Shown here: piece by piece, positions 1-64,000 of the stretch | How the letters are laid out: the number at the start of each line of letters is the position of its first letter | Numbering within the stretch: the first letter of the stretch is position 1 | NCBI GenBank assembly: GCA_964583325.1 | Contig: CAZOXJ010000001.1 | Location: 28,054 to 92,053 of the forward strand | DNA from: an uncultured Lentimicrobiaceae bacterium | GTDB lineage: Bacteria > Bacteroidota > Bacteroidia > Bacteroidales > UBA4417 | Length of the DNA: 64,000 nt | Reading direction: 5' to 3' | Translations under genes and position numbers: made by a program | The notes under the pieces: generated by a model | The model's database searches: none | What the model saw: the letters and a program-made list of their open reading frames with translations, nothing else | What the model was told of the DNA's origin: nothing

Positions 1-563
1 TGATAATAAAGCATCGACATCCTGCATCTTTGTTTAAAATTAGAGGCTGCAACAATTTGAAGATACTCCTTTAAAGGAAGAACTTTACTTTTACTGTTAC
101 CATGGCCATCAACAATTGTTAGTGAAAATAAAGGAGGAAGATTATGTTTTATTTGTTCCTGGCTAATACTTATCTTCATAGTATACAAGTTGGCATCATA
201 TTCAGGAAAAACAGCTTTTACAGCTTCATCGCGACGCATATAACAGCCAAATCCGGTAAGTGCCGGTGTAATGTTTTCCTCAATCGTTTTAATGCCAAAC
301 TTCTCCGCAAGCAAAACAGCTAGGTCTTTACTTTCGTTGCTCGAATCCTTTTCGGGTAACATTACCCCTATTACTCTTTCGGGTCCAAATGCTTTAACCG
401 CAAGTCCAAGAGTTACAGATGAATCTATACCACCACTTATACCGATAATTGCACCTTTACGTTTGAGCGAATGTTGTAAATCATAGTTAAGTTTTGATGT
501 GATTTTTTCGATCACAAGTTCTATATTTTCAATAAAAAGGACATTACTTGTAAATTGTTTCAT
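1..563 (-). CDS. nadE: NAD+ synthetase-like PP-loop ATPase, N-terminal 187 codons (gene continues past window start)
   Basis: Absent from the ORF track because it runs off the edge. Reverse-strand translation from ATG at 561-563 gives MKQFTSNVLFIENIELVIEKITSKLNYDLQHSLKRKGAIIGISGGIDSSVTLGLAVKAFGPERVIGVMLPEKDSSNESKDLA...SNFKQRCRMSMLYY, with no stop before position 1. The SGGIDSS PP-loop and the N-x-K-Q-R-x-RM block are NadE-type hallmarks. Confidence 0.75.
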   Translation of the reverse strand, partial: MKQFTSNVLFIENIELVIEKITSKLNYDLQHSLKRKGAIIGISGGIDSSVTLGLAVKAFGPERVIGVMLPEKDSSNESKDLAVLLAEKFGIKTIEENITPALTGFGCYMRRDEAVKAVFPEYDANLYTMKISISQEQIKHNLPPLFSLTIVDGHGNSKSKVLPLKEYLQIVAASNFKQRCRMSMLYY

Positions 564-709
564 AAAGGAAAATTGTTTGAAAATGTTTAGTATTTAAAGT
601 CGGGTTATTATTTCAAATGAATTGTAGTTGTTTGAATTATTCTCTGAAATTCTAAAATTATGACCTGGAATAATTAAGCTAATAAATTAAAAATCTATCA
701 AAGTCAGAG

Positions 710-1840
710 TCAGAAGGAATTCAGAACCTTTTTTAATACTTCTATCTGGTAATGAGGGTTGTATTTCTCATCAATCACTTTATATGTTGAAATTCTGACA
801 TTTTCTCTTCTTTGGTCATTTAAATGTATCCAGCAAGTTATTTTATCAGCCAAATCCCATGCATTATCCTCTTCAAAAAAATCTCCGTTCACACCCGGCT
901 CAATAACTTCAAATTCGGGCATTTGGGTTTCAAAATTATTATTGGTAATCACAGGAGTTCCGTATGTAAAACAATGCATTGCGGTTAAACCAACATTTCC
1001 CGGAGATATACAAACATCAGCATTATAAATAAGTTCGCTGGTTGTTTCTTCAATGTATGATGGCCCATATAGCCAAACATTCGATTCGAGACCTGAATCT
1101 AAAATCTTCCTGGTAAAACTTAAATTATCAGCATTATCGCCAATAATTGCAAGATTGCAATAGATTCCTTTTTGCTTAAGAATAATCATTGCCATTAAAA
1201 TAAGGTCGATCTTTTTAACTTTTTGTATCCGGCCGATATAAACCAACACTGGAAGCTCATTTTGAAAATGGTTTGAATAAATTGCTGTTTTGTGCAATCC
1301 TTGCCTTATGGGTAGCTGTTTATCATAATCCAATGAGTTATAAATGGGATACATTTTTTGGGGATTGAACCCTTTTTGAATCATAATCTTACACGAATAG
1401 TCGCCATACATAAGAAATATGTGCGACAGATGGTATAATGGATATATCCTCAATTTACTTCTCCAATGCAGTTCTTCCATTGATTTAAGACCATGCATCC
1501 AAATAAAAACTTTTTTATTTAATATCCTCGCAAATAGTGCAATAAACCAACTTGATAAGAAATTAGTATCACCGTCAATGATGAAGAATTTATATCTTTT
1601 AAAAATAAGGTGGGCTACCCCTTTTTGCCATTTATACTTTTTGTTTAAAATAAATATGTTCTTTACCGTTTTTTTATACCCGGAAAGCTCATCAACATTC
1701 ATTAATTTTATTGGAGTCCCAACCTGATCGCCAAAATAAAAATCGCAATTGAGCTCAGAATCCATTAGTTTATAGATAGCCGATCTGTAATGAGGCGCCA
1801 GATTGAAAACACAACATATTTTATTCTTTTCCTTAATCAT
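710..1840 (-). CDS. glycosyltransferase, GT-B fold (GT4-like)
   Basis: 376 aa. The C-terminal half has the GT4 pattern (VYIGRIQKVKKIDLIL, ISPGNVGLTAMHCFTYGTPVITNN, EVIEPGVNGDFFEE). It is the last gene of the glycan locus. Confidence 0.8.
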   Translation of the reverse strand: MIKEKNKICCVFNLAPHYRSAIYKLMDSELNCDFYFGDQVGTPIKLMNVDELSGYKKTVKNIFILNKKYKWQKGVAHLIFKRYKFFIIDGDTNFLSSWFIALFARILNKKVFIWMHGLKSMEELHWRSKLRIYPLYHLSHIFLMYGDYSCKIMIQKGFNPQKMYPIYNSLDYDKQLPIRQGLHKTAIYSNHFQNELPVLVYIGRIQKVKKIDLILMAMIILKQKGIYCNLAIIGDNADNLSFTRKILDSGLESNVWLYGPSYIEETTSELIYNADVCISPGNVGLTAMHCFTYGTPVITNNNFETQMPEFEVIEPGVNGDFFEEDNAWDLADKITCWIHLNDQRRENVRISTYKVIDEKYNPHYQIEVLKKVLNSF

Positions 1841-1854
1841 TTGTCAAATTTCCT

Positions 1855-3210
1855 TTACAACAGAGATTCATCAATTTTCTGAATCAGGAATTTACGTTTC
1901 CCTCTTTGGGTTAACGGGATATCATCAACATACTGAAGTTCAGGCTTTACTCCTATGGATTCAAATAAACTCACTATCTCCTTTTCATGAAAATCGGAAA
2001 ATCCAATATCCTTTACTATTCTTATTTCAATAAAACCGGGAATGTCCTGCTCTATTTGCCAGCGTATTATTCTTTCGAAAGATTTAAGATGGCCACCAAA
2101 TACTAATCCTATGAGATAGACTTTCTTATTGTCCGAATTATAGATAAAATCAACTGTACGGCCCTGAAGCGACTTTAGTTTAACTACCCCGTTAATTGTA
2201 CCGCCATAAATGGCTGTATCACCTGTTCTATAGCGAATAAACGGCATAACTTTATTTGAGTAGCCGGTTACAACAATTTCGCCAGATTCGCCTTCTTTCA
2301 CATGATTGCCATTCTCATCCAGTATTTCGGTAAATCCATAAAGCGGAGAGCAGATATATTCAAGACTATTGGCGAGTGTAAACGCAAAAACAGATACTTC
2401 GGAATGCCCATATTGCCCATAAATGGGACAGTTAAATGCCTTTCTCAATATTTCTGCGTTAGAATTATCAAAGTATTCACTTGTCAAATAAATTCCCTTT
2501 ACTACAAATTGAAGTTTGACATTATTAGCTATAAGATACTTTGCGATTTTTTCAAGTCCTGATGGATATCCTCTTATAAGGGATGGTTTAATTTCATTCA
2601 AGTGTTCTATATAACGACTTAAATTTGTATCAGTCATGTATAAAGTTGAATAGTGAACTGAACCATAAGGAAAATTTTCAGAACCCGTATTCCATAAAGT
2701 ATCTGTATTTCTTAGCCCGTCAGAAACCCGTGATCCATCAACTGCAACTATAACATCTTTGGAATTGCCTCCCATAAGGATATATAAACATTTTTGATGA
2801 ACAAATTCGAAATTAGTTGTTACAGGAAATTTTAGCGGCTCACCCGTTGATCCCCCTGTATTCATCCAGTATCCGAAAACACGGTCAAAATCACCCGAAT
2901 ACATTGCTTGCCCTTGTGTCCGAATAATCTCTTTGGTTAACAACGGTAATTCCTTTAGATTGGAAAACACCATCTTTTTATCCGGATGGATATCCGTCAT
3001 TACTTCCCGGTAATAGGGAACATTTTCTTTTGCATATGAAATAATATTGAACAGTAATTTGGAAACATGATCTTCAAAATTATTAACTTCAATATTGATA
3101 AGCGAATCAGCTAATTTACGTGCCTCTGTTTTGATCCTATAATTAACAAATGCTTTTTCAAGCAGGTTTCTGGTGTTATTAAATGAAAGTTTGATCACTG
3201 TTAAAAGCAA
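1855..3210 (-). CDS. CapK / PaaK / F390-synthetase-like adenylate-forming ligase
   Basis: 451 aa with adenylation motifs NTGGSTGEPLKF and IRYRTGD. The TTG start (3208-3210) directly abuts the stop of the upstream gene (3211-3213); GTG at 3196-3198 is an alternative start. Confidence 0.75.
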   Translation of the reverse strand: MLLTVIKLSFNNTRNLLEKAFVNYRIKTEARKLADSLINIEVNNFEDHVSKLLFNIISYAKENVPYYREVMTDIHPDKKMVFSNLKELPLLTKEIIRTQGQAMYSGDFDRVFGYWMNTGGSTGEPLKFPVTTNFEFVHQKCLYILMGGNSKDVIVAVDGSRVSDGLRNTDTLWNTGSENFPYGSVHYSTLYMTDTNLSRYIEHLNEIKPSLIRGYPSGLEKIAKYLIANNVKLQFVVKGIYLTSEYFDNSNAEILRKAFNCPIYGQYGHSEVSVFAFTLANSLEYICSPLYGFTEILDENGNHVKEGESGEIVVTGYSNKVMPFIRYRTGDTAIYGGTINGVVKLKSLQGRTVDFIYNSDNKKVYLIGLVFGGHLKSFERIIRWQIEQDIPGFIEIRIVKDIGFSDFHEKEIVSLFESIGVKPELQYVDDIPLTQRGKRKFLIQKIDESLL

Positions 3211-4245
3211 TTATACTGTGAAAGCATTAATTTTCTGACTCAAGCGTTTTCCCCTGTTCAGTAAACCATGCTTTTGAGCGTAAAAAAGTGAAGAAGGCGT
3301 ATAGTTTAACCGGTTGTATTCAGCATACTGTTTAACATTTCCGGTTTGAGCCATAAATCTGTTCAATTTAACCAGGCCGGTTTCAGGAAAATGTGTTGGA
3401 TTAATATCGTTGTAAGTCGTAAATGCAAACCGAAAACCGAGTGCACTGGCTATGTTTAGTACATTTTCGTTAAAATTACCATTTGGGAAAGCCGTTGTAT
3501 CAGGTTTAAAGCCTAAGATGTGTTCTAAATTATTGTTACAGTCAATAAACTCTTTTTCAATTTCTTCACTGGTATAATTTGTCAGAATGGCATGATTATG
3601 AGTATGATTTCCTATTGAAACCATGGGATTTGTTGCCATTTCTTTTAGTTCATGCGGGGTTAAGGGACGATCAATTTCAGACCATGGAACAGTTGAATCC
3701 AATCCAAAATGCTTATGAATGTAGGAATCTATATAATCGGATTTGTAACTTTTCAGGGCAGACTGTTCTTTACTGATCATCTCTTTGCTAACCCCTTGTC
3801 TGGTACGGTATTTATATATAATATCCCACCAATAAGATTTATTCTCTGTCACATTTCTGGTGGTAATAAAAAATGAGGCTGGAACCTTGTATTTATCCAG
3901 AATGGGCAGAGCAAGGGAATTATTAAAGTAACCATCATCAAACGTAAGCATTATCAATGGTTTATCGTTACTATCAGTTTGATTTATGTCACTAGTGCCG
4001 ACAAAACGATAATTGCTCTCGAGGAAATACTCTATAAAATCTTGAAACTGGGATAATGTCAGATTATTTTGCGGATCAGAATGATCAAGTTTTTTTTGAG
4101 ATTCCGATTCATACAATCCATGGAAGTAATAGATAAGCAGCTGCTGACTTTCATTCTTATATTTTAAGAATAAAGGGTGAACCATTGGTCCAACTTTTGT
4201 AATCATATTTATAATATTACGATCCAAAAAGCTACTTAAAGACAT
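3211..4245 (-). CDS. polysaccharide deacetylase (NodB homology domain)
   Basis: 344 aa with NodB motifs MLTFDDGYFNN (TFDD) and GNHTHNH (H-x-x-x-H). Confidence 0.8.
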   Translation of the reverse strand: MSLSSFLDRNIINMITKVGPMVHPLFLKYKNESQQLLIYYFHGLYESESQKKLDHSDPQNNLTLSQFQDFIEYFLESNYRFVGTSDINQTDSNDKPLIMLTFDDGYFNNSLALPILDKYKVPASFFITTRNVTENKSYWWDIIYKYRTRQGVSKEMISKEQSALKSYKSDYIDSYIHKHFGLDSTVPWSEIDRPLTPHELKEMATNPMVSIGNHTHNHAILTNYTSEEIEKEFIDCNNNLEHILGFKPDTTAFPNGNFNENVLNIASALGFRFAFTTYNDINPTHFPETGLVKLNRFMAQTGNVKQYAEYNRLNYTPSSLFYAQKHGLLNRGKRLSQKINAFTV

Positions 4246-4379
4246 TATGTTTTTGTTTACGGTTTATATTAACTAATAGGCCTAAGCCGGACTTTTTGTG
4301 ATTAATCTGTTTTGATTAATTCACTTGATGTAATTCCTTTACAAAAAAAAATAACAATATAAAACTATAAATCAATTTG

Positions 4380-5105
4380 TTATCCTTGGTTTGAGCTACT
4401 AAATTTCTCTTTAATAACATAGAAAAGAAATTTAGGATTTCCAACCAGATATCTATGCCACATCCTTCGAGGCTCTTTAATTAATCGAAAAAACCATTCC
4501 AACCCTAAGTCAATAAAACTTTGTGGTGCACGTTTAACACGCATTGAATAAAAATCAAAGACAGCTCCAATGCAGCAAACATGGCCTACCTCAAGCTTCT
4601 CAAAATGCTCGTATGCCCATTTTTCCTGTTTTGGAGCAGTCATACCTATGAATAGGACATCAGGTTTACATTTATTTATTTCATCAATCATTTCTTTATT
4701 TTCTTCTTCCGAAAAAGCAGGTTTGAAATTTGGGGAAAAAGCAAATACATTAACGTTTGGGTATTCATATTTTGCTCTTTCTTTTATAATTTGCAAACTG
4801 GCATCATCACTACCTAAAAAAAAGCATTTCCCTCCCTGGCGGTTTAGTTTATTCATTTCATAAAAGAACAAATCAGCACCCGCTATTTTCTTCAAGGATT
4901 TTCCTTTAATTAATTTTGCAGCAAATACAATCCCGACTCCGTCAGGAAGCAAAATATCAGAGTTTAAAATTGCTTCAGAAAACAAAGAATCACCCTGAGC
5001 AGTATTATACGAATGAGCATTAATTGTATTGATCAACAACTTAACATCAGGAATTTCTTCTAATGATTTGTCAAATAATATCAGGCTGGAAATTGAAAAA
5101 CTCAT
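4380..5105 (-). CDS. WecB/TagA/CpsF family glycosyltransferase (GT26)
   Basis: 241 aa with family motifs LLPDGVGIV, FFLGS and IGMTAPKQEKW. Confidence 0.85.
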   Translation of the reverse strand: MSFSISSLILFDKSLEEIPDVKLLINTINAHSYNTAQGDSLFSEAILNSDILLPDGVGIVFAAKLIKGKSLKKIAGADLFFYEMNKLNRQGGKCFFLGSDDASLQIIKERAKYEYPNVNVFAFSPNFKPAFSEEENKEMIDEINKCKPDVLFIGMTAPKQEKWAYEHFEKLEVGHVCCIGAVFDFYSMRVKRAPQSFIDLGLEWFFRLIKEPRRMWHRYLVGNPKFLFYVIKEKFSSSNQG

Positions 5106-5276
5106 TACGCTAAAAGATATTTATATGGCACTTTAATTCAGGGCATTATTCGTGTAAATCATTAAAAGGTTCTATTTTACAATGAACCTGATTCAATATA
5201 TTTAAACGTTAAAGACTAATTTTATTCTTATTAAAAGAATCAACACCGGGCTTAAGCTGAAAAGATGAATTATGCT

Positions 5277-6458
5277 TCAATCTTTCAGTTCCCAATTTAA
5301 TAACATGTCAGCTTTTAATTTATCAACCGAATAAGCTAAAACATTTTCATTATTAACCGGCTTCAACATTCCTGAAGCACTAATCATGCCTTTTGTAAAT
5401 TGGTCAATGTCGTGCTCATCAATAACACATCCATTTATTCCATCGCGAACTATTTCTTTTGCTGCACTGAAATTTGTAACACAAGCAGGTGTCCCACAGG
5501 CAATGGCTTCAATTAGTGCTGTTGACCATCCCTCTTTATATGACCCCATAATAAACAGGTCGGCAGCATTTAAATAATTTGCAACACCGTATTGATTTTG
5601 TTTGCCTGCAAGGATTACTTTACCTTCTAATCCCAATTTCTTAATATATTCAATTATGTTCTCTTTGTCTTCGCCTTCTCCAATAAAATAAAATACACTA
5701 CCAGGTTTTAGATTTTCATACTTGTAAAAACAATCGATCATAAATTTCCACCCCTTTAACCAGCCTAACCGCCCAGAGGTTACAACAATTGAAGTTGCCG
5801 GAGTGAGGTTCAATGTGCGTCGGGCAACATCTTTATCAATTGGTTTATATACTGCAGTGTTAATTCTTGATGGGAACTGAACAACTTCCTTCCGGTTGAT
5901 AATTCCTTTACTTCTTGTGATCATTCCTTGTATAGCAGTTTCATCGCCGGAAGCTAAAATCTGATCAGCATTTTTTAAATGTCGGAAAAAAACTTTTTCG
6001 AAAGTTTCAGCTATAAATTTCGCATACCAATATTTCGAAATGGAAAGTGGGTTTTCAAGGCCGGCAAAACAGTAACAAACACTGTTATACCCATAATCTT
6101 TTATTCCTATCAGAATTTCTGGTCGTTGTATAAAGATATTACTGACAGGCAATTCCAATATTTGTTTTCGGTAATACTTTGTATAATAATAACTGGCCAG
6201 GCGGTCAGGAATCAGATGTTTCGTAATTGATTTTGAATAAAATGCATATGCAAAAAAATCATAAACTATTCCATTGATTGACTTTTTAAACCAACTTCCT
6301 ATGGGATCTTCCCTATCTGTTGTTATTCCAACTAATGCTAAGCTATCTCCAAAAGAGATCATCATATTCTGTGCAAATGTCAGGTAGCCACCTATAGGGT
6401 AATCCTCGTAGTTGCAATAGTCAATTATTATTATTCGCTTTGATTTATCCATTTGCAA
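5277..6458 (-). CDS. glycosyltransferase family 4
   Basis: 393 aa with FYFIGEGEDKENI and GSYKEGWSTALIEAIACGTPACVTN...IVRDGINGCVI (EX7E-type C-terminal region). Confidence 0.85.
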   Translation of the reverse strand: MQMDKSKRIIIIDYCNYEDYPIGGYLTFAQNMMISFGDSLALVGITTDREDPIGSWFKKSINGIVYDFFAYAFYSKSITKHLIPDRLASYYYTKYYRKQILELPVSNIFIQRPEILIGIKDYGYNSVCYCFAGLENPLSISKYWYAKFIAETFEKVFFRHLKNADQILASGDETAIQGMITRSKGIINRKEVVQFPSRINTAVYKPIDKDVARRTLNLTPATSIVVTSGRLGWLKGWKFMIDCFYKYENLKPGSVFYFIGEGEDKENIIEYIKKLGLEGKVILAGKQNQYGVANYLNAADLFIMGSYKEGWSTALIEAIACGTPACVTNFSAAKEIVRDGINGCVIDEHDIDQFTKGMISASGMLKPVNNENVLAYSVDKLKADMLLNWELKD

Positions 6459-6540
6459 ATTGTAAATATCGTATTACAAGTTCAACTTATGAAAATGCAC
6501 CAATTCTTATTATTAATTCAAAAACATTTTCCGTACTTCA

Positions 6541-7632
6541 TTACTCCGATATAATACTTTGATAAAGAGCAATATATCTTAGTTTCATTTTTTCTATTGA
6601 AAAACTTTCTTCTATACGTTTTTTCCCTTCAGATCCCATTTCTATTCGCATAGATTCGTTGTTAAGCAATAATTGAATTTTATCTGAAAGATCTTTAGGA
6701 TCAGATTCTTTAACCAGGTATCCCGTTTTTCCGGGTTCAACAATTTCATTGGTACCTCCGCCATCAGTAGCAATAACAGGTTTTCCCATTGCCATGTACT
6801 CAAGAATGGAATTAGAAATCCCTTCAGTAAAAGTTGAGAGAACACAAACATCCATAATATTTATAAGCGACTCAACGTCAGACTTTTTACCCAGAAGCCT
6901 TATATAAGGGCTGATATCATAATCAATAAGTCGCCTGGCCGGGAAAGATTCAGTTTTATTTCCGATTGCCAGAAAGGTAACGTCCTTTCTGTGACTTAGA
7001 ACAATTTGTGCTGCTTCAAAATATGTTTTATAATCCTTGTAATCAGAAAAGGAGGCAACCATTCCTACAACGAATTTAGTTTTCACTTTTATTTCATCCA
7101 GTATCAAATTCCTATCGATTATTTTTTCAATTCGATTGAAATTGAATCCATTATGAATAACATGACTTTTAATATCGGAAGCTCCATACGCATTAATTCC
7201 GGCTTTTGAGTTTCCTACAATATAATCAGAAAAAGGAAAAACAAGTTTAGCTCTGATCCAGTGCTTATTAAATATCTTCTGCTTTTGAGGCGAGTCTATT
7301 ACCATTCCGTTAATTAATGGTATTGACAACAATTTACATACCGGCACACTATAAATAGCTGTCATGCTTTCCCAGCAATGCAATATATCAGGCCGAAAAG
7401 ATTTACAAAGTTTATATAACTGGCTGAAAACAGTAACATCTTTCTTCCTTTTCCTTAACAAGTAATGTATTGGGATGCCAAGTTTATGAACCTCTTCATA
7501 ATGTATGTTGTGGCTCATAACAACAAGATTAAATTCAATCTCATGATGGTTATTTAGTGCCTTCATAAGTTCGACCAATCTTCGTTCTTTTCCACCGGAA
7601 CCGAGACTATCAATAAAAAACAGGATCTTCAT
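6541..7632 (-). CDS. glycosyltransferase family 4
   Basis: 363 aa with MKILFFIDSLGSGGKER at the N-terminus and STFTEGISNSILEYMAMGKPVIATDGGGTNEIVEPGKTGYLV. Confidence 0.88.
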   Translation of the reverse strand: MKILFFIDSLGSGGKERRLVELMKALNNHHEIEFNLVVMSHNIHYEEVHKLGIPIHYLLRKRKKDVTVFSQLYKLCKSFRPDILHCWESMTAIYSVPVCKLLSIPLINGMVIDSPQKQKIFNKHWIRAKLVFPFSDYIVGNSKAGINAYGASDIKSHVIHNGFNFNRIEKIIDRNLILDEIKVKTKFVVGMVASFSDYKDYKTYFEAAQIVLSHRKDVTFLAIGNKTESFPARRLIDYDISPYIRLLGKKSDVESLINIMDVCVLSTFTEGISNSILEYMAMGKPVIATDGGGTNEIVEPGKTGYLVKESDPKDLSDKIQLLLNNESMRIEMGSEGKKRIEESFSIEKMKLRYIALYQSIISE

Positions 7633-7774
7633 TATTTACCTGGTTAAGTTTAAAATCCTGAAACTTTTACAAAAGGAAATATTTGCTGTAGCCAAAACTT
7701 CATCCTATTATACTCTGACATGTTCCTGATAGATTTATACCATTAATTAATAGCGTTACGCGAATTAACATGTT

Positions 7775-7808
7775 GTTATGTTGTAAAAACTAGTTTTTAC
7801 AACATAAC
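7775..7808. repeat. perfect 34-bp palindrome GTTATGTTGTAAAAACT|AGTTTTTACAACATAAC
   Basis: All 17 pairs (7775/7808 ... 7791/7792) checked base by base. It is flanked by a second inverted pair, TTACGCG (7756-7762) / CGCGTAA (7818-7824). It lies in the only large gap (263 bp) in the middle of the glycan locus. No U-run follows on either strand. Confidence 0.9.
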
Positions 7809-7895
7809 CGACCTATGCGCGTAATTTCTCTGATTTAATAATTTTGATTGTTAAAAGTAATTTCAAAAATTAGTTTCACAGATAACAAAACACGC

Positions 7896-8930
7896 TCAAC
7901 TCATGGAATTAATAAAATCCTCAATAATAAAACGTTGAGGATCAACATTATCAGCGTGAAAATATAGGCTTTTATCCCAGTATCCCGGGCAATTATCGTA
8001 AACTGCTCCCATTGAGAATCCATAACTCATTTCGACCAGTAGCGGACTACCTGATTTATCATAAACAAAATCCAGTGCAAGTGATTGTGACTTGATTTTG
8101 TCAGCAACATCAAATGCTATTTGAATACTTTTTAAATTAAACAGGTTTGGGTCATATTTAATTATTCCGCTACCAGAAGCCCTAAAATCATTTACCCGGT
8201 TATATCTTCTCAGGGCTATTGCTCTGTTACCTATTATAACAATTCTATCATCAAAACTATTTTCAGGAATAAAATCCTGAAAATAAGCATATCCTTTCTG
8301 CCGTGGAAGTAAACCTATTTTTTCTTTAGCAACAAACAATCTATATAATCCTCTGATTAGATGCAATATAGCTTTTGGGCTTTGATCGCGGCGCAATTCC
8401 CAAACACGTTGTTTAAAATCGGAATACTGGCTAATCATCGGGAATCCGGTTCCAAATGCCCGATTCAATAATTTAATTGCCCTATACCTGTTTTTAACAA
8501 GTTGTACATTGGATGCACCAGCGCCACCCCGTAATTTAAAAACTTTAGGGAAAGTTGTTTGATCGATCCAAACTCTGGCGTCTTCCTTACTATAAAACAC
8601 ATAAGAGTTAACAAGTGGAGCCTGAATGGTTTCGAACAAATATTTTTGACCTACCTTGTCATCAAAGTGGAAACAGGTATTAAAATCAGGAAAAATTCTG
8701 ATTCCTTTTTTTTCTAACGAAAAAATGAGTTGCCGTGCAAAATTCTGGGCTCGGTAATCTTCGTGAGTCCAATGCCACATAAGGCCATCACAACCTATTA
8801 ATTGCTGAATGATATTTGACTCATAACAATTTACCAATTTGTATGAAACATTATGTTTATCGCAATATGCTATCCATCTGTCACTAAAACTACCAGGCCT
8901 GTTATGAATGGCTATCATCATATTAATCAC
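7896..8930 (-). CDS. ATP-grasp ligase, RimK-like
   Basis: 344 aa with the ordered ATP-grasp blocks FPKVFKLRGGAGASNVQLV, YFQDFIPENSFDDRIVIIGNRAI, RRYNRVNDFRASGSGII and LALDFVYDKSGSPLLVEMSYG. The start lies 2 nt after the upstream CapA-like stop. Confidence 0.65.
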   Translation of the reverse strand: MINMMIAIHNRPGSFSDRWIAYCDKHNVSYKLVNCYESNIIQQLIGCDGLMWHWTHEDYRAQNFARQLIFSLEKKGIRIFPDFNTCFHFDDKVGQKYLFETIQAPLVNSYVFYSKEDARVWIDQTTFPKVFKLRGGAGASNVQLVKNRYRAIKLLNRAFGTGFPMISQYSDFKQRVWELRRDQSPKAILHLIRGLYRLFVAKEKIGLLPRQKGYAYFQDFIPENSFDDRIVIIGNRAIALRRYNRVNDFRASGSGIIKYDPNLFNLKSIQIAFDVADKIKSQSLALDFVYDKSGSPLLVEMSYGFSMGAVYDNCPGYWDKSLYFHADNVDPQRFIIEDFINSMS

Positions 8931-8932
8931 TT

Positions 8933-10057
8933 TTATTTTTTTGCTATTGCATCAATCGAAACATCCAGATGCGATTCACAACGGATAACATTTAAAATAT
9001 GATTGTAATGTTTATCTCCCCGAAAAATCCTTGAGAGCCCAAGTTTCGATAGTAATCTTTGTAATTTATGACTTCGCAGAAGATTGACAGGACTGAAGAT
9101 GTCCAGATAATATTCGCGTCGTGAAGCAACAAATTCATCCCATTTACTTTTCAATAAATGCTCATCAACAATAACTGCGGAGAATTCTTCAATTGATTTA
9201 AATATTTGTTGCTTTTCTGTGTCACCCGAAAAGGATAACCCGAAATCCTTTTTGCTTTGCTTAATTGGATGAATTGAGAAACTTAATTCTTTGCTATCTG
9301 AAATTGAAAGTTGTAGAATTAAGCCCGTGTACCAGTCTTTATACTCTGAATCAAGTGTAAACAGGAAATTACCCAAACTATAGAAAATCGGAACATTATT
9401 AAATATTTCATATCCCGAAATACAATGGGTATGATGACCAATAACAACATCAGCACCATTTTCTGCAAAAAAGCGGTATTGTTTAACCATCCGGGGACTA
9501 GGATAATTGTAATATTCATGCCCTCCATGAACTATAACAATTACAAAATCAACCTGTGGCCGAATTTCTTTTATTTTGCTGTAAACCGCTATTAAATCAA
9601 GAGGATTTGCTCCAGGAATATCATTGGTTGCAATTGACCATTCGTTTTCACAAAAGTTTATAATGCCAATTTTAATGCCATTTTTCTCAAAAATTGCAGG
9701 TTGAGAGGCTTCTTCCAGATTTATGCCTGCGCCTGTGGTTAAAATGTTATTGTCCTTACATAAACTCAGCGTGCTGTTTAAACCACTGGTTCCATAATCC
9801 ATAATATGGTTATTTGCCAGTGCTACAGCATGTGTATTGATTTTTTTTAATAAGGTAAATATCCCCTCATTTGTCCTCAGATGCGGACCGGTTTTCTCGA
9901 TTTTAAGGCTGGCATCATCATCAATTACAGGGCATTCTAAATTTAAGATATTTAAATCGCCCTCTTCGAAAATTGAAACTATTTCCTCCGAAAAGAAATT
10001 ATTATTTAAGAATGGTTCTGTGACACAAAAATCACCACAAATATTTATTTTAATCAT
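8933..10057 (-). CDS. CapA / PGA_cap family metallophosphoesterase-like protein
   Basis: 374 aa with family motifs NICGDF, LNLECP, ALANNHIMDYG, VIVHGGHEY, IGHHTHC and YSLGNF. Confidence 0.8.
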   Translation of the reverse strand: MIKINICGDFCVTEPFLNNNFFSEEIVSIFEEGDLNILNLECPVIDDDASLKIEKTGPHLRTNEGIFTLLKKINTHAVALANNHIMDYGTSGLNSTLSLCKDNNILTTGAGINLEEASQPAIFEKNGIKIGIINFCENEWSIATNDIPGANPLDLIAVYSKIKEIRPQVDFVIVIVHGGHEYYNYPSPRMVKQYRFFAENGADVVIGHHTHCISGYEIFNNVPIFYSLGNFLFTLDSEYKDWYTGLILQLSISDSKELSFSIHPIKQSKKDFGLSFSGDTEKQQIFKSIEEFSAVIVDEHLLKSKWDEFVASRREYYLDIFSPVNLLRSHKLQRLLSKLGLSRIFRGDKHYNHILNVIRCESHLDVSIDAIAKK

Positions 10058-10059
10058 AT

Positions 10060-11241
10060 TTACTTGTTTGAAACCAGAAAATCGTATAAACGTTTTGACT
10101 GAATATCTTTATTGAAAATTTGAAATGCTATTTTTTGCCCTTCTTTGCCTACTTTTTCAATGTCGGCTGCTGACAAAGCTTTAGTAATTGCCTGTGAAAA
10201 AGATATAAAACTACCCGGTTCAGCAAAAAAGGCACTTTTATCATTTACCAGGTAATCACTGATCTCGCCAATATCAGTTACACAAACTGGTCTGCCCGAT
10301 GCAAGATATTCTCCCAGTTTAGTTGGAAATCCACCTTCTGATTGTTGCGAATTGGGTCTTGCAAGAGCCAATATTGATGCATTAGATAAAAAAGCAGGAA
10401 TTTCTTCCCTTGATAATTGTCCAAGGTATGTAATCCTGCTTTGAGCGTTATTCTTTTCAATCAGTTTAACCTGAGCTGAATAATCTTCCCTGGGATCTTT
10501 TGCTCCGGCCAGATATAAATGCAAATCAGGAAATTGATCCATAATTTCGATAAATGCCTGAATTAAAATATCGACTCCATCTTTAGAGTTGTTCATACTC
10601 CCGCAATAACCTATATATGGGCTCGAAAGGCTGGCTTCTGCTTGTTTTTCTGAAAATCTTGATAAATCCACCGTCATAGGCAAATGTATCAGAGCAGTTT
10701 GTTTGCTCAAAAACTGATTATAATACTCATTAAGTTTTTTTGTCATTACAGCCATCACATTAATGCGAGGCAATATGTTTTTCAAATAATCATCATGAAG
10801 TTTCTTATTGTTTGGAAAAGCAATCCAGCTAAATTCACTTCTTTCATGAAACAAATTTATCTGAGGCTTAAATAATATCAGGTGCGATGCAATCTCGAAA
10901 ATTTCTTCCGAAACACCTAACCACAAATAGTCATAATTATCATTGACGTATTGATTATGAATTTTATTTGCTAAAACCTTAGAATTAAAATACACTTTGC
11001 CAAGTTTCTTTATAATTGGATTCAGAGTCACTACAGACGAAAGGTATTCGTATTCAAATCCCTTGTAATTCCCACTTTTTGAAAACTTTTGCTTCTCTGA
11101 CTTCAAACCACAAAACTCAACAAAAAGTAATTTCATGTTTACTTTGTTAGCTACCAAGCCTTCAGCAAGAGAAAGAAACCTATTGTTTTGGGCCGAGGTT
11201 TCAACAAAAGGATTTCGTTGTAGCAATACTTGTATTTTCAT
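10060..11241 (-). CDS. glycosyltransferase family 4
   Basis: 393 aa with YIGYCGSMNNSKDGVDILI and SEGGFPTKLGEYLASGRPVCVTDIGEI. Confidence 0.82.
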   Translation of the reverse strand: MKIQVLLQRNPFVETSAQNNRFLSLAEGLVANKVNMKLLFVEFCGLKSEKQKFSKSGNYKGFEYEYLSSVVTLNPIIKKLGKVYFNSKVLANKIHNQYVNDNYDYLWLGVSEEIFEIASHLILFKPQINLFHERSEFSWIAFPNNKKLHDDYLKNILPRINVMAVMTKKLNEYYNQFLSKQTALIHLPMTVDLSRFSEKQAEASLSSPYIGYCGSMNNSKDGVDILIQAFIEIMDQFPDLHLYLAGAKDPREDYSAQVKLIEKNNAQSRITYLGQLSREEIPAFLSNASILALARPNSQQSEGGFPTKLGEYLASGRPVCVTDIGEISDYLVNDKSAFFAEPGSFISFSQAITKALSAADIEKVGKEGQKIAFQIFNKDIQSKRLYDFLVSNK

Positions 11242-11302
11242 TCAGTTTGTTTATCGCTGTGATCAGGAACAGATGTTTCCCGGTTTTATTTAGCTAAACG
11301 AC

Positions 11303-12625
11303 TTATTGTAAGTTTTTTTTACCAATGCTATTAAGCAGAACGGATTTAAAGTTTGCCCTGATTATATTGCTATCGAACTTTTGAATAGCAAGTTCCCTGG
11401 CACTGTTGCCTAACGACATTCTGAGATCTTTATCAGCATAAATGTTTTTTATAGCCGCTTTAAGAACTTCTTTTTTGTTCTGAGAAACAACAACTGCCCA
11501 ATGGTATTGCAATGCATGCCTGGTAACTGCAGTTTCAATACTCGAATAAACAAGTATGGGTGTACCCGAAGCCATATACTCACTTGCTTTTGTTGGCATT
11601 GAATATTTTAAAAAGGAAACAGATTTTTGATCAAAATCATTTGGCAATAAAAGCAAATCGGCTTCACCAAAGATTAAAGGTAATTCATTGTATGGCACTG
11701 GTTTTCGGATTGAAACAAACTCAAATCGCCCAAGTTGTTTTAAAACAGGATTATCATTTGTTGCCTGAATATGAAAAACAATATTTAATCCTTCAGTGTT
11801 CAATTCTCCGACTGCGGCAGCAACCTCCAAAAGTGAATTCTGAAGTCCTGTGCCAATCCGGCCTGCATAAAGCAGTTTAAAAGCACCTTCAGGTTCATAC
11901 GTCTTATCAGGTAATAACCAATGTTTTACATCAATGGGATTATGGAAAGGAATAAATTCCATCCCATACCTGTAATAGTATTCTTTGCTCATGTATTCGC
12001 TAATGCTCATCAATGCATTAGCTTGTGAAAGCAAATGTCTCAGTTCTTTATCAATCTTGGTTTCCCAATGCTTGCGAAACAAGTTGTTTTGTGAAAGAGT
12101 TATTGTAACCGGCCAATCGTCCATAATATGAAAAACCATTGGCTTATTAATTTGACGTGACAAATCACCTAGAAACCTTATTAGTTCATAGGATGCAAGT
12201 TGAGAATAAATAAGATCAGGTGAAAACTCATCAATCCAGGTTAAAAATTGTTGACTGCAAACAAATTTCCGTCTTCGATGCATTTGTCCTGTAAATAATA
12301 GTACCCGGTCTTTACGACTAATTGATGTATTATTTAAACCAGTATTTGATTGTTGATTCTGCCCGGATTTTTGACGAACAACTCCTGATTTTGAAACATC
12401 ATTTCTCATTAAAAGATTAAAAGGAAATCCTCTATCAATTTCACTTTCTCCCAGGTTATAATAATTTTCGCAAACAGAATAGTCGGGGTTTATCAACTCA
12501 CTGGCCGCCACTGCTATTCTGTCTTTATCCCAACCCATAAAAAGATTGGTCATTGTAATTCCACTTCCTGACTTTTTGTGAAAAAACTGACCTAATATTA
12601 AAACTTTTGGATAAGTTGATGACAT
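11303..12625 (-). CDS. GT-B-like glycosyltransferase, tandem paralog A
   Basis: 440 aa. It shares blocks with 12700..14040: GxGIT..NLF.GW.KD.IA, H(I/V)MDDWP, FHNPID, Y(A/S)GRIG, EADLLL.P.DFD.KS..F...S.PTK. Its PTKASEYMASGTPILVY resembles the FPTKLGEYLASGRPV helix of the GT4 at 10060..11241. Confidence 0.55.
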   Translation of the reverse strand: MSSTYPKVLILGQFFHKKSGSGITMTNLFMGWDKDRIAVAASELINPDYSVCENYYNLGESEIDRGFPFNLLMRNDVSKSGVVRQKSGQNQQSNTGLNNTSISRKDRVLLFTGQMHRRRKFVCSQQFLTWIDEFSPDLIYSQLASYELIRFLGDLSRQINKPMVFHIMDDWPVTITLSQNNLFRKHWETKIDKELRHLLSQANALMSISEYMSKEYYYRYGMEFIPFHNPIDVKHWLLPDKTYEPEGAFKLLYAGRIGTGLQNSLLEVAAAVGELNTEGLNIVFHIQATNDNPVLKQLGRFEFVSIRKPVPYNELPLIFGEADLLLLPNDFDQKSVSFLKYSMPTKASEYMASGTPILVYSSIETAVTRHALQYHWAVVVSQNKKEVLKAAIKNIYADKDLRMSLGNSARELAIQKFDSNIIRANFKSVLLNSIGKKNLQ

Positions 12626-12699
12626 AAAAAATGATTGCCTTTATTGCTTTTAGATTATCTGACTTTTCGAATACAAATGATGATTATGCAGCGAAAAGT

Positions 12700-14040
12700 C
12701 TATTTACAATTTGCAATCTCCTCATGAAATGAAGAGCTAACCTTAACCTTGTCAAAATTATTTCTGGCAAATTCCGCAGCCCTGACAGAAAATACTTCTC
12801 TTGAACTTTTATCAGTAAGGGCATTCATAATTGAACTCTTTAACAATTCTATCCTTTGATCGTTGCAGATAAATCCAAGTTTGTTTTCCATCATAAAACG
12901 AATGGAATAAACCATTGACGGACCATAACAAAATACAGGAATCCCTGATATTAAATAAGAGGGTAGTTTTGTTGGGAATGATAACCGTATAAACTCAATG
13001 CTTTTTTTATCGAAATCAACAGGATAAAGGAGTAAATCTGCTTCTAAGAGTTTTGTAATGAAATTATCATCCTTTAAAGCAGGTAAAAGTTTAGTTCCGT
13101 TATGCTCAAATTTAGTAAAATCATTTTCTTTTTCGTTAAGGTCTGTATAGATATTAAAACTGATATCAAGCCCTTCTGATCTTAGTTCTTCAATACATTT
13201 ACTAAATTCGATTATTGAATCATGGCTTGCAGTCCATCCAATCCTTCCCGAATAAACCACAAGATAAGAACCATTCTGTTTTTTTTCATTATGGTTCAAT
13301 TCATTCATTTTGGTTAAATCAATCGGGTTATGAAAATATTTAAACGGGAGTTTGTATCTGTTTTGAAACTCATCGGCCATAGCCTTAGATATACCTAACC
13401 GTAGTGAAGAACCATTGAGCAATTTTTGAAATTTCAGATTTACTATTTTCCTTAACAAAAGTTTCAGGGTTCGGTCTTTATATATCAGATAGGGCCAATC
13501 GTCCATTACATGCACAACTACTTTTGCACCTGTTATACTCTGTGCTTTCAGAACCAGGTTGATGAAAGAAATATTTTCGGGTTGACAATATATAATATCC
13601 GGCTTAAAAGCCAATATCCAGTCATGAAGAGATTTTGACATTCGCAGAGGATGTACAAATTCCTGGAGTCCGGTTTTCAGAAGAAAACGCTGGAATCTTT
13701 GTTTTATGACATTTTGAGTAGGAATATGTTCATGCAATACAGTTTCAGAATTATTCTCAGTTCCATAAACCTTATCGAAATCAGCTGACGAATATGGCCC
13801 GTTAAATTTTCCGCGAGGCTCATTACTCAATTTATTGATTGGAAAAATATAATGAGATTCATCATAACCAATTTTATAGTATTTATCACAAACACTTGTC
13901 ATTGGTTTAGAGTCACTAAGATGGGCAAAAGCAATTTTATCTTTGGGCCAACCAAGAAACAGGTTTTTTAAGGTTATACCGCCACCTCTGAACTCGTTAA
14001 AACTATAATTATTTATTATTAACAGCCGTGGATAATTCAT
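12700..14040 (-). CDS. GT-B-like glycosyltransferase, tandem paralog B
   Basis: 446 aa with the same conserved blocks as 11303..12625 (HVMDDWP, FHNPID, YSGRIG, EADLLLYPVDFDKKSIEFIRLSFPTKLPSYLISGIPVFCY). Confidence 0.55.
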   Translation of the reverse strand: MNYPRLLIINNYSFNEFRGGGITLKNLFLGWPKDKIAFAHLSDSKPMTSVCDKYYKIGYDESHYIFPINKLSNEPRGKFNGPYSSADFDKVYGTENNSETVLHEHIPTQNVIKQRFQRFLLKTGLQEFVHPLRMSKSLHDWILAFKPDIIYCQPENISFINLVLKAQSITGAKVVVHVMDDWPYLIYKDRTLKLLLRKIVNLKFQKLLNGSSLRLGISKAMADEFQNRYKLPFKYFHNPIDLTKMNELNHNEKKQNGSYLVVYSGRIGWTASHDSIIEFSKCIEELRSEGLDISFNIYTDLNEKENDFTKFEHNGTKLLPALKDDNFITKLLEADLLLYPVDFDKKSIEFIRLSFPTKLPSYLISGIPVFCYGPSMVYSIRFMMENKLGFICNDQRIELLKSSIMNALTDKSSREVFSVRAAEFARNNFDKVKVSSSFHEEIANCK

Positions 14041-14120
14041 TTCGTTTATTGTATGTATTTTTTCTCAGTAAAGAATTAAAGAAATAATAGATTCGTCAAT
14101 TCGCCGGTTTGTGTTTATAA

Positions 14121-15401
14121 CTATTCCTGATTCAATTGTTGCTTACTGTCCTCAAAAATCTTTTGATAAATAAATGACATTCTTTCTCTCACAAGCTGCT
14201 TATCGTGGCGTAAAACAGCCCTTTTATATGCATTCCTTGATATAAGTAGTGTAAGATCTTTATCCATTATCAAATCGGTTATCGCTCCAGTGAGCGAATA
14301 AGGATCACCGTCCTGTACCAACAATCCTTCTTTCCCATTTTCGAGTATTGACGGTGTACCTCCGGCATATGTTGCAACAACCGGCATACCCATTATCATT
14401 GCTTCACAAATACTGTTAGGGCTATTCTCAATATGTGATGGGTGAACATACATATTAGCCTCTCTCAACTCAATTATCAATTTTTCTGCACTTAGTGATC
14501 CTTTGAAACAAATATTATGATCTGCAAATTTTAAATTGGTTGATTTTTCAATCATTCTAATTATCTCTTCATTGCCATTTATACCAGCAACTATCCATTC
14601 AATCTCAGATGAACAGATATTTTTCAGCAAATTTGAAGCTTCCAGAATCGTTTCAAGTCCTTTGTAAGCCATAGTGCTTATGGTTGACACCAGCCTGATT
14701 TTATTTTTTTCAGGTTTCTGCCAGGGTTGTACATGATAGAATTCGTCTCTTAGCAATTCTTCGCAATGAAAATAAGTGCTTGACGGAGAAAAAACCTTAC
14801 TGATTCGACGGTCCCAATCGGTTCGACCAATATAGTTCCGGCAATAATTCATTAATTTACGCTCTCTTGCTGCCCTGTTCGAAAAATGAAAATACAGATG
14901 CCATAATCCATATGCTTTTATTAAGTTTTTAACATTTGAATAACGTAAAACATTTATTGAACTCAATCCCGAAAACCATTTTTTTGCTGTTATTGTAAGA
15001 TTGCCTTGAATATGGATAACTACAGGAACTTTTACTTGAGGAATTATTAGCCCAAAAGGAGATTCGGTGCCGAAAACATGTATAACGTCGGGTTTAAACT
15101 TGTCGACAATCTTAAGGTAGTATGCAATAATATTTTCAGATTCGATTTTATGGTTCCACCTATCCCAAATACCCGCTAAGTTACTCTTGGTTTTAGGAAA
15201 CGGATATGAAAAATATTGAGTATGGTTTAACTCGAAATTTGATTCTTTCTCATATCCAAATGGAAATGCAACACCAAGTTGTATTTCATTATTTTTTTCA
15301 ATTTCTTTTTGAAGCGATACAATCCAACCTGTAATATTTCTTTCAATATTTAAATGCGCCGAAGCAAGAGATGGTGAATCAGTAAACCAAAGTACTTTCA
15401 T
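14121..15401 (-). CDS. glycosyltransferase family 4
   Basis: 426 aa with HIENSPNSICEAMIMGMPVVATYAGGTPSILENGKEGLLVQDGDP. Confidence 0.85.
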   Translation of the reverse strand: MKVLWFTDSPSLASAHLNIERNITGWIVSLQKEIEKNNEIQLGVAFPFGYEKESNFELNHTQYFSYPFPKTKSNLAGIWDRWNHKIESENIIAYYLKIVDKFKPDVIHVFGTESPFGLIIPQVKVPVVIHIQGNLTITAKKWFSGLSSINVLRYSNVKNLIKAYGLWHLYFHFSNRAARERKLMNYCRNYIGRTDWDRRISKVFSPSSTYFHCEELLRDEFYHVQPWQKPEKNKIRLVSTISTMAYKGLETILEASNLLKNICSSEIEWIVAGINGNEEIIRMIEKSTNLKFADHNICFKGSLSAEKLIIELREANMYVHPSHIENSPNSICEAMIMGMPVVATYAGGTPSILENGKEGLLVQDGDPYSLTGAITDLIMDKDLTLLISRNAYKRAVLRHDKQLVRERMSFIYQKIFEDSKQQLNQE

Positions 15402-15410
15402 AGATATTTG

Positions 15411-16820
15411 TTAACCTTCCGGAGCTAAGTTTTCCTGACTTTCTTTTTTCTTTTTGCCGTATGCCATTATCAGTGCCGATAAAATGCCAAAATACCAAAG
15501 GGCAAGTGCAAATCGACTAGGCGACATGATAGTAAATGAGGTAAATCCCTCAATTACCTGTGAAATGATTGTCAAAAGCAACATTAAAGCTAATTGTGAC
15601 ACTATTCCTTCTGTTCGGATAAAAAGAAAGAATGCTTTTATTAAAGAACTAACATAAAGTAATATAAATAGAGCTAATCCTAAAAAGCCCCAACGGAAAA
15701 CGACTTCAGCCCATCCCATATCGGCAGTAGCACCATCAACAACTTTCACAAAAGGGGTTTGTTTTTCAGTTACAGATCCATAACCAAAAAGTTTTTTATC
15801 AGTTGACATTCTTGCTATTACACGATCAATTTTGTAAAACCTATAAACAAGATTGTTATTTTGTGCTGTAGCAGGTTGATCGTCAAGTTCTTCAAATCTA
15901 CTGAGGAAATAATTAGTACTGGCAGGAAGAAAGTTGGAAACAACAGCAAAAATACCAATAGCTGCTATGCATGCCAAAAAGAGATTTTTTAAAGTTTTCC
16001 CAAGGCTTTTTTCTTTAAATCCGATTAAAAAATAATAAGCTATAAATAACAAAATTGCGATCATCAGGAATGAACGCGTATATGAGATATAAATACCGAT
16101 AATATTAATCGAAATTAAAAGATAGTCCAATATCGTTTTATTTCGAGTCATAGCTAAAAGGTAGGAAATTGAAAAAAACCAAAGAACTGGCATAAACCAA
16201 AATGTTCTTGTAATTACCTGACCTTCAAATACAGTTACAAGATATTCATTGTTTGTACTTGCATATAAGTTTATATGTAATCCCTGGTGGATAAAATAGA
16301 AACACGAAGCTAAAGAATTGACAAGAACTATGTTATATAAAAATTTTTTCAAAACATTAATTTCAACCCTGCCAGTTACATCTTTGATTATAAAGAATCC
16401 TATAAATAGTGCAAGGAGTACAATAATTTTGTCATACACATCATTTAGGACATAGTATTCATGAATTACTATTCCAAACCCGATTAAAGATATGATAATT
16501 AAACCAGCCACAATATAATCAATAATGCTAAATTTATTGTAATGCTTGATATTATTTAAAGTTGGGAAGTCCTCCGAGCGGATTCGGAAAATTATCCAAA
16601 ATATTATCATCCATACCAATAAGGTAATGTCAGGATTTCTATCTATTGATTGAAAAGATCTAAAGGGTATCCTGAAAAGTTCAACTGATTCGAAGAATAT
16701 TGATGAACGCAGGAACATCAGGAATGGAATTCCGAGAATAAATATCGGATCCTTTAATGCACGGTATACAAAATACAATACAAGGATATAAGGCAAGAAT
16801 TTGAGAAAGAGGTATATCAT
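15411..16820 (-). CDS. Wzy_C-family polytopic membrane protein (O-antigen ligase or polymerase type)
   Basis: 469 aa with roughly 10-12 hydrophobic segments and one ~70-aa hydrophilic loop (about aa 300-370, ...SRFEELDDQPATAQNNNLVYRFYKIDRV...). This topology fits Wzy/WaaL, not a Wzx flippase. The YISYTRSFLM segment precedes the loop. Confidence 0.65.
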   Translation of the reverse strand: MIYLFLKFLPYILVLYFVYRALKDPIFILGIPFLMFLRSSIFFESVELFRIPFRSFQSIDRNPDITLLVWMIIFWIIFRIRSEDFPTLNNIKHYNKFSIIDYIVAGLIIISLIGFGIVIHEYYVLNDVYDKIIVLLALFIGFFIIKDVTGRVEINVLKKFLYNIVLVNSLASCFYFIHQGLHINLYASTNNEYLVTVFEGQVITRTFWFMPVLWFFSISYLLAMTRNKTILDYLLISINIIGIYISYTRSFLMIAILLFIAYYFLIGFKEKSLGKTLKNLFLACIAAIGIFAVVSNFLPASTNYFLSRFEELDDQPATAQNNNLVYRFYKIDRVIARMSTDKKLFGYGSVTEKQTPFVKVVDGATADMGWAEVVFRWGFLGLALFILLYVSSLIKAFFLFIRTEGIVSQLALMLLLTIISQVIEGFTSFTIMSPSRFALALWYFGILSALIMAYGKKKKESQENLAPEG

Positions 16821-16838
16821 ATCAAAATAGTCAAAATA

Positions 16839-18032
16839 TTATTTCTCAGATTCACCCGATAATGCTTGTATTAAAACTGAGTTCAAATTTTGATGTGACT
16901 GGCTTCTCATATAATCTTCGATTGATTTTGAAAACGATTCTTTTGGCGTATTTATAAAGCTTTGGAATTGCTTTTCAAAGGATCCTTGATTATAGGTGAA
17001 CCCAAGATTATATTTTTTAACCCGGTAACCAATTATCCCAACTTCCGGTACAAGTACCGGAATATTGTAGCCAAGTGCCTGTAGCATTACTCCGCTTGAA
17101 CCCAGAAAATCTCTATATGGAAGAATCAGATGACTTACCGCTTTAAAGAAATACTCAATAGTTGAAGGATCAGTTATATACTCATTGGTTTCAAAAAGTG
17201 TGTTCTGCGTTTCCAGAACTTCCCGTAATGTATTTACATCATACTCATAATCAGTATCATCGTTTCTTAATCCGCAATGGATAAAACACGCATTATTATC
17301 CAGAGCTAATTTTAAGAGTATATCGTACCCTCTTCTTTCCTGCGGCGCTCCAAAATACAACAGCATTCTAGCACCTTTATTTTTGTTTTTAAACTCGTCC
17401 AATTTCTGAATCCAAAGCCTTTGGCCTGAATTCTCTTCTTTTACTAATTGATCTGCAAATTGCTGAAATACATCAGGCAAACAAACTGCACTTCTATGTT
17501 TAGAAACGAAAAAATCATCTAAATGCAATGAGACATTTAACAGATGAAAGAATGGATTTAAAACTTCATGGAAAAATCGGGCATCAGTGTCCCAAAAAGA
17601 ATGTAACCGTTTTACATATCTCGCTTTATCGAGCAAAGATAATTTATGATAAAAGTAAAATGGCCTCAGAAATATCCCAACCGTTCTGCCTTTTAGTCTC
17701 TTTTTCCCAGATTTCAATTGTGATACAAACAGCGGAATATGGCTGTCGGCTTCTGTAAAAACTGTTAATTCAATATCATACTTATTTTGCAAGTCAATAA
17801 ATTCATCAATTTTAATACCCACTCCATCACCATCAAATGTACTGGTATCAATCCTGAAGATATTCTCATCGTCTTTAAACCGATCAAAATAAAAAGTGCT
17901 GTTTAATTTAGTTTTGAAATTGCCTGCAATGTATATCGTATAACCCAGTTTCTGAAGGATTTGCACAAAAACAAAAATATAAACCTGACGGTGACCTACA
18001 AAACTTGGCGAAAATAGAAGAGCGTTTTTCAA
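16839..18032 (-). CDS. hypothetical protein, possibly a divergent GT-B-like enzyme
   Basis: 397 aa with a TTG start (18030-18032) and no nearby ATG. The C-terminal GSSGVMLQALGYNIPVLVPEVGIIGYRV is reminiscent of a GT-B nucleotide-sugar site. I do not recognise the family. Confidence 0.45.
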   Translation of the reverse strand: MKNALLFSPSFVGHRQVYIFVFVQILQKLGYTIYIAGNFKTKLNSTFYFDRFKDDENIFRIDTSTFDGDGVGIKIDEFIDLQNKYDIELTVFTEADSHIPLFVSQLKSGKKRLKGRTVGIFLRPFYFYHKLSLLDKARYVKRLHSFWDTDARFFHEVLNPFFHLLNVSLHLDDFFVSKHRSAVCLPDVFQQFADQLVKEENSGQRLWIQKLDEFKNKNKGARMLLYFGAPQERRGYDILLKLALDNNACFIHCGLRNDDTDYEYDVNTLREVLETQNTLFETNEYITDPSTIEYFFKAVSHLILPYRDFLGSSGVMLQALGYNIPVLVPEVGIIGYRVKKYNLGFTYNQGSFEKQFQSFINTPKESFSKSIEDYMRSQSHQNLNSVLIQALSGESEK

Positions 18033-18089
18033 AGGTCAGAGTTTATATTGAAAGAATTAACCGGCAGTTAAACTATTTGACAAATTATA

Positions 18090-19397
18090 TTAATCGGTTG
18101 TTCCTGTTTTATACCAGGGCAAAATCTTTGTCAGAGCACCGGGTCTGTTCGATTTACTTATTCTGTTCCAGAAAGGAGATATTCCATGATTAATTTCGAC
18201 CTCAAACGATAATAATGGATCAGAATTAATTATCCATTTCTTAAAATGATGGCTTATCTTAGGACTGATATAGTAAGTACCCTCATTAAAAAAATCTTCA
18301 GGCAATTCACATATAATGGAGTTTAATCCAACTTTTAAGGTTGGCCAGTTTTCTGGGGATCCATCATTATGGTATGTTCTTAAAATGGTCATTCCACTCT
18401 CAGTTAATACATCGAAACCAATAACTAAATCATTATCGAGTTGATATACAATGAAATCTAATTGTACTCTTATTTTTAGTTTAGAAAAGAAATGACTCCT
18501 GATATTATCATCCTGGTCCATAATTTTTATAGCCATGAGTTTAATAGAGGAATCACCTAATGCGGTCTGTTCATCCCAATAAATTGACCCTTCTTTTAAA
18601 GTTTCATACATCAGGTATTTCCTAATCACATCAATAGGATTACTGTCATCAACTACGGTGCCTTTGTTAAGTAAAACAACCCGGGAACATAAATTTGTGA
18701 TTGCCTGCATATTATGACTTACAAATAATACTGTGCGCCCCTCCTTGTTACTAACATCCTGCATTCTTCCTATTGCCTTTTTCTGAAATTCGGCGTCACC
18801 TACGGCAAGTACTTCATCAACAACCAAAATCTCTGGTTCGAGGTATGCAGCAATTGCAAATCCGAGTCTAACTGTCATTCCACTTGAATAACGCTTCACT
18901 GGTGTATCGAGATATTTTTCAACACCTGCAAAATCAACAATTTCATCAAGCTTACGGGTAATTTCAGCTTTTGTCATACCCATAATTGAACCATTCATGT
19001 ATATGTTTTCGCGGCCTGTCATTTCAGGATGAAAACCGGTACCAACCTCCAGCAGCGAAGCAATTCGCCCGTGAGCAACAATCCTACCGGTAGTTGGGGT
19101 AGTTACCCTTGACAGAATCTTAAGCAATGTAGATTTGCCTGCACCATTTTTACCTATTATACCTAAAACTTCTCCTTTTTTTACATCAAAGCTGATATCA
19201 TTAAGAGCCCACACATAATCACTTGTAGATTTACTTTCTCTGTCATTAACCTGGCCAACTTTCAGATAAGGATCTGCTTTACCCCGAATATTCATTGCCC
19301 ACCAACGATTCAGGTCATGACTGATTGTTCCTGTACCAATTGTGCCAAGCCTGTATTGCTTTGAAATATCCTCGAATTTAATTGCTATATCATCCAT
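18090..19397 (-). CDS. wzt: polysaccharide ABC exporter ATP-binding protein with C-terminal extension (Wzt/TagH type)
   Basis: 435 aa with Walker A GKNGAGKST, signature YSSGMTVRLGF and Walker B ILVVDE. An extra ~185-aa domain follows the NBD. Confidence 0.9.
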   Translation of the reverse strand: MDDIAIKFEDISKQYRLGTIGTGTISHDLNRWWAMNIRGKADPYLKVGQVNDRESKSTSDYVWALNDISFDVKKGEVLGIIGKNGAGKSTLLKILSRVTTPTTGRIVAHGRIASLLEVGTGFHPEMTGRENIYMNGSIMGMTKAEITRKLDEIVDFAGVEKYLDTPVKRYSSGMTVRLGFAIAAYLEPEILVVDEVLAVGDAEFQKKAIGRMQDVSNKEGRTVLFVSHNMQAITNLCSRVVLLNKGTVVDDSNPIDVIRKYLMYETLKEGSIYWDEQTALGDSSIKLMAIKIMDQDDNIRSHFFSKLKIRVQLDFIVYQLDNDLVIGFDVLTESGMTILRTYHNDGSPENWPTLKVGLNSIICELPEDFFNEGTYYISPKISHHFKKWIINSDPLLSFEVEINHGISPFWNRISKSNRPGALTKILPWYKTGTTD

Positions 19398-19478
19398 ACT
19401 TGTCCTTATATTGAATTCCAGTTTGTTGTATTCTCATTTCTGGAGATATAAACACCAAACTGTTAAAATTATTTTACA

Positions 19479-20339
19479 CTAAACCACATCCATAAATGAT
19501 CTTTCAACTTTATTGAAAATCCATGTTCCGATCAGTAATAAAATAATTGTAAATGTGAAGCTGTATCCTAAAGAGAGCCAGGAGAATGAACCTTTACCCA
19601 GAAATCCGTATTTAAATGTCTCTAAGACAGCGGTAAGCGGATTGGCCTGGATGAACCACATATACTTTTTGTAATTTCCTTCCATTACTGAAAGAGGGTA
19701 AATAACCGGTGTAAAATACATCCAGAGTTGGATAGCAAAAGCAACCAGGAATTTTAAATCCCTGTACTTTGTTGTCATTGATGATATAATAATGCCAAAT
19801 CCCAGTCCCAGTCCTGCTAATATAAAGATAAGCACAGGGAAAAGTAAAGCATAACTATTAATTGCTATTTCAGTACCTTTTGAGATAAAATAAATATACA
19901 CACCTGCAAATAAGATAAACTGAATCAGCATTTTCAGCAATCCAGACATCGTAACTGATATAGGTACAATTAAGCGGGGAAAGTAAACTTTACCAAATAC
20001 AGACTGATTGGTATAAAATGTATCAGATGTTTTAATTAAAGAGTCGGAAAAATAATTCCACAGGCAAATCCCGGATAAGTAAAACAACGGTTGAGGTATT
20101 CCGTCGGTTGGTATACCGGCTAAACCACCAAAAACAAACATAAAAACTATGGTGGTGAAAACCGGTTGTATAAAAAACCATAGCGGGCCCAATATTGTTT
20201 GCTTATAAAAAGTAACAATATCGCGCTTTATGTACATTTCGAGCAAGTCTCTATACTTCCATACTTCTTTCAGATTCAGATTAAATAAACTACCTTTAGG
20301 TTTGATTACTATATCCCAGTCTTCATTTGTTTTAGCCAT
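19479..20339 (-). CDS. wzm: ABC-2 type polysaccharide exporter permease (Wzm/TagG type)
   Basis: 286 aa with about six hydrophobic segments. It sits directly upstream of the ATPase gene. Confidence 0.85.
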   Translation of the reverse strand: MAKTNEDWDIVIKPKGSLFNLNLKEVWKYRDLLEMYIKRDIVTFYKQTILGPLWFFIQPVFTTIVFMFVFGGLAGIPTDGIPQPLFYLSGICLWNYFSDSLIKTSDTFYTNQSVFGKVYFPRLIVPISVTMSGLLKMLIQFILFAGVYIYFISKGTEIAINSYALLFPVLIFILAGLGLGFGIIISSMTTKYRDLKFLVAFAIQLWMYFTPVIYPLSVMEGNYKKYMWFIQANPLTAVLETFKYGFLGKGSFSWLSLGYSFTFTIILLLIGTWIFNKVERSFMDVV

Positions 20340-20355
20340 TTCGAGAATTCGATTA

Positions 20356-20373
20356 ATAAAGTACGTACTTTAT
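20356..20373. repeat. perfect 18-bp palindrome ATAAAGTAC|GTACTTTAT
   Basis: All 9 pairs checked. It lies 17-34 nt upstream of the wzm start codon (20337-20339). Confidence 0.85.
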
Positions 20374-20483
20374 ATGATGTTTGTATTGGAAAAAATTCAA
20401 TGCTAAAATGGTTTTCATTCACCAGATCAACTGCTTTGCAGCATTATGAATTTTAAAATTGTTACTCCTGTTTTTTTTTGAAT

Positions 20484-20518
20484 CGAGATGTTGAAAGAAA
20501 TATTTCTTTCATATCTCG
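20484..20518. repeat. extended hairpin: perfect 20-bp palindrome TGAAAGAAAT|ATTTCTTTCA (20492-20511) plus outer CGAGAT/ATCTCG arms
   Basis: Checked base by base. It contains the stop codon (20509-20511) of the epimerase gene. The outer 6-bp arms are at 20484-20489 and 20513-20518, with a 2-nt/1-nt internal bulge. Confidence 0.85.
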
Positions 20519-21648
20519 TTAATTCCATTCCACGGATTACTTAGTTTGCAATTTCCCATAATTAATTTAACAACCCGCCATGAAGTATCATCAATCTGGT
20601 AGTCATTTGGGATACTGAATGTTTGCCTTTCTTTGCGTTCGTTTATAACAAGGGATACCGAATTTATTATTATTGCAGGATCAAAACCTGTAAGAATAAT
20701 CGAACCAGTATCCTGTGCTTCAGGACGTTCCATTGATTGGCGTAATGAAATTGCAGGAAAGCCTAAAATTGATGATTCTTCACTAATAGTACCGCTGTCT
20801 GATATGGTGCATAATGCGTTTTGTTGCAGATACACATAATCAAAAAACCCGAATGGCTTTAAAAACATAATTTTATTATCGAGGCTTCTTTCGCCAAGTT
20901 GTTCAATTCGTTTTCTGGTTCGTGGGTGTGTACTAACAATAATTGGCAAATTGTAGTTTTTAGCAAGTTCGTTGAGCACAATCAATATTTTGTCGAGGTT
21001 AGGAGCATTATCTACGTTTTCTTCCCTGTGGGTTGAAACAACAAAATATTTTCCTTTTGTTAATTGCAAAGAATTCAAAATTTCTGAATTATCAATATTG
21101 GCTTTATAAAAGCTCAACACCTCACGCATTGGAGAACCTGTTAGGTAAATCCTTCGATGCGGCAATCCCTCGCTTAAAAGATGGCGTCGGGCATGTTCAG
21201 TATAAACCAGATTAAAATCAGCTATGTGATCAATAACCCTGCGGTTTGTTTCTTCAGGTACGTTGAAATCAAAACTCCTGTTTCCTGCTTCCATATGAAA
21301 TACAGGAATATGCAAGCGTTTTGCCATATATGCCGACAAGCATGAATTTGTATCGCCGAGCACCAATAGTCCATCTGGATTTTCATCTCTGAGTACTTTT
21401 TCGATCTTGCGCAATATGTCACCCACAGCTGAACCTAAGGATGTTGTATCAATTTCAAGAAAATGATCGGGCCTTCTTAATTGGAGCTCTTTCCAAAATA
21501 CTTCGTTCAATTCATAATCATAATTCTGACCTGTATGAACTATTATCTGATCAACATACTTATCAAGCAGTGCCATGGTCCTGGATAATCTTATAATCTC
21601 AGGCCTGGTGCCAACTACGGTAATAATTTTTAATTTTTTTTGAGTCAT
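20509..21648 (-). CDS. fnlC: UDP-N-acetylglucosamine 2-epimerase (non-hydrolysing), FnlC/CapG/WbjD type
   Basis: 379 aa with KIITVVGTRPEIIRLS, HTGQNYD, VVSTHREENVD and STHPRT. It is the third gene of a CapE/F/G-like trio. Confidence 0.85.
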   Translation of the reverse strand: MTQKKLKIITVVGTRPEIIRLSRTMALLDKYVDQIIVHTGQNYDYELNEVFWKELQLRRPDHFLEIDTTSLGSAVGDILRKIEKVLRDENPDGLLVLGDTNSCLSAYMAKRLHIPVFHMEAGNRSFDFNVPEETNRRVIDHIADFNLVYTEHARRHLLSEGLPHRRIYLTGSPMREVLSFYKANIDNSEILNSLQLTKGKYFVVSTHREENVDNAPNLDKILIVLNELAKNYNLPIIVSTHPRTRKRIEQLGERSLDNKIMFLKPFGFFDYVYLQQNALCTISDSGTISEESSILGFPAISLRQSMERPEAQDTGSIILTGFDPAIIINSVSLVINERKERQTFSIPNDYQIDDTSWRVVKLIMGNCKLSNPWNGINEI

Positions 21649-21741
21649 ATAATTTTCAAGGACTTGATTACTAAAGTAATGTTTGAGGTTTTCAGAATAT
21701 ATTCAAGACATTTACCAATGAAATATCAAAATAGTAACGAT

Positions 21742-22863
21742 TTACAATCTCACCTTTTCGAAATAAGTATCCGGATCAGTTGGATCAAAAAATTCGTTTA
21801 TCCAGAAGAGTGTCAACAAATCGGTAGTTCCAACGTTTTTAATATTATGTGTGTACCAAACTGGCATATCAACAAAAGAAGGTTTATCGCCATCAAGTTC
21901 AAAATGTAATACTTCATCAGTTCCGATTCTCCGAAGTTCAATTTCAGCTTTTCCTTGAATTACAGCAAATCGTTCAATTTTTCGTGTATGAAAATGCTCA
22001 CCACGGGTTATTCCGGGATGAGTTGTTGAGAACGAAAATTGACCGCCAATCGAGGTTTTAACTGTTTCCACAAAGCTTCCACGATTATCGGTATGCTTAG
22101 TGAGTGAAACAGCGTAATGGTCTAAATTGTTAATGTATGATCTGAATGTATTAAAGATATTTAATTCGAATTTGCTTTTTATTTCGGGTACTATTGAATT
22201 TTCGAAATAGTTTTTTTTGTACCCTTCAAGCAATGATAAAACTTCTGATACCTTTATTTCTGCTGTGTAGGGCACAATAAATTCAGGTTCAGCTTTTTGA
22301 TTAATGATAATATTCCATATTACATCAATCAACTCGCTAACATAAATAAGCCTCATGTTGCTGTCAACATCAATTTTAGGTTGCTCATTATGCGTAAGCT
22401 GGTGAGAAAATGTAGCAATGACAGAATTGTAATATGGATTACCAAAAGGGCCGAAAACATTAGGAATAACCAAGCCTGTAAACAGTGCGTTATGCTTTTT
22501 AGCCCAAGTAGCAAACAATACGCGACCTTCTTTTTTTGAAAGTCCATATTTATTATCACGTTCTTCCTGGGTAGATGATGAAAAAATTATATGGGGAGTT
22601 ACTCCCTCATTTTCCATTGCATTAATCAGTTTTTGTACTAATAAAATATTCGTTTGGTACAATACATCAGGATCGTTATGACGGTTCATCGCAGCAAGGT
22701 GAACAATCACATCACATTGATGCACAAAACTTTGCAATTGTTGCTGATCCTGAAAATAAGTATCTTCAAAATATACACGCTCAACATTTTCTTTTAAGCC
22801 AATTGTATTGTAAAGATGTGTGCCTACAAACCCAGCCTGACCGGTTATGCCTATTTTTAACAT
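21742..22863 (-). CDS. fnlB: SDR-plus-cupin reductase/epimerase, FnlB/CapF/WbjC type
   Basis: 373 aa with an N-terminal Rossmann motif (GITGQAGFVGTHL) and a C-terminal cupin-like region (RGEHFHTRKIERFAVIQGKAEIELR). Confidence 0.8.
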   Translation of the reverse strand: MLKIGITGQAGFVGTHLYNTIGLKENVERVYFEDTYFQDQQQLQSFVHQCDVIVHLAAMNRHNDPDVLYQTNILLVQKLINAMENEGVTPHIIFSSSTQEERDNKYGLSKKEGRVLFATWAKKHNALFTGLVIPNVFGPFGNPYYNSVIATFSHQLTHNEQPKIDVDSNMRLIYVSELIDVIWNIIINQKAEPEFIVPYTAEIKVSEVLSLLEGYKKNYFENSIVPEIKSKFELNIFNTFRSYINNLDHYAVSLTKHTDNRGSFVETVKTSIGGQFSFSTTHPGITRGEHFHTRKIERFAVIQGKAEIELRRIGTDEVLHFELDGDKPSFVDMPVWYTHNIKNVGTTDLLTLFWINEFFDPTDPDTYFEKVRL

Positions 22864-22913
22864 TATTTTCTAAAAGTAAAACTGATTCCTGATTTTTTTC
22901 AAATTTTATTTAC

Positions 22914-23921
22914 TTATAATCCCAGATCTTTTTTGATAATATCCAGTTTAAGTAAAAGATTTTTAGTTCCTTCAACATCAAGGCGTTCTGTATTGTCTGA
23001 ATGATATTCTTCTATCTGTGATACATCCTCCCCTTCCGAAAAATAAAGTTCATAATTCAGGTCACGGTTATCAGCCGGGATGCGATAAAAATCACCCATA
23101 TCCTCAGCTTTAAGCATATCTTCTCTATTAACAAGGACTTCATATTTCTTTTCGCCATGCCGTGTCCCGATTATTTTAATTTGGCTATCCGACTTATAAA
23201 GTTCTTTAAGTGCCTCTGCTAAAGTTAGTATTGTAGCTGCCGGAGCTTTCTGAACAAAAATATCACCTGCTTTACCATTGGCAAACGCGAAAAGTACAAG
23301 TTCAACGGCATCTTCCAATGTCATCATAAACCGGGTCATACTAGGATCCGTGATCGTTAATGGCTCACCTCGTTTTATCTGGTCAATGAACAAAGGAATA
23401 ACTGAACCTCTCGAAGCCATTACATTTCCATAACGGGTTCCGCAAAATACTGGACCGTTACCATTCAAACTGCGGCTTTTCGCTACCATAACTTTTTCGC
23501 TCAAAGCTTTTGACATACCCATGGCATTTATGGGATAAACAGCTTTATCAGTGCTTAAAACAATAACATTTTTAACACCATGTTCCAATGCGCTATCTAA
23601 AACATTTTCACAGCCCAGAACATTCGTTCTGACTGCCTCCATTGGGAAAAACTCACAAGATGGGACTTGTTTTAATGCAGCTGCCTGAAAAACATAATCA
23701 ACGCCGTACATGGCAGAATCAATACTCCTCTTATCCCTGGTATCGCCGATATAATATTTAATTTTATCATTTCGATAAAATTGACGCATATCATCTTGTT
23801 TCTTCTCGTCGCGGCTAAATATCCTTATTTCTTTAATATCAGAGTTTAAAAACCGTTTTAGTACAGCATTACCAAAAGATCCGGTTCCTCCGGTAATTAA
23901 TAATATTTTGTTTTCGAGCAT
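22914..23921 (-). CDS. fnlA: UDP-GlcNAc 4,6-dehydratase/5-epimerase, FnlA/CapE/WbjB type
   Basis: 335 aa with LITGGTGSFGN, STDKAV and NAMGMSKAL (Met in place of the SDR Tyr, a CapE/FnlA hallmark). Confidence 0.88.
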   Translation of the reverse strand: MLENKILLITGGTGSFGNAVLKRFLNSDIKEIRIFSRDEKKQDDMRQFYRNDKIKYYIGDTRDKRSIDSAMYGVDYVFQAAALKQVPSCEFFPMEAVRTNVLGCENVLDSALEHGVKNVIVLSTDKAVYPINAMGMSKALSEKVMVAKSRSLNGNGPVFCGTRYGNVMASRGSVIPLFIDQIKRGEPLTITDPSMTRFMMTLEDAVELVLFAFANGKAGDIFVQKAPAATILTLAEALKELYKSDSQIKIIGTRHGEKKYEVLVNREDMLKAEDMGDFYRIPADNRDLNYELYFSEGEDVSQIEEYHSDNTERLDVEGTKNLLLKLDIIKKDLGL

Positions 23922-23974
23922 GATTTGAAGTTTTAGAGAATCTTTAGTACAGTATAAGTTCCTGAATCTGAGTA

Positions 23975-26338
23975 TTATTTATTTTTCTTGTTGTAACCAT
24001 AACCATATCCGTATTGATCACTTTTAATGCGGTTGTCATTTAAAACAAGACTAACATTATCAATATTTTTATGCTTCAGGTCTTTTAAAACCATAGAAAG
24101 AACTTTTTTCTTCGAATAGTTATATCTTACTATCAGTAACTTTAAATCAGAAGTCTCCATCAACAAAAATCCATCAGTTACCTGTGCTAATGGAGGAGTA
24201 TCTATTATAATATAATCATATCTATCCTTTAGCTCAAGAATCATCTTTCTCGTTTCCTCCAATGCTAACAATTCAGCAGGATTAGGAGGAATAGGCCCTG
24301 AATTGATATAATCCAGTTTACTATCAGGTGATTTTAGAATAATTTCCGATAAACTGACTTTATTAATAAGAAATGAACTTAAACCGACCGAAGTTTCAGT
24401 TTGTTTTTCGAAATAAGAAGCATGCTTTCGTAAATCGAAATTCATAAGAATTGTCTTTTTCCCCAACTGAGCATAACTCATGGCAATATTTAAAGCATTA
24501 AATGATTTACCTTCACCTGTGAGGCACGAAGTTACCATGATAACTTTATGACTAGCTCCCTTCATTGAAAAGTCAAGATTAGTACGAAGAACCCTGTAAG
24601 ATTCAGCAATAGGAGATTTGGGATATTCGAAAACTACATTATCAGTTTTTTTATAGTTATGCAGTATTTTACCAAGAACAGGAATATTAGTTATGCGTTC
24701 AACACTTTCTTGCGATTCAATTTTATTATTTAGAGCTTTACGGGCAATAAGATATGAAAAAGGTAATCCTATTCCCAAAAGCAAAGCCATTATGTAGTTT
24801 TTTTGAGTATTAGGCGAAACGGGACTTCCTCCAACCTGGGCCGCTGGTTCTATTATTATATCATCAGGCAAATTTGATGCTTTTGTTATCTTAGCTTCCG
24901 CCCGCTTTTCGAGCAAATAATTATAAATTGCATCATTCAGCCGGTATTTCCTTTCAAAACCACCAAGCTGTTGCTCTGTTTTGGGCATCCGACTGATCTG
25001 TCCTTCAATTTTCGAAATTCGCTTATTCATCTCATCAATCGAAATATCCGTAGTTTGCCTTACTGATGAAATATTATCAGAAATAGTTTTCTTGATATTG
25101 TCAATCCTAATATTAAGTTTACCAACTAAAGGATTCTTTTCCTGTTTGTTATCTATCAGGTTTGACCGCTGTGATTGCGCAGCAATGAGTTCTGTCATCA
25201 GGCTGGTTAAAATCTGATCAGGAATCCCCATAGAAGCAGGGACTATCATATTCGAGAAATCATCATTTTTTTCCAGATATTCTGCTACATAATCATAGTA
25301 TCGTTTTCTTGTAATCAATTCAGCTCTTTGGTTTTGCAGTTCAATATATTGAGCCGATATTCCCGTTGATTGCTCGGCAACATTCAAAATCTGGTTTGCC
25401 GACCTGAATTGCTGAAGGTTGTTTTCAGTCATGCTAAGCGAATCAGAAATTTCCCCTAATTGTTTTTCAATATAGTCAATCGTTATACTGGCAATGTGGT
25501 TTTTCCTTTCAAGATTTTGAGTTGAATACACTTTCATCAATTCGTTAACTACATCTTTACCTTTTGACACAGACTCTGTTAAAAAGGATATTTCAACCAC
25601 TGTTGCTTTGGGATCAATAACATCAAAGCTGAATCTACCTTTGAATGAGCGGGCAATTGAGTTTTGATCCTTAAACTCAAAGCTATATACCGAAGCCTCT
25701 TCATCTGTAATTTTCCTGTTACTATCAATAGCAATAATGAAAGCCAAATCTGGAGTTTCAATCAGTTTTCCTGTAGTACCAAGAGTTCTAAAGGACCAGT
25801 TATCTTTTTGATATTTGTATTCTTCAGTACTAAAATCATAAAAACTTGCTTTTTCTGATTCTGCCTTAATTTCAAAGTTGCCTGAATTGTTAAAAGCGAT
25901 CTCAAATCTCACATTGAGTGGCTGAACGTGGTTAGGGGAGAATAAAACCCTGAAGGGAGCACTTTTATACGCATCTATATGCTTGAAATCAACTTGCCGA
26001 AAGTAACTTACGGATAAATTAATATTTTTTACTGTCTTTTCTATTACGGGCAAAGATTGTAGTACCCATAATTCGTTTTGAAAATTTTGATTGTCGCCGA
26101 ACAGACTGCTATTCAGATAATCGTTCATTGAACTGGTATTACCTCCCTCTTTGTTTTCCTTTATTAGAACCGATGAAGAAACCCTATAAATTGGAATAGA
26201 ATTAAAGTTTTTTACAAATGCGAATATTAAAGCAACGGCTATGCAGAAAATAAAAAGCTTATAGTTTCTTAAAACAAGTTCCGTGGCCTTTTTCAGGTCA
26301 TTATCGTCCTGTAGATTGATGTTATTTATTTGAGACAT
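23975..26338 (-). CDS. wzc: polysaccharide co-polymerase / tyrosine autokinase (Wzc, PCP-2a type)
   Basis: 787 aa with an N-terminal TM, a long coiled periplasmic region and a second TM (YIMALLLGIGLPFSYLI). It also has a P-loop domain (VTSCLTGEGKSFNALN, YIIIDTPP) and a Tyr-rich tail SDQYGYGYGYNKKNK. Confidence 0.9.
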   Translation of the reverse strand: MSQINNINLQDDNDLKKATELVLRNYKLFIFCIAVALIFAFVKNFNSIPIYRVSSSVLIKENKEGGNTSSMNDYLNSSLFGDNQNFQNELWVLQSLPVIEKTVKNINLSVSYFRQVDFKHIDAYKSAPFRVLFSPNHVQPLNVRFEIAFNNSGNFEIKAESEKASFYDFSTEEYKYQKDNWSFRTLGTTGKLIETPDLAFIIAIDSNRKITDEEASVYSFEFKDQNSIARSFKGRFSFDVIDPKATVVEISFLTESVSKGKDVVNELMKVYSTQNLERKNHIASITIDYIEKQLGEISDSLSMTENNLQQFRSANQILNVAEQSTGISAQYIELQNQRAELITRKRYYDYVAEYLEKNDDFSNMIVPASMGIPDQILTSLMTELIAAQSQRSNLIDNKQEKNPLVGKLNIRIDNIKKTISDNISSVRQTTDISIDEMNKRISKIEGQISRMPKTEQQLGGFERKYRLNDAIYNYLLEKRAEAKITKASNLPDDIIIEPAAQVGGSPVSPNTQKNYIMALLLGIGLPFSYLIARKALNNKIESQESVERITNIPVLGKILHNYKKTDNVVFEYPKSPIAESYRVLRTNLDFSMKGASHKVIMVTSCLTGEGKSFNALNIAMSYAQLGKKTILMNFDLRKHASYFEKQTETSVGLSSFLINKVSLSEIILKSPDSKLDYINSGPIPPNPAELLALEETRKMILELKDRYDYIIIDTPPLAQVTDGFLLMETSDLKLLIVRYNYSKKKVLSMVLKDLKHKNIDNVSLVLNDNRIKSDQYGYGYGYNKKNK

Positions 26339-26357
26339 AGTCTATTCTTTTAAAGAA

Positions 26358-27170
26358 TTAGTTTATATAAGAATATAATAAAAGGGTAAAGGTAAGTGTG
26401 GATAAAATAAGAGCAAAAGGGAACTCCGGAGTTCCCCATACGCGCTTTTCAAGTGGTTTAACGTAAATAATATCATTAGGCCTGATGTAATAATATTCAG
26501 ATTCAAGTATTTCTGGTTTTGTTAAATCTAACGAAACAAGTATATTTTTCCCATTTTCATTTCTGGTTAAAATAACGTCTTTCCTGTTACTATATTTTAC
26601 CATATCTCCAGCCAAACCTAATGCATCAAAAATTGTAAGTTTTTCCTGCGAATAGGTAAAATGGCCGGGTATCCTAACCTCACCCAGGACTGAAACAAAA
26701 CGATTAACAAGCTTAATGGTAACAATAGGTTGGCTTAATATATGGCTTAAGGAGTCAGTGAGTATAAGATTTACCTCTGATAGCGTTTTATCTTTCGCGT
26801 AAATATCTCCAACTAATGGCAGCGAAAGATATCCTTCCTTATTAATTACATATGAGGTTAATGATGCGCTGTAAGGGGATAAATTGTCAGCATAGGCACT
26901 TTGCCTTCCGGTAGCAGTTGAAAAAACATTTGTCAAAGGATCATCCAGACTATTGACTCTAACATAAAGTTCATCGTTAGGTTTTAAACGATAATCAAGA
27001 AATTCCGATTCTTTAAATGATTTCGGTGTCCGATTATTTTTTTGAAGATATTCAATATCACGTTTAGTAACGCATCCTGAAAACAGGAATAAAAGTAAAC
27101 CTAACAATAAGGCATAACTTTTTAGGGGTATCGATTGCATCTTAATTAATTTAATTGAATTTAATTCCAT
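26358..27170 (-). CDS. wza: polysaccharide export outer-membrane lipoprotein (Wza/OPX type)
   Basis: 270 aa with a lipobox (LLFLFSGC), the Poly_export motif YRLKPNDELYVRV and an SLBB-like region. The true start is probably the ATG at 27140 (MQSIPLKSY...). Confidence 0.85.
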   Translation of the reverse strand: MELNSIKLIKMQSIPLKSYALLLGLLLFLFSGCVTKRDIEYLQKNNRTPKSFKESEFLDYRLKPNDELYVRVNSLDDPLTNVFSTATGRQSAYADNLSPYSASLTSYVINKEGYLSLPLVGDIYAKDKTLSEVNLILTDSLSHILSQPIVTIKLVNRFVSVLGEVRIPGHFTYSQEKLTIFDALGLAGDMVKYSNRKDVILTRNENGKNILVSLDLTKPEILESEYYYIRPNDIIYVKPLEKRVWGTPEFPFALILSTLTFTLLLYSYIN

Positions 27171-28105
27171 TTGTTAAATCTACCTTATTCAAAGCATTTT
27201 GTTCTTGAACTGAAAAGTTATTCAATACTAAATTAGTTGAAATTTGTAAAACTATTAATGTCAATATAATAATAATAATAGCAACTAAAACATATGCAGT
27301 TAATAATAGAATATACCCAACTCAAAAACTATAAACATTCTATTAAAACTTCTATGTATTACTTATAGCTTCGCCCCATCAGTCACAAAATGTGTGTTAC
27401 TGATTATGGTAATATGCACGGTTTACTAAATAATTAATAATGAATAAAGCAATATGTAACTCCGTATTATAAAATTTGAATGAAAAAAAATTGAATATTA
27501 GGTTTTGACCATAATTATCAAAAACAATATTTCAACGTTTAAACCTTTAAGTAAAGACACTTATTCATATTTTGTATCAGTAAGACTTGTTACTATCAGA
27601 AAATGTTCAATGGTTTAGTACTTATAATAAACTTCAATTAACAATCCAGTTTCATCAATGGATAGACGAACAGGAAAACGCAATTTTAATGTTTTTGTTT
27701 GTTCAGGAGCTCAAACACTTTACATAAATAGGTTTTCAAGTAAATCTGCCAAAAAATATGGGTGAATTATTTTATGTTTAGAATTCAGCATAAAGTATGC
27801 TATATTTGTATTATTTGAATCCTCAAAACAAGAAATGTACCATAATCTGTAATTGTATGTTTAACAACATCATGAAAGCGCATAAAAGCTAAGGATGTTT
27901 ATTATTTTGGAACGACTGTCCTGTTTTAGAGTACTTCGTGATATTTTTCCAATATTTTACTTATTGTTCCAAAACAGGCCTATTTTTCAAAATAGACACA
28001 ATATTACAAAATACTAAGTATCATTTCTAAAAGATTCGTTAAAAAATAAATCCATCATAATTAGTTTATATTTCCTTAACGTAGCTTTTTTTTATTCTCC
28101 ATCCC

Positions 28106-28771
28106 TCACTTTCCCCCAAAAATTCCTGAACCAATCCTAACCATTGTACTCCCCTCTTCTATTGCAATAAGATAATCATCGCTCATTCCCATTGAAATTT
28201 CACAAAAATCAGGCTGATGTAGAAAATTTCGTGTTTTGAGTGTACTAAAAAAACTAAATAATGATTGAAATTCTGATCTGATTTGATTCCTATCTGATGT
28301 ATAAGTTGCCATTCCCATTACTCCACAAAGCAAGATATTGGATAATCCCTGAAAAATCGGATCGTCAAGCATTTTAGTAACCTCGTCAAGTGAAAATCCA
28401 AACTTTGCTTCTTCCTTCGCAATATAAAACTGCAATAAACAAGGAATAATCCGATTGCATTTTGCAGCTTCTTTGTTTATTTCACATAACAGCCTGAAAC
28501 TATCAACACTATGAACCAGATCAACAAATGGAGCAATATATTTTATTTTATTTGTTTGTAAATGTCCAACATAGTGCCAATTTATTTCCTTGGACAATAC
28601 TTTGTATTTGGACTCAAGTTCCCGTGCTTTATTTTCACCAAATATGGCATGATTGGTTTTAAGATATAATTCTTCAATCATTGTTGCTGGTTTAGTTTTT
28701 GAAACAGCAACAATTTTAACATTTGACGGAACTTTTGTCCTGATTATATTAAATCGATCCTCGATATTCAT
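28106..28771 (-). CDS. yggS: YggS-family PLP-binding protein
   Basis: 221 aa with VAVSKTK (PLP lysine), HYVGHLQTNK and SMGMSDD. Confidence 0.9.
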   Translation of the reverse strand: MNIEDRFNIIRTKVPSNVKIVAVSKTKPATMIEELYLKTNHAIFGENKARELESKYKVLSKEINWHYVGHLQTNKIKYIAPFVDLVHSVDSFRLLCEINKEAAKCNRIIPCLLQFYIAKEEAKFGFSLDEVTKMLDDPIFQGLSNILLCGVMGMATYTSDRNQIRSEFQSLFSFFSTLKTRNFLHQPDFCEISMGMSDDYLIAIEEGSTMVRIGSGIFGGK

Positions 28772-28791
28772 AGCCTAAATTATTTGCTCTA

Positions 28792-28823
28792 CAAACCTAC
28801 AAGAATTCATTAAGCTATGCAAA
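28792..28823 (-). promoter_or_regulatory. Bacteroidota-type promoter for yggS (-7 TAGGTTTG, -33 TTTG)
   Basis: The plus strand reads CAAACCTA at 28792-28799, 21 nt upstream of the start codon. CAAA at 28820-28823 leaves a 20-nt spacer. This matches the published TTTG-N19-21-TAnnTTTG consensus. Confidence 0.6.
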
Positions 28824-29214
28824 ACTGGTATCATCTTTCACTTAAAGTTAATAGTATCTTAAATTAAGTGCGTGACGATGTTCATTACCTCCTATTACTC
28901 AAACTTAAACAAAAAAAAATAAAAAAAACACCTGAGTCTATTTCACTCAATTACTGATAGTTAAAATTCTTGTGAATATTATTTCTAAAATAAATCACTA
29001 TTTTTTAGAAAACACGTATTACCTATTGCGAAAAAATGGATTAATATGTGAATAGTAGTACATAAATGGGAGGGTTTTCGAAGAATTAATAAGCTAAAAT
29101 GATGCACAATACACATAAACTGCTTAACGTGAACAGATTACAATAATTCTTTTAATGACCGAAATTCAATCAATTTAGTTTTACTTGCCTTATTTAAAGT
29201 TAGAAACGCAATAA

Positions 29215-32034
29215 ATGAAAATTTTTCAAAGAAAATCTGGCTCAAAAAACAATACAAAAAAGAAACGCAGTCTGATCAGGATATTATATTTATACCCGGT
29301 TGCTTTCTTTTTGGTTGGATTGAGTACAATTATTGCATATTATACCTGGTTGCAAATAAATGAATACAAAAAACACGCAGAGAAGCTTAAAAGTGAATTC
29401 CCTGAAAAACAGCGCACTGTATTGAAGTCGAGAGTATTAATACTAAAGGATTATATTGCATGGGTTAAATCGCATCCGGATGAATACACAATACAAATGC
29501 TGCGTAACAAGGTTTCAGCTACCGAGAATTTATTCAGCAGTTATGAGAATGAGAAAAACTTTAGTACTAAGAGCATACCTGCAGCTATCACCGATTCCTT
29601 GGATGAAACTAACAAAAGGTCAATTATTAAAGTAATAATATTGAATAATAAAAATGAAGTTTTATATCCTGAATTTCCATTTCGGCATAAGGAAGGAGAA
29701 AATACCTCAGAAATAATTGAAAGAATTTATAAACTTGTAAATTATGACCAAACAGAATCCCTCGTCAAGAATTCTTACTCTGAAAATACCAATAAAGTCC
29801 CATACCTGATAATAAAAAAAAGTAAAATTGATGATTTAAACATCGGGATTACTTTTGATGTGAGTCAAAAGAAAAATATTATTCAGGAAGTTGTTCTTGA
29901 CAGCCTGAGTAAAGTCAAATACCCAAACAATGAGTATGTGATAATTAACACTTTTGATGGTTTTGCATTGCTTTCGAAAGGGAAAAGACAAATTCCAGCA
30001 ATAAATATTAAAAACAGTACCGAGACAAACTGGAAGGATGTTTTTACTAAAGAGCTTGAATTTGCAAAACAAATGAACGGAGGTTATTATACCTATTTAT
30101 GGAGAAACAATCCGAATGTGGAGCGGAGTGAAAAAACATCTTACTTTTCAGGAATAAATGATTGGGAATGGATTATTGGTACAGGTTTTTTTACAAGTGA
30201 CATTTATCCTGTGTTACAAAAGCTAAAATCCGAATTATATACTGATATCAGAAATAACCTGTTACGCTTTTTCATCTTCATGGTTATCCTTATTGTTTTA
30301 GCTCAATTAACAATGAGGTATTTTGCAGTAAAGGCCAAATCAAATATTCTGCTTTTTCTTCATTTCTTCAAAAGAGCAGCACAGGGTATGCAAATCATCG
30401 ATTCGAATCAACTTGCATTTTCCGAATTTGATACCCTTGCGCAGGCCGCCAATCAAATGATACACGAAAGGGAAAGGATAAAATCAGTTCTCTCTGCTGA
30501 AAAATCGCGCCTGAGGTATATGATAGATGCTATTCCTGACCTTATTTTCTTCAAAGATGTTGAAAGCAAATTCCTTGGTTGCAATACTGCATTTGAAAAA
30601 TATATTAACAAGAAATCGGAAGAAATTATAGGCCTTTCGGAATATGAACTGTTCCGAAAATCAGATGCAACAGGATATAATAAATCAGACAAACGTATTA
30701 TTGAGACTTTGCAACCAGAGCGATCGACTAATTGGATTGAGTATTCAAACGGGCAAAGGTGTTTGTTTTATACTTTAAAAACTCCCTACTTTGATTCCGA
30801 AAAGAATTTATTAGGAATTATAGGTATTAGCCGCGACATCACCGAAATGGAAGAGACCCGGCAGCGTTTGATTCTGGCAAAAGAAAAAGCGGAAGAATCG
30901 GACAAACTTAAAACTGCTTTTCTGGCTAACATGAGCCACGAGATTAGAACTCCCATGAATGCAATTATTGGATTTTCCGATTTACTGGCTGAGGATGATC
31001 TGACTCATGAAGATAAAATTGATTTCATCTCTAAAATTAAGAGTTCAGGCCGATCACTGATGTCTTTAATAAACGATATTATTGACATTGCAAAAATTGA
31101 AGCCGGACAACTTAAAGTTGTTGAATCGGCCTGTGATCTGAATGTGTTATTAAATGATCTGCTTGGTACTTTCGACGAATTAAAAAATGTTTCAGGTAAA
31201 AAGGGTGTAAGCTTAAACCTTGTTGTTCCGGAAAAAACAAATAATTTCTGGGTAATAACTGATCCGATGCGATTACAACAGGTACTAACCAATTTACTTA
31301 GCAATGCATTGAAATTCACCGAATTCGGAAGTATTGAATTTGGATATACAATTCAAATGTCAACATTGACATTCTATGTTAATGATACCGGGATTGGAAT
31401 TCTAAGAAGTAAACAGAAACTTTTATTTCAGCGCTTTAGCCAATTGGATCCCAGCACCACCCGAAAATATGGAGGAACTGGACTTGGCCTTGCCATTTCG
31501 AAAAACCTGGTCGATTTATTAGGCGGCACCATTGGCATGGAATCGAATCCGGGGAAAGGATCGATGTTTTATTTTACAATTCCTTATAAACTGGTTGAGC
31601 ATAAACCGGCAAAATTTATTAGGGCTGATTCTCATAGTTTTCATTGGAAAGGGAAAACTATTCTTATTGCTGAAGATATAATGCAAAACTTCATGCTTAT
31701 GGAAGCTCTGTTGAAACGTACCGAAGTAAGGCTGCTTCATGCATTAAACGGACAAATAGCAATAGATACAGTTAAATCGGATCCGGATATTGATCTCGTT
31801 TTAATGGATATACAATTACCAATAAAAACAGGGTATGAAGCGCTGAAAGAGATACTCGAATTCAGGCATGATTTACCTGTGATGAGTTATACAGCATTCG
31901 CACTTCCACACGAAAGGGAGAAGAGTTTATCGGCTGGTTTTGTTGACTTTATACCTAAACCTATTAAAGCAGAAACCCTGATTCCTATGCTAGATAAATA
32001 TCTACAGAATCAGGGCTTACCTATATCGCTTTAA
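29215..32034 (+). CDS. hybrid sensor histidine kinase / response regulator with periplasmic Cache-like domain
   Basis: 939 aa with TM1 (~aa 22-45) and a ~300-aa periplasmic region ending in an sCache_2-like block (GGYYTYLWRNNPNVERSEKTSYFSGINDWEWIIGTGFFTSDI). This is followed by TM2, a PAS region, an H-box (SHEIRTPMNAI), HATPase motifs (DTGIGI, GGTGLGLAISK) and a C-terminal REC domain (ILIAEDIMQN, LVLMDIQLP, FIPKPI). Confidence 0.9.
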   Translation: MKIFQRKSGSKNNTKKKRSLIRILYLYPVAFFLVGLSTIIAYYTWLQINEYKKHAEKLKSEFPEKQRTVLKSRVLILKDYIAWVKSHPDEYTIQMLRNKVSATENLFSSYENEKNFSTKSIPAAITDSLDETNKRSIIKVIILNNKNEVLYPEFPFRHKEGENTSEIIERIYKLVNYDQTESLVKNSYSENTNKVPYLIIKKSKIDDLNIGITFDVSQKKNIIQEVVLDSLSKVKYPNNEYVIINTFDGFALLSKGKRQIPAINIKNSTETNWKDVFTKELEFAKQMNGGYYTYLWRNNPNVERSEKTSYFSGINDWEWIIGTGFFTSDIYPVLQKLKSELYTDIRNNLLRFFIFMVILIVLAQLTMRYFAVKAKSNILLFLHFFKRAAQGMQIIDSNQLAFSEFDTLAQAANQMIHERERIKSVLSAEKSRLRYMIDAIPDLIFFKDVESKFLGCNTAFEKYINKKSEEIIGLSEYELFRKSDATGYNKSDKRIIETLQPERSTNWIEYSNGQRCLFYTLKTPYFDSEKNLLGIIGISRDITEMEETRQRLILAKEKAEESDKLKTAFLANMSHEIRTPMNAIIGFSDLLAEDDLTHEDKIDFISKIKSSGRSLMSLINDIIDIAKIEAGQLKVVESACDLNVLLNDLLGTFDELKNVSGKKGVSLNLVVPEKTNNFWVITDPMRLQQVLTNLLSNALKFTEFGSIEFGYTIQMSTLTFYVNDTGIGILRSKQKLLFQRFSQLDPSTTRKYGGTGLGLAISKNLVDLLGGTIGMESNPGKGSMFYFTIPYKLVEHKPAKFIRADSHSFHWKGKTILIAEDIMQNFMLMEALLKRTEVRLLHALNGQIAIDTVKSDPDIDLVLMDIQLPIKTGYEALKEILEFRHDLPVMSYTAFALPHEREKSLSAGFVDFIPKPIKAETLIPMLDKYLQNQGLPISL

Positions 32035-32040
32035 ACAGCT

Positions 32041-33291
32041 TTAATCAAGTAAATGTACTACGAGTCCACTCCTTAGTTTTGGCTCGAACCAGGTGGTTTT
32101 AGGTGGCATAATATTGCCTGTATCGGCTATAGTAATCAATTGGTCCATCGAAACAGGGTAAAGCGCAAAAGCAGCTTTCATTTCTCCGCTATCGACACGT
32201 TTTTTTAATTCTCCAAGTCCACGTATTCCTCCTACAAAATCAACACGTGTAGAAGTTCGTAGGTCTTTTATATCAAGGATATTATCAAGCACCAGTGCCG
32301 AAAGAATTGTAACGTCCAGCACCCCTATCGGATCCTCATCATTATAGGTTCCTTGCCTGGCTGTTAACGAATACCAGCATCCATCCAGATACATGGAAAA
32401 ATTATGCAAACCTGCCGGTGAATATGTTTCATTACCTTTTTTCTCCACAAGAAAAACTTCACTTAATTTATTAAGTAATTGCTCGTGGCTCAAATTATTA
32501 AGATCTTTTACAACCCTGTTATAATCAATAATTTTCAATTGGTTATCAGGAAAAAGTACTGACATGAAATAATTATATTCTTCAGTACCATTATGTGCCG
32601 GATTGTTTTTACGTTTTTCGAGCCCTACAAGCGCTGCAGCTGCTGTACGGTGATGGCCGTCGGCTACATAAAGGCTGGGAATTTCTTTTTCAAAGATTTC
32701 AATAATTCTGTCAATTGTAGCTTTGTCGTCAATTGTCCAGAAATGATGTCCAAATCCTTCGTCAGCAATAAAATCGTAAACGGGTTTATTATTCGCAACT
32801 ATATCGGCCACTATCTGGTCAATATTTTTATTAGCCGGATAAGTAAAAAATACCGGTTCCACATTTGCATTTGTAATCCGGACATGGATCATCCGATCCT
32901 CTTCTTTATCTTTCCTGGTTAATTCGTGCTTTTTGATTTTATTATTGAAGTAATCTTCAATATTATTGCATCCGACAATTCCATACTGGGTGCGGCCATT
33001 CATGGTTTGAGCATAGATGTATAGTTTATTATCCGTATCCTGAATCAACCAACCTTTTTCGATAAAAGCAGCGAAGTTCTCAACAACTTTATCATAAACT
33101 TCTTTACCGTGTACATCAATACCTTCAGGAAGGTCAATCTCAGCCTTCGTAACCCTGAGAAGTGAGTATTGATTACCTGAAGCCTCGATCCGGGCTTCTT
33201 CCGAATTCAATACGTCATATGGTCTGGATGCTAATTGTTTTACGATTTCGACAGGAGGGCGTAATCCCTTGAATGCTTTAAGAATTGCCAT
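32041..33291 (-). CDS. DUF1015 domain protein
   Basis: 416 aa with the characteristic SLYVADGHHRTAAA block. It is convergent with the kinase gene, with only 6 nt between the stop codons. Confidence 0.85.
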   Translation of the reverse strand: MAILKAFKGLRPPVEIVKQLASRPYDVLNSEEARIEASGNQYSLLRVTKAEIDLPEGIDVHGKEVYDKVVENFAAFIEKGWLIQDTDNKLYIYAQTMNGRTQYGIVGCNNIEDYFNNKIKKHELTRKDKEEDRMIHVRITNANVEPVFFTYPANKNIDQIVADIVANNKPVYDFIADEGFGHHFWTIDDKATIDRIIEIFEKEIPSLYVADGHHRTAAAALVGLEKRKNNPAHNGTEEYNYFMSVLFPDNQLKIIDYNRVVKDLNNLSHEQLLNKLSEVFLVEKKGNETYSPAGLHNFSMYLDGCWYSLTARQGTYNDEDPIGVLDVTILSALVLDNILDIKDLRTSTRVDFVGGIRGLGELKKRVDSGEMKAAFALYPVSMDQLITIADTGNIMPPKTTWFEPKLRSGLVVHLLD

Positions 33292-33447
33292 TGTTTATGG
33301 TTTTAATTCAAATACTAATTTGCACTTATAAAGATGCACAAAATAATAGAATAGTATTGAATGATACAACAGAAAATAAAAAAAAAACTGCAATGATCTT
33401 TTAAGTCATTGAGTTAAGCTGATAAAAGGAAAAAGTAATATCAATTA

Positions 33448-33858
33448 TCAATCGTCATCGCTATCAACAATACCTGCTGAACGTTGCAGAGATCCAATCA
33501 GAGCGCCTAACATCTTGGTCATTTCCATCAATTGGTTCCGCGATTCGTCAAGATCAGTATTGGAGAAAAAACCTTGTTTGGATGCCATAGCACTATGCAC
33601 AACACATTCGCGCACTGAGCTTTTAGCCATTTTCAGATAATGAATAAATTGGGCTTTGTTTCGTGCTGAGCCTTCAGCAATATGCAAAGCAATAGCTTGC
33701 GCCGAATTATAAAAATTCGATGCCAGAGAGATAGAACCTGTTTCGGGGAATTTATTTACTTTTTTATATACCCAATCTATATAATCAAGAGCTTTAAGGT
33801 ATATCCGTAAATCCTCGAAACGAAAGAAAGTAGCAGTTTTGTCGAGTTCTGTTTCCAT
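33448..33858 (-). CDS. four-helix-bundle protein (23S rRNA intervening-sequence protein / Avd-like family)
   Basis: 136 aa. FRFEDLRIYLKALDYIDWVYKKVNKFPETGSISLASNFYNSAQAIALHIAEGSARNKAQFIHYLKMAKSSVRE matches the family pattern (F.FE.L.vy..A......iy.....FP..E...L..Q..RAa.SI..NIAEG..R....EF..FL.IA.GS..E). Confidence 0.8.
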   Translation of the reverse strand: METELDKTATFFRFEDLRIYLKALDYIDWVYKKVNKFPETGSISLASNFYNSAQAIALHIAEGSARNKAQFIHYLKMAKSSVRECVVHSAMASKQGFFSNTDLDESRNQLMEMTKMLGALIGSLQRSAGIVDSDDD

Positions 33859-33894
33859 TAAGGGTGGTTTTTGGTTTTTATTATACTAGTATGA

Positions 33895-33902
33895 CAAAAA
33901 TA
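33895..33902 (-). promoter_or_regulatory. -7 box TATTTTTG for the four-helix-bundle gene
   Basis: The plus strand reads CAAAAATA, 37 nt upstream of the start at 33858. No well-spaced -33 element was seen. Confidence 0.4.
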
Positions 33903-34094
33903 GATTACAACTTCTTAAATTTTCAGCTAATATACAAAGTAAAGAACACAAATCCAAGAAAGTTGTTTGGGTAGATCCTTCTTTTTTTTCAAACTGTTCA
34001 TTTTTTCTTGCACAGATTTGATTTTTTAAGCTCTGGATAAACCACAAACAACTTCCCGAAGACAAGAGTTTATAATGTATAAATAACTGATTTC

Positions 34095-35018
34095 TTATTT
34101 ATTAACCTGAAATGTAACGTCATTCTTAGTAAAAAAATCAACAATCTGCTTTGCAGCGGCTACTCCGGCATTATTATTTGCCTCGGAAGTTTGCGCTCCC
34201 ATTTTTTTAGGTGTAAAATAGAAACGGCCTAAATATTTTTCTGCAATAAGCCCTTTGCAATCTGGCTCCACATCCGAAACATATTTGAAATCGGATCTTT
34301 CGGCAAATGTTTTCAACAAACTTTCTTCATCTATAACTTCCTTGCGGGCGGTATTTACCAGGGTTGCTCCTTTAGGCATTAGAGATAGTAAATCATAATT
34401 TACTGATTTCTTTGTCTGAGCATTTGCAGGCATATGCAGTGAAACATATTGGCAGGTTGAATACAATTCATTCACATTTTCGAGGTAATGTATTCCATCG
34501 GCTTCAATGGTTTTCCTGTCGACAAACGGATCAAAAGCGTATATTTCCATACCAAATCCTTTGGCTATTGCAGCCACAGCTTTTCCAACATACCCGAAAG
34601 CATGCAATCCGAGTTTTTTACCTTTCAGTTCAGTGCCAGATGATCCATTGAAATTATTGCGTGCTGCAAATACCATCATTCCAATAGCGAGTTCTGCAAC
34701 AGCATTTGAATTCTGACCTGGAGTATTCATAGCTACAACACCTTTTGCAGTTGCCGCGGCAAGATCAATATTATCGTATCCAGCTCCTGCCCTTACGACA
34801 ATTTTCAGTTTTGAGGCGGCTTCAAGTATGTCGGCATCTATAATATCACTTCTGATTATTATTGCATCAGCATCTGCAACAGCAACAATAAGTTCATCTT
34901 TTGTTGCATAATTTTCGAGAAGCGCTATCTCAAATCCTGCTTCTTCCACTATTTTCTTTATGCCGTCCACGGCAGCCTTTGCAAAAGGTTTTTCAGTGGC
35001 AACCAGTACTTTTTTCAT
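34095..35018 (-). CDS. serA: D-3-phosphoglycerate dehydrogenase (short form, D-2-hydroxyacid dehydrogenase family)
   Basis: 307 aa with an NAD-binding region (KKLGLHAFGYVGKAVA). It lies 30 nt downstream of serC, so the pair is probably co-transcribed. Confidence 0.8.
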   Translation of the reverse strand: MKKVLVATEKPFAKAAVDGIKKIVEEAGFEIALLENYATKDELIVAVADADAIIIRSDIIDADILEAASKLKIVVRAGAGYDNIDLAAATAKGVVAMNTPGQNSNAVAELAIGMMVFAARNNFNGSSGTELKGKKLGLHAFGYVGKAVAAIAKGFGMEIYAFDPFVDRKTIEADGIHYLENVNELYSTCQYVSLHMPANAQTKKSVNYDLLSLMPKGATLVNTARKEVIDEESLLKTFAERSDFKYVSDVEPDCKGLIAEKYLGRFYFTPKKMGAQTSEANNNAGVAAAKQIVDFFTKNDVTFQVNK

Positions 35019-35048
35019 AGTTACGGTTATTAAAAGTTTAATAATGAA

Positions 35049-36119
35049 TTAGCTATTTGCTTTTTCAAACTCGTTCATACAGTCGATAAGTGCCTGAACG
35101 CTTTCAATGGGTAATGCATTGTATGTTGATGCCCTGAAACCTCCCACGGAGCGATGTCCTTTAATACCAACCATACCAGATAATTTGGCGAATTCCATAA
35201 AATCATCTTCTTTATCTTTGTATTGTTCTTTCATCACAAAGCAGATATTCATCAGCGATCGAGCGTTATTTGCAGCTGTTCCTTCAAACATTTTACTGTT
35301 GTCAATTGCATTATAGAGAAGGTTGGCTTTAGCGATATTCAGTTCTTCCATTTTTTGAACTCCACCCATTTCCTTCACCCATTTCAATGTTTCTTTTAAT
35401 GTAAAAATACTTACACAAGGAGGTGTATTAAACATTGAGCCTTCTTTGATATGAATGCGATAATCGAGCATTGACGGGATTGCACGTTCAACTTTACCCA
35501 AAATATCTTCGCGAATAATAACGAAGGTAACTCCAGCGGGACCAGCATTTTTTTGTGCTCCGCCATAAATCATGGCATATTTCGACACATCAACCGGACG
35601 ACTAAGTATATCGCTCGACATATCGGCAATCAAAGGTACAGACGAATCAAAATCTTCCCTGATTTCGGTACCATAAATTGTATTATTGGTAGTTATATGA
35701 AAATAATCGGCATCAGCCGGTATTTCCCAACCTGAAGGGATATAATTAAAGTTTTTATCAGCAGATGTTCCAACAACAGCCACTTCACCAAACAGCTTTG
35801 CTTCTTTGATGGCCTTTTTTGCCCAGACGCCTGTTTCGAGGTATGCAGCTTTCTTATTCAATAAATTGAAAGGAACCATGCAAAATTGCAGGCTTGCTCC
35901 ACCACCAAGGAAAAGCACATGATAACCTTCAGGGATATTAAGAACTTCCTTGAACAAAGCAACGGCTTCGTCAATCACTGCCTGAAAATCTTTACTCCGA
36001 TGTGAAATTTCGAGTAGCGACATACCAATACCATTTAAATCAAGTATTGCTTTAGCGGTGTTTTCGATTGCGATGCGGGGCAATATGGAGGGCCCTGCGT
36101 TAAAATTATACTTTTTCAT
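35049..36119 (-). CDS. serC: 3-phosphoserine aminotransferase
   Basis: 356 aa with YNFNAGPS at the N-terminus and a PLP-lysine block ([18 protein letters not shown]). Confidence 0.95.
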
Positions 36120-36215
36120 TTGTGTAAGTTTTATTATTAATATAAAGATTTACAGATTTTTACCCAATTAAAAACGACACACCCACAGAAGAGTTCTATT
36201 GTTATTAATTTCACA

Positions 36216-36248
36216 CAAAGCTATAAAATGTTTTGCTGGACAAGCAAA
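36216..36248 (-). promoter_or_regulatory. Bacteroidota-type promoter for serC-serA (-7 TAGCTTTG, -33 TTTG)
   Basis: The plus strand reads CAAAGCTA at 36216-36223 and CAAA at 36245-36248, a 21-nt spacer. It lies ~97 nt upstream of the serC start. Confidence 0.5.
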
Positions 36249-36362
36249 AAATAAATGATAATTTTTTGGTACATTTTCAAGAGAAAAAAGTACTGATTTT
36301 TGAATAATACGTTTGGGTAAATTTATACAAATGAAATTAACACTCAATTTTTCCGGATTTAG

Positions 36363-37247
36363 TTATAAAGCATCTTTCTTCTTATTAGCTACTTCAATTT
36401 CTTCAACCAGTATCCAATATCCATTTCTGAAAATATATCCATCATAAGTATCACCGGAAGGAACATAGTATTTACGCATATTTTTCAAGGACGGATCCAT
36501 TGGCACAAGCCTGTCCATAACTATCAACCAGGTATTTTCCTTTTTGATTTTCTTTCTTTTTTCAATGTTTATTGCCTGATAATCATATCTTAAAAGCATA
36601 GTAGCCTTTTCGGCATACTCAAAAACTATCCTGGATTTAATCCCCTGATCCGTTTTAAACACCGGCATTCCGAATGTTAAATTGCCAGAAGCATCCATGG
36701 AAAGCACGTCAATCAGTTTCCGGTTAGCCTCGTTTGTAAAACCATCCCAGCCAAGCAAAGTATATACCTTTTTGTTTTCAATTTCAACATCTATAATTTT
36801 ATAATAAAGCGCGCCATACCATGTTAAAGGAGTATATTTTCCGGTCATTATAGCGGACTCTGCATCATTAATGAATGTTAACGGTACTATTTCAGAACTG
36901 TCATGTAATAATTGAATTATTCCCCAATACTTATTTTTACCATTCGAAACTGGTACATTCCAGGTAAATATGCGCACAAATCCATCATCGGATACAGCGC
37001 GTGTTATTCCGGGTAGCGAATCATAAGCTAGCAAGGCTAATTCATTATTTTCCAAAGCCATCCTGAACCTGATGAAAAATGTATCACTTGCAGCTATTCG
37101 AGCTTCATCAGTTTTTTGCTTCCAGATATTGGCACTTAACTTTCCTAATGAATCCTGAACTGTTGGTTTTAATATACCGGTTTGCGCCAGACTGCCATTT
37201 GCAATCAGAAACAAACAAAGAAGAAGAGTTGAAAAGGATAATTTCAT
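36363..37247 (-). CDS. hypothetical secreted protein
   Basis: 294 aa with signal peptide MKLSFSTLLLCLFLIANGSLAQ. No family recognised. Confidence 0.7.
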   Translation of the reverse strand: MKLSFSTLLLCLFLIANGSLAQTGILKPTVQDSLGKLSANIWKQKTDEARIAASDTFFIRFRMALENNELALLAYDSLPGITRAVSDDGFVRIFTWNVPVSNGKNKYWGIIQLLHDSSEIVPLTFINDAESAIMTGKYTPLTWYGALYYKIIDVEIENKKVYTLLGWDGFTNEANRKLIDVLSMDASGNLTFGMPVFKTDQGIKSRIVFEYAEKATMLLRYDYQAINIEKRKKIKKENTWLIVMDRLVPMDPSLKNMRKYYVPSGDTYDGYIFRNGYWILVEEIEVANKKKDAL

Positions 37248-37279
37248 TGAACCAATTTTCAGAAAAATAAGTTAATTGG

Positions 37280-37287
37280 CAAAAGTA
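37280..37287 (-). promoter_or_regulatory. -7 box TACTTTTG for 36363..37247
   Basis: The plus strand reads CAAAAGTA, 33 nt upstream of the start at 37247. It overlaps the ORF-track start of the divergent gene, which argues for that gene's later ATG. Confidence 0.45.
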
Positions 37288-37352
37288 TGATTTTTACAGG
37301 TAATTTCGCTGTTGAATACGAATACAAGTGCGCTTGTTTTAAAGTTAGATAT

Positions 37353-38426
37353 ATGATTCCAATCCCTTCTACTGATTCCCGTATCCGGGCTTTTGTTGAA
37401 CTCGGCAAAACAATGGGACTTGCCGCAGATTATGGTAAAACTGAAAACAGCATCTTAAATCCAGATGCCGAAGAAATATATGATTCCATTAAAACTGCAG
37501 GTTTTCATAATCCATGGTTTACACCTGAAAATATTTCATTTGCACTAAAAACATGGAGTGAAACATTGAATGAAGATTCTTTGGTTAGCTGGATATCAAA
37601 GTATAAACATGGTATTGATAAGACCAAGCCGAAACGTATTGCTGTGATTATGGCCGGAAATATACCTGTTGTTGGATTTCATGATTTTTTATGTACACTT
37701 TTATGTGGTCATCATTTTATCGGAAAGCTTTCATCGGGCGATAAAATTCTGCTGCCATCAATCGCCGGAGTTCTCTGCAGGATTGAGCCTGGATTTGCAT
37801 CAATGATTGAGTTTACCGAAAACACCATAAGCGACTTTGATGCCATCATTGCCACAGGGAGTAATAACACAGCCCGGTATTTTGAGTATTATTTTTCAAA
37901 ATATCCGCATATCATCCGGAAAAACAGAAATGGAGTTGCAGTAATTTCGGGTAACGAAGATGGGGAAACACTTCTTCAACTAGGTCATGATATTTGCATG
38001 TATTTTGGATTGGGATGCCGGAATGTTTCAAAAGTTTTCATACCGCAAGGATTTGCTCCCGAAATGTTATTCAAAGCTGTTGAACCTTACAGTAAAACAT
38101 TATCGGATCATTACAAATACATGAACAACCACAGCTACCACAGCTCCATTTATCTGCTTAACAGTACGCCACACCTCGATAACGGAGTAATTCTGTTAAC
38201 TGAATCGGAACAATACTCCGCTCCTATTCCAGTAATTTTTTATGAGTATTATAATAGCCTGGAATCGTTACAGAAAAAGTTAAAATCAGATACTGAAAAC
38301 ATACAATGTATTGCTACAGAATTATTTGTATCAGATAAAACTGCAAATTTGGGAAGTACACAAACCCCGGGTTTGGCCGATTATGCCGATGGAATTGATG
38401 TTATGAAGTTTTTAACTGACTTGTAA
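37353..38426 (+). CDS. LuxC-like acyl-CoA reductase
   Basis: The ORF track starts at 37287. I prefer the ATG at 37353 (MIPIPSTDSRIRAFVELG), giving 357 aa. Supporting blocks are IMAGNIPVVGFHDFLCTLLCGHHFIGKLS, IATGSNNTARYFEYYF and GLGCRNVSK (candidate catalytic Cys). Confidence 0.6.
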   Translation: MIPIPSTDSRIRAFVELGKTMGLAADYGKTENSILNPDAEEIYDSIKTAGFHNPWFTPENISFALKTWSETLNEDSLVSWISKYKHGIDKTKPKRIAVIMAGNIPVVGFHDFLCTLLCGHHFIGKLSSGDKILLPSIAGVLCRIEPGFASMIEFTENTISDFDAIIATGSNNTARYFEYYFSKYPHIIRKNRNGVAVISGNEDGETLLQLGHDICMYFGLGCRNVSKVFIPQGFAPEMLFKAVEPYSKTLSDHYKYMNNHSYHSSIYLLNSTPHLDNGVILLTESEQYSAPIPVIFYEYYNSLESLQKKLKSDTENIQCIATELFVSDKTANLGSTQTPGLADYADGIDVMKFLTDL

Positions 38427-38482
38427 ATCATTTACATAAAAAACATGCTAACAAAATATTGTTAAATAAAAAGCTGTGAATA

Positions 38483-38513
38483 TTTGTTTGTGAGCAAAAA
38501 ATGTATAATTTTG
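38483..38513 (+). promoter_or_regulatory. Bacteroidota-type promoter for rpmE (-33 TTTG, -7 TAATTTTG)
   Basis: TTTG at 38483-38486, a 19-nt spacer, then TAATTTTG at 38506-38513. It lies 29 nt upstream of the ATG at 38542. Confidence 0.55.
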
Positions 38514-38541
38514 CAGCCCTGAAATTTAAGCTGAAAGCATC

Positions 38542-38814
38542 ATGAGAAAAGACATCCACCCAAAGGAATACCGCCTTGTAGTTTTTAAAGATATATCGAA
38601 CGATTTCTCGTTTATGACCCGTTCGACCGTTAACACAAAGGAAACAGTTACCTGGGAAGATGGTAAGGAATATCCACTTGTAAAGCTGGAAATCTCTAAC
38701 ACATCGCACCCTTTCTACACCGGTAAAATTAAATTGGTCGATACAACAGGCCGTGTTGACAAATTCCGTCAAAAAATGGAGAAATCAGCACAAATGAAAA
38801 ATAAGGCTAAATAG
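38542..38814 (+). CDS. rpmE: 50S ribosomal protein L31, type B (Cys-less)
   Basis: 90 aa: [10 protein letters not shown]...SHPFYTGK. There is no CxxC zinc motif. Confidence 0.93.
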
Positions 38815-38843
38815 TCCTTTTATTCATTTCGAAAGAAATAGTG

Positions 38844-38873
38844 AAGCTATCCTCGATGGGTAGCTTTTTTTTT
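38844..38873 (+). terminator. intrinsic terminator after rpmE
   Basis: Stem AAGCTATCC / GGGTAGCTT (one G-U pair) with loop TCGAT, followed by a T9 run. Confidence 0.8.
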
Positions 38874-38904
38874 GCACATTTCCGCTCTTTTATCAACAGC
38901 GTGC

Positions 38905-38912
38905 TACATTTG
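38905..38912 (+). promoter_or_regulatory. -7 box TACATTTG upstream of 38969 start
   Basis: Perfect TAnnTTTG 57 nt upstream of the ATG at 38969. No well-spaced -33 element. Confidence 0.35.
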
Positions 38913-38968
38913 TATTGCTACCTGACTATAAGCATGTATCTTTATTGGCCGGATATATTTATAAAACC

Positions 38969-40156
38969 ATGATTAATTTTATACTTTTCGATGATCACAG
39001 CCGTGTTTCACTGCGGCCTCTCACATTTTTCCGCCCGGTTAGCTCAATCCGAATCGGAATACTTACCATTAGTGAAAAATGGGAATTACATCTCCAACAA
39101 ACAGTATCATTTCTTACAGATATTTATCTTCAGGAAAAATACAAATTGAAAGTCGGAGCCGACAATTATCTGATTAATGGTTCGATTTTGCCCAACCAGG
39201 AACTTGTTGCTGAAATTCTGTCACTCGAAACTGACACTTCGCTTGTATTTGACGACAATGTTGTGGCGATTCACCTGACCGCCGAAAACCTGAAACATTT
39301 TACAGAAGGTTCGTCTCCTGAACTGAAGAGCAAACAAGTAAAAGCATCATTTGAAAAGATTAATAATACCTGGGATATTTTCGGAATGAATAAGAAATCA
39401 ATTGAAGATGATTTTAAACTCATTACAACAAACAGGAAATCAGCTGAAATTTCGTCGACCAACCAGGTACTTGGAGACAATCTGTTTGTTGAAGAAGGCG
39501 CAAGCATTGAGTGCTCAACCATCAATACCCTGAAAGGACCCGTATATATCGGAAAAAATGCGGAAGTAATGCAGGGATGCCATATAATTGGGCCGGTGGC
39601 CTTGTGCGAGAGTTCGGTATTAAAAATGGGAACGCTTGTTTACAAAGGATCTACAATCGGGCCCTGGTGCAAAGCCGGAGGCGAAATCAACAACAGTATC
39701 CTTTTCGGGTATTCGAGTAAAGCGCACGACGGATTCCTGGGTGATTCGGTAATAGCCGAATGGTGCAACTTAGGAGCAGGAACCACCACAAGCAATCTCA
39801 AAAACAATTATGAGCCTGTAAAACAATGGAGTTACGGCGAAAATAAGTTTATCAGCACAGATCTTCAGTTTTGTGGTCTGGTGATGGGCGATCATACTAA
39901 AACAGGCATCAGTTCGATGTTTAACTCAGGATCTACTGCTGGCGTTTGTTCTAATATTTTCGGAGTGAGTTATCAGCGTAACTTTATTCCTTCTTTTGTA
40001 TGGGGGGGAACTACCGGTTTCAGAAAGCACAAACTTGATGAAGCTATGGAAACTGCAAAAGCAGTGTATGCCAGGCGCGGAATTGCCTTCGACACGGTGG
40101 AAGAAAATATTTTTCGTGCCGTTTTCGAATTAACCGCCGATAACAGGTTGATGTAA
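38969..40156 (+). CDS. GlmU-like putative sugar-phosphate nucleotidyltransferase with left-handed beta-helix
   Basis: The ORF track begins at a TTG (38915). The ATG at 38969 gives MINFILFDDHSRVSLRPLTFFRPVSSIRIGILTISEKW, a nucleotidyltransferase N-terminus. The C-terminal half has hexapeptide-repeat character (GKNAEVMQGCHIIGPVALCESSVLKMGTLVYKGSTIG). Confidence 0.65.
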   Translation: MINFILFDDHSRVSLRPLTFFRPVSSIRIGILTISEKWELHLQQTVSFLTDIYLQEKYKLKVGADNYLINGSILPNQELVAEILSLETDTSLVFDDNVVAIHLTAENLKHFTEGSSPELKSKQVKASFEKINNTWDIFGMNKKSIEDDFKLITTNRKSAEISSTNQVLGDNLFVEEGASIECSTINTLKGPVYIGKNAEVMQGCHIIGPVALCESSVLKMGTLVYKGSTIGPWCKAGGEINNSILFGYSSKAHDGFLGDSVIAEWCNLGAGTTTSNLKNNYEPVKQWSYGENKFISTDLQFCGLVMGDHTKTGISSMFNSGSTAGVCSNIFGVSYQRNFIPSFVWGGTTGFRKHKLDEAMETAKAVYARRGIAFDTVEENIFRAVFELTADNRLM

Positions 40157-40478
40157 AAGGGATTTTCCTTTGGAAAAATTGATTTATATCCTTAATTCCA
40201 ATTCAATATCATTGTCATTCAGTAATTTAAACAGGTCATTCAATAAAATCTGAACAGAAAATAGTTTAGGCAAAAACTGGTTTTCATAGAATTTTGCATG
40301 ACGATTCTCGAAAAATCAAGGACCCGATAACCTTTGATAAATCAACCGGAAGCAGTACTAATACTTTCAAAAAGCTGAACATCCGACAAAGTGCCTTGTT
40401 ATTGTAATGGCATGGTTCTTGACCTAGCCATGACCAACTTTAATGAGGCATTATATATGCCAAACTGTCACTTTACTT

Positions 40479-42911
40479 ATGGATAACAATATAAACATAG
40501 CTGATCTGCATCTTTCGAATGTTATGGAAGATGAAACGGAATTCATCCCATTACTCTCAGCTGAGGATGAAGAAATCATTAATTCGGAAGATGTTCCTCC
40601 GGTTTTACCAATTTTGCCACTTCGGAACACAGTTTTATTTCCCGGTGTAGTTATTCCTATTACCGTTGGACGTGATAAATCAATACGCCTTATCAAGGAG
40701 TTTTATAAAGGAGAGCGTATTATAGGCGTGGTTTCACAAAAGGACGGCGATATTGAAGATCCCGGTTATGACGATTTGAATAAAATAGGAACTGTAGCAT
40801 ATATTATAAAGATACTGCAATTGCCTGATGGCAATACAACAGCCATTATTCAGGGTAAAAAACGATTTGAACTGGGACAGCTTCTGCAATCGGAACCCTA
40901 TTTTAAAGCTGAAGTTATTAGTATTGACAAAAATGTATTCACATCAAAGAAAGATAAAAGTTTTGAAGCGCTGATTGCCTCAATAAAAGATCTTTCCATT
41001 CAGATAATTAATCAGTCGCCAAACTTACCGAGTGAAGCAGCATTTGCCATCAAGAATATTGAAAGCCCTGTATTCCTTGTTAATTTCGTTGCATCAAATC
41101 TGAACGTTGATATAAGTGAAAAGCAAAATCTTTTAAGTATTCTGGATGTTGAGGAACGCGCCAACAGAGTTTTGATGCTGCTCTCAAAGGAGATTCAGAT
41201 GCTGGATTTGAAAAACCAGATTCAGAACAAAGTAAAAGTAGATATGGATAAGCAGCAGCGTGATTATTTACTTAATCAGCAGCTAAAGCAGATACAGGAA
41301 GAACTTGGCAATAACCCCAACGAGCAGCAGATCAACGAAATAAAAGCAAAAGCATTCTCCCGCAAATGGCCGGAAGCTTCTTTTAAAGTTTTCGAAAAAG
41401 AAATTGCCAAGCTACAACGCATGAATCCGATGGCCATGGAGTTTTCGCTCCAGGTAAATTATCTTGAAGTAATGGTTGATTTGCCATGGGAAACTTTTAC
41501 CGAGGATAATTTTGACTTGCATCACGCCCAGAAGGTTTTGGATAAAGACCATTATGGTATGGAGAAAGTAAAAGAAAGGATTATTGAGTACCTTGCCGTA
41601 TTGAAACTAAAAGGTGATATGAAATCACCAATTTTATGCCTTGTTGGACCTCCGGGAGTAGGAAAAACCTCTCTTGGAAAATCAATTGCCAAAGCAATAG
41701 GCAGGAATTATATACGCATGTCGTTGGGCGGATTGCACGACGAAGCTGAAATAAGGGGACATCGCCGTACCTATATAGGTGCTATGCCCGGAAGAATTAT
41801 ACAAAGTATACGTAAAGCAAAATCGTCGAACCCTGTTTTTGTTCTTGACGAAATCGATAAAGTTTCGGGTATGACAGTAAATGGTGATCCTTCGGCTGCT
41901 TTACTGGAGGTGCTAGATCCGGAACAAAACAGCTCATTTTATGACAATTTCCTGGAAGTAGAGTATGATTTATCAAAAGTGATGTTTATTGCAACTGCAA
42001 ACTCTCTCAATACGGTGCATCCAGCTTTGCGCGACAGGATGGAAATAATTGACCTGAGCGGTTACCTGATTGAAGAAAAGATAGAAATTGCCCGTAAACA
42101 CCTGGTGCCTAAACAGATGACCGAGCATGGTATCAATAAGAAAAAAATTACTTTTGGAAAGCCACTGCTTCAGTCCATCATCGAAAATTATACCCGGGAA
42201 TCAGGAGTACGATTACTTGAGAAAACTATTGCTAAAGTAATCCGTAACAGAGCCCGTTACATTGCAATGGACGAAGATGTGTCTGCAACAATTTCACCTG
42301 CTGAACTTGAGAAAATACTGGGACCAGCACCGTTTAATAATGAGAAAAGTTATTCGGGAAATACACCCGGAGTTGCAACAGGTTTGGCATGGACGGCAGT
42401 TGGCGGTGAAATTCTTTTCGTTGAAGTAAGCCTTAGCCCGGGAAAAGGAAACCTTACTGTTACAGGAAACCTTGGCGATGTAATGAAGGAATCAGCTTCC
42501 CTTGCCTATGAATATCTGAAAGCACATGCAAGCCAGCTGAAACTCGAAAATGAGGTTTTTGAAAAATGGAATGTTCATATTCATGTTCCGGAAGGTGCTA
42601 CTCCTAAGGATGGTCCTTCGGCAGGAATTACTATGTTTACAGCCCTGGCATCAGCGTTCACCAAGAAACCGGTTAATGAAAAGCTGGCCATGTCGGGCGA
42701 AATAACTTTAAGAGGACGTATTTTACCGGTTGGCGGAGTGAAAGAAAAAATTCTTGCCGCAAAAAGAGCACGGATTACCGATATTATTCTTTCATCAGAA
42801 AACAGAAGAGACATTGCAGAAATTAAACCTGATTATATAAAAGGTCTGAAATTCCATTATCTTACTGATATGATTGATGTTCTTGATCATGCACTTGTTG
42901 CAAAGAACTAA
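40479..42911 (+). CDS. lon: ATP-dependent Lon protease
   Basis: Lon N-domain (LPILPLRNTVLFPGVVIPITVGR), Walker A (GPPGVGKTS), catalytic PKDGPSAG and GGVKEKILAAKRA. The ORF track start is 40443; the ATG at 40479 (MDNNINI) is more likely. Confidence 0.97.
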   Translation: MDNNINIADLHLSNVMEDETEFIPLLSAEDEEIINSEDVPPVLPILPLRNTVLFPGVVIPITVGRDKSIRLIKEFYKGERIIGVVSQKDGDIEDPGYDDLNKIGTVAYIIKILQLPDGNTTAIIQGKKRFELGQLLQSEPYFKAEVISIDKNVFTSKKDKSFEALIASIKDLSIQIINQSPNLPSEAAFAIKNIESPVFLVNFVASNLNVDISEKQNLLSILDVEERANRVLMLLSKEIQMLDLKNQIQNKVKVDMDKQQRDYLLNQQLKQIQEELGNNPNEQQINEIKAKAFSRKWPEASFKVFEKEIAKLQRMNPMAMEFSLQVNYLEVMVDLPWETFTEDNFDLHHAQKVLDKDHYGMEKVKERIIEYLAVLKLKGDMKSPILCLVGPPGVGKTSLGKSIAKAIGRNYIRMSLGGLHDEAEIRGHRRTYIGAMPGRIIQSIRKAKSSNPVFVLDEIDKVSGMTVNGDPSAALLEVLDPEQNSSFYDNFLEVEYDLSKVMFIATANSLNTVHPALRDRMEIIDLSGYLIEEKIEIARKHLVPKQMTEHGINKKKITFGKPLLQSIIENYTRESGVRLLEKTIAKVIRNRARYIAMDEDVSATISPAELEKILGPAPFNNEKSYSGNTPGVATGLAWTAVGGEILFVEVSLSPGKGNLTVTGNLGDVMKESASLAYEYLKAHASQLKLENEVFEKWNVHIHVPEGATPKDGPSAGITMFTALASAFTKKPVNEKLAMSGEITLRGRILPVGGVKEKILAAKRARITDIILSSENRRDIAEIKPDYIKGLKFHYLTDMIDVLDHALVAKN

Positions 42912-42931
42912 ATTGTCGTATTTACTGACAT

Positions 42932-42960
42932 AAAAAAACCGGATAGACTCCGGTTTTTTT
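42932..42960. terminator. bidirectional intrinsic terminator between lon and the M1 peptidase gene
   Basis: AAAAAAACCGGA-TAGAC-TCCGGTTTTTTT: a 5-bp GC stem extended by complementary A7/T7 runs, between convergent stops at 42911 and 42963. Confidence 0.85.
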
Positions 42961-42962
42961 AT

Positions 42963-44957
42963 TTATTCAGCCCTGATAATTTTTATCGTTTCAGCATTCC
43001 TGGCTGTTCGCAGCACAACAAAGTAAATTCCATTTTTCAGGCCAACGGATTCAAATTCAGCTGAGTGATCGCCGGACGGATAATATTTTTCAGATATAGT
43101 TCTGAGTTTTACCCCTGTGTTACTATACAATTCGAGAGTTACGAAATCGGGGTTTTCGAGACTAAAACTTATTTGTGCATTGTTCGCAAATGGATTTGGC
43201 AAAAAGCTGAGGCTAAAGATTTGTTTACCTGCTATTTTATCCTCAATCCCTGTAACTGTTGTTCCGGTTTTGAGAAGTATTTCATTATTGGGATCAAAAA
43301 CGACCAAATTGGGTTCTTTGTCGAATTCAAAAGCAAATACCTGACCGCTAAAACTATTAAAAGCCCTTATCAAAGAATCTGATCCATCATCAAAGGTTAT
43401 GAGCAATTCCAATGGCATCTGGAAGTAAGGCAAGAAAGCTTGTTCTTCCTGATTTGCCGTAAAGTGGACAAACCATTTTCCATTTCCTTCTGATGTAATG
43501 CCATAAACATTTCTATAGATAGGATGATCAGGTTTATAAATCCACTGATCGAAAAACCAATCCAATTCCTGGCCTGACTCAACTTCCATTTTGTTTTTAA
43601 AATCTTCAATCGTTGCTGAGTTATGCTTAAAATCAACTGTATCAGTAGCATACGCTTTTAAGGCCGGAAAGAAAACATCATCACCGAGAGTATATCGCAA
43701 CATATGCATTACACAACTTCCTTTCATATAAGTAATTGAATAATTGAACAGTACATTAACTGAAGGAGTTGTAACGGCCCATGATGGTGACGAAATAGCC
43801 CAATGTGGATTCCCGTCGAAATAAGTTTGGGCATAACCTGCCATTTTATTTTTGTAGTAGTCATAACCATTCCGGTTTTCGTACCAATAGGCCTCCGTCC
43901 AGGTTGCAAATCCTTCGTTCAGAAACAGGTCAGCCCAGGTAGCACACGTTACCATATCGCCAAACCACTGATGCGCAAATTCATGTGCAATTAACGATTC
44001 GCTCCAGCAACCTGAGCATAAGCTTGTAAGTGTCTGATTTTCCATACCGCCCCATGCAAATTCGTTATTCAGAGTTGCAAACCCGTTTTTCTCGAATGGA
44101 TGATCCCCGAATTTTGTCGAGAAAAGGGTAGTCATGTCTCCTATTATACTTTTGATATAAGAAGGATCTTCACCATTGTTATAATAAAAGCGGATAGGAA
44201 TAACCTCTGATGTATTGGGATTCGTCCAGTTTACAATATCGAGATTAAAATTATTGCTTGCTGTGAGCACAGTGAGATAAGTGGCAACAGGATCGCGGCT
44301 TATCCAATGATAAGAAATGGTATTTCCATCCACGATTGAATCCTGTAGTCGGCCGTTAGAGCCTAACCGGGCACCTAGAGGCACTTTTGCCGTTATATCA
44401 GTCATAGCTTTATCGCTGGGCTTGTCGTAACAAGGAAACCATTTTCGGGCACCTTCAGGCTCGCTATCAGTAAAAGCAAAACCTCCTGAAGCATAAAAAG
44501 CACCATCAGAAATATCGGAGTGAGAATAAAAAATATGAACTTCAGCCTCTTCACCGGGATTGTAAGTCCTATTGAGTTGGATAGTTAATTTATCGGCAAG
44601 ATGCGTAAAAGATATTCCATTCAATTGCACCCCGGAAATAGTTAATGATTGATTATTCGCATCGAGTACTATTTGATTCAAAGCCGAGTCGATCCTGAAA
44701 AGAATTTTCACATCAGCTTCAAAATCATTTGGATACGGACTTTGCAAGCAATTCACCATATCAATATTTAAGGTGTATTTGAGCACATCGAATGCATGTT
44801 TGGGAGCACTGGGTGAGCGGAAAGAATTCGCTGCCAAATTAGTACTTGCCGATTTTTTATACGAGCACATTTCGGCTCCATTGACGAAAGTATGTTGTGC
44901 ATTGAGGCTGCCAAAGCAAAACAAAAGAATTGTAAGGGGTAAAAATATCTTTTTCAT
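42963..44957 (-). CDS. M1-family zinc aminopeptidase with T9SS C-terminal sorting domain
   Basis: HEFAHQWFGD plus NEGFATW (gluzincin motifs) and signal peptide MKKIFLPLTILLFCFGSLNAQ from the ATG at 44957. The C-terminus (FLPNPFANNAQISF...GIYFVVLRTARNAETIKIIRAE) is a T9SS CTD. Confidence 0.9.
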   Translation of the reverse strand: MKKIFLPLTILLFCFGSLNAQHTFVNGAEMCSYKKSASTNLAANSFRSPSAPKHAFDVLKYTLNIDMVNCLQSPYPNDFEADVKILFRIDSALNQIVLDANNQSLTISGVQLNGISFTHLADKLTIQLNRTYNPGEEAEVHIFYSHSDISDGAFYASGGFAFTDSEPEGARKWFPCYDKPSDKAMTDITAKVPLGARLGSNGRLQDSIVDGNTISYHWISRDPVATYLTVLTASNNFNLDIVNWTNPNTSEVIPIRFYYNNGEDPSYIKSIIGDMTTLFSTKFGDHPFEKNGFATLNNEFAWGGMENQTLTSLCSGCWSESLIAHEFAHQWFGDMVTCATWADLFLNEGFATWTEAYWYENRNGYDYYKNKMAGYAQTYFDGNPHWAISSPSWAVTTPSVNVLFNYSITYMKGSCVMHMLRYTLGDDVFFPALKAYATDTVDFKHNSATIEDFKNKMEVESGQELDWFFDQWIYKPDHPIYRNVYGITSEGNGKWFVHFTANQEEQAFLPYFQMPLELLITFDDGSDSLIRAFNSFSGQVFAFEFDKEPNLVVFDPNNEILLKTGTTVTGIEDKIAGKQIFSLSFLPNPFANNAQISFSLENPDFVTLELYSNTGVKLRTISEKYYPSGDHSAEFESVGLKNGIYFVVLRTARNAETIKIIRAE

Positions 44958-44980
44958 ATTGTTGTATATATTACTAAGGA

Positions 44981-44988
44981 CAAAAATA
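44981..44988 (-). promoter_or_regulatory. -7 box TATTTTTG for the M1 peptidase gene
   Basis: The plus strand reads CAAAAATA, 24 nt upstream of the ATG at 44955-44957. Confidence 0.45.
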
Positions 44989-45041
44989 GGTTTTTCTGGC
45001 ATATCCTTTAGAAAGTTCTCAGGACATATCTGTCAAAGCTG

Positions 45042-45049
45042 TAATTTTG
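45042..45049 (+). promoter_or_regulatory. -7 box TAATTTTG for the substrate-binding protein gene
   Basis: Perfect TAnnTTTG 21 nt upstream of the ATG at 45070. Confidence 0.45.
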
Positions 45050-45069
45050 AAAACTCAATTAAACAAACG

Positions 45070-46716
45070 ATGAAATTCTCTGTAATTTATTATTTCCTGG
45101 TTTTAGCATTGCTGGCTGAAGCATGTAATTCAGGGAATTTCGAAAATGACGGACGGACAGTATTCAGATATAATGAATCTGCTGGAATTACTTCTTTAGA
45201 CCCGGCATTTGCGCACAACCAGGCTAATATATGGGCTGTTAACCAGCTATTTAACGGGCTTGTGCAGCTTGATGATAACCTGAAAGTTAAAGCTTGCATT
45301 GCCAAATCCTGGGAACTATCAGCTGATGGGTTGAACTACATATTTCATTTACGTGATGATGTATATTTTCATGATCATGAAGCATTTGGAGGGAAAAACA
45401 GGAGAAAAGTCGTAGCTGATGATTTTGTATACAGTTTTAACCGCGTACTTGATGAAAAACTTGCTTCGCCCGGAGCCTGGGTGCTGGTGCAAGTGAAAAA
45501 AGTTAACGGTAAGTTTGCGATAAGTGCAATTGATGATACTACTCTCACTATCAGCCTTAAAGCACCATTTCCTCCCTTCCTTGGTTTATTAAGTATGCAA
45601 TATTGTTCCGTTGTTCCACACGAAGTTATTTCCAAATATGGAGTTGATTTCAGGCAGCATCCAGTAGGTACAGGTCCATTCAGGTTCGGTATGTGGAAAG
45701 AAGGCGTAAAGCTGGTGATGCTCCGGAACGATAATTATTTTGAAAAGGGAAAAGATGGTCCCCTGCCCTACCTTGATGCTGTGGCAGTTACTTTTATTGT
45801 TGACAAGCAATCAGCATTTCTGGAATTTTTGAAAGGCAACCTCGACTTCGTTTCAGGTATTGATGCAAGCTATAAGGACGAATTATTAACAAATTACGGG
45901 GAGTTGCGCCCTAAGCATTCTGGAAATATTACAATGACCAAACAACCATACCTGAATACCGAGTACCTGGGAATCCTGATTGATACCAGGTATTCGGTTG
46001 CCTCCGCCAGTCCGCTAAAAAATAAACTGGTAAGGCAAGCTATAAATTATGGTTTCGACAGGGTAAAAATGATGCGATACTTACGCAACAATATTGGAAT
46101 TGCAGGTACATCAGGATTTGTGCCTGCAGGTATGCCCTGGTTCGACCAGCAACAAATAAGCGGATACAATTACGATCCGGCAAAAGCATTGCAACTGCTC
46201 AGCAAAGCAGGGTATCCTGCAGGAAAAGGGTTGCCACCGATTACACTTACAACCAATGCGTCATACCTCGATTTGTGTAAATTTATTCAAAGTCAGCTTG
46301 GTGAAATAGGAATTCCCGTAAAAATAGATGTTACGCCACCTGCGACATTGCGCGAAATGATTGCCCAGTCAAAAGTTGTATTTTTCCGCGGGTCGTGGAT
46401 TGCGGATTATCCTGATGCGGAAAATTATCTCTCGCTTTTTTATTCTCCAAACTTTTGTCCGGCCGGGCCTAATTATACTCATTTTTCTTCGCCGGCTTTT
46501 GATAAACTTTACCGGGAGTGCCTGTTCGAAAGCAACGATTCACTCAGGGGGCAAAAATACATGATGATGGACCAGCTTATGATAGATGAAGCACCCGTGG
46601 TGGTGCTCTATTATGATGAAGTGCTGCGTTTCAGTCATAAAAATATTCACAATTTAGGTTCAAATCCATTGAATCTTCTTCATTTAAAACAAGTAAAAAA
46701 AAGTCATGACCTATAA
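45070..46716 (+). CDS. family-5 ABC-type substrate-binding lipoprotein (peptide/nickel SBP family)
   Basis: The in-frame ATG at 45070 gives lipoprotein signal MKFSVIYYFLVLALLAEAC. The SBP_bac_5 block is HPVGTGPFRFGMWKEGVKLVMLRNDNYF. The ORF-track start at 44773 overlaps the divergent gene and both promoters. Confidence 0.85.
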   Translation: MKFSVIYYFLVLALLAEACNSGNFENDGRTVFRYNESAGITSLDPAFAHNQANIWAVNQLFNGLVQLDDNLKVKACIAKSWELSADGLNYIFHLRDDVYFHDHEAFGGKNRRKVVADDFVYSFNRVLDEKLASPGAWVLVQVKKVNGKFAISAIDDTTLTISLKAPFPPFLGLLSMQYCSVVPHEVISKYGVDFRQHPVGTGPFRFGMWKEGVKLVMLRNDNYFEKGKDGPLPYLDAVAVTFIVDKQSAFLEFLKGNLDFVSGIDASYKDELLTNYGELRPKHSGNITMTKQPYLNTEYLGILIDTRYSVASASPLKNKLVRQAINYGFDRVKMMRYLRNNIGIAGTSGFVPAGMPWFDQQQISGYNYDPAKALQLLSKAGYPAGKGLPPITLTTNASYLDLCKFIQSQLGEIGIPVKIDVTPPATLREMIAQSKVVFFRGSWIADYPDAENYLSLFYSPNFCPAGPNYTHFSSPAFDKLYRECLFESNDSLRGQKYMMMDQLMIDEAPVVVLYYDEVLRFSHKNIHNLGSNPLNLLHLKQVKKSHDL

Positions 46717-47224
46717 AGAACTTAAGAGAATAAGCCCAAATGAAATAAGTCAGAATCCTTTCGAACTCATTGACGATGACTGGTTTCTGCTTTCGGCGGG
46801 AGATATGAATTCATTTAATACCATGACGGCAAGTTGGGGAGGAATGGGAATTTTGTGGAATAAACCGGTTGTATTTTGTTTTGTGAGGCCACAGCGATAC
46901 ACCTATAAATTAATGGAGTCGAATAAACTCTTTACCATGAGTTTTTTCGACGAACGTTTTCGTGATGCATTGAATTTGTGTGGTAAAATATCCGGCAGGC
47001 AAACCGATAAAATGAAAGCAACAGGACTGAAACCCTTCGAATCGCCCGAAGGATCTGTTTTTTACGAACAGGCTAAACTGATGTTAGAGTGCAGGAAACT
47101 TTACTTTTCGGATATCACGCCCGAAAATTTCCTGGTTGAGGGAATAGATGCCAACTATCCCAAAAAAGATTATCACCGAATGTATATCGGTGAAATAATT
47201 TCCAGTTTCAACAATTTCAAATAG
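46706..47224 (+). CDS. flavin reductase-like (FMN-binding split-barrel) protein
   Basis: 172 aa with NTMTASWGGMGILWNKPVVFCFVRPQRYT. It overlaps the preceding gene by 11 nt. Confidence 0.7.
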   Translation: MTYKELKRISPNEISQNPFELIDDDWFLLSAGDMNSFNTMTASWGGMGILWNKPVVFCFVRPQRYTYKLMESNKLFTMSFFDERFRDALNLCGKISGRQTDKMKATGLKPFESPEGSVFYEQAKLMLECRKLYFSDITPENFLVEGIDANYPKKDYHRMYIGEIISSFNNFK

Positions 47225-47375
47225 GGTTCAACACATTTGAGTACCCAGAAGTTGAATCATAGCAGAGCATTTTTTTCTCTGAATAAAGCACTTGATGAAA
47301 ATTTGAGTATTTTAGCAAGTTCCAAAGAGAAAAGCCATAAGGCAGGTACAATGTTGAGTAAATAACTAAGTATCA

Positions 47376-47921
47376 TTGAAAATAGTCAAAAACATACGCG
47401 AAAAATTTGCTAAGTCATATCTGATTAAGCAATTGCATGCAATGAACCGGTTACAAAAACCAGTAAACCTGGAAAGTGCACGAACTGTAACCTTACTATA
47501 TTATCTCCCTGACGAGGCTACCTATAAAAAAGTTGAGTTGATTTTAATGCGGTTGAACGATTTGAATCTGAAAACCAGGGTAGTTTGTTATACCGACCTC
47601 AAAATCATCCCTCATTATTTCATTCCAAAAATAACCCAGGATATAATTACGGCCAAAGACGTTAACTGGAGGTATCAGCCTCAAAAACCATTTGTTAAGG
47701 AGTTCATTGAAACTGAATATGATATCCTTATTGATCTCAGTTTGAGTGATTATTTGCCGTTGCTGTATTGTTCAGCATTGTCGAAAGCAGGACTTAAAGT
47801 TGGCAGGTACAGCGAGGACCACCAATCTTTTTATGACCTGATGATACATGCAGGACAAGATGAAACCATTGATTCATTTGCCGAACAGGTAATACATTAT
47901 TTAAGCATGATAAACAACTAA
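47376..47921 (+). CDS. hypothetical protein
   Basis: 181 aa with a TTG start (first internal ATG at 47439). It ends 4 nt before dapA. No family named. Confidence 0.6.
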   Translation: MKIVKNIREKFAKSYLIKQLHAMNRLQKPVNLESARTVTLLYYLPDEATYKKVELILMRLNDLNLKTRVVCYTDLKIIPHYFIPKITQDIITAKDVNWRYQPQKPFVKEFIETEYDILIDLSLSDYLPLLYCSALSKAGLKVGRYSEDHQSFYDLMIHAGQDETIDSFAEQVIHYLSMINN

Positions 47922-47925
47922 TCGT

Positions 47926-48822
47926 ATGATTACAAAATTCAGAGGCACGGGAGTAGCCATGATTACACCGTTTCATAAACAAGGTACTATTGACTTTACA
48001 GCTCTTGAACGTTTGATTGAGCACCTTATCGGGGGTGGAGTTGATTACCTTGTTGTGCAGGGAACAACAGCTGAAACGGCTACCTTAACCAGGGAAGAAA
48101 AAAATGCTCTTGCGGGATTTGTTGTTGAAATTGCCAATAAGAGAATTCCTTTGGTTATCGGCATTGGAGGCAATAATACCCAGGAAGTAATAAATACAAT
48201 CCGTTCGAATAACCTCGACGGGTATGATGCAATACTCTCAGTAACACCATACTACAATAAACCCCAGCAACGAGGCTTATACCTGCATTACAAAAATGTT
48301 GCAACTGTTAGTCCGCTGCCTATAATAATGTATAATGTTCCCTCGCGCACATCGGTTAATATGAAACCCGAGATTACGCTCCAACTTGCTGTTGAATTCG
48401 ATAACATTATTGGAGTGAAAGAAGCATCGGGTAATATGGAACAAATCATGGATATTATCCGTAAAAAGCCAAAAGACTTTCTGGTGATATCAGGCGACGA
48501 CTTGCTTACCTTACCCTTGCTGGGGATGGGAGCCGATGGTGTAATTTCGGTTGTTGCCAACTCTTTTCCAAAACAATTCTCGGAAATGGTATCGCTTGGT
48601 TTAAATGGAGAGATGCGCAAAGCAAGGGAAATACACTTCAGACTTACCGAATTTACTAAGTCTGTTTTTGCAGATGGAAATCCTTCCGGAATTAAAGCAG
48701 CACTTGAAATTCAGGAAATCATATCGAATAATTTGAGGTTACCACTCGTTAAAATTGAAAAAGCACATTACAACCATCTATCTGCCCTTATTGCTGAACT
48801 CCAACCCGTTATCCATGAATAA
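47926..48822 (+). CDS. dapA: 4-hydroxy-tetrahydrodipicolinate synthase
   Basis: 298 aa with GTGVAMITPF, VVQGTTAE, MYNVPSRT and GVKEASG (Schiff-base Lys). Confidence 0.95.
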   Translation: MITKFRGTGVAMITPFHKQGTIDFTALERLIEHLIGGGVDYLVVQGTTAETATLTREEKNALAGFVVEIANKRIPLVIGIGGNNTQEVINTIRSNNLDGYDAILSVTPYYNKPQQRGLYLHYKNVATVSPLPIIMYNVPSRTSVNMKPEITLQLAVEFDNIIGVKEASGNMEQIMDIIRKKPKDFLVISGDDLLTLPLLGMGADGVISVVANSFPKQFSEMVSLGLNGEMRKAREIHFRLTEFTKSVFADGNPSGIKAALEIQEIISNNLRLPLVKIEKAHYNHLSALIAELQPVIHE

Positions 48823-48920
48823 TAACTTTTCAGCAATCATGATCAGGTAAAGATGTAAAATCATGAAATCACAATAGTAAGAATAGTCAGAAATCCGTTT
48901 ACCAAAACCTTTAATACCAC

Positions 48921-51230
48921 ATGAAATTTTTATTACTGCTGATTTGCTTTCTTTCAGCACTCAGTAACTTATCAGCCCAAACCATTTTAAATCAGAATGA
49001 ACAGGCAAAACGGGAAATAGCCCGTCGCGGTGAAGTTTATTTCAGTTTTCAGATTGCGGACCGCGCTCAAATATCGGAACTGACTCAGAAAATATCGATA
49101 AGCAACGTTAAGGGCAACACTGTATTTGCTTACGCCAATTCTGAAGAGTTTACCAATTTTTCTAAATACGGATATCAGTTTGAAGTTCTTACTGCTCCTT
49201 CTGAATTAATTACGGTTCAGATGTCGGACAATCCGGCTCAGGTGCTTACATGGAATTATTACCCTACATATCCTGCCTACGAAGCCATCATGGCACAATT
49301 TGCATCAGATTATCCTCAAATCTGCAAACTGATTACTGTTGCAACTTTAGCAAGCGGGCGCAAGATCTTAGGCTTACGGATTTCGGACAATGTTAATATA
49401 CAGGAAAAAGAACCTGAGTTTCTATATACTTCATCAATTCATGGCGACGAAACTACCGGTTATATTTTAATGCTCCACCTGGCAGATTATCTCTTAACAG
49501 GCTATGGAAATGATACCCGGCTTACCAATATGGTTAACAATTTTGAAATAGTAATCTGTCCGCTTGCCAATCCTGACGGAACCTATAAAGGAGGTAACAA
49601 CAGCGTAAACGGAGCAACCAGGGGAAATGCAAACAACGTTGACCTGAACCGTAATTACCCTGACCCGCGAGCCGGACAGCATCCTGACGGCAACGCATGG
49701 CAGCCTGAAACTGTTGCTTTTATGAATTTCGCTGGGTTCAACACGTTTACAATGGGAGCAAATTTTCATGGCGGAACAGAAGTGTTGAACTATCCCTGGG
49801 ATACCTGGGCAAAACTTACCGCCGATGATGCATGGTGGATTTATACAAGCCGCGAATATGCTGATACAGTTCATGTTAATGCTCCTTCAAATTACTTTAA
49901 TGAATATAATAATGGCATTACAAATGGTCATGCATGGTACGAAATAACTGGTGGACGGCAGGATTATATGAATTTCTTCCGGAATTGCCGCGAATCAACA
50001 CTGGAAATTTCGGATACTAAATTAATACCTGAAAATCAGCTGATTCCTCATTGGAATTACAACTACCGCTCGCTTCTGAATTACATTGAACAAGCTGGTT
50101 ATGGTTTGCATGGCCTGGTTACCGATTCAATGAGCGGGTCTCCATTGTATGCCAAAGTTTACATTTCGGGATTTGACCTTGACAGCTCACATGTTTATAC
50201 TGATCCGCAAGTAGGTGATTATCACCGCTTATTAAAAGCCGGAACCTATAATGTTACTTACTCATCGCCCGGATATTTGCCAAAAACTTTTGCTGTTCAG
50301 ATAACCGACAAGCAAACAACAATTTTGGATGTTCAGCTTTACGATGGTCGGCTTGAAACTAATTTCAAGGCCGATACTACCATTCTTGCAGTCGATCATC
50401 CAGTGTATTTTACTGATCAATCGGCTGGGTATCCCGTTTCCTGGTCATGGACTTTCGAAGGTGCCACACCTTCAGCATCCAATGAGAAGAATCCGGTTGT
50501 GAGTTACCAGCAACCTGGTATTTACTCTGTAAAACTGGTAGTTTCAAGATCCGGTGCAGTAGATTCGTTAGTTCGTAATCAGTACATCGATGTAAAACCT
50601 TGGTATCTCATGGCCGATAAAGCCTATACTGTTTGCGATGCGCAGTTTTTCGATGCCGGTGGCCCAAACGGACAATACGCTGAAAATGAAGAAAGTGTTA
50701 TTACATTTTATCCCAACGAAGCTATGAAAAAGCTTACAGCCATTTTTAACAATATCGATATTGAAGAAGGTGGCCTGGATTGCACGAACGACAAATTGTT
50801 GATTTTCGATGGCTCATCAACTGCTGATAATCTTATTGCAACACTATGTGGAAATACTACTCCGCAAATGATTACAGCTTCAAATTCAGCTGGTGCTTTA
50901 ACATTTCAATTTATTTCGAATGATGCTATACAAGGCTCCGGATGGGAAATTACTTTAAGCTGTGATTCAAATGTTGGTATTGCTGAACAAATGCATTCAG
51001 GCGTTTCTGTTTATCCTAATCCTGTTTATAGCGGAAGTGTGGTAATAAACTCGGAAAATAAAGTTCAGAAATTAATGGTAATGGATGCTACAGGACGTAT
51101 TTTACACTCTTCATCGCCATTAGCTAAACAAACTTCAATTGATTGCGCATGGCCCTCAGGGATTTACATTTTACAGATCCAAACCCAGGGCAAATGGATA
51201 AACAGAAAGATACAGGTAATCAATAACTGA
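48921..51230 (+). CDS. M14 zinc carboxypeptidase with PKD-like, CUB-like and T9SS C-terminal domains
   Basis: 769 aa with a signal peptide and M14 motifs SIHGDETTG, NPDG and DLNRNYP. A PKD-like block is YFTDQSAGYPVSWSWTFEGATPSAS. A CUB-like block is TVCDAQFFDAGGPNGQYAENEE...CTNDKLLIFDGSS...CG...FISNDAIQGSGWE. The T9SS CTD is VSVYPNPVYSG...GIYILQIQTQGKWINRKIQVINN. Confidence 0.9.
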   Translation: MKFLLLLICFLSALSNLSAQTILNQNEQAKREIARRGEVYFSFQIADRAQISELTQKISISNVKGNTVFAYANSEEFTNFSKYGYQFEVLTAPSELITVQMSDNPAQVLTWNYYPTYPAYEAIMAQFASDYPQICKLITVATLASGRKILGLRISDNVNIQEKEPEFLYTSSIHGDETTGYILMLHLADYLLTGYGNDTRLTNMVNNFEIVICPLANPDGTYKGGNNSVNGATRGNANNVDLNRNYPDPRAGQHPDGNAWQPETVAFMNFAGFNTFTMGANFHGGTEVLNYPWDTWAKLTADDAWWIYTSREYADTVHVNAPSNYFNEYNNGITNGHAWYEITGGRQDYMNFFRNCRESTLEISDTKLIPENQLIPHWNYNYRSLLNYIEQAGYGLHGLVTDSMSGSPLYAKVYISGFDLDSSHVYTDPQVGDYHRLLKAGTYNVTYSSPGYLPKTFAVQITDKQTTILDVQLYDGRLETNFKADTTILAVDHPVYFTDQSAGYPVSWSWTFEGATPSASNEKNPVVSYQQPGIYSVKLVVSRSGAVDSLVRNQYIDVKPWYLMADKAYTVCDAQFFDAGGPNGQYAENEESVITFYPNEAMKKLTAIFNNIDIEEGGLDCTNDKLLIFDGSSTADNLIATLCGNTTPQMITASNSAGALTFQFISNDAIQGSGWEITLSCDSNVGIAEQMHSGVSVYPNPVYSGSVVINSENKVQKLMVMDATGRILHSSSPLAKQTSIDCAWPSGIYILQIQTQGKWINRKIQVINN

Positions 51231-51249
51231 CACTTTACAGTATTTAAGT

Positions 51250-51285
51250 AAAATGCCCGGAGAATTTCTCCGGGCATTTTATTTT
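51250..51285. terminator. bidirectional intrinsic terminator between the M14 gene and the TonB-dependent receptor gene
   Basis: AAAATGCCCGGAGA-ATT-TCTCCGGGCATTTT: an 11-14 bp stem followed by TTTTATTTT. It sits between convergent genes. Confidence 0.88.
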
Positions 51286-51327
51286 CAAGGATTTCATAAT
51301 TTCCTGTTCATTCAAGGTGCAATCTAT

Positions 51328-53568
51328 TTAATCGCTGTTTTTAATTCCGAAAGGAACTTTTAATGTTAATGCAATATTCCTTCCGGGATTATAAAAATTG
51401 ACTTCTTTCAGTGTTGATAAATGATCAATATATTTTACATCAAATATATTGTTCGCACTGATGCCAATGAATACAAGTTGGCTTTTCCATTTTATATTAC
51501 CACCTGTAGATAAATCAATGAGGGTATATCCACTTGTTACTGTTTCATCAGGGGCGGCGTTGTTTTGATCAAAGGCAGTTGATAAATTTATCAGAACAAA
51601 GGGGTTATGTAAAAATGAAATCTGTTCTGATTCGATCCTGAATTCAATTTTTAATTTATTGGCAGGAACAAACGGCAGATAATCTCCGTTTTTTTGCTTT
51701 CCGATAACAGTGGCATAAGTTGCTTCGAAGTGCAACCAATCAATTGCTTTCGGATGAAAATGGATTCCGGCTTCACCCCCAAACAGAGTTGAATTGTTTT
51801 GAATGTATTTGAAAATATCAACTCCTGAATCAGTTGTATCGCCTGTTGGAGCGATAAAAATATAGTTATTGATAACATTATAAAACCCTGCTGCATCTAT
51901 TGTGAAATTATCTTCATGATAATGCATACTCAAATCTGCTTCGTATGATTTTTCAGGAATGAGGGTGTTATCACCAACCTCGTACCGTGTTTCGTGCTGA
52001 CCGTTTGAAGTAAGTTCGGCCAGGTTTGGTGTGCGGAATGCCGCCGCCAGGTTAGCCCGGAACAATAGCTTTTCCGTTACATTAAATGTAGCTCCGAATG
52101 AGCCACTGTAGCTGTCGTAATTTTTATCCAGGGCACTGCGGTAATCTGATGATTCAGGAGAACCAATTGCCTGACTAACAATTGACTTATTGTCATAACG
52201 GACACCTGTCTGCAATTTTAATTTTTCGTAAAACGTGCGTTGCAATAAACCAAAAACCGAATAATTATTAGTAGTTGCATCAGGCAATAATATCGTTTCC
52301 CGATCATTAATATTTGTATTGGTTTGATTCATCCCCTGAAATCCAATGATGTATTCCGAGTTTTTATCTGAAGGCAAATACAACCTGGTTTCATAAGTTA
52401 GAGTTGACAGTTTCATTTGTAATTCATAAAAACCGACATCTCCAAAATGAATTAATTCTGTATTCTGATAGGCAGAGTTTATATCAAGTTTAAATTTGCC
52501 CAGGTATAACTTGTTTTGCGACGACAATAAGTGAGTATTCAATTGCTGGTACCAGATTTTATTTTCTCTGCCTCTTTCGGGAATAGCATCAATTGCTTCA
52601 TCTTCAACTAGTCCCAGTTTTTGGTTGTTGAAATCATAAAACAGTTTGAAGGTTCCCACTTTCCCTGTGTAGCCACCGTTAGTTTTTAGTGAATACTCGT
52701 TGAAACGTGAATTGGGAACAAAATCGCCACCTCCCTGCAAGAAATCGGCATTAGTCTTTTGCCCAAACCGTAATCCTCCGAAAAAACTTTTTGATGTGCC
52801 TTTTATCCCAAGATTGTTTGTCATTCCAAGCGTATTTGAAAATAACTGCAAGTTATAATCTCCGACAACAGTTCCAACCGGCGCTGGCTTTTCCTTGATA
52901 AAATTGATAACCCCTCCGATGGCATCCGAACCGTATAATAATGATGCAGGTCCTTTAATAACTTCTATATCATCAATTCCAAATTCGTCGATACCTAATG
53001 GATGATGACTTGAATACTGATAATTTTCAAAACGGACACCATTATTTAGTACCAGAATGTCGTTCATCGAAAGGCCCCTGATAACAGGTTTAGAGATCCC
53101 ACTTCCTTTCGAAATCATATCAACACCGGGAATTCGTGTTAATACTTCCATGAAATTGGGAGTGGATTTAATGGCCCGGGGATTAAGTTTCAAAGTTTCG
53201 ATTTTAACCGCATTTTCATGCTGGGTTGCATTGTAACCGCCGGTAATCACTATTTCTTCGGTTCCAATTATTGAAAATTTTAGAGATACATTCAGTTCCA
53301 AACTTTTGCCATTTAATACAATAGTCTCAATTCTGCTTGTATATCCAATGTAAGAAAACTGAATTTTGATTTTGCCGTTTGGCAGATTTGAGATTTCGTA
53401 TTTACCATTTACACTTGAAATGGTGCCTTTGTTAATTTCGGGTAAAAAAACTGTTGCACCTGCTAAGGGCAAATTGTCCTGATCGGTAATTAGTCCTGAT
53501 ACTTTGTTTTGTGCCTGCAAAGTATGTACCATGAATAGTACCATACAAATTGCAAATATTTTTTTCAT
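51328..53568 (-). CDS. TonB-dependent receptor with CarboxypepD_reg-like N-terminal domain
   Basis: 746 aa with a signal peptide. N-terminal domain GLITDQDNLPLAGATVFL, plug region IPGVDMISKGSGISKPVIRGL and IEVIKGPASLLYGSDAIGGVINF, and a beta-barrel ending in an aromatic-rich C-terminus. No SusD-like neighbour. Confidence 0.9.
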   Translation of the reverse strand: MKKIFAICMVLFMVHTLQAQNKVSGLITDQDNLPLAGATVFLPEINKGTISSVNGKYEISNLPNGKIKIQFSYIGYTSRIETIVLNGKSLELNVSLKFSIIGTEEIVITGGYNATQHENAVKIETLKLNPRAIKSTPNFMEVLTRIPGVDMISKGSGISKPVIRGLSMNDILVLNNGVRFENYQYSSHHPLGIDEFGIDDIEVIKGPASLLYGSDAIGGVINFIKEKPAPVGTVVGDYNLQLFSNTLGMTNNLGIKGTSKSFFGGLRFGQKTNADFLQGGGDFVPNSRFNEYSLKTNGGYTGKVGTFKLFYDFNNQKLGLVEDEAIDAIPERGRENKIWYQQLNTHLLSSQNKLYLGKFKLDINSAYQNTELIHFGDVGFYELQMKLSTLTYETRLYLPSDKNSEYIIGFQGMNQTNTNINDRETILLPDATTNNYSVFGLLQRTFYEKLKLQTGVRYDNKSIVSQAIGSPESSDYRSALDKNYDSYSGSFGATFNVTEKLLFRANLAAAFRTPNLAELTSNGQHETRYEVGDNTLIPEKSYEADLSMHYHEDNFTIDAAGFYNVINNYIFIAPTGDTTDSGVDIFKYIQNNSTLFGGEAGIHFHPKAIDWLHFEATYATVIGKQKNGDYLPFVPANKLKIEFRIESEQISFLHNPFVLINLSTAFDQNNAAPDETVTSGYTLIDLSTGGNIKWKSQLVFIGISANNIFDVKYIDHLSTLKEVNFYNPGRNIALTLKVPFGIKNSD

Positions 53569-53656
53569 GTTTAAAAGATGTTATTAAAATAAAATTGCGT
53601 TGCTGTTATCATGATTGATTAGAAAAATATCAATAACAACCAAAACCTGAAATGAA

Positions 53657-53672
53657 CAAGCATTAATGCTTG
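53657..53672. repeat. perfect 16-bp palindrome CAAGCATT|AATGCTTG
   Basis: All 8 pairs checked. It lies 89-104 nt upstream of the TonB-dependent receptor start (53568). Candidate dimeric-regulator operator. Confidence 0.8.
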
Positions 53673-53812
53673 CAATTCAGATATATGCTTGATAATACAG
53701 CGTTAAACAGACTGGGGAAACAGACTTGAATTCGAATTATTTAATTTCAAGTTAATCATTCCGGTGGAGTGGAATATTGACAAAAAACTTTCGAATAAGG
53801 TTTTGGGTTCCA

Positions 53813-54142
53813 TTAAGCCTCAGGAGGAGCTCTTAAATTATAATAATGAAAAGTTATATTCTGAATCTGATTATCATATTCATAAACAAACGATGAAACT
53901 GCTACTCGAATAACAGGTATGTATACAAACGTAGTTAATTCATCAACAACATTAAACTCAAAAAAGCATATAGGACATTTCTCCCCATGATTTTGAAATT
54001 GATTAGTTGAATGAGCTTGAAACGAAACGGGATGATCATGATGCCCGAAAACACGATGTACATCCTGAACCATATTGGGGCCAAGATATAAGAGCAATGC
54101 CATCAACGATGACAAAACAATTAAGTGTTTTGAGTTCTGCAT
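53813..54142 (-). CDS. small membrane-anchored His/Cys-rich hypothetical protein
   Basis: 109 aa with an N-terminal hydrophobic segment (LIVLSSLMALLLYL), then VHRVFGHHDHPVSFQAHSTNQFQNHGEKCPICFFEF. No family named. Confidence 0.55.
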   Translation of the reverse strand: MQNSKHLIVLSSLMALLLYLGPNMVQDVHRVFGHHDHPVSFQAHSTNQFQNHGEKCPICFFEFNVVDELTTFVYIPVIRVAVSSFVYEYDNQIQNITFHYYNLRAPPEA

Positions 54143-54278
54143 ATTAAGTTATACCCGCGCGAACGAATTTAAAGACTAAAAATAATCATCAATAAATAAA
54201 CGAATAATCAGTCAGTTTGTTTTTAGTTTTTCAGAATGCAAAAACAGATTCAAAATAATAAAGGGAAAATAATTGCAA

Positions 54279-54674
54279 TTATTTTACAATTAACTTACGC
54301 GTTAAAACTTCGTTTTCAACTACAATCTGAACAAAATAAATTCCCGGTTCGATTGATTTGTTTCTCACATCGATCGAAAACAAGTTACTACCTGGCACAA
54401 CATCTGATTCCTGAGTAAAGACCTGTTTCCCAATATTATTGAAAAGTAAAATCACAGCCTTGCTTTTCTGGCCGCTCTTAAACGAAATTTTGAGTATATC
54501 TACTACCGGATTAGGGTAAACAGAAAGATTATCAATAAAGTTATCAGTTGTTGAAACTGAAGAAGTGGAAAGTGAATTTTTATAAAGCTGATTTTCAGAA
54601 CTAGTTCTGAAAGTTTGAGCGTTAACTGAAATCACAGTCACAAATATGATGGAGAGTAAAAATATTTTCTTCAT
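54279..54674 (-). CDS. small secreted protein consisting mostly of a T9SS C-terminal sorting domain
   Basis: 131 aa with signal peptide MKKIFLLSIIFVTVISVNAQ and CTD LSVYPNPVVDILKISF...GIYFVQIVVENEVLTRKLIVK. Confidence 0.7.
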   Translation of the reverse strand: MKKIFLLSIIFVTVISVNAQTFRTSSENQLYKNSLSTSSVSTTDNFIDNLSVYPNPVVDILKISFKSGQKSKAVILLFNNIGKQVFTQESDVVPGSNLFSIDVRNKSIEPGIYFVQIVVENEVLTRKLIVK

Positions 54675-54823
54675 AGCATGGAATTTAATTAAACATCTTC
54701 AATAAACGAGCCAAACCATTTTAGCAGACTCCCTTATTAATTAATATTAACAATTAAGAAAAGTAATAGTTTTTCAGGAACTATTATTCAGAAATAGTCA
54801 AAATAATTTCAAATCACCGGTTA

Positions 54824-57052
54824 TCAGCTCCTGAAACGCATAAAATCGGTGATAAGATGAATCTCTGCCGGATCAACTCCATTGGCAATCAAGTAGTTTT
54901 TATCAAAATCGAGTGATTCCGAAAACTTTTGGAGACTTATTCCACCGGTTGTGATCGAAGAAATATAATACTCCATAGCTTTAGGTTTGTTTCCGAGGCA
55001 TAATTCGATATGTCCGGCATTTATCAAATCGTCAGCGGTTGCAGTTTCGGCGATAATAAGCATGATATAATTCAGGGCAAGGTCGAGTTTCCCCAGAACA
55101 AAACAGCACCATGCGATGGGACGAAGAACTTTTTTGTTTTCGGGTGAAAGAAACTCAACTTTAAAATAATGATCGAGGGCTGTTTCGAATTGCTGCAGAT
55201 CGAGATAGCAGTTCCCCAACATAGTTTGAATGTAAACATCATCGGGTTCGAGGGCTGCTGCTTCGAGACTCCATTTCAACGCGGATTCGTTATCGCCAAG
55301 TTTCCTGTAACAGAAAATTATTTTTTTAAGGCTCCAGATGCGGTTTGTATCAAACAACTCGGCCCTTTTATAAAAATCGAGCGCTGATTTAAAATCGCCT
55401 TTCATTTGGTAACAATACGCTAGCTTTTCGTAAACCGCCTGATCAGGCTCAGGTTTTTCGGCAAGCACTTGAAACAAACCGGCAGCTTCGGTATAATGCA
55501 TTTTAAGAAAAAGAAATTCAGCAGTGTTGCGTATTATGGGTGTGTTGTCCGAAATGACATTGATAAGCCAGTTTTCCGGAATATCCCATTGCATGCTAAA
55601 AATGTCGCGAAAATCAGCTCGGAACGGATGAATTTTAAAAAACCGGTAAAGATCCTGAATGTATTGAGTAAAAATATAAGTATCCCGGCCTGGCTTATTG
55701 AGCAAACCATCTTCGCTGGAAATCTCCCGCATGCTTTCAGCTTCCATATTGAACAGGCTTACTACATTGCGGCTTTGCTCAAGCGGAAGATGATTGATAT
55801 TAAAACAGAACGAGTATTTATCGGAATTGCACATGTAAAAGGATTCCTCTAATCCTGTGAGGAAATTGGATTTCCCCGGCATTTCGTCATTAACTGCTTT
55901 TTGTGCCGACTCATTTTCTTTGTAAAATGGTCGGAACCAATTGGATATCTCCCTGAAAAAGTCGAAATTTTTAAGCATGGCGAAAGTACCCATAAATAAA
56001 TCGAGGCCTTCCATCTGCATTTCCGACATTTTTTCAATTTTGTTCAAAAGATCAGGGCTATCTTCAAAAATTTGTTCCCAATCCGGATTTTTATCTTCGA
56101 CAAGTTCGTTGTTGATAATATTATCAAGATCAAGTTTTTCGCGGAGTTTCGATTCGAATTTCTGAACATCCGGAAGAATTTCCTCACGGAATTTGCGTGT
56201 CAGATTTTCAGTTTCAAGTGCTTTAAGAATTTGGATCAACAGGTTATTAACGTCTTTCGTAAACACTTCATCAGATGAATATTGCAGCAGCTGCGATCGT
56301 AAAGTCGGATATAATTCGAGACGTTTGTTATAAATAAACACTGCAATAATAAGTCCTGTCAGTGCACGTTGCCAAACTTGCGGCTGTCGGTCGTTGTAAA
56401 AATCGCAAAGCACGGTAAACTTCTCTTTATCAAAGCAATTGATCAGACTTAGAGTGATGGCACTGACAGCGAGGCATTTTTCGTACCAGGGCAAACTTTC
56501 TGATTCCCTGATAGCTTTTACCAGCAGAAGGTCGGTTTCGGTATATTTATCAGTGAGCCACATAAGCTGAAAAAGCTTAGGCGAAATAGCCGGTATTGAA
56601 ATATTTTCGGCATTTTGAGCTGATAAATCAGTATCGTTCAGAAGCCGGGTAAACTCAAGTTCAAATGAATAATTATCAATCCGCCGGGTTGCTTCTTCCT
56701 TGGCTATTTCCTTTTCTTTTTCAATTTGCATTTTTAACTGGCTGATGTGCGTACCCGTTTGAGCAAGGGCATGTTGATGAACTTTATCAGCCAGTTCGAG
56801 CAACGAAACTTTTAGTTTTCCAAAAATCACATTCCGCTGAGGATCAGGAACTCCCCTGAAATTATATTCGAGGAGCATCCGGTAGGTCTGGTTTATATCT
56901 TCGTATTGCAACGTATAATCAGCCACATGCATACCTTGCGCCAATATGCCGAGCTCGTTCAAGGCTTCTTTTAACCGGTCATCATACACCAGTTTGCATA
57001 GTGTCGAAAAAGTAATTTCTATATCTTTTGCCAAAATTGCCATAAGTATCAC
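54824..57052 (-). CDS. large TPR-repeat protein, N-terminal ~500 aa of unknown function
   Basis: 742 aa. The C-terminal ~230 aa has TPR-like repeats (YEKLAYCYQMKGDFKSALDFYKRA, ...MLGNCYLDLQQFETALDHYFKV...). The track start is GTG at 57052; the ATG at 57043 is an alternative. Confidence 0.8.
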   Translation of the reverse strand: MILMAILAKDIEITFSTLCKLVYDDRLKEALNELGILAQGMHVADYTLQYEDINQTYRMLLEYNFRGVPDPQRNVIFGKLKVSLLELADKVHQHALAQTGTHISQLKMQIEKEKEIAKEEATRRIDNYSFELEFTRLLNDTDLSAQNAENISIPAISPKLFQLMWLTDKYTETDLLLVKAIRESESLPWYEKCLAVSAITLSLINCFDKEKFTVLCDFYNDRQPQVWQRALTGLIIAVFIYNKRLELYPTLRSQLLQYSSDEVFTKDVNNLLIQILKALETENLTRKFREEILPDVQKFESKLREKLDLDNIINNELVEDKNPDWEQIFEDSPDLLNKIEKMSEMQMEGLDLFMGTFAMLKNFDFFREISNWFRPFYKENESAQKAVNDEMPGKSNFLTGLEESFYMCNSDKYSFCFNINHLPLEQSRNVVSLFNMEAESMREISSEDGLLNKPGRDTYIFTQYIQDLYRFFKIHPFRADFRDIFSMQWDIPENWLINVISDNTPIIRNTAEFLFLKMHYTEAAGLFQVLAEKPEPDQAVYEKLAYCYQMKGDFKSALDFYKRAELFDTNRIWSLKKIIFCYRKLGDNESALKWSLEAAALEPDDVYIQTMLGNCYLDLQQFETALDHYFKVEFLSPENKKVLRPIAWCCFVLGKLDLALNYIMLIIAETATADDLINAGHIELCLGNKPKAMEYYISSITTGGISLQKFSESLDFDKNYLIANGVDPAEIHLITDFMRFRS

Positions 57053-57152
57053 ATTTATGAATGCAGGCTGATCAATCTGATTTTTTTGTACGCCAGGATA
57101 ATAAGATCTGCATCAATGCTGCAAGCTACAAAAAGCAATCCAATATAAACAG

Positions 57153-59246
<2,094 letters not shown>

Positions 59247-59253
59247 TCAGATG

Positions 59254-60792
59254 CTATTCCAATGGCTTTGCAAGTTCATTATTCCGATACATGTAAATTG
59301 TTTCGTTCCGGTTAACCGGGTTGAGCCGATGCATAATATCGTCAATAAATCCAGGTTTAAAAGTAGTTTCGTAAACCAGCAACGGAATATCCTTTTTCAA
59401 TGAATCAACTCTTGCCTCGAGGTTTTCGTCACTGTAAAACAGCACAAAAGAGGCTTCCGAGACAGTACACGGAATCGAATCAACCATATACGAACGTACT
59501 CCTGTGTTCGATTTGTATAAAGCTTGCATCCATTGTCCGGAATAAAAACGCGGCACCATCTGTGCGCTACTCCTGTTTAAATCTTCAGTAACAATAACTT
59601 TAATCCCCTTGTATTGTGAAAGATACGCCATAGCTTCGACACGTGAACGTTTCGAATATGCAGTTGAAACCGGAATCAGCAATATTATGTTCACTATCCA
59701 GAAGAAAATCCAGCTGTTCGTTAGTAATCGCTTGTGCTTCAACCAATACTTTGATGTAAGGATGAAAGAATTCCAACCGATAACTCCTCCGATGATTATA
59801 TAGGGTATTATCGGAAAAATGAAGCGTTCCTGTTTGTTGGGAAAAAACGAATGAAATAGCAGGAAAAGAAATGCCGGCAAAAATATCATAAGCTGTTTAC
59901 GCCAAATCCTGAAAAAACCAAAAAGCAACATCAGCGATATCGGCGGAATAAGAATTCCGGCTAGCAACAACAAATAATTATACCATGGGCCTGTAATATA
60001 ATCGTAGGCAACCTGGAGATTGTATTCGTAATACTCGATAAATTCGGCAAAAGGGTATCCCCAAATATAATAATCGACCAAACCCTGCAACAACAGGATG
60101 GAAAACAGAGAACCAAATCCAACCATAATTGCAGGAACCCATTTGCGTTGTATTAATAGGACAAGCCCGGCACCACCAACAAATACTATAAGCTGAAACC
60201 TAACTGAAATACTCAACCCAAGAATAAAACCAGCGAGTAAATACCATAATAAAGGGTGATTTTTCCGATCAGAATCCAAAAGGTACAATATTCCAAGCAA
60301 AGTGAAAGGGATACAAAATATTTCGACCAGATTCCGGACACTAAGCATAGGTAAAAACCAGATTGATGCCATTAATAATCCGGCCAGAGCAGCATCTTTT
60401 TGTGTTGAAACTTTCTCTGTTATTTTATAAACCAACCATACCGAATAAACTGATGCTAATGCATGTATTATTCTAACAATTAGCATTTTAAATAAAGGAT
60501 CAGTGATATTAACTATTTGCAGAAACTTAAAAAGAAGAAAATGCAGCCCCATGTAAAACATACTATGCCCGTCGGGAATTACTTCAGCTCCTGAAAACTG
60601 AGGTCTTCCTGGTACAATTATTCCGTCAACCCAAGCTTGTGCAGCTTCAATTACCAGGAAATGATCATCATGCATTCCGAATCCCCTGGAAAAAACTGTG
60701 GCAAGCACACGCGTGCATATTGCAACGAACATAACCAGTTGTAGAGGTTTTTCGTTCCACATCTTTTGTAATGAATTGAATATTTGCTTCAT
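59254..60792 (-). CDS. GT-C fold polytopic membrane glycosyltransferase (GT22/Alg9-like features)
   Basis: 512 aa with many TM segments. The first-loop acidic motif is GFGMHDDHFLVIE, and HSFFPNKQERFIFPIIP resembles the H-x-x-E-R-F block of GT22 enzymes. Confidence 0.7.
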   Translation of the reverse strand: MKQIFNSLQKMWNEKPLQLVMFVAICTRVLATVFSRGFGMHDDHFLVIEAAQAWVDGIIVPGRPQFSGAEVIPDGHSMFYMGLHFLLFKFLQIVNITDPLFKMLIVRIIHALASVYSVWLVYKITEKVSTQKDAALAGLLMASIWFLPMLSVRNLVEIFCIPFTLLGILYLLDSDRKNHPLLWYLLAGFILGLSISVRFQLIVFVGGAGLVLLIQRKWVPAIMVGFGSLFSILLLQGLVDYYIWGYPFAEFIEYYEYNLQVAYDYITGPWYNYLLLLAGILIPPISLMLLFGFFRIWRKQLMIFLPAFLFLLFHSFFPNKQERFIFPIIPYIIIGGVIGWNSFILTSKYWLKHKRLLTNSWIFFWIVNIILLIPVSTAYSKRSRVEAMAYLSQYKGIKVIVTEDLNRSSAQMVPRFYSGQWMQALYKSNTGVRSYMVDSIPCTVSEASFVLFYSDENLEARVDSLKKDIPLLVYETTFKPGFIDDIMHRLNPVNRNETIYMYRNNELAKPLE

Positions 60793-61023
60793 GTGTTTTT
60801 ATTGAATTGAATGATTTGAATAAATTTAAGATTAATTTGTCAATTTTACTGGATTAAACGCACTTTCCCGTTTAACACCCACTGATATAGCAAATTACAA
60901 AAAAGCTGCTAAATTTTCTTTAAACTGCTAAATTAACCAGAATAAACCATCAAAACGATCTATATTCTGATCTTACGGTAATCTTTTAACGTATCCTTCT
61001 TAAGCGACTGGCTTTATTTCATT

Positions 61024-62517
61024 TCAATCCTTTTTTATTCGTGAAAGGATTATATGATCTTTGTATTTCCTGAATATCCTGTAGTTTAAATCATTACCAT
61101 TTAAGGCAGGCTCAAACCAGCGATCAACTTTTTTATCTACGGCAGGATAATAATTTATGATAATGTGATCTATTTCAAGTTGCGCACAATAAGCTGAAGC
61201 TTCAGCACCGGTAAATTTTTTTCTTTGAAGTACTTCGAAATATTCGAGTGTATGATAGGTGAGCGTTTTGTCGCTGATCTCATTATAAATATAGGAATAA
61301 GGAGCTAAAATTCTTTCACTTTCCGCTGGAATAGAATTACTAAGCTCCTTATTTGCAGTAATAAAATCAGAATTTTCGTCCATTATCGATAGCCAATGTT
61401 TTGCAGTTAAACCTATTTGAAGCAGTAAAACAAAACTTACTAAAGTTAGCCGTATAAACTGTCGCTGTTTAAGAAAATATAAAACTGATAATGCAATAAG
61501 TAAAGCCATCATCGGTAAATAGTAGAGAAGATAACGTTCAGCAATCTGGCTTCCCAGCAGGTTTAATGACAGAATAAGCATGGCAGAGTATATCAGCAGT
61601 GGCCTGTGGGTTTCCTTCAGATGTTTAAACGCCATAATAACAGAAAGAAAGAATAGGATAGAAAATGCAAATACTTTATCACTCCAAAAAAAACGTTGAT
61701 GCTCAGTTGACAATTTTACCAATGCACTTATGATAACATTTGTCTTCGAGTGAAAATTACCCGAAACATCATCAGGCCAGTTACTTATCTGAGACAGGAA
61801 CCTAGCCATATTACCTGATGGCAGCAAATCAATAAAGTAAAAAAACATAATGATCCCGCCACTAAATAGATAAGGGACAAGAAATCGGTATTTCCTGTAG
61901 ATTACCAGGTAAAAAAATCCGCTAACAGCGAAAATTAAACCGTTAAGATGAGTAAGAAAAGCCAGGCCGGCCGCTATCCCTGCTACAATTATCCAAAGGC
62001 TTGATCTGGAATCATTTGTACGAACCTTTTCCAAAGCCATAAAAGAGGCAAAGCCTGTCGCCATAACCAGGATTTCGGGGCGGTAGGTAAATCCATATAT
62101 AAATGTAAGTGGATTGATAAAAATAAGCAGACATACCAGTAGATTCGTTCCATCAGGAAAACGAGAACTGTCAATCAGCAAATATTTTTTTAAAAGAAGA
62201 AAAAATGACAAATAAACAATCAGAGTGAAGGTTTTAAAATAATACACCGACCAGCCCAGAGTTTTTATTATCAGGGCACCTATCCATATATTTAATTTGT
62301 GGTAAACAAACAACCGTTCTTCCCACCCAAGTCCTGCCTGAATTGTTTTTGTTCGTACAATTCCATCTTTCGCCAGCCAATAAGCTTGTTCTCCAAAAAA
62401 GCAATCATCAATATACGCATATCGTTGCCACATGCTGACTATGAATGCAATACATCCTATAATCAGAATGAAAAGAATAGTTTTTTTGTGAAAGAAATAC
62501 AAGAAAAATTTGTCCAT
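61024..62517 (-). CDS. GT-C fold polytopic membrane glycosyltransferase (ArnT/PMT, GT39/83-like)
   Basis: 497 aa with many TM segments and first-loop motif YAYIDDCFFGEQAYWLA. Confidence 0.7.
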   Translation of the reverse strand: MDKFFLYFFHKKTILFILIIGCIAFIVSMWQRYAYIDDCFFGEQAYWLAKDGIVRTKTIQAGLGWEERLFVYHKLNIWIGALIIKTLGWSVYYFKTFTLIVYLSFFLLLKKYLLIDSSRFPDGTNLLVCLLIFINPLTFIYGFTYRPEILVMATGFASFMALEKVRTNDSRSSLWIIVAGIAAGLAFLTHLNGLIFAVSGFFYLVIYRKYRFLVPYLFSGGIIMFFYFIDLLPSGNMARFLSQISNWPDDVSGNFHSKTNVIISALVKLSTEHQRFFWSDKVFAFSILFFLSVIMAFKHLKETHRPLLIYSAMLILSLNLLGSQIAERYLLYYLPMMALLIALSVLYFLKQRQFIRLTLVSFVLLLQIGLTAKHWLSIMDENSDFITANKELSNSIPAESERILAPYSYIYNEISDKTLTYHTLEYFEVLQRKKFTGAEASAYCAQLEIDHIIINYYPAVDKKVDRWFEPALNGNDLNYRIFRKYKDHIILSRIKKD

Positions 62518-62855
62518 ATTTTTTTGTGTCTTTATTATAAAAATGAAGGATGAAATCAGGGTTTAATTTATTCTTACAATACTATTTATGATAATTATCT
62601 TCACTATTATTTTACTAACCAGAAGATAAATGATCTTTATATTCAGTTATGAAGTAAAATATAACCGAAATATTTACAAAAATATGAAATTTTCGAGGCG
62701 GAATGAGCTAATTGGTTGCTATTCCCAAGTTCCTTCGAAGAATTAACATTATGATAAAACCGGCTTGCTTTCATGATGGGTAAATTATAAAGTTTTCGAA
62801 TAAATAGTATTATTTTTCTACTTTCGCAGCCATTAATCCAACTAAATCGAAATTG

Positions 62856-64000
62856 ATGAAAACACTTCAGATTTTCTTTCTATTAACCCTCACCGGTTCG
62901 TTTGCTTTTGCTCAGCAAAGTATGACCCCAAACCGCTATACCCCAGAGCTGTTATGGAAACTGGGCAGAGTTAGCGAAGTAGAAGTTTCGCCTGATGCAA
63001 AAACAATTTTATACGGCGTAAGCTGGTACAACCTGGCTGAGAACAAAGGGAACCGCGATTTATATACAATGCCGGTTTCGGGTGGCAATCCTTTAAAAAT
63101 CACCTCGTTCAAAGGAAGTGAAAGTAACGGAATTTACAGGCCCGACGGGAAAAAAATCGCTTTCCTTTCAGCAGAATCAGGCTCTATGCAGGTTTGGGAA
63201 TCCAATACTGATGGCTCCGCTCCTATCCAGATTAGCTTTTCCGAAAGTGATATCTCCGGATTCAGTTATTCACCCGACATGAAGTATATTCTTTATGCAC
63301 AACGAGTTAAACTGGATAAAACGCCTAACGACATGTATCCTGACCTCCCAAAAATGAATGCCCGTATCGAAGACGACCTGATGTACCGACACTGGGACAG
63401 CTGGTCGGATTATAGTTACAGCCATATTTTTGTGGCTCCGTATGCCGATGGTAAAATGGAGAAAGGCAAAGATATTATGGAAAACCAGCGGTTTGAATCG
63501 CCGATGGCTCCCTGGGGTGGAATGGAACAGCTATGCTGGAGTCCTGAAAGCGATAAAATAGCATACACATGCAAAAAACTTGTCGGACTCGAATATTCAA
63601 TAAGCACAAATTCAGAGATTTATGTTTATGATCTAAAAACCGGAGCTGAAACAAATATTTCGAAAGGAATTGCCGGGTATGATCAAGATCCTGTTTTTTC
63701 GCCCGATGGTAAAAAAATAGTCTGGCGAAGCATGGCACGCGATGGTTTTGAAGCTGATAAAGACAGGATTATGATTTATGATTTTGCAACTGCCAAATAC
63801 ACTGACTATTCCGAGAAATTCGACCAGATATCCAGCAATTTCGAATGGTCAGCGGATAGCAAAATATTGTACTTCCTGAGTTCAACAAAAGGAACTGTTC
63901 ATATTTATTCACTCGTACTGGCAACAAAAGAAATAAAGCAGATCAGTAAAGGTGCATGGGATTACCTTTCCGTTCAGTTGGCCGGCAAAGACCTTATTGC
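62856..64000 (+). CDS. S9-family serine peptidase, N-terminal beta-propeller part (continues past window end)
   Basis: Absent from the ORF track because it is open at the edge. My translation from the ATG at 62856 gives MKTLQIFFLLTLTGSFAFAQQ...YRPDGKKIAFLS...MYRHWDSWSDYSYSHIF...FSPDGKKIVWRS..., with no stop to 64000. The repeated PDGKKI(A/V) propeller motifs are typical of S9 peptidases. Confidence 0.75.
   Translation, partial: MKTLQIFFLLTLTGSFAFAQQSMTPNRYTPELLWKLGRVSEVEVSPDAKTILYGVSWYNLAENKGNRDLYTMPVSGGNPLKITSFKGSESNGIYRPDGKKIAFLSAESGSMQVWESNTDGSAPIQISFSESDISGFSYSPDMKYILYAQRVKLDKTPNDMYPDLPKMNARIEDDLMYRHWDSWSDYSYSHIFVAPYADGKMEKGKDIMENQRFESPMAPWGGMEQLCWSPESDKIAYTCKKLVGLEYSISTNSEIYVYDLKTGAETNISKGIAGYDQDPVFSPDGKKIVWRSMARDGFEADKDRIMIYDFATAKYTDYSEKFDQISSNFEWSADSKILYFLSSTKGTVHIYSLVLATKEIKQISKGAWDYLSVQLAGKDLI

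Follow-up and report, generated by a model that had tools for sequence, protein, structure and literature searches.

Gene content of the locus

By which route does a glycan leave the cell when its locus encodes both the Wza/Wzc pair and the ABC transporter Wzm/Wzt? We examined this question in the window, a 64-kb stretch of Bacteroidota DNA from a metagenome. A first-pass annotation had described a 21-gene, single-strand glycan locus at positions 710-27170 and had read it, with no Wzx and no initiating phosphoglycosyltransferase in view, as either two fused pathways or an undescribed hybrid. The ORF listing of the window contains exactly 21 ORFs in this interval, all on the minus strand, and Pfam and NCBIfam profile searches of the locus proteins returned the gene content that had been proposed (wza, wzc, an Fnl-type trio, wzm/wzt and two tailoring pairs) (Table 1). 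Both absences were borne out, as Polysacc_synt, MatE, Bac_transf and Glycos_transf_4 had no match in any scanned ORF of the 64-kb window; the scan took in its ORFs apart from some short ones (104-131 aa), those contained within others and the one at the right edge. No scanned protein matched Capsule_synth (KpsC/KpsS) or other Kps-specific families. TM prediction confirmed that Wzm and the 469-aa protein m469 are the only polytopic proteins of the locus. By eye, the ORF at the right edge of the window resembles a beta-propeller peptidase, and a NadE-like gene lies on the same strand ~150 bp beyond the last locus gene.

Table 1. Features of the glycan locus and its flanking leader, with window coordinates and the matches behind each assignment.
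Feature	Coordinates	Strand	Basis
AT-rich stretch upstream of wza, 935 bp	27171..28105		No ORF of at least 50 aa
wza, short OPX lipoprotein, 270 aa	26358..27170	-	Poly_export, one SLBB, hydrophobic C-terminal helix
wzc, PCP-2a polysaccharide co-polymerase with BY-kinase domain, 787 aa	23975..26338	-	Wzz, GNVR, AAA_31
FnlA/CapE-type UDP-GlcNAc 4,6-dehydratase/5-epimerase	22914..23921	-	TIGR04130 FnlA; Polysacc_synt_2 at 1e-102
FnlB/CapF/WbcJ-type reductase	21742..22863	-	NF047837 at 1.4e-77 (below cut-off)
FnlC/WecB-type non-hydrolysing UDP-GlcNAc 2-epimerase	20509..21648	-	Epimerase_2 at 2.4e-92
wzm, ABC-2 permease	19479..20339	-	PF01061 (ABC2_membrane) at 3.8e-16; 5 predicted TM
wzt, ABC ATPase	18090..19397	-	ABC_tran at 2.2e-23; ~170-aa C-terminal extension resembling Wzt_C
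u397, divergent GT-B (GT4-like) glycosyltransferase, 397 aa	16839..18032	-	AF2 and Foldseek
m469, 10-TM protein, 469 aa	15411..16820	-	WaaL/Wzy (Wzy_C) superfamily
GT4 glycosyltransferase, 426 aa	14121..15401	-	Glycos_transf_1 at 3e-22
GT4-like glycosyltransferase, 446 aa (weak)	12700..14040	-	Glyco_transf_4 at 4.4e-6, just under gathering score
GT4-like glycosyltransferase, 440 aa (weak)	11303..12625	-	Glyco_trans_1_4 and Glycos_transf_1 at ~4e-5; WcaI family at 3e-11
GT4 glycosyltransferase, 393 aa	10060..11241	-	Glyco_trans_1_4 at 7e-21
CapA-like (PGA_cap, metallophosphatase-type) tailoring protein	8933..10057	-	PF09587 at 2.7e-56
ATP-grasp-like ligase (RimK-like, weak)	7896..8930	-	R2K_2 at 4e-3; RimK family at 1.3e-10, below cut-off
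Perfect palindrome, 34 bp	7775..7808		Inside 263-bp gap; no T-run after stem
GT4 glycosyltransferase, 363 aa	6541..7632	-	Glycos_transf_1 at 1.6e-30; Glyco_transf_4 at 1.4e-10
GT4 glycosyltransferase, 393 aa	5277..6458	-	Glycos_transf_1 at 1.1e-29
WecG/TagA/CpsF-family (GT26) transferase	4380..5105	-	PF03808 at 3e-52
Polysaccharide de-N-acetylase	3211..4245	-	Polysacc_deac_1 at 9.5e-29
Adenylate-forming (PaaK/F390-synthetase-like) ligase	1855..3210	-	AMP-binding at 4.6e-7
GT4 glycosyltransferase, 376 aa, last locus gene	710..1840	-	Glycos_transf_1 at 6.8e-18

Wza (PF02563 at 1.8e-14, plus SLBB_2) carries the lipobox LFSGC and a hydrophobic C-terminal segment at residues 251-270. With its short length, single SLBB domain and no neighbouring beta-barrel gene, it fits the short OPX class of Bacteroidetes, whose members end in an alpha-helix, have no beta-barrel partner and were proposed by Schwabe et al. 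(2022) to act like Wza alone; their survey does not describe a pairing of short OPX proteins with Bacteroidetes Wzm/Wzt cassettes (PMC9601211). Wzc scored 162 bits against TIGR01007 (cut-off 108), has two predicted TM segments and contains a Walker A motif (GEGKS), a Walker B motif (IIIDTPP) and a YGYGYGY tail. A tyrosine-rich tail is kept in all Wzc proteins adjoining wzm/wzt, and most of them match the Walker B pattern that was searched. Wzc similarity tracks lineage and not cassette type, and so gives no hint that Wzc is adapted to the ABC route.

Wzm is 45-96% identical to the wzt-adjoining Wzm proteins of related loci. The Wzt_C match of Wzt is weak (E 2e-4, residues 279-401, below the Pfam gathering score), and PF14524 matches are recorded for its orthologues in loci L089, L102 and L103. 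The ABC-transporter route does not require Wzx, so the missing flippase is not the puzzle that it had been taken for.

The FnlA-like protein matched TIGR04130 at 8.7e-166 (551 bits, where the equivalog cut-off is 730); the FnlB-like protein has an Epimerase domain, with PF14667 covering its C-terminal part, and the FnlC-like protein scored 245 bits against TIGR00236 (cut-off 210). Instead of the "about ten GT-B transferases" of the first-pass annotation we counted nine transferases, namely seven of GT4 type, u397 (GT-B) and one of the WecG/TagA family, which is not GT-B. The WecG/TagA-family protein scored 127 bits against TIGR00696 (cut-off 69) and matched TarA at 2.7e-33. Transferases of this family act on Und-PP-GlcNAc, and the initiator of E. 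coli O-antigens, WecA, is encoded away from the locus. A WecA/TagO-type initiator is therefore expected to be encoded elsewhere, and the lack of one in the locus ceases to be anomalous.

Among the tailoring genes, the CapA-like and ATP-grasp-like genes are paired with a 2-bp gap, and the CapA-like family is found again in related cassettes L103 and L104. The deacetylase and adenylate-forming ligase ORFs directly abut, with no gap; the ligase matched a DVU_1553-family AMP-dependent ligase at 8e-29 (below cut-off), and in both L084 and L104 a gene of the same deacetylase family comes after the m469 homologue.

The 397-aa ORF, left as unknown by the first-pass annotation, is by its predicted fold a GT-B glycosyltransferase. 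It has no match in Pfam or NCBIfam, but its AF2 model (pLDDT 93) matched GT4 enzymes in Foldseek at E ~1e-9 (7mi0, BshA, WaaG and PimA). Searches returned 281 u397 homologues (all of the 120 listed at 49% identity or more) and 62 cluster representatives at E<=1e-30. u397 lies near an m469 homologue in L083-L085, L089-L092, L102 and L104, and is directly upstream of it in all except L102, where one GT4 gene intervenes.

The membrane protein m469 had been called a Wzy_C-family protein. It had no Pfam match of its own, and none to Wzy_C even at E<=10; about a third of its 120 homologues bear PF04932, and its AF2 model (pLDDT 89.5) has WaaL as best PDB match (7TPG, E 6e-4, TM 0.50/0.57), followed by RodA and FtsW. 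Its homologues and predicted fold thus place it in the WaaL/Wzy superfamily as a ligase or polymerase, plausibly of WaaL type, in which case the textbook partner of Wzm/Wzt would be present within the locus.

Intergenic gaps in the locus span 0-263 bp, the largest being 7633-7895, 5106-5276 and 20340-20508, the last a 169-bp gap ahead of wzm. A minus-strand scan for TAnnTTTG found no match in any of them, in agreement with the claim that internal gaps lack a canonical -7 box, and no locus gap holds a terminator-like hairpin with a T-run. The palindrome could serve as an operator or form an RNA hairpin, and may mark where one transcription unit gives way to another. The AT-rich stretch upstream of wza, the presumed promoter/leader region, has no Rfam match and no canonical minus-strand -7 box.

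Recurrence and cassette exchange in Bacteroidota

We compared gene order in 63 Wzt-anchored Bacteroidota GTDB loci with at least 6 kb of upstream sequence. Same-strand wza and wzc lie upstream of wzt in 13 of the 63, which stem from Flavobacteriaceae, Prevotellaceae and other Bacteroidales; wzc is found in 14 and is absent within 6-10 kb upstream in the remaining 49. The distance between wzc and wzm is 24-44 bp in L043, L058, L064 and L075, and the two ORFs overlap in L063. Around ten wza-wzc-wzm-wzt loci have ~10 kb of purely soluble proteins past wzt (in L064, three methyltransferases and six glycosyltransferases). The assignable polytopic ORFs in other loci are MBOAT, PMT_2 and Acyl_transf_3 proteins, none of them Wzx; three further ones had no Pfam match.

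The gene order of the window is repeated on at least eight independent contigs (L001, L083, L090-L094 and L101), and wza/wzc thus truly adjoin the wzm/wzt cassette. That wza-wzc stands right ahead of wzm-wzt in many Bacteroidota rules out an accidental one-off fusion, which removes part of the original dichotomy between fused pathways and a hybrid route and leaves it only partly settled.

Sister loci with common flanks (serA-like, IVP, DUF1015, histidine kinase and yggS genes, 58-96% identity) have Wzc proteins that are 73-98% identical and differ in what follows wza-wzc. L090-L094 and L101 carry fnlABC-wzm-wzt-u397-m469 there; L095 carries FdtA, an aminotransferase, Wzx (Polysacc_synt), a GT2 and a 7-TM protein; L098 continues with Wzx, and L097 with a different wzm. 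At one chromosomal site, orthologous wza-wzc genes thus head either an ABC-type or a Wzx-type cassette. The wzm-wzt-u397-m469 cassette also occurs without upstream wza-wzc (L089 and L102), and L084 and L104 have a NusG/UpxY-like gene after wzc and before the cassette, which hints at a new operon beginning there.

A proposed modular locus and its alternatives

The explanation we favour, to which we give about an even chance, is that of a modular locus: a conserved two-gene head, encoding a lipoprotein OPX and a BY-kinase PCP-2a, followed by a swappable cassette that is here of ABC type. A WecA/TagO-type enzyme encoded elsewhere would form Und-PP-GlcNAc and the WecG/TagA-family transferase would add the second sugar. 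Judging by the gene content, the eight further soluble transferases would assemble the whole polymer on the cytoplasmic face, using an L-FucNAc-type sugar supplied by the FnlABC-like trio. The deacetylase and adenylate-forming ligase may re-acylate amino sugars, and the CapA-like and ATP-grasp proteins may add amino-acid or amide decorations. By family membership, Wzm/Wzt with its Wzt_C-like domain carries the finished Und-PP-linked chain over the inner membrane, needing neither Wzx nor Wzy. In the periplasm, m469 might ligate the chain to lipid A-core or a different acceptor; alternatively or in addition, Wzc-Wza might deliver it as surface capsule or EPS, as counterparts of KpsE/KpsD for KpsMT. 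u397, a constant companion of wzm-wzt-m469, most likely provides a conserved chain end, either a reducing-end adaptor or a non-reducing-end cap, that would be read by the ligase or the Wzt C-terminal domain.

This reading draws on the gene families, the absence of Wzx, Wzy and a phosphoglycosyltransferase, the presence of only two polytopic proteins, the retained tyrosine-rich Wzc tails and the lack of a terminator or -7 box in internal gaps. The recurring pairing, the short wzc-wzm gaps, the cassette swap and precedents in two other bacteria (below) also point to it. That the genes are neighbours on one strand is no proof that the ABC-exported chain passes to Wzc/Wza, and the lineage pattern of Wzc similarity also counts against this reading.

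The main rival, which we judge a serious but somewhat doubtful contender, is that the locus juxtaposes two ordinary systems that work independently. A complete ABC-type O-antigen pathway, made up of Wzm/Wzt, u397, m469 and the transferases, would place its product on LPS, and wza-wzc would be a conserved neighbour exporting another capsule, one made by a Wzx/Wzy system whose genes lie elsewhere in the genome. A WaaL-fold enzyme within the cassette would offer a complete textbook fate (LPS via Lpt) for which no OPX is needed, and most Wzt loci have no wza-wzc nearby. The free-standing cassettes of L089 and L102, the NusG/UpxY-like gene that parts wzc from the cassette in L084 and L104, and the 169-bp and palindrome-bearing gaps of the window weigh on the same side, against the modular reading. 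In Klebsiella, moreover, the K-locus adjoins the wzm/wzt O-locus. In Zunongwangia profunda, Wza/Wzc and ABC-transporter clusters are described as separate (PMC4332637), and in Capnocytophaga canimorsus wza-wzz is unlinked from the glycan genes (PMC5156936), which shows that a wza-wzc pair of Bacteroidota can work for far-off genes.

Three observations argue against independent systems. In several loci from Flavobacteriaceae and Prevotellaceae, wzc and wzm overlap or are 24-44 bp apart, too close for a Bacteroidota promoter (-33/-7 boxes plus leader) to fit in easily, which argues for co-transcription. The same orthologous head precedes a Wzx-type cassette in L095 and L098, where a link between the two would not be doubted, and parsimony suggests that it serves whichever cassette comes next. 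Finally, many wza-wzc-wzm-wzt loci (L043, L063, L064, L075 and others) encode no WaaL-like or other polytopic protein within 10 kb downstream, so that Wzc/Wza are the only locally encoded fate of the ABC product.

An unlikely variant is a true hybrid polymerisation route, in which the nine transferases would jointly produce a single large block of Und-PP-linked oligosaccharide, with Wzm/Wzt as a flippase replacing Wzx, m469 as a Wzy-type polymerase, Wzc as co-polymerase and Wza as exporter. Nine single-copy transferases are a large number for a classical ABC-type polymer, m469 as a member of the Wzy_C superfamily may be either a ligase or a polymerase, and Wzc, the textbook partner of Wzy, is present with its tyrosine tail intact. 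However, Wzy polymerases usually diverge along with repeat-unit structure, and m469 homologues keep 40-80% identity between cassettes whose sugar and transferase genes are quite unlike. The best structural match of m469 is WaaL, a Wzt_C-like domain typically occurs in transporters that recognise a completed polymer by its capped end, and most wza-wzc-wzm-wzt loci lack any Wzy_C-like protein. A chimeric assembly joining a capsule locus to an O-antigen locus, conceivable for a metagenome, can be dismissed as next to impossible, being refuted by at least eight independent contigs that stem from different samples and show the same order (Wzc identity 76-100%), and countered by the same arrangement in isolate genomes of other genera.

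Relation to known export systems

We found no characterised locus of the same composition in the searchable literature, and no paper describing a Wza/Wzc export pair directly ahead of an O-antigen-type ABC pathway turned up. The ABC-dependent O-polysaccharide pathways of E. coli O9a and Klebsiella O2a/O12 combine Wzm and a Wzt bearing a C-terminal carbohydrate-binding domain with WecA initiation and WaaL ligation. The window locus resembles them in its Wzm and its Wzt with a Wzt_C-like extension, in having only soluble transferases, no Wzx/Wzy and an initiator encoded elsewhere, and in the availability of a WaaL-fold enzyme; methyltransferases adjoin wzt in its relatives L064 and L089. It differs in being headed by an OPX and a BY-kinase PCP-2a, in holding a WaaL-like gene inside the cassette beside a conserved private GT-B enzyme, and in its nine transferases and two tailoring pairs.

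With the Wza-Wzb-Wzc systems of group 1 capsules and colanic acid the locus shares a Wza-type OPX and a Wzc-type PCP-2a at its 5' end, ahead of a variable region. This Wzx/Wzy-dependent type is just what sister locus L095 represents, whereas the window locus lacks Wzx, a clear Wzy, a Wzb/PHP phosphatase and WbaP/WecA and has an ABC transporter instead.

In Vibrio cholerae O31 NRT36S, wzm/wzt and wza-wzb-wzc share one region, and transposon insertion in wzm abolishes the capsule (PMC1847822). The mutant hints by experiment that a Wza/Wzc-type capsule can be fed by an ABC transporter, although that region, in another phylum, also holds wzx and wzy and lacks the u397/m469 pair. In C. canimorsus (Flavobacteriia), the same glycan units reach lipid A-core/LOS via WaaL and the capsule via Wza/Wzc-like proteins, a precedent for one glycan with two fates; unlike in the window, that glycan is assembled by a Wzx/Wzy-dependent route, and wza-wzz, waaL and the glycan genes lie apart from one another (PMC5156936).

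The group 2/3 capsule machinery KpsMT-KpsE-KpsD (E. coli, Neisseria and Campylobacter) joins an ABC transporter, a PCP and an OPX across the whole envelope. The parts of the window locus are different: its PCP is a PCP-2a with a tyrosine kinase and not a PCP-3, its OPX is a 270-aa single-SLBB protein and not KpsD, and its WecG implies an Und-PP anchor and not lyso-PG-Kdo. If Wzc/Wza do take the Wzm/Wzt product, the locus would nevertheless work by the logic of KpsMT-KpsE-KpsD.

Gene content of the locus

The locus comprises 21 consecutive minus-strand ORFs (710-27170 in the ORF listing of the window), with intergenic gaps of 0-263 bp and a GC content of ~0.33-0.36. Its genes are listed in transcription order in the table, followed by other features discussed below. 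The window also bears signs of a Bacteroidota origin: it encodes T9SS cargo proteins with Por_Secre_tail domains, its yggS-like gene is preceded by a bipartite TTTG/TAnnTTTG promoter, and the relatives of its Wzt are almost all from Bacteroidota. JGI metagenome contigs contain the window sequence exactly.

Features of the glycan locus, its surroundings and related loci (coordinates of each sequence)
Feature	Sequence	Coordinates	Strand	Assignment
wza	window	26358-27170	minus	270 aa; Poly_export PF02563 (1.8e-14), SLBB_2 (2.3e-6); lipobox, hydrophobic C-terminal helix
wzc	window	23975-26338	minus	PCP-2a with BY-kinase domain; Wzz/GNVR/AAA_31; TIGR01007 above cut-off; Walker motifs; YGYGYGY tail
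FnlA/FnlB/2-epimerase trio	window	3' of wzc	minus	FnlA and FnlB are best NCBIfam matches, below equivalog cut-offs
FnlB-like reductase	window	21742-22863	minus	PF14667 on C-terminal part
wzm	window	19479-20339	minus	ABC-2 permease, PF01061 (3.8e-16)
wzt	window	18090-19397	minus	ATPase, ABC_tran (2.2e-23); best NCBIfam matches of the wzm/wzt pair of TagH and Wzt/RfbE types; sub-threshold Wzt_C
u397	window	16839-18032	minus	397 aa; no family match
m469	window	15411-16820	minus	469 aa, 10 TM segments; no family match
Four GT4-type transferases, CapA-like, ATP-grasp-like	window	3' of m469	minus
Two GT4, WecG/TagA-family, polysaccharide deacetylase, adenylate-forming ligase, final GT4	window	3' of ATP-grasp-like	minus
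Gap with palindrome	window	7633-7895
Palindrome	window	7775-7808		34 bp, perfect
Presumed promoter/leader	window	27171-28105		935 bp
Bipartite promoter	window	28792-28823	minus	20 nt 5' of yggS-like gene
Putative membrane glycosyltransferase pair	window	59254-60792; 61024-62517	minus	PMT_2, Glyco_transf_22 (ArnT/PMT-like)
NusG/UpxY-like gene	L084	2674-3201
NusG/UpxY-like gene	L104	3580-4107
Two wzt copies	L047	4236-5513; 11588-12865

The Wzt_C match in Wzt (E 2e-4), a candidate C-terminal carbohydrate-binding domain, falls short of the gathering score (21.8 versus 30.4 bits), and PF14524 is recorded for its orthologues. Wzm and m469 are the only proteins of the locus predicted to be polytopic, as the first-pass annotation had stated of Wzm and a putative Wzy_C protein, and each of the nine transferases has 0 predicted TM segments. 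That annotation also saw no Wzx or initiating transferase, and our Pfam searches agree: no MOP flippase, Bac_transf or Glycos_transf_4 domain was found among the scanned ORFs of the 64-kb window (a few short or nested ORFs excepted, and the right-edge ORF judged by eye). In two sister loci (L095 and L098) the same search does pick up a Wzx. A cognate phosphatase (LMWPc or PHP) likewise had no match in the scanned ORFs. PF14667 ('Polysacc_synt_C'), commonly listed as a Wzx marker, matches the FnlB-like reductase (E 2e-50), so an automated Wzx search with that model would call a false flippase.

The missing flippase and initiating transferase had been regarded as a puzzle, but neither is anomalous. 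In an ABC-transporter route the entire chain is built in the cytoplasm, and Wzx and Wzy are dispensable. WecG/TagA-family enzymes use Und-PP-GlcNAc, and the presence of such a transferase in the locus leads us to expect a WecA/TagO-type initiator encoded elsewhere; from family membership, initiation would be of the WecA type on Und-P. E. coli, too, encodes its WecA-type initiator away from the O-antigen locus. In the periplasm, Wzm/Wzt canonically work with a WaaL-type enzyme, plausibly represented here by m469. We conclude with high confidence that the locus specifies an ABC-transporter-dependent glycan on an Und-PP primer, with its initiator encoded elsewhere, Wzx dispensable and a periplasmic WaaL-fold enzyme available. 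The polymer would be predicted to contain a sugar of the L-FucNAc type and to bear N-acyl substituents and amino-acid amidation.

A Kps-type (group 2/3) system was rejected, as the scanned ORFs lack KpsC/S/E/D features. Capsule_synth (KpsC/KpsS) and KpsF/KpsU had no Pfam match in the scanned window ORFs. A kinase domain marks the PCP as a PCP-2a rather than a PCP-3 (KpsE); it scores only 35 bits with the BexC/CtrB/KpsE model against a cut-off of 437, and the OPX, unlike the KpsD type, has only 270 aa and one SLBB domain. The locus shares its OPX and PCP-2a, with BY-kinase and tyrosine-rich tail, with Wzx/Wzy (group 1-like) capsule systems, whereas it shares Wzm, Wzt and solely cytoplasmic transferases, without Wzx, with ABC O-polysaccharide pathways. 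Group 2 capsules follow the same logic of ABC transporter, PCP and OPX, and all component families are known.

About 32 kb from the locus lie two adjacent genes for putative membrane glycosyltransferases, the second of which is a weak, below-threshold match. They could act in lipid A/core modification or protein glycosylation.

Intergenic regions and presumed leader

Minus-strand TAnnTTTG is absent from every intergenic gap of the locus, which bears out the earlier remark that internal gaps hold no canonical -7 box, and no gap contains a hairpin followed by a T-run. A scan for sigma-70-type promoters, a model not relevant to Bacteroidota, gave no excess over shuffled expectation. Matches to TTTG-N17-23-TAnnTTTG within the locus were rejected as promoters: all are intragenic, and one is coding sequence for GHRQ, a conserved motif of u397. 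The bipartite promoter TTTG-N20-TAGGTTTG at the yggS-like gene shows this genome to use the motif; that none lies 5' of wza or in the gaps is therefore more notable.

The presumed promoter/leader region 5' of wza is unusually long and AT-rich (GC ~0.30) and has no ORF of at least 50 aa; its coding strand lacks a canonical Bacteroidota -7 box. Rfam had no match in this region or elsewhere in the window. The palindrome (GTTATGTTGTAAAAACT/AGTTTTTACAACATAAC) would form a 15-bp RNA hairpin with no T-run after it, and the entire surrounding gap folds at z = -2.4 relative to shuffles. Candidate roles for the palindrome are those of an operator, a processing site and an atypical terminator dividing the locus.

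Structure prediction for u397 and m469

Neither u397 nor m469 matched Pfam at E<=10 or NCBIfam, and profile searches with both families against PDB sequences gave no matches. The AlphaFold2 model of u397 (pLDDT 93, from a 45-sequence alignment) matched GT4-type GT-B enzymes in a Foldseek search of the PDB (7mi0, BshA, WaaG and PimA; E ~1e-9 to 1e-10), and by its predicted fold u397 is a divergent GT-B glycosyltransferase. Among its 281 homologues, each of the 120 listed shows at least 49% identity, and a few of these carry PF00534. The family is small and distinct, with matches at E<=1e-30 to only 62 of 1.84 billion cluster representatives.

The first-pass annotation had called m469 a Wzy_C-family membrane protein. 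The protein itself has no Wzy_C match; the affiliation is upheld by its homologues and its fold. Of 120 homologues, with identities of 26-82% and a length of ~430-480 aa in nearly all that are full-length, about one third carry PF04932 (Wzy_C), and the best PDB match of the model (pLDDT 89.5) is the O-antigen ligase WaaL (7TPG; E 6e-4, TM 0.50/0.57), followed by RodA and FtsW. Alignment of the m469 family with E. coli K-12 WaaL by hhalign gave no meaningful match (probability 0.2). We conclude that m469 belongs to the WaaL/Wzy superfamily, with ligase and polymerase both candidate functions, and we favour a ligase over a Wzy polymerase based on the conservation pattern and the best structural match.

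Invariant residues of the family include R205, R308, R327, G346, G348, D367, R376, G378 and G381 (alignment A2). The stretch GYG...D-x8-R-x-G-x2-G aligns by eye with the position of the conserved histidine motif of canonical Wzy_C/WaaL proteins, which may explain the failure of the Pfam model.

The wza-wzc pair in related loci

The first-pass annotation proposed comparing gene order in related genomes. The order recurs in relatives: like the window, L083, L084, L085, L104 and L090-L092 have wza-wzc upstream of the wzm-wzt-u397-m469 cassette. L089 and L102 lack the pair there, and wzm comes first after divergent T9SS cargo genes. Homologues of u397 and m469 are close together, mostly adjacent and at times overlapping, with one GT4 gene between them in L102. 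They accompany a wzt with a Wzt_C-type extension in all except the most distant relative (28% identity), and wzm precedes that wzt wherever the contig extends (the L103 contig ends just upstream of wzt). Recurrent accessory genes are FnlABC, a deacetylase, and a CapA-like gene with a RimK-like gene. In two distant relatives, L084 and L104, a NusG/UpxY-like antiterminator gene separates wzc from the cassette, which may be a separately controlled operon there. An assembly chimera was rejected, given independent contigs with identical gene order.

A scan with Wzt of one genome per GTDB species yielded 80 loci, nearly all from Bacteroidota. Among the 63 with at least 6 kb of upstream sequence, wzc lies upstream on the same strand in 14 and wza together with wzc in 13. 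Carriers of both are found in Flavobacteriaceae (Algibacter, Seonamhaeicola, Dokdonia, Pustulibacterium, Mesonia and Flavobacterium), Prevotellaceae and other Bacteroidales MAGs. The wzc-wzm spacing is 24-44 bp in L043, L058, L064 and L075, and the two ORFs overlap in L063. Every Wzc next to wzm/wzt has a tyrosine-rich tail and most match the Walker B search pattern. About ten of these loci encode ~10 kb of soluble proteins 3' of wzt, without a Wzx/Wzy-like membrane protein; in L064 (Seonamhaeicola) these are three methyltransferases and six glycosyltransferases. In the remaining loci the assignable polytopic ORFs are MBOAT, PMT_2 or Acyl_transf_3 proteins, and three more have no Pfam match. 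L047, from the Bacteroidales MAG 'Candidatus Minthosoma equi', has a single wza-wzc pair ahead of its two wzt copies, which suggests tandem ABC-type cassettes sharing one export head.

Close relatives found by a metagenome scan with Wzc share the chromosomal site, with flanking serA-like, IVP, DUF1015, hybrid histidine kinase and yggS genes that are 58-96% identical. Behind wza-wzc, L090-L094 and L101 carry fnlABC-wzm-wzt-u397-m469. L095, with equally similar flanks and a Wzc of 73% identity, carries a classical Wzx/Wzy-type cassette: two FdtA genes, acyltransferases, an ATP-grasp protein, a DegT aminotransferase, Wzx (Polysacc_synt/Polysacc_synt_3), a GT2 and a 7-TM protein. The order in L098 (Wzc 65%) is wza-wzc-Wzx, and in L097 the pair is followed by a differing wzm. 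This comparison shows that wza-wzc is a conserved head, behind which cassettes of ABC or Wzx type are interchangeable.

Does Wzc/Wza export the ABC-transported glycan?

We put at about even the chances that Wzc/Wza carry the ABC-exported polymer to the surface. Such coupling is supported by an arrangement that recurs in different families, by wzc-wzm gaps that are very short, by the swapping of cassettes behind an orthologous head, and by loci that offer the ABC product no local fate other than Wzc/Wza. It is made doubtful by cassettes occurring alone, by most Wzt loci lacking wza-wzc, by the UpxY-like gene that intervenes in some relatives, and by the self-sufficiency of a Wzm/Wzt plus WaaL route. 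A further reason for doubt is that the wza-wzc pair of C. canimorsus works for genes far off (PMC5156936). In the same organism one glycan reaches both LOS (via WaaL) and capsule (via Wza) (PMC5156936), and by this analogy we favour a model in which a single glycan would go to LPS-type and capsule destinations. Experiments on V. cholerae NRT36S hint that an ABC transporter can feed a capsule, in a region that also contains wza-wzb-wzc (PMC1847822). The window Wza fits a short OPX class of Bacteroidetes with a C-terminal helix, proposed to function without a beta-barrel partner (PMC9601211).

Alternatively, Wzm/Wzt might act as a flippase supplying a Wzy-like m469. This is possible but disfavoured, as the m469 family is conserved among dissimilar cassettes, WaaL is the structure it matches best, and an m469-like protein is missing from most wza-wzc-wzm-wzt loci.

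On a broader reading, the BY-kinase PCP-2a/short-OPX pair of Bacteroidota would be a route-agnostic periplasm-to-surface exporter of Und-PP-linked polymers from either Wzx/Wzy or Wzm/Wzt. A widespread assembly scheme of ABC transporter, PCP-2a and OPX would then underlie the wza-wzc-wzm-wzt loci, and this locus would add a WaaL-like branch dividing the glycan between LPS and capsule. We hold this broader reading tentatively, at slightly under even odds.

In the textbook scheme, Wzc-type tyrosine-kinase co-polymerases are paired with Wzy, and O-antigen-type Wzm/Wzt with WaaL or KpsE/D-like partners. Both the recurrent, often tightly spaced wza-wzc-wzm-wzt block and a conserved head behind which cassettes of either type occur at a single chromosomal site challenge this pairing. 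A recent review assigns PCP-2 to Wzy-dependent and PCP-3 to ABC-dependent capsules (PMC12220298). The literature searched describes neither wza-wzc-wzm-wzt loci in Bacteroidota nor a PCP-2a with Wzm/Wzt; the subscription literature may mention them. The wzm-wzt-GT-B-WaaL-like unit is now delimited as a small, uncharacterised four-gene cassette that is directly testable. If coupling is functional, the Wzc kinase cycle must govern export rather than polymerisation, and software that looks for capsule loci with proteobacterial models would assign many of those in Bacteroidota to the wrong class, among them loci of marine Flavobacteriaceae and of Prevotellaceae from gut or rumen. A change of serotype in these bacteria could then exchange entire assembly routes. 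If the broader reading is true, tyrosine-kinase co-polymerases function independently of any Wzy polymerase, and that such a co-polymerase may operate without any Wzy is a surprise that can be tested.

Follow-up and report, generated by a model that had tools for sequence, protein, structure and literature searches.

To our knowledge, only in very few systems have the enzymes been identified that attach amino acids to uronic acids through amide bonds. Antigens with D- or L-amino-acid uronamides include those of Hafnia alvei 1206, Proteus O27/O28, E. coli O91 and H. influenzae d. Uronic acids are amidated by AsnB-like amidotransferases of O-antigen loci, such as WbpS (P. aeruginosa O6) and WbtH (Francisella), and MoeH5 of moenomycin is a further enzyme of this type. 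The ATP-grasp ligases RimK, LysX and ArgX join a free amino acid to a carboxylate of a macromolecule, which they first activate. The PgsA and CapA proteins of poly-gamma-glutamate (PGA) synthetases carry an N-terminal membrane anchor. The only characterised PGA_cap relative of which we are aware is MslH, a metal-dependent enzyme that epimerises the C-terminal Trp of a lasso peptide (PDB 8GQ9).

Amide linkage of amino acids to uronic acids is a known feature of bacterial glycans, and D-allothreonine, which differs from L-Thr in its configuration at C-alpha, is among the amino acids so attached (PMC10609480). In the HS:2 capsule of Campylobacter jejuni, the TupA-like ATP-grasp domain Cj1438C amidates the C6 carboxylate of GlcA in the course of capsule assembly, and the next glycosyltransferase (GT) requires the amidated acceptor (PMC11800379). 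TupA-like enzymes have also been predicted to place amino-acid decorations on surface polysaccharides (PMC12632600). CapA/PgsA has been proposed to epimerise polymer-bound residues, and the authors of the MslH study proposed CapA itself as a peptide epimerase (PMC8179263). In the literature we found no description of a glycan module composed of CapA and an ATP-grasp enzyme, of PGA_cap proteins in polysaccharide loci, or of ATP-grasp enzymes in connection with amide-linked uronic acids.

Analysis of the window, i.e. the whole 64-kb stretch of DNA under study, revealed a glycan biosynthesis and export locus of ~26 kb (710..27170, minus strand) with co-directional genes, which forms the context of a CapA-like/ATP-grasp pair. 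The locus encodes Wza (26358-27170), Wzc, FnlA/B/C-like enzymes, the ABC exporter Wzm/Wzt, a Wzy-like membrane ORF, a PaaK-like AMP-ligase and at least 8 GT4-type genes. The presence of Wzm/Wzt implies that the chain is assembled in the cytoplasm, as it is in Campylobacter capsule synthesis. An NAD-synthetase-like fragment begins below position 710, and T9SS sorting domains and a GC content of ~35%, which point to Bacteroidota, were also seen in the window.

Both ORFs of the pair that a previous sequence-only reading had singled out are present on the minus strand, the CapA-like gene (8933..10057) lying upstream of the ATP-grasp gene, here called G (7896..8930). They are flanked by two GT4 genes, so that the order of the cassette along the minus strand is gtA, CapA-like, G, gtB. 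The first of these, gtA (10060..11241, minus strand; Pfam Glyco_trans_1_4, E = 7e-21, and Glycos_transf_1, E = 4e-18), is separated from the start codon of the CapA-like gene by a 2-nt gap, as read from the sequence. The product of gtB (6541..7632, minus strand; Glycos_transf_1, E = 2e-30, and Glyco_transf_4, E = 1e-10) is TIGR03088-like (E = 4e-48, below the cut-off) and weakly similar to TviE, TuaC and PglH. A 2-nt gap had also been noted between the CapA-like gene and G, and this is correct for the GTG start at 8930 (TAA at 8935-8933, followed by AA and GTG at 8930). However, the true start of G probably lies further in, at ATG 8921 or 8918 (341 or 340 aa), because alignments of the ATP-grasp family begin at M4/M5 of the window protein, and gene callers applied to identical metagenome contigs place the start 11 or 14 nt past the stop (341 or 340 aa); identical copies of the genes were found on short metagenome contigs only. 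In related loci a 4-nt overlap of stop and start is the commonest junction of the two genes (27/46), which indicates that close coupling is a trait of the family.

The CapA-like protein (374 aa) is a member of the PGA_cap family (PF09587; E = 2.7e-56; 191.3 bits, cut-off 27; match to positions 29-253 of the 255 in the profile), and the CapA motif set previously ascribed to it is complete: ANNH (residues 81-84), HGGHEY (177-182), GHHTHC (207-212) and SLGNF (227-231). Its AF2 model (pLDDT 91.5) shows an MslH-like calcineurin fold with a C-terminal helical domain (~279-373). The protein begins with MIKINICGDF, which forms the first beta-strand of the catalytic fold (residues 2-11), and neither the sequence nor the AF2 model contains an N-terminal membrane anchor or hydrophobic N-terminal segment. 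CapA-like is thus predicted to be cytoplasmic and soluble. It shares with CapA/PgsA of CapBCA/PgsBCA the PGA_cap domain and a partner that is an ATP-dependent amide ligase (predicted here), but it cannot be classed as a CapA/PgsA component: apart from the missing anchor, a domain search of every sizeable ORF of the 64 kb detected no CapB (Mur-ligase-type), CapC or CapD, in agreement with the earlier remark that CapB and CapC are absent near the pair. The ligase partner of CapA-like is an ATP-grasp enzyme and not the Mur-ligase-type CapB, and its neighbours form a GT4-rich polysaccharide locus. A classical PGA operon was rejected, as CapB, CapC and the membrane anchor are absent.

The closest relative of known structure is MslH, which was the top PDB match of CapA-like both in sequence (phmmer, E = 1e-15) and in fold (Foldseek, E = 5e-22, TM 0.70; next best TM 0.45). 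All eight catalytic and metal residues of MslH (D11/E44/N87/H88/D91/H259/H261/H295) have their counterparts in CapA-like (D9/E41/N83/H84/D87/H177/H180/H211); seven of these are invariant among 52 members of the CapA-like family, and H180 is retained in 45/52. The correspondence covers the metal ligands (E44/N87/H259/H261 and E41/N83/H177/H180, respectively) as well as the two His/Asp dyads (H88/D91 and H295/D11, equivalent to H84/D87 and H211/D9). The two proteins also have in common the absence of a motif-I His and of a membrane anchor, and both are soluble. This match is a permissive test, because the residues are common to PGA_cap proteins generally; they are largely the generic PGA_cap/metallophosphoesterase set, whose conservation does not tell an epimerase from a hydrolase. 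Moreover, the identity between CapA-like and MslH is only about 18%, the C-terminal domains differ, and the score against the NCBIfam model of MslH (NF038314; 65.3 bits, cut-off 700) places CapA-like outside this equivalog. The substrates also appear to differ, a peptide for MslH and presumably a glycan-bound residue for CapA-like, and no lasso-peptide gene was found near the CapA-like gene. The kinship with MslH offers a concrete hypothesis for CapA-like, to which the sequence-only reading had assigned no role of its own, namely that it may act as an amino-acid C-alpha epimerase.

The product of G (340-344 aa, depending on the start) is a predicted ATP-grasp carboxylate-amine ligase, recognised by sub-threshold RimK/LysX matches and by its fold. 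Its score against the RimK family model TIGR00768 (E = 1.3e-10, 41.2 bits) is far below the curated cut-off of 143.4, and the window protein gave no match at E <= 0.01 to PF08443, a precomputed match to which is carried by about half of the listed G homologues. There was likewise no match at E <= 0.01 to the TupA-like family PF14305, to which G therefore cannot be assigned. R2K_2, which matched below its cut-off (E = 0.004), was rejected as the family of G, since the R2K literature deals with a conflict-system/phage context that does not fit. A PDB sequence search gave nothing useful (best E = 0.32, PurD), so that a fold search was needed. Foldseek matched the AlphaFold model of G (pLDDT 90.2) to ArgX, LysX, RimK and Ddl (E = 3e-15 to 1e-11, probability 1.00), which places the protein in the ATP-grasp superfamily, with RimK/LysX/ArgX as the closest solved folds.

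The profile of the G family aligns with E. coli RimK over the Lys strand, the Q-hinge, the DFR..G loop and the D and E Mg ligands. Residues K132, Q218, D287 and E300 do not vary within the family, and in 51/52 members Ser302 takes the place of the Asn in the canonical ExN motif; ExN-type substitutions have been noted in other ATP-grasp clades (PMC4431377). The nucleotide-binding residues are thus intact. Of the initial assignment of G to the RimK-type ligases, the ordered blocks and the RimK/LysX/ArgX-like fold were upheld, and membership in the RimK family was not. Further differences from RimK/LysX/ArgX are the low identity (13-16%), ExS in place of ExN, an additional helical insert in the AF2 model (about residues 168-199), and a context of glycan synthesis, as opposed to ribosomal protein S6 or LysW for RimK and LysX. 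Homologues of G were found in at least 540 species representatives of many phyla and among thousands of metagenomic proteins, and a tblastn search of 72,556 plasmids gave no match to G.

The genomic neighbourhood was surveyed in 80 genomes anchored on the ATP-grasp gene and in CapA-anchored loci. A CapA-like gene was located directly upstream of G in 26/79 cases, as compared with 12/1018 (1.2%) at other positions of these loci (binomial p = 2e-30), and chance adjacency was therefore rejected. Across many phyla, glycan loci contain both families together much more often than chance would predict, the same arrangement being present in Bacteroidota, Cloacimonadota, Acidobacteriota, Ignavibacteria, Planctomycetota and Proteobacteria. 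Culturable carriers of both genes include Fulvivirga imtechensis AK7, Saccharicrinis sp. FJH54 and Pirellulaceae SH449, and G without CapA-like is found in Chitinophaga spp., Idiomarina xiamenensis 10-D-4 and Vreelandella aquamarina. No fusion of the two proteins was detected in the 160 loci checked in total, where the two clusters stayed separate. The linkage of the pair, which the sequence-only reading had proposed as a module, is therefore real, but the conserved unit is larger and asymmetric: in 54/65 loci a member of the gtB orthologue cluster is among the three genes that follow G, whereas CapA-like lies within three genes upstream in only about 40-43% of G loci. CapA-like is patchily distributed on the G tree, with gains and losses among close G relatives, and the gtA orthologue cluster is present in 16/24 loci with CapA-like versus 2/30 without it. 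In this survey G and the downstream GT4 form the core, and CapA-like, often with the upstream GT4, is an optional accessory. WecG/TagA-family GTs are enriched in CapA-like loci (5 vs 0), and one is encoded in the window (4380-5105).

Viewed from the other side, in the 37 CapA-anchored loci with at least 3.5 kb of downstream sequence an amide-forming ligase was found within three genes in 33. G was present in 20 loci, a TupA-like protein (PF14305) in 10 and an AsnB-like enzyme in seven, and in no case were both G and a TupA-like protein present. Thus, G and the TupA-like proteins of related loci, which match PF14305 with E = 2.4e-48, are mutually exclusive downstream of CapA-like, and a gtB-type GT4 follows either of them. 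TupA-like enzymes consequently occupy the same slot as G, between CapA-like and gtB. This interchange supports the view that G works like the TupA-like amidoligases, not that it belongs to their family. AsnB-like enzymes, which amidate a uronic-acid carboxylate beside GT4s, occur by CapA-like and G in several loci; they differ from G in fold and in proceeding by adenylation instead of an acyl phosphate, and their product is usually a plain carboxamide.

Similarities to the C. jejuni HS:2 set (Cj1438C, Cj1435 and GTs) go further. Like G, Cj1438C is an ATP-grasp enzyme encoded beside GTs in a glycan locus, and the set combines C6 amidation of a uronic acid, in cytoplasmic assembly of the ABC-transporter type, with a second enzyme that tailors the appended group. 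The two ligases differ in that G represents another ATP-grasp family (it has no PF14305 match) and stands alone, whereas Cj1438C is fused to a GT2, and the partner is a calcineurin-fold CapA-like protein here as opposed to the HAD phosphatase Cj1435 in C. jejuni.

Taken together, these analogies lead us to favour, tentatively and at somewhat less than an even chance, a role of the cassette in glycan tailoring, in which G would link an amino acid to a sugar carboxylate through an amide bond and CapA-like would then probably convert the attached residue from the L to the D form. G would use ATP to activate as an acyl phosphate a carboxylate of the growing lipid-linked glycan or of its nucleotide sugar, probably the C6 carboxylate of a uronic acid (for example ManNAcA or GalNAcA). 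It would then join this group to an amino acid through the alpha-amino group of the latter (or to another amine), yielding an N-(uronoyl)-amino acid. The GT4 encoded by gtB would transfer the amidated sugar or extend the chain from it. CapA-like would be an optional tailoring enzyme of the ligase product that binds the alpha-carboxylate at its single metal site, while its two His/Asp dyads invert C-alpha, giving a D-amino-acid decoration. The product of G would be an N-acyl amino acid with a free alpha-carboxylate, the motif that is also present in the Trp substrate of MslH and the Glu of gamma-PGA, and hence C-alpha inversion is the most likely activity of CapA-like. The asymmetry of the cassette and the patchy occurrence of CapA-like fit an optional step that follows the ligase reaction and uses its product. 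The analysis shows the folds, the conserved catalytic residues, the linkage of the genes and the interchange of ligase families, and from these we infer the substrates, the sequence of steps and the epimerase activity. A decoration module of this kind had already been suggested from the letters alone; amino-acid decoration is the reading best backed by precedent (Cj1438C, and TupA-like enzymes in the same slot), and the poly-amino-acid product proposed alongside it is not favoured.

Some observations argue against this reading. Domain searches of the ORFs of the 64-kb window detected no UDP-sugar 6-dehydrogenase, and an acidic sugar in this particular glycan is thus not demonstrated; in favour of the reading, 16/47 G loci encode a dehydrogenase and 24/47 an epimerase of UDP-HexNAc, both TviB/TviC-like. 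A few CapA-like genes adjoin only an AsnB-like enzyme or a GT, and if the product of the AsnB-like enzyme is a plain carboxamide, there would be no C-alpha to invert. Epimerisation alone also gives no account of the co-variation of CapA-like with the extra GT4, gtA.

The C. jejuni analogy admits another interpretation, in which G would amidate the sugar with a phosphorylated amine (ethanolamine-P, serinol-P or O-phosphoserine) and CapA-like would be a phosphoesterase, the analogue of the HAD phosphatase Cj1435. The order in C. jejuni, amidoligase, phosphatase and a GT needing the amidated acceptor (PMC11800379), is consistent with this, and an optional CapA-like fits a step required for some amines only. 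The structural matches of CapA-like that follow MslH are indeed 5'-nucleotidases and Mre11-type phosphoesterases, but these matches are far poorer (TM about 0.45 vs 0.70). CapA-like lacks the motif-I His (DxH) and the GDxxDR motif of two-metal phosphoesterases, the position two residues past D9 being occupied by C, Y, F or V and never by H in the 52 family members, and in this respect it resembles the mononuclear MslH. In addition, no genes for the supply of a phospho-amine (PLP aminotransferase or decarboxylase) were enriched with CapA-like in the locus survey, and none is present in the locus of the window. We regard a phosphoesterase role as unlikely.

The amide could also be formed in the opposite sense, with G activating a free amino acid and N-acylating a sugar amine to give sugars of the N-alanyl or N-seryl type, and CapA-like performing some other tailoring. 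Sugars N-linked to D-alanyl, L-alanyl and D-aspartyl residues are known in O-antigens (PMC10609480), the window lacks a uronic-acid dehydrogenase and contains a PF01522 deacetylase gene (3211-4245; Pfam match), and a CE4-like family is located directly upstream of CapA-like in 8/46 loci. Deacetylase-like genes, however, show no conservation with G, being present in 7-8 of about 46 full loci, the closest structural relatives of G attach a free amino acid to the carboxylate of a macromolecule, and the enzymes that replace G in its slot, TupA-like and AsnB-like, act on sugar carboxylates. We consider N-acylation of a sugar amine improbable.

An oligo- or poly-amino-acid chain on the glycan, similar to poly-gamma-glutamate or teichuronopeptide, with G in place of CapB and CapA-like in its PGA role, seems very unlikely. 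RimK, which G resembles in fold, is a Glu-polymerising enzyme, CapA belongs to the PGA machinery, and the tandem duplicates of G found in 12/80 loci could mean more than one ligation; yet G is not a member of the RimK family by score, CapB and CapC are missing, CapA-like has no membrane anchor, more than half of the G loci are devoid of CapA-like, and G is tied to a GT4 and not to a peptide-polymer exporter. The least probable, in our opinion, is that CapA-like acts first, as a racemase supplying a free D-amino acid for attachment by G: the gene linkage and D-amino-acid end product would be identical and MslH-type acid/base chemistry could in principle act on a free amino acid, but MslH requires a peptide-bound residue, and the gain and loss of CapA-like among close G proteins would demand repeated switches in the stereospecificity of the ligase.

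Amidation followed by epimerisation might extend beyond this cassette. It is conceivable, although we consider it somewhat doubtful, that the PGA_cap/CapA-like proteins encoded in polysaccharide loci, which are cytoplasmic, epimerise N-acyl amino acids on the glycan at C-alpha, once an ATP-dependent amidoligase (RimK-like G, TupA-like or AsnB-like) has joined an L-amino acid to a uronic acid. They would then represent a general, unrecognised route to D-amino-acid decorations of surface glycans (e.g. D-allothreonine), uniting them with MslH and the CapA of gamma-PGA as epimerases of N-acyl amino acids with a free alpha-carboxylate, and the G proteins, represented in at least 540 species, would make up a third and so far uncharacterised glycan amidoligase family.

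Amino-acid amides of uronic acids alter the charge and antigenicity of surface glycans, their recognition by phages and lyases, and biofilm behaviour; the glycine of Vibrio VPS, for example, is essential for recognition by RbmB (PMC12993940). The cassette is common, yet its products are annotated merely as "ATP-grasp domain protein" and "CapA family protein". Its assignment would improve the prediction of glycan structures from sequence and would provide a testable function for those PGA_cap proteins, a large part of the family, that are not involved in PGA synthesis. If CapA-like is indeed an epimerase, this would explain how D-amino acids reach polysaccharides and would support the proposal that CapA is a poly-gamma-glutamate epimerase.

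The 263-nt spacer between G and the next GT4 gene contains a hairpin, a perfect 16-bp inverted repeat (7775..7808, not assigned to a strand), which is unique in the window and has a predicted RNA folding energy of -17.3 kcal/mol (z = -3.9). It could be a terminator, an attenuator or a processing site.

The comparison set comprised 160 loci: 80 from genomes, anchored on G (the ATP-grasp family of the window), and 80 from metagenomes, anchored on the CapA-like (PGA_cap-family) gene. Their ORFs were called and then clustered by all-against-all BLASTP. Of 79 G blocks, 26 had a CapA-like gene directly upstream in the same orientation, whereas CapA-like genes made up 12 of the 1,018 other ORFs in these loci (p = 2e-30); a CapA-like gene was no more than three genes upstream in 30 of the 70 loci with room to judge. 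The pairing proposed in the sequence-only reading thus clearly recurs beyond chance. It was found in Bacteroidota, Cloacimonadota, Acidobacteriota/Aminicenantes, Ignavibacteria, Planctomycetota and Deltaproteobacteria, and the two genes most often overlapped by 4 nt at their stop and start codons (27 of 46 junctions).

In the window, the CapA-like gene (8933-10057, minus strand, 374 aa) starts 2 nt after the end of the GT4 gene gtA (10060-11241, minus strand) and is followed by the G gene (7896-8930, minus strand). Two nucleotides (AA) lie between its stop codon, TAA (8935-8933), and a GTG at 8930, and the originally described 2-nt junction holds for this start. However, the homologues start at M4/M5 of the window ATP-grasp protein and gene callers placed the start 11 or 14 nt past the CapA-like stop in identical metagenome contigs, which makes ATG 8921 or 8918 the likelier start. 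A 263-nt spacer separates G from the next gene, the GT4 gene gtB (6541-7632, minus strand), and contains a hairpin in which GTTATGTTGTAAAAAC and its complement form a perfect 16-bp inverted repeat around a 2-nt loop (7775-7808). This hairpin, which occurs only once in the window (RNA fold z-score -3.9), may serve within the operon as a terminator or attenuator, or as a processing site.

The analysis also revealed that the CapA-like gene nearly always needs a ligase, whereas the ligase does not need the CapA-like gene. The most constant neighbour of G is not the CapA-like gene but the gtB orthologue (no more than three genes away in 54 of 65 loci), and the core of the cassette is the ligase plus this GT4. 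CapA-like presence is patchy on the G tree (42 runs versus 57.7 +/- 5.2 expected at random), which points to repeated gain and loss, and gtA co-varies with it (16 of 24 loci with CapA-like, 2 of 30 without). Among the 37 CapA-anchored loci that extend 3.5 kb or more downstream, 33 carried an amide-forming ligase within the next three genes after CapA-like and 30 had gtB within five genes downstream. The nearby ligase was G in 20 loci, a TupA-like ATP-grasp protein (PF14305, E 2.4e-48) in 10 and an AsnB-like enzyme in seven; of the remaining loci, three encoded a protein that has an Asn-synthase domain but no glutaminase domain, and two had G upstream. TupA-like proteins never shared a locus with G, and either of these two unrelated ATP-grasp families can fill the same slot. 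Tandem duplication of G was detected in 12 of 80 loci, the paralogues sharing about 47-54% identity with the window protein (including L008, L009, L011, L017, L025, L036, L039, L042, L044 and L070), which suggests two successive or alternative ligations.

Two further families were observed in these loci. A DUF362 protein (PF04015, E 3.5e-26; L003, L018, L031, L046, L050, L057, L063, L066, L071) is encoded directly upstream of G in about six loci without CapA-like, and may be an alternative accessory enzyme. A CE4-deacetylase-like family of about 375 aa, with DD[WY]G and HGxEH motifs and no Pfam match (44 members in the 160 loci, for example in L059:17685-18809, L136, L138 and L159), often directly precedes CapA-like (8 of 46 cases), at times in two copies, with AsnB-like, ATP-grasp and GT4 genes after it.

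Family-model matches of the G protein (RimK, 41 versus 143 bits; also LysX and R2K_2) were all sub-threshold, and a PDB sequence search with it was uninformative. Its AlphaFold model (pLDDT 90) matched ArgX, LysX, RimK, synapsin and Ddl at probability 1.00. When 52 homologues were combined into a profile, its alignment with E. coli RimK covered the Lys strand that binds phosphate, the Gln of the hinge, the DFR..G loop and the Asp and Glu that bind Mg; K132, Q218, D287 and E300 are invariant. The Asn of the ExN motif is replaced by Ser in 51 of the 52; ExN-type substitutions have been noted in other ATP-grasp clades (PMC4431377). Fold, alignment and invariant residues together place G in a distinct, uncharacterised family of predicted ATP-grasp carboxylate-amine ligases and indicate that it is intact. 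The ordered ATP-grasp blocks of the sequence-only reading were retained, and the nucleotide-binding residues are present, but membership of the RimK family was not retained; it is as an ATP-grasp family of its own that G is new. The family is large, with more than 6,700 90%-identity clusters scored among 8,000 candidates examined, and has relatives in at least 540 GTDB species representatives.

The AsnB-like enzymes WbpS and WbtH of O-antigen pathways, and MoeH5 of moenomycin, amidate uronic acids, and RimK, LysX and ArgX attach free amino acids to carboxylates of macromolecules. The capsule of Campylobacter jejuni is assembled in the cytoplasm, and during its growth GlcA is amidated at the C6 carboxylate by the TupA-like ATP-grasp domain of Cj1438. 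A second enzyme, Cj1435, then modifies the group added, and the glycosyltransferase that follows needs an amidated acceptor (PMC11800379); for TupA-like enzymes of polysaccharide loci, amino-acid decoration is generally predicted (PMC12632600). Since G replaces the TupA-like and AsnB-like enzymes position for position, it is fairly likely that it amidates a sugar carboxylate, and its closest folds suggest that the nucleophile is an amino acid. The product would be an N-(uronoyl)-amino acid, i.e. an N-acylated residue with a free alpha-carboxylate. Bacterial glycans are known to contain uronic acids amidated with L-Ala, L-Lys, L-Ser, L-Thr or Gly and, notably, with D-allothreonine, the C-alpha epimer of L-Thr (PMC10609480). 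An acidic sugar is indicated indirectly by a WecG/TagA-family transferase cluster enriched in loci with CapA-like (5 versus 0) and having one member in the window, and by TviB-like (16 of 47) and TviC-like (24 of 47) genes in G loci. Domain searches found no uronic-acid dehydrogenase among the sizeable ORFs of the window.

The CapA-like protein matches PGA_cap (E 2.7e-56), and all four motifs noted at the outset (ANNH, HGGHEY, GHHTHC, SLGNF) were found in it. Its only relatives of known structure are MslH entries (sequence match, E 1e-15), to which its AlphaFold model (pLDDT 91.5) was matched by Foldseek (E 5e-22, TM 0.70), followed by 5'-nucleotidases and Mre11 at TM of only about 0.45. MslH requires Ca(II) and epimerises the Trp at the C terminus of a lasso-peptide precursor; the enzyme has a single metal site (E44, N87, H259, H261), at which the terminal carboxylate of the substrate is located, and two His/Asp dyads, H88/D91 and H295/D11 (PMC10406935). 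These eight residues align with E41, N83, H177, H180, H84/D87 and H211/D9 of the window protein; seven are invariant in 52 family members and H180 is kept in 45. The score against the MslH equivalog model (65 bits, cut-off 700) places the protein outside that equivalog. Unlike CapA/PgsA, it has no N-terminal anchor, its first residues forming the first strand of the fold. CapA itself was proposed by the discoverers of MslH to be an epimerase putting D-Glu into poly-gamma-glutamate (PMC8179263). The N-(uronoyl)-amino acid would share its reactive motif with the MslA Trp and each gamma-PGA Glu, and we therefore propose that the CapA-like protein, an accessory of the cassette, is probably an MslH-type epimerase acting on the residue appended by the ligase. 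Its optional, repeatedly gained and lost distribution fits such a post-ligation step. Folds, conserved residues and gene linkage were observed directly, while substrates, step order and epimerase activity are inferred; the complete sequence of amidation and epimerisation is advanced only tentatively.

The main rival is a Cj1435-like phosphatase acting after phospho-amine ligation; against it, the two-metal phosphoesterase motifs are incomplete in the CapA-like family, which lacks the motif-I histidine as MslH does, and no PLP enzymes for phospho-amine synthesis are enriched with CapA-like. Because the MslH-equivalent residues are the generic set of PGA_cap proteins, the protein might possibly be a hydrolase. 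N-aminoacylation of an amino sugar, or a PGA- or teichuronopeptide-like oligomer made by the pair, would be further alternatives; no CapB, CapC or UDP-sugar 6-dehydrogenase domain was found in any sizeable ORF of the 64-kb window, as the sequence-only reading had stated for CapB and CapC. A free-amino-acid racemase is the remaining candidate function for CapA-like. The amino-acid decoration module hypothesised in the sequence-only reading is the best-supported interpretation of the pair, and glycan carboxylate amidation is an already known type of system, here widespread and experimentally tractable.

The ORF listing and domain searches placed the pair in a glycan locus of co-directional genes (710-27170), which encodes FnlA/B/C-like enzymes for 6-deoxy-L-HexNAc, many GT4s and the WecG/TagA-family transferase; the window has T9SS sorting domains and a GC content of about 35%, which point to Bacteroidota. 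Between 15411 and 27170 (minus strand) signatures of two different export routes occur together: an ABC exporter consisting of Wzm (19479-20339) and Wzt (18090-19397, in which the Wzt_C carbohydrate-binding domain is weak), alongside Wza/Wzc (23975-27170) and a Wzy/O-antigen-ligase-like multi-pass membrane ORF lacking a Pfam match (15411-16820). On the same strand, a 397-aa ORF (16839-18032) matched nothing in Pfam, even with E relaxed to 0.1, and two ORFs of about 440 aa that are paralogues of each other (11303-12625, 12700-14040) show only weak GT4 similarity. Just beyond the locus are a YggS-type PLP-binding protein of the Ala_racemase_N fold (28106-28771) and a SerA/SerC-like pair (D-2-hydroxyacid dehydrogenase and class-V aminotransferase; 34095-36119), and no evidence was found tying either to the glycan. 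Within the locus, a PF01522 polysaccharide deacetylase (3211-4245, minus strand) adjoins a PaaK/F390-synthetase-like adenylating enzyme (1855-3210, minus strand), and the two could form a de-N-acetylation/re-acylation pair introducing an unusual N-acyl group into the same glycan.
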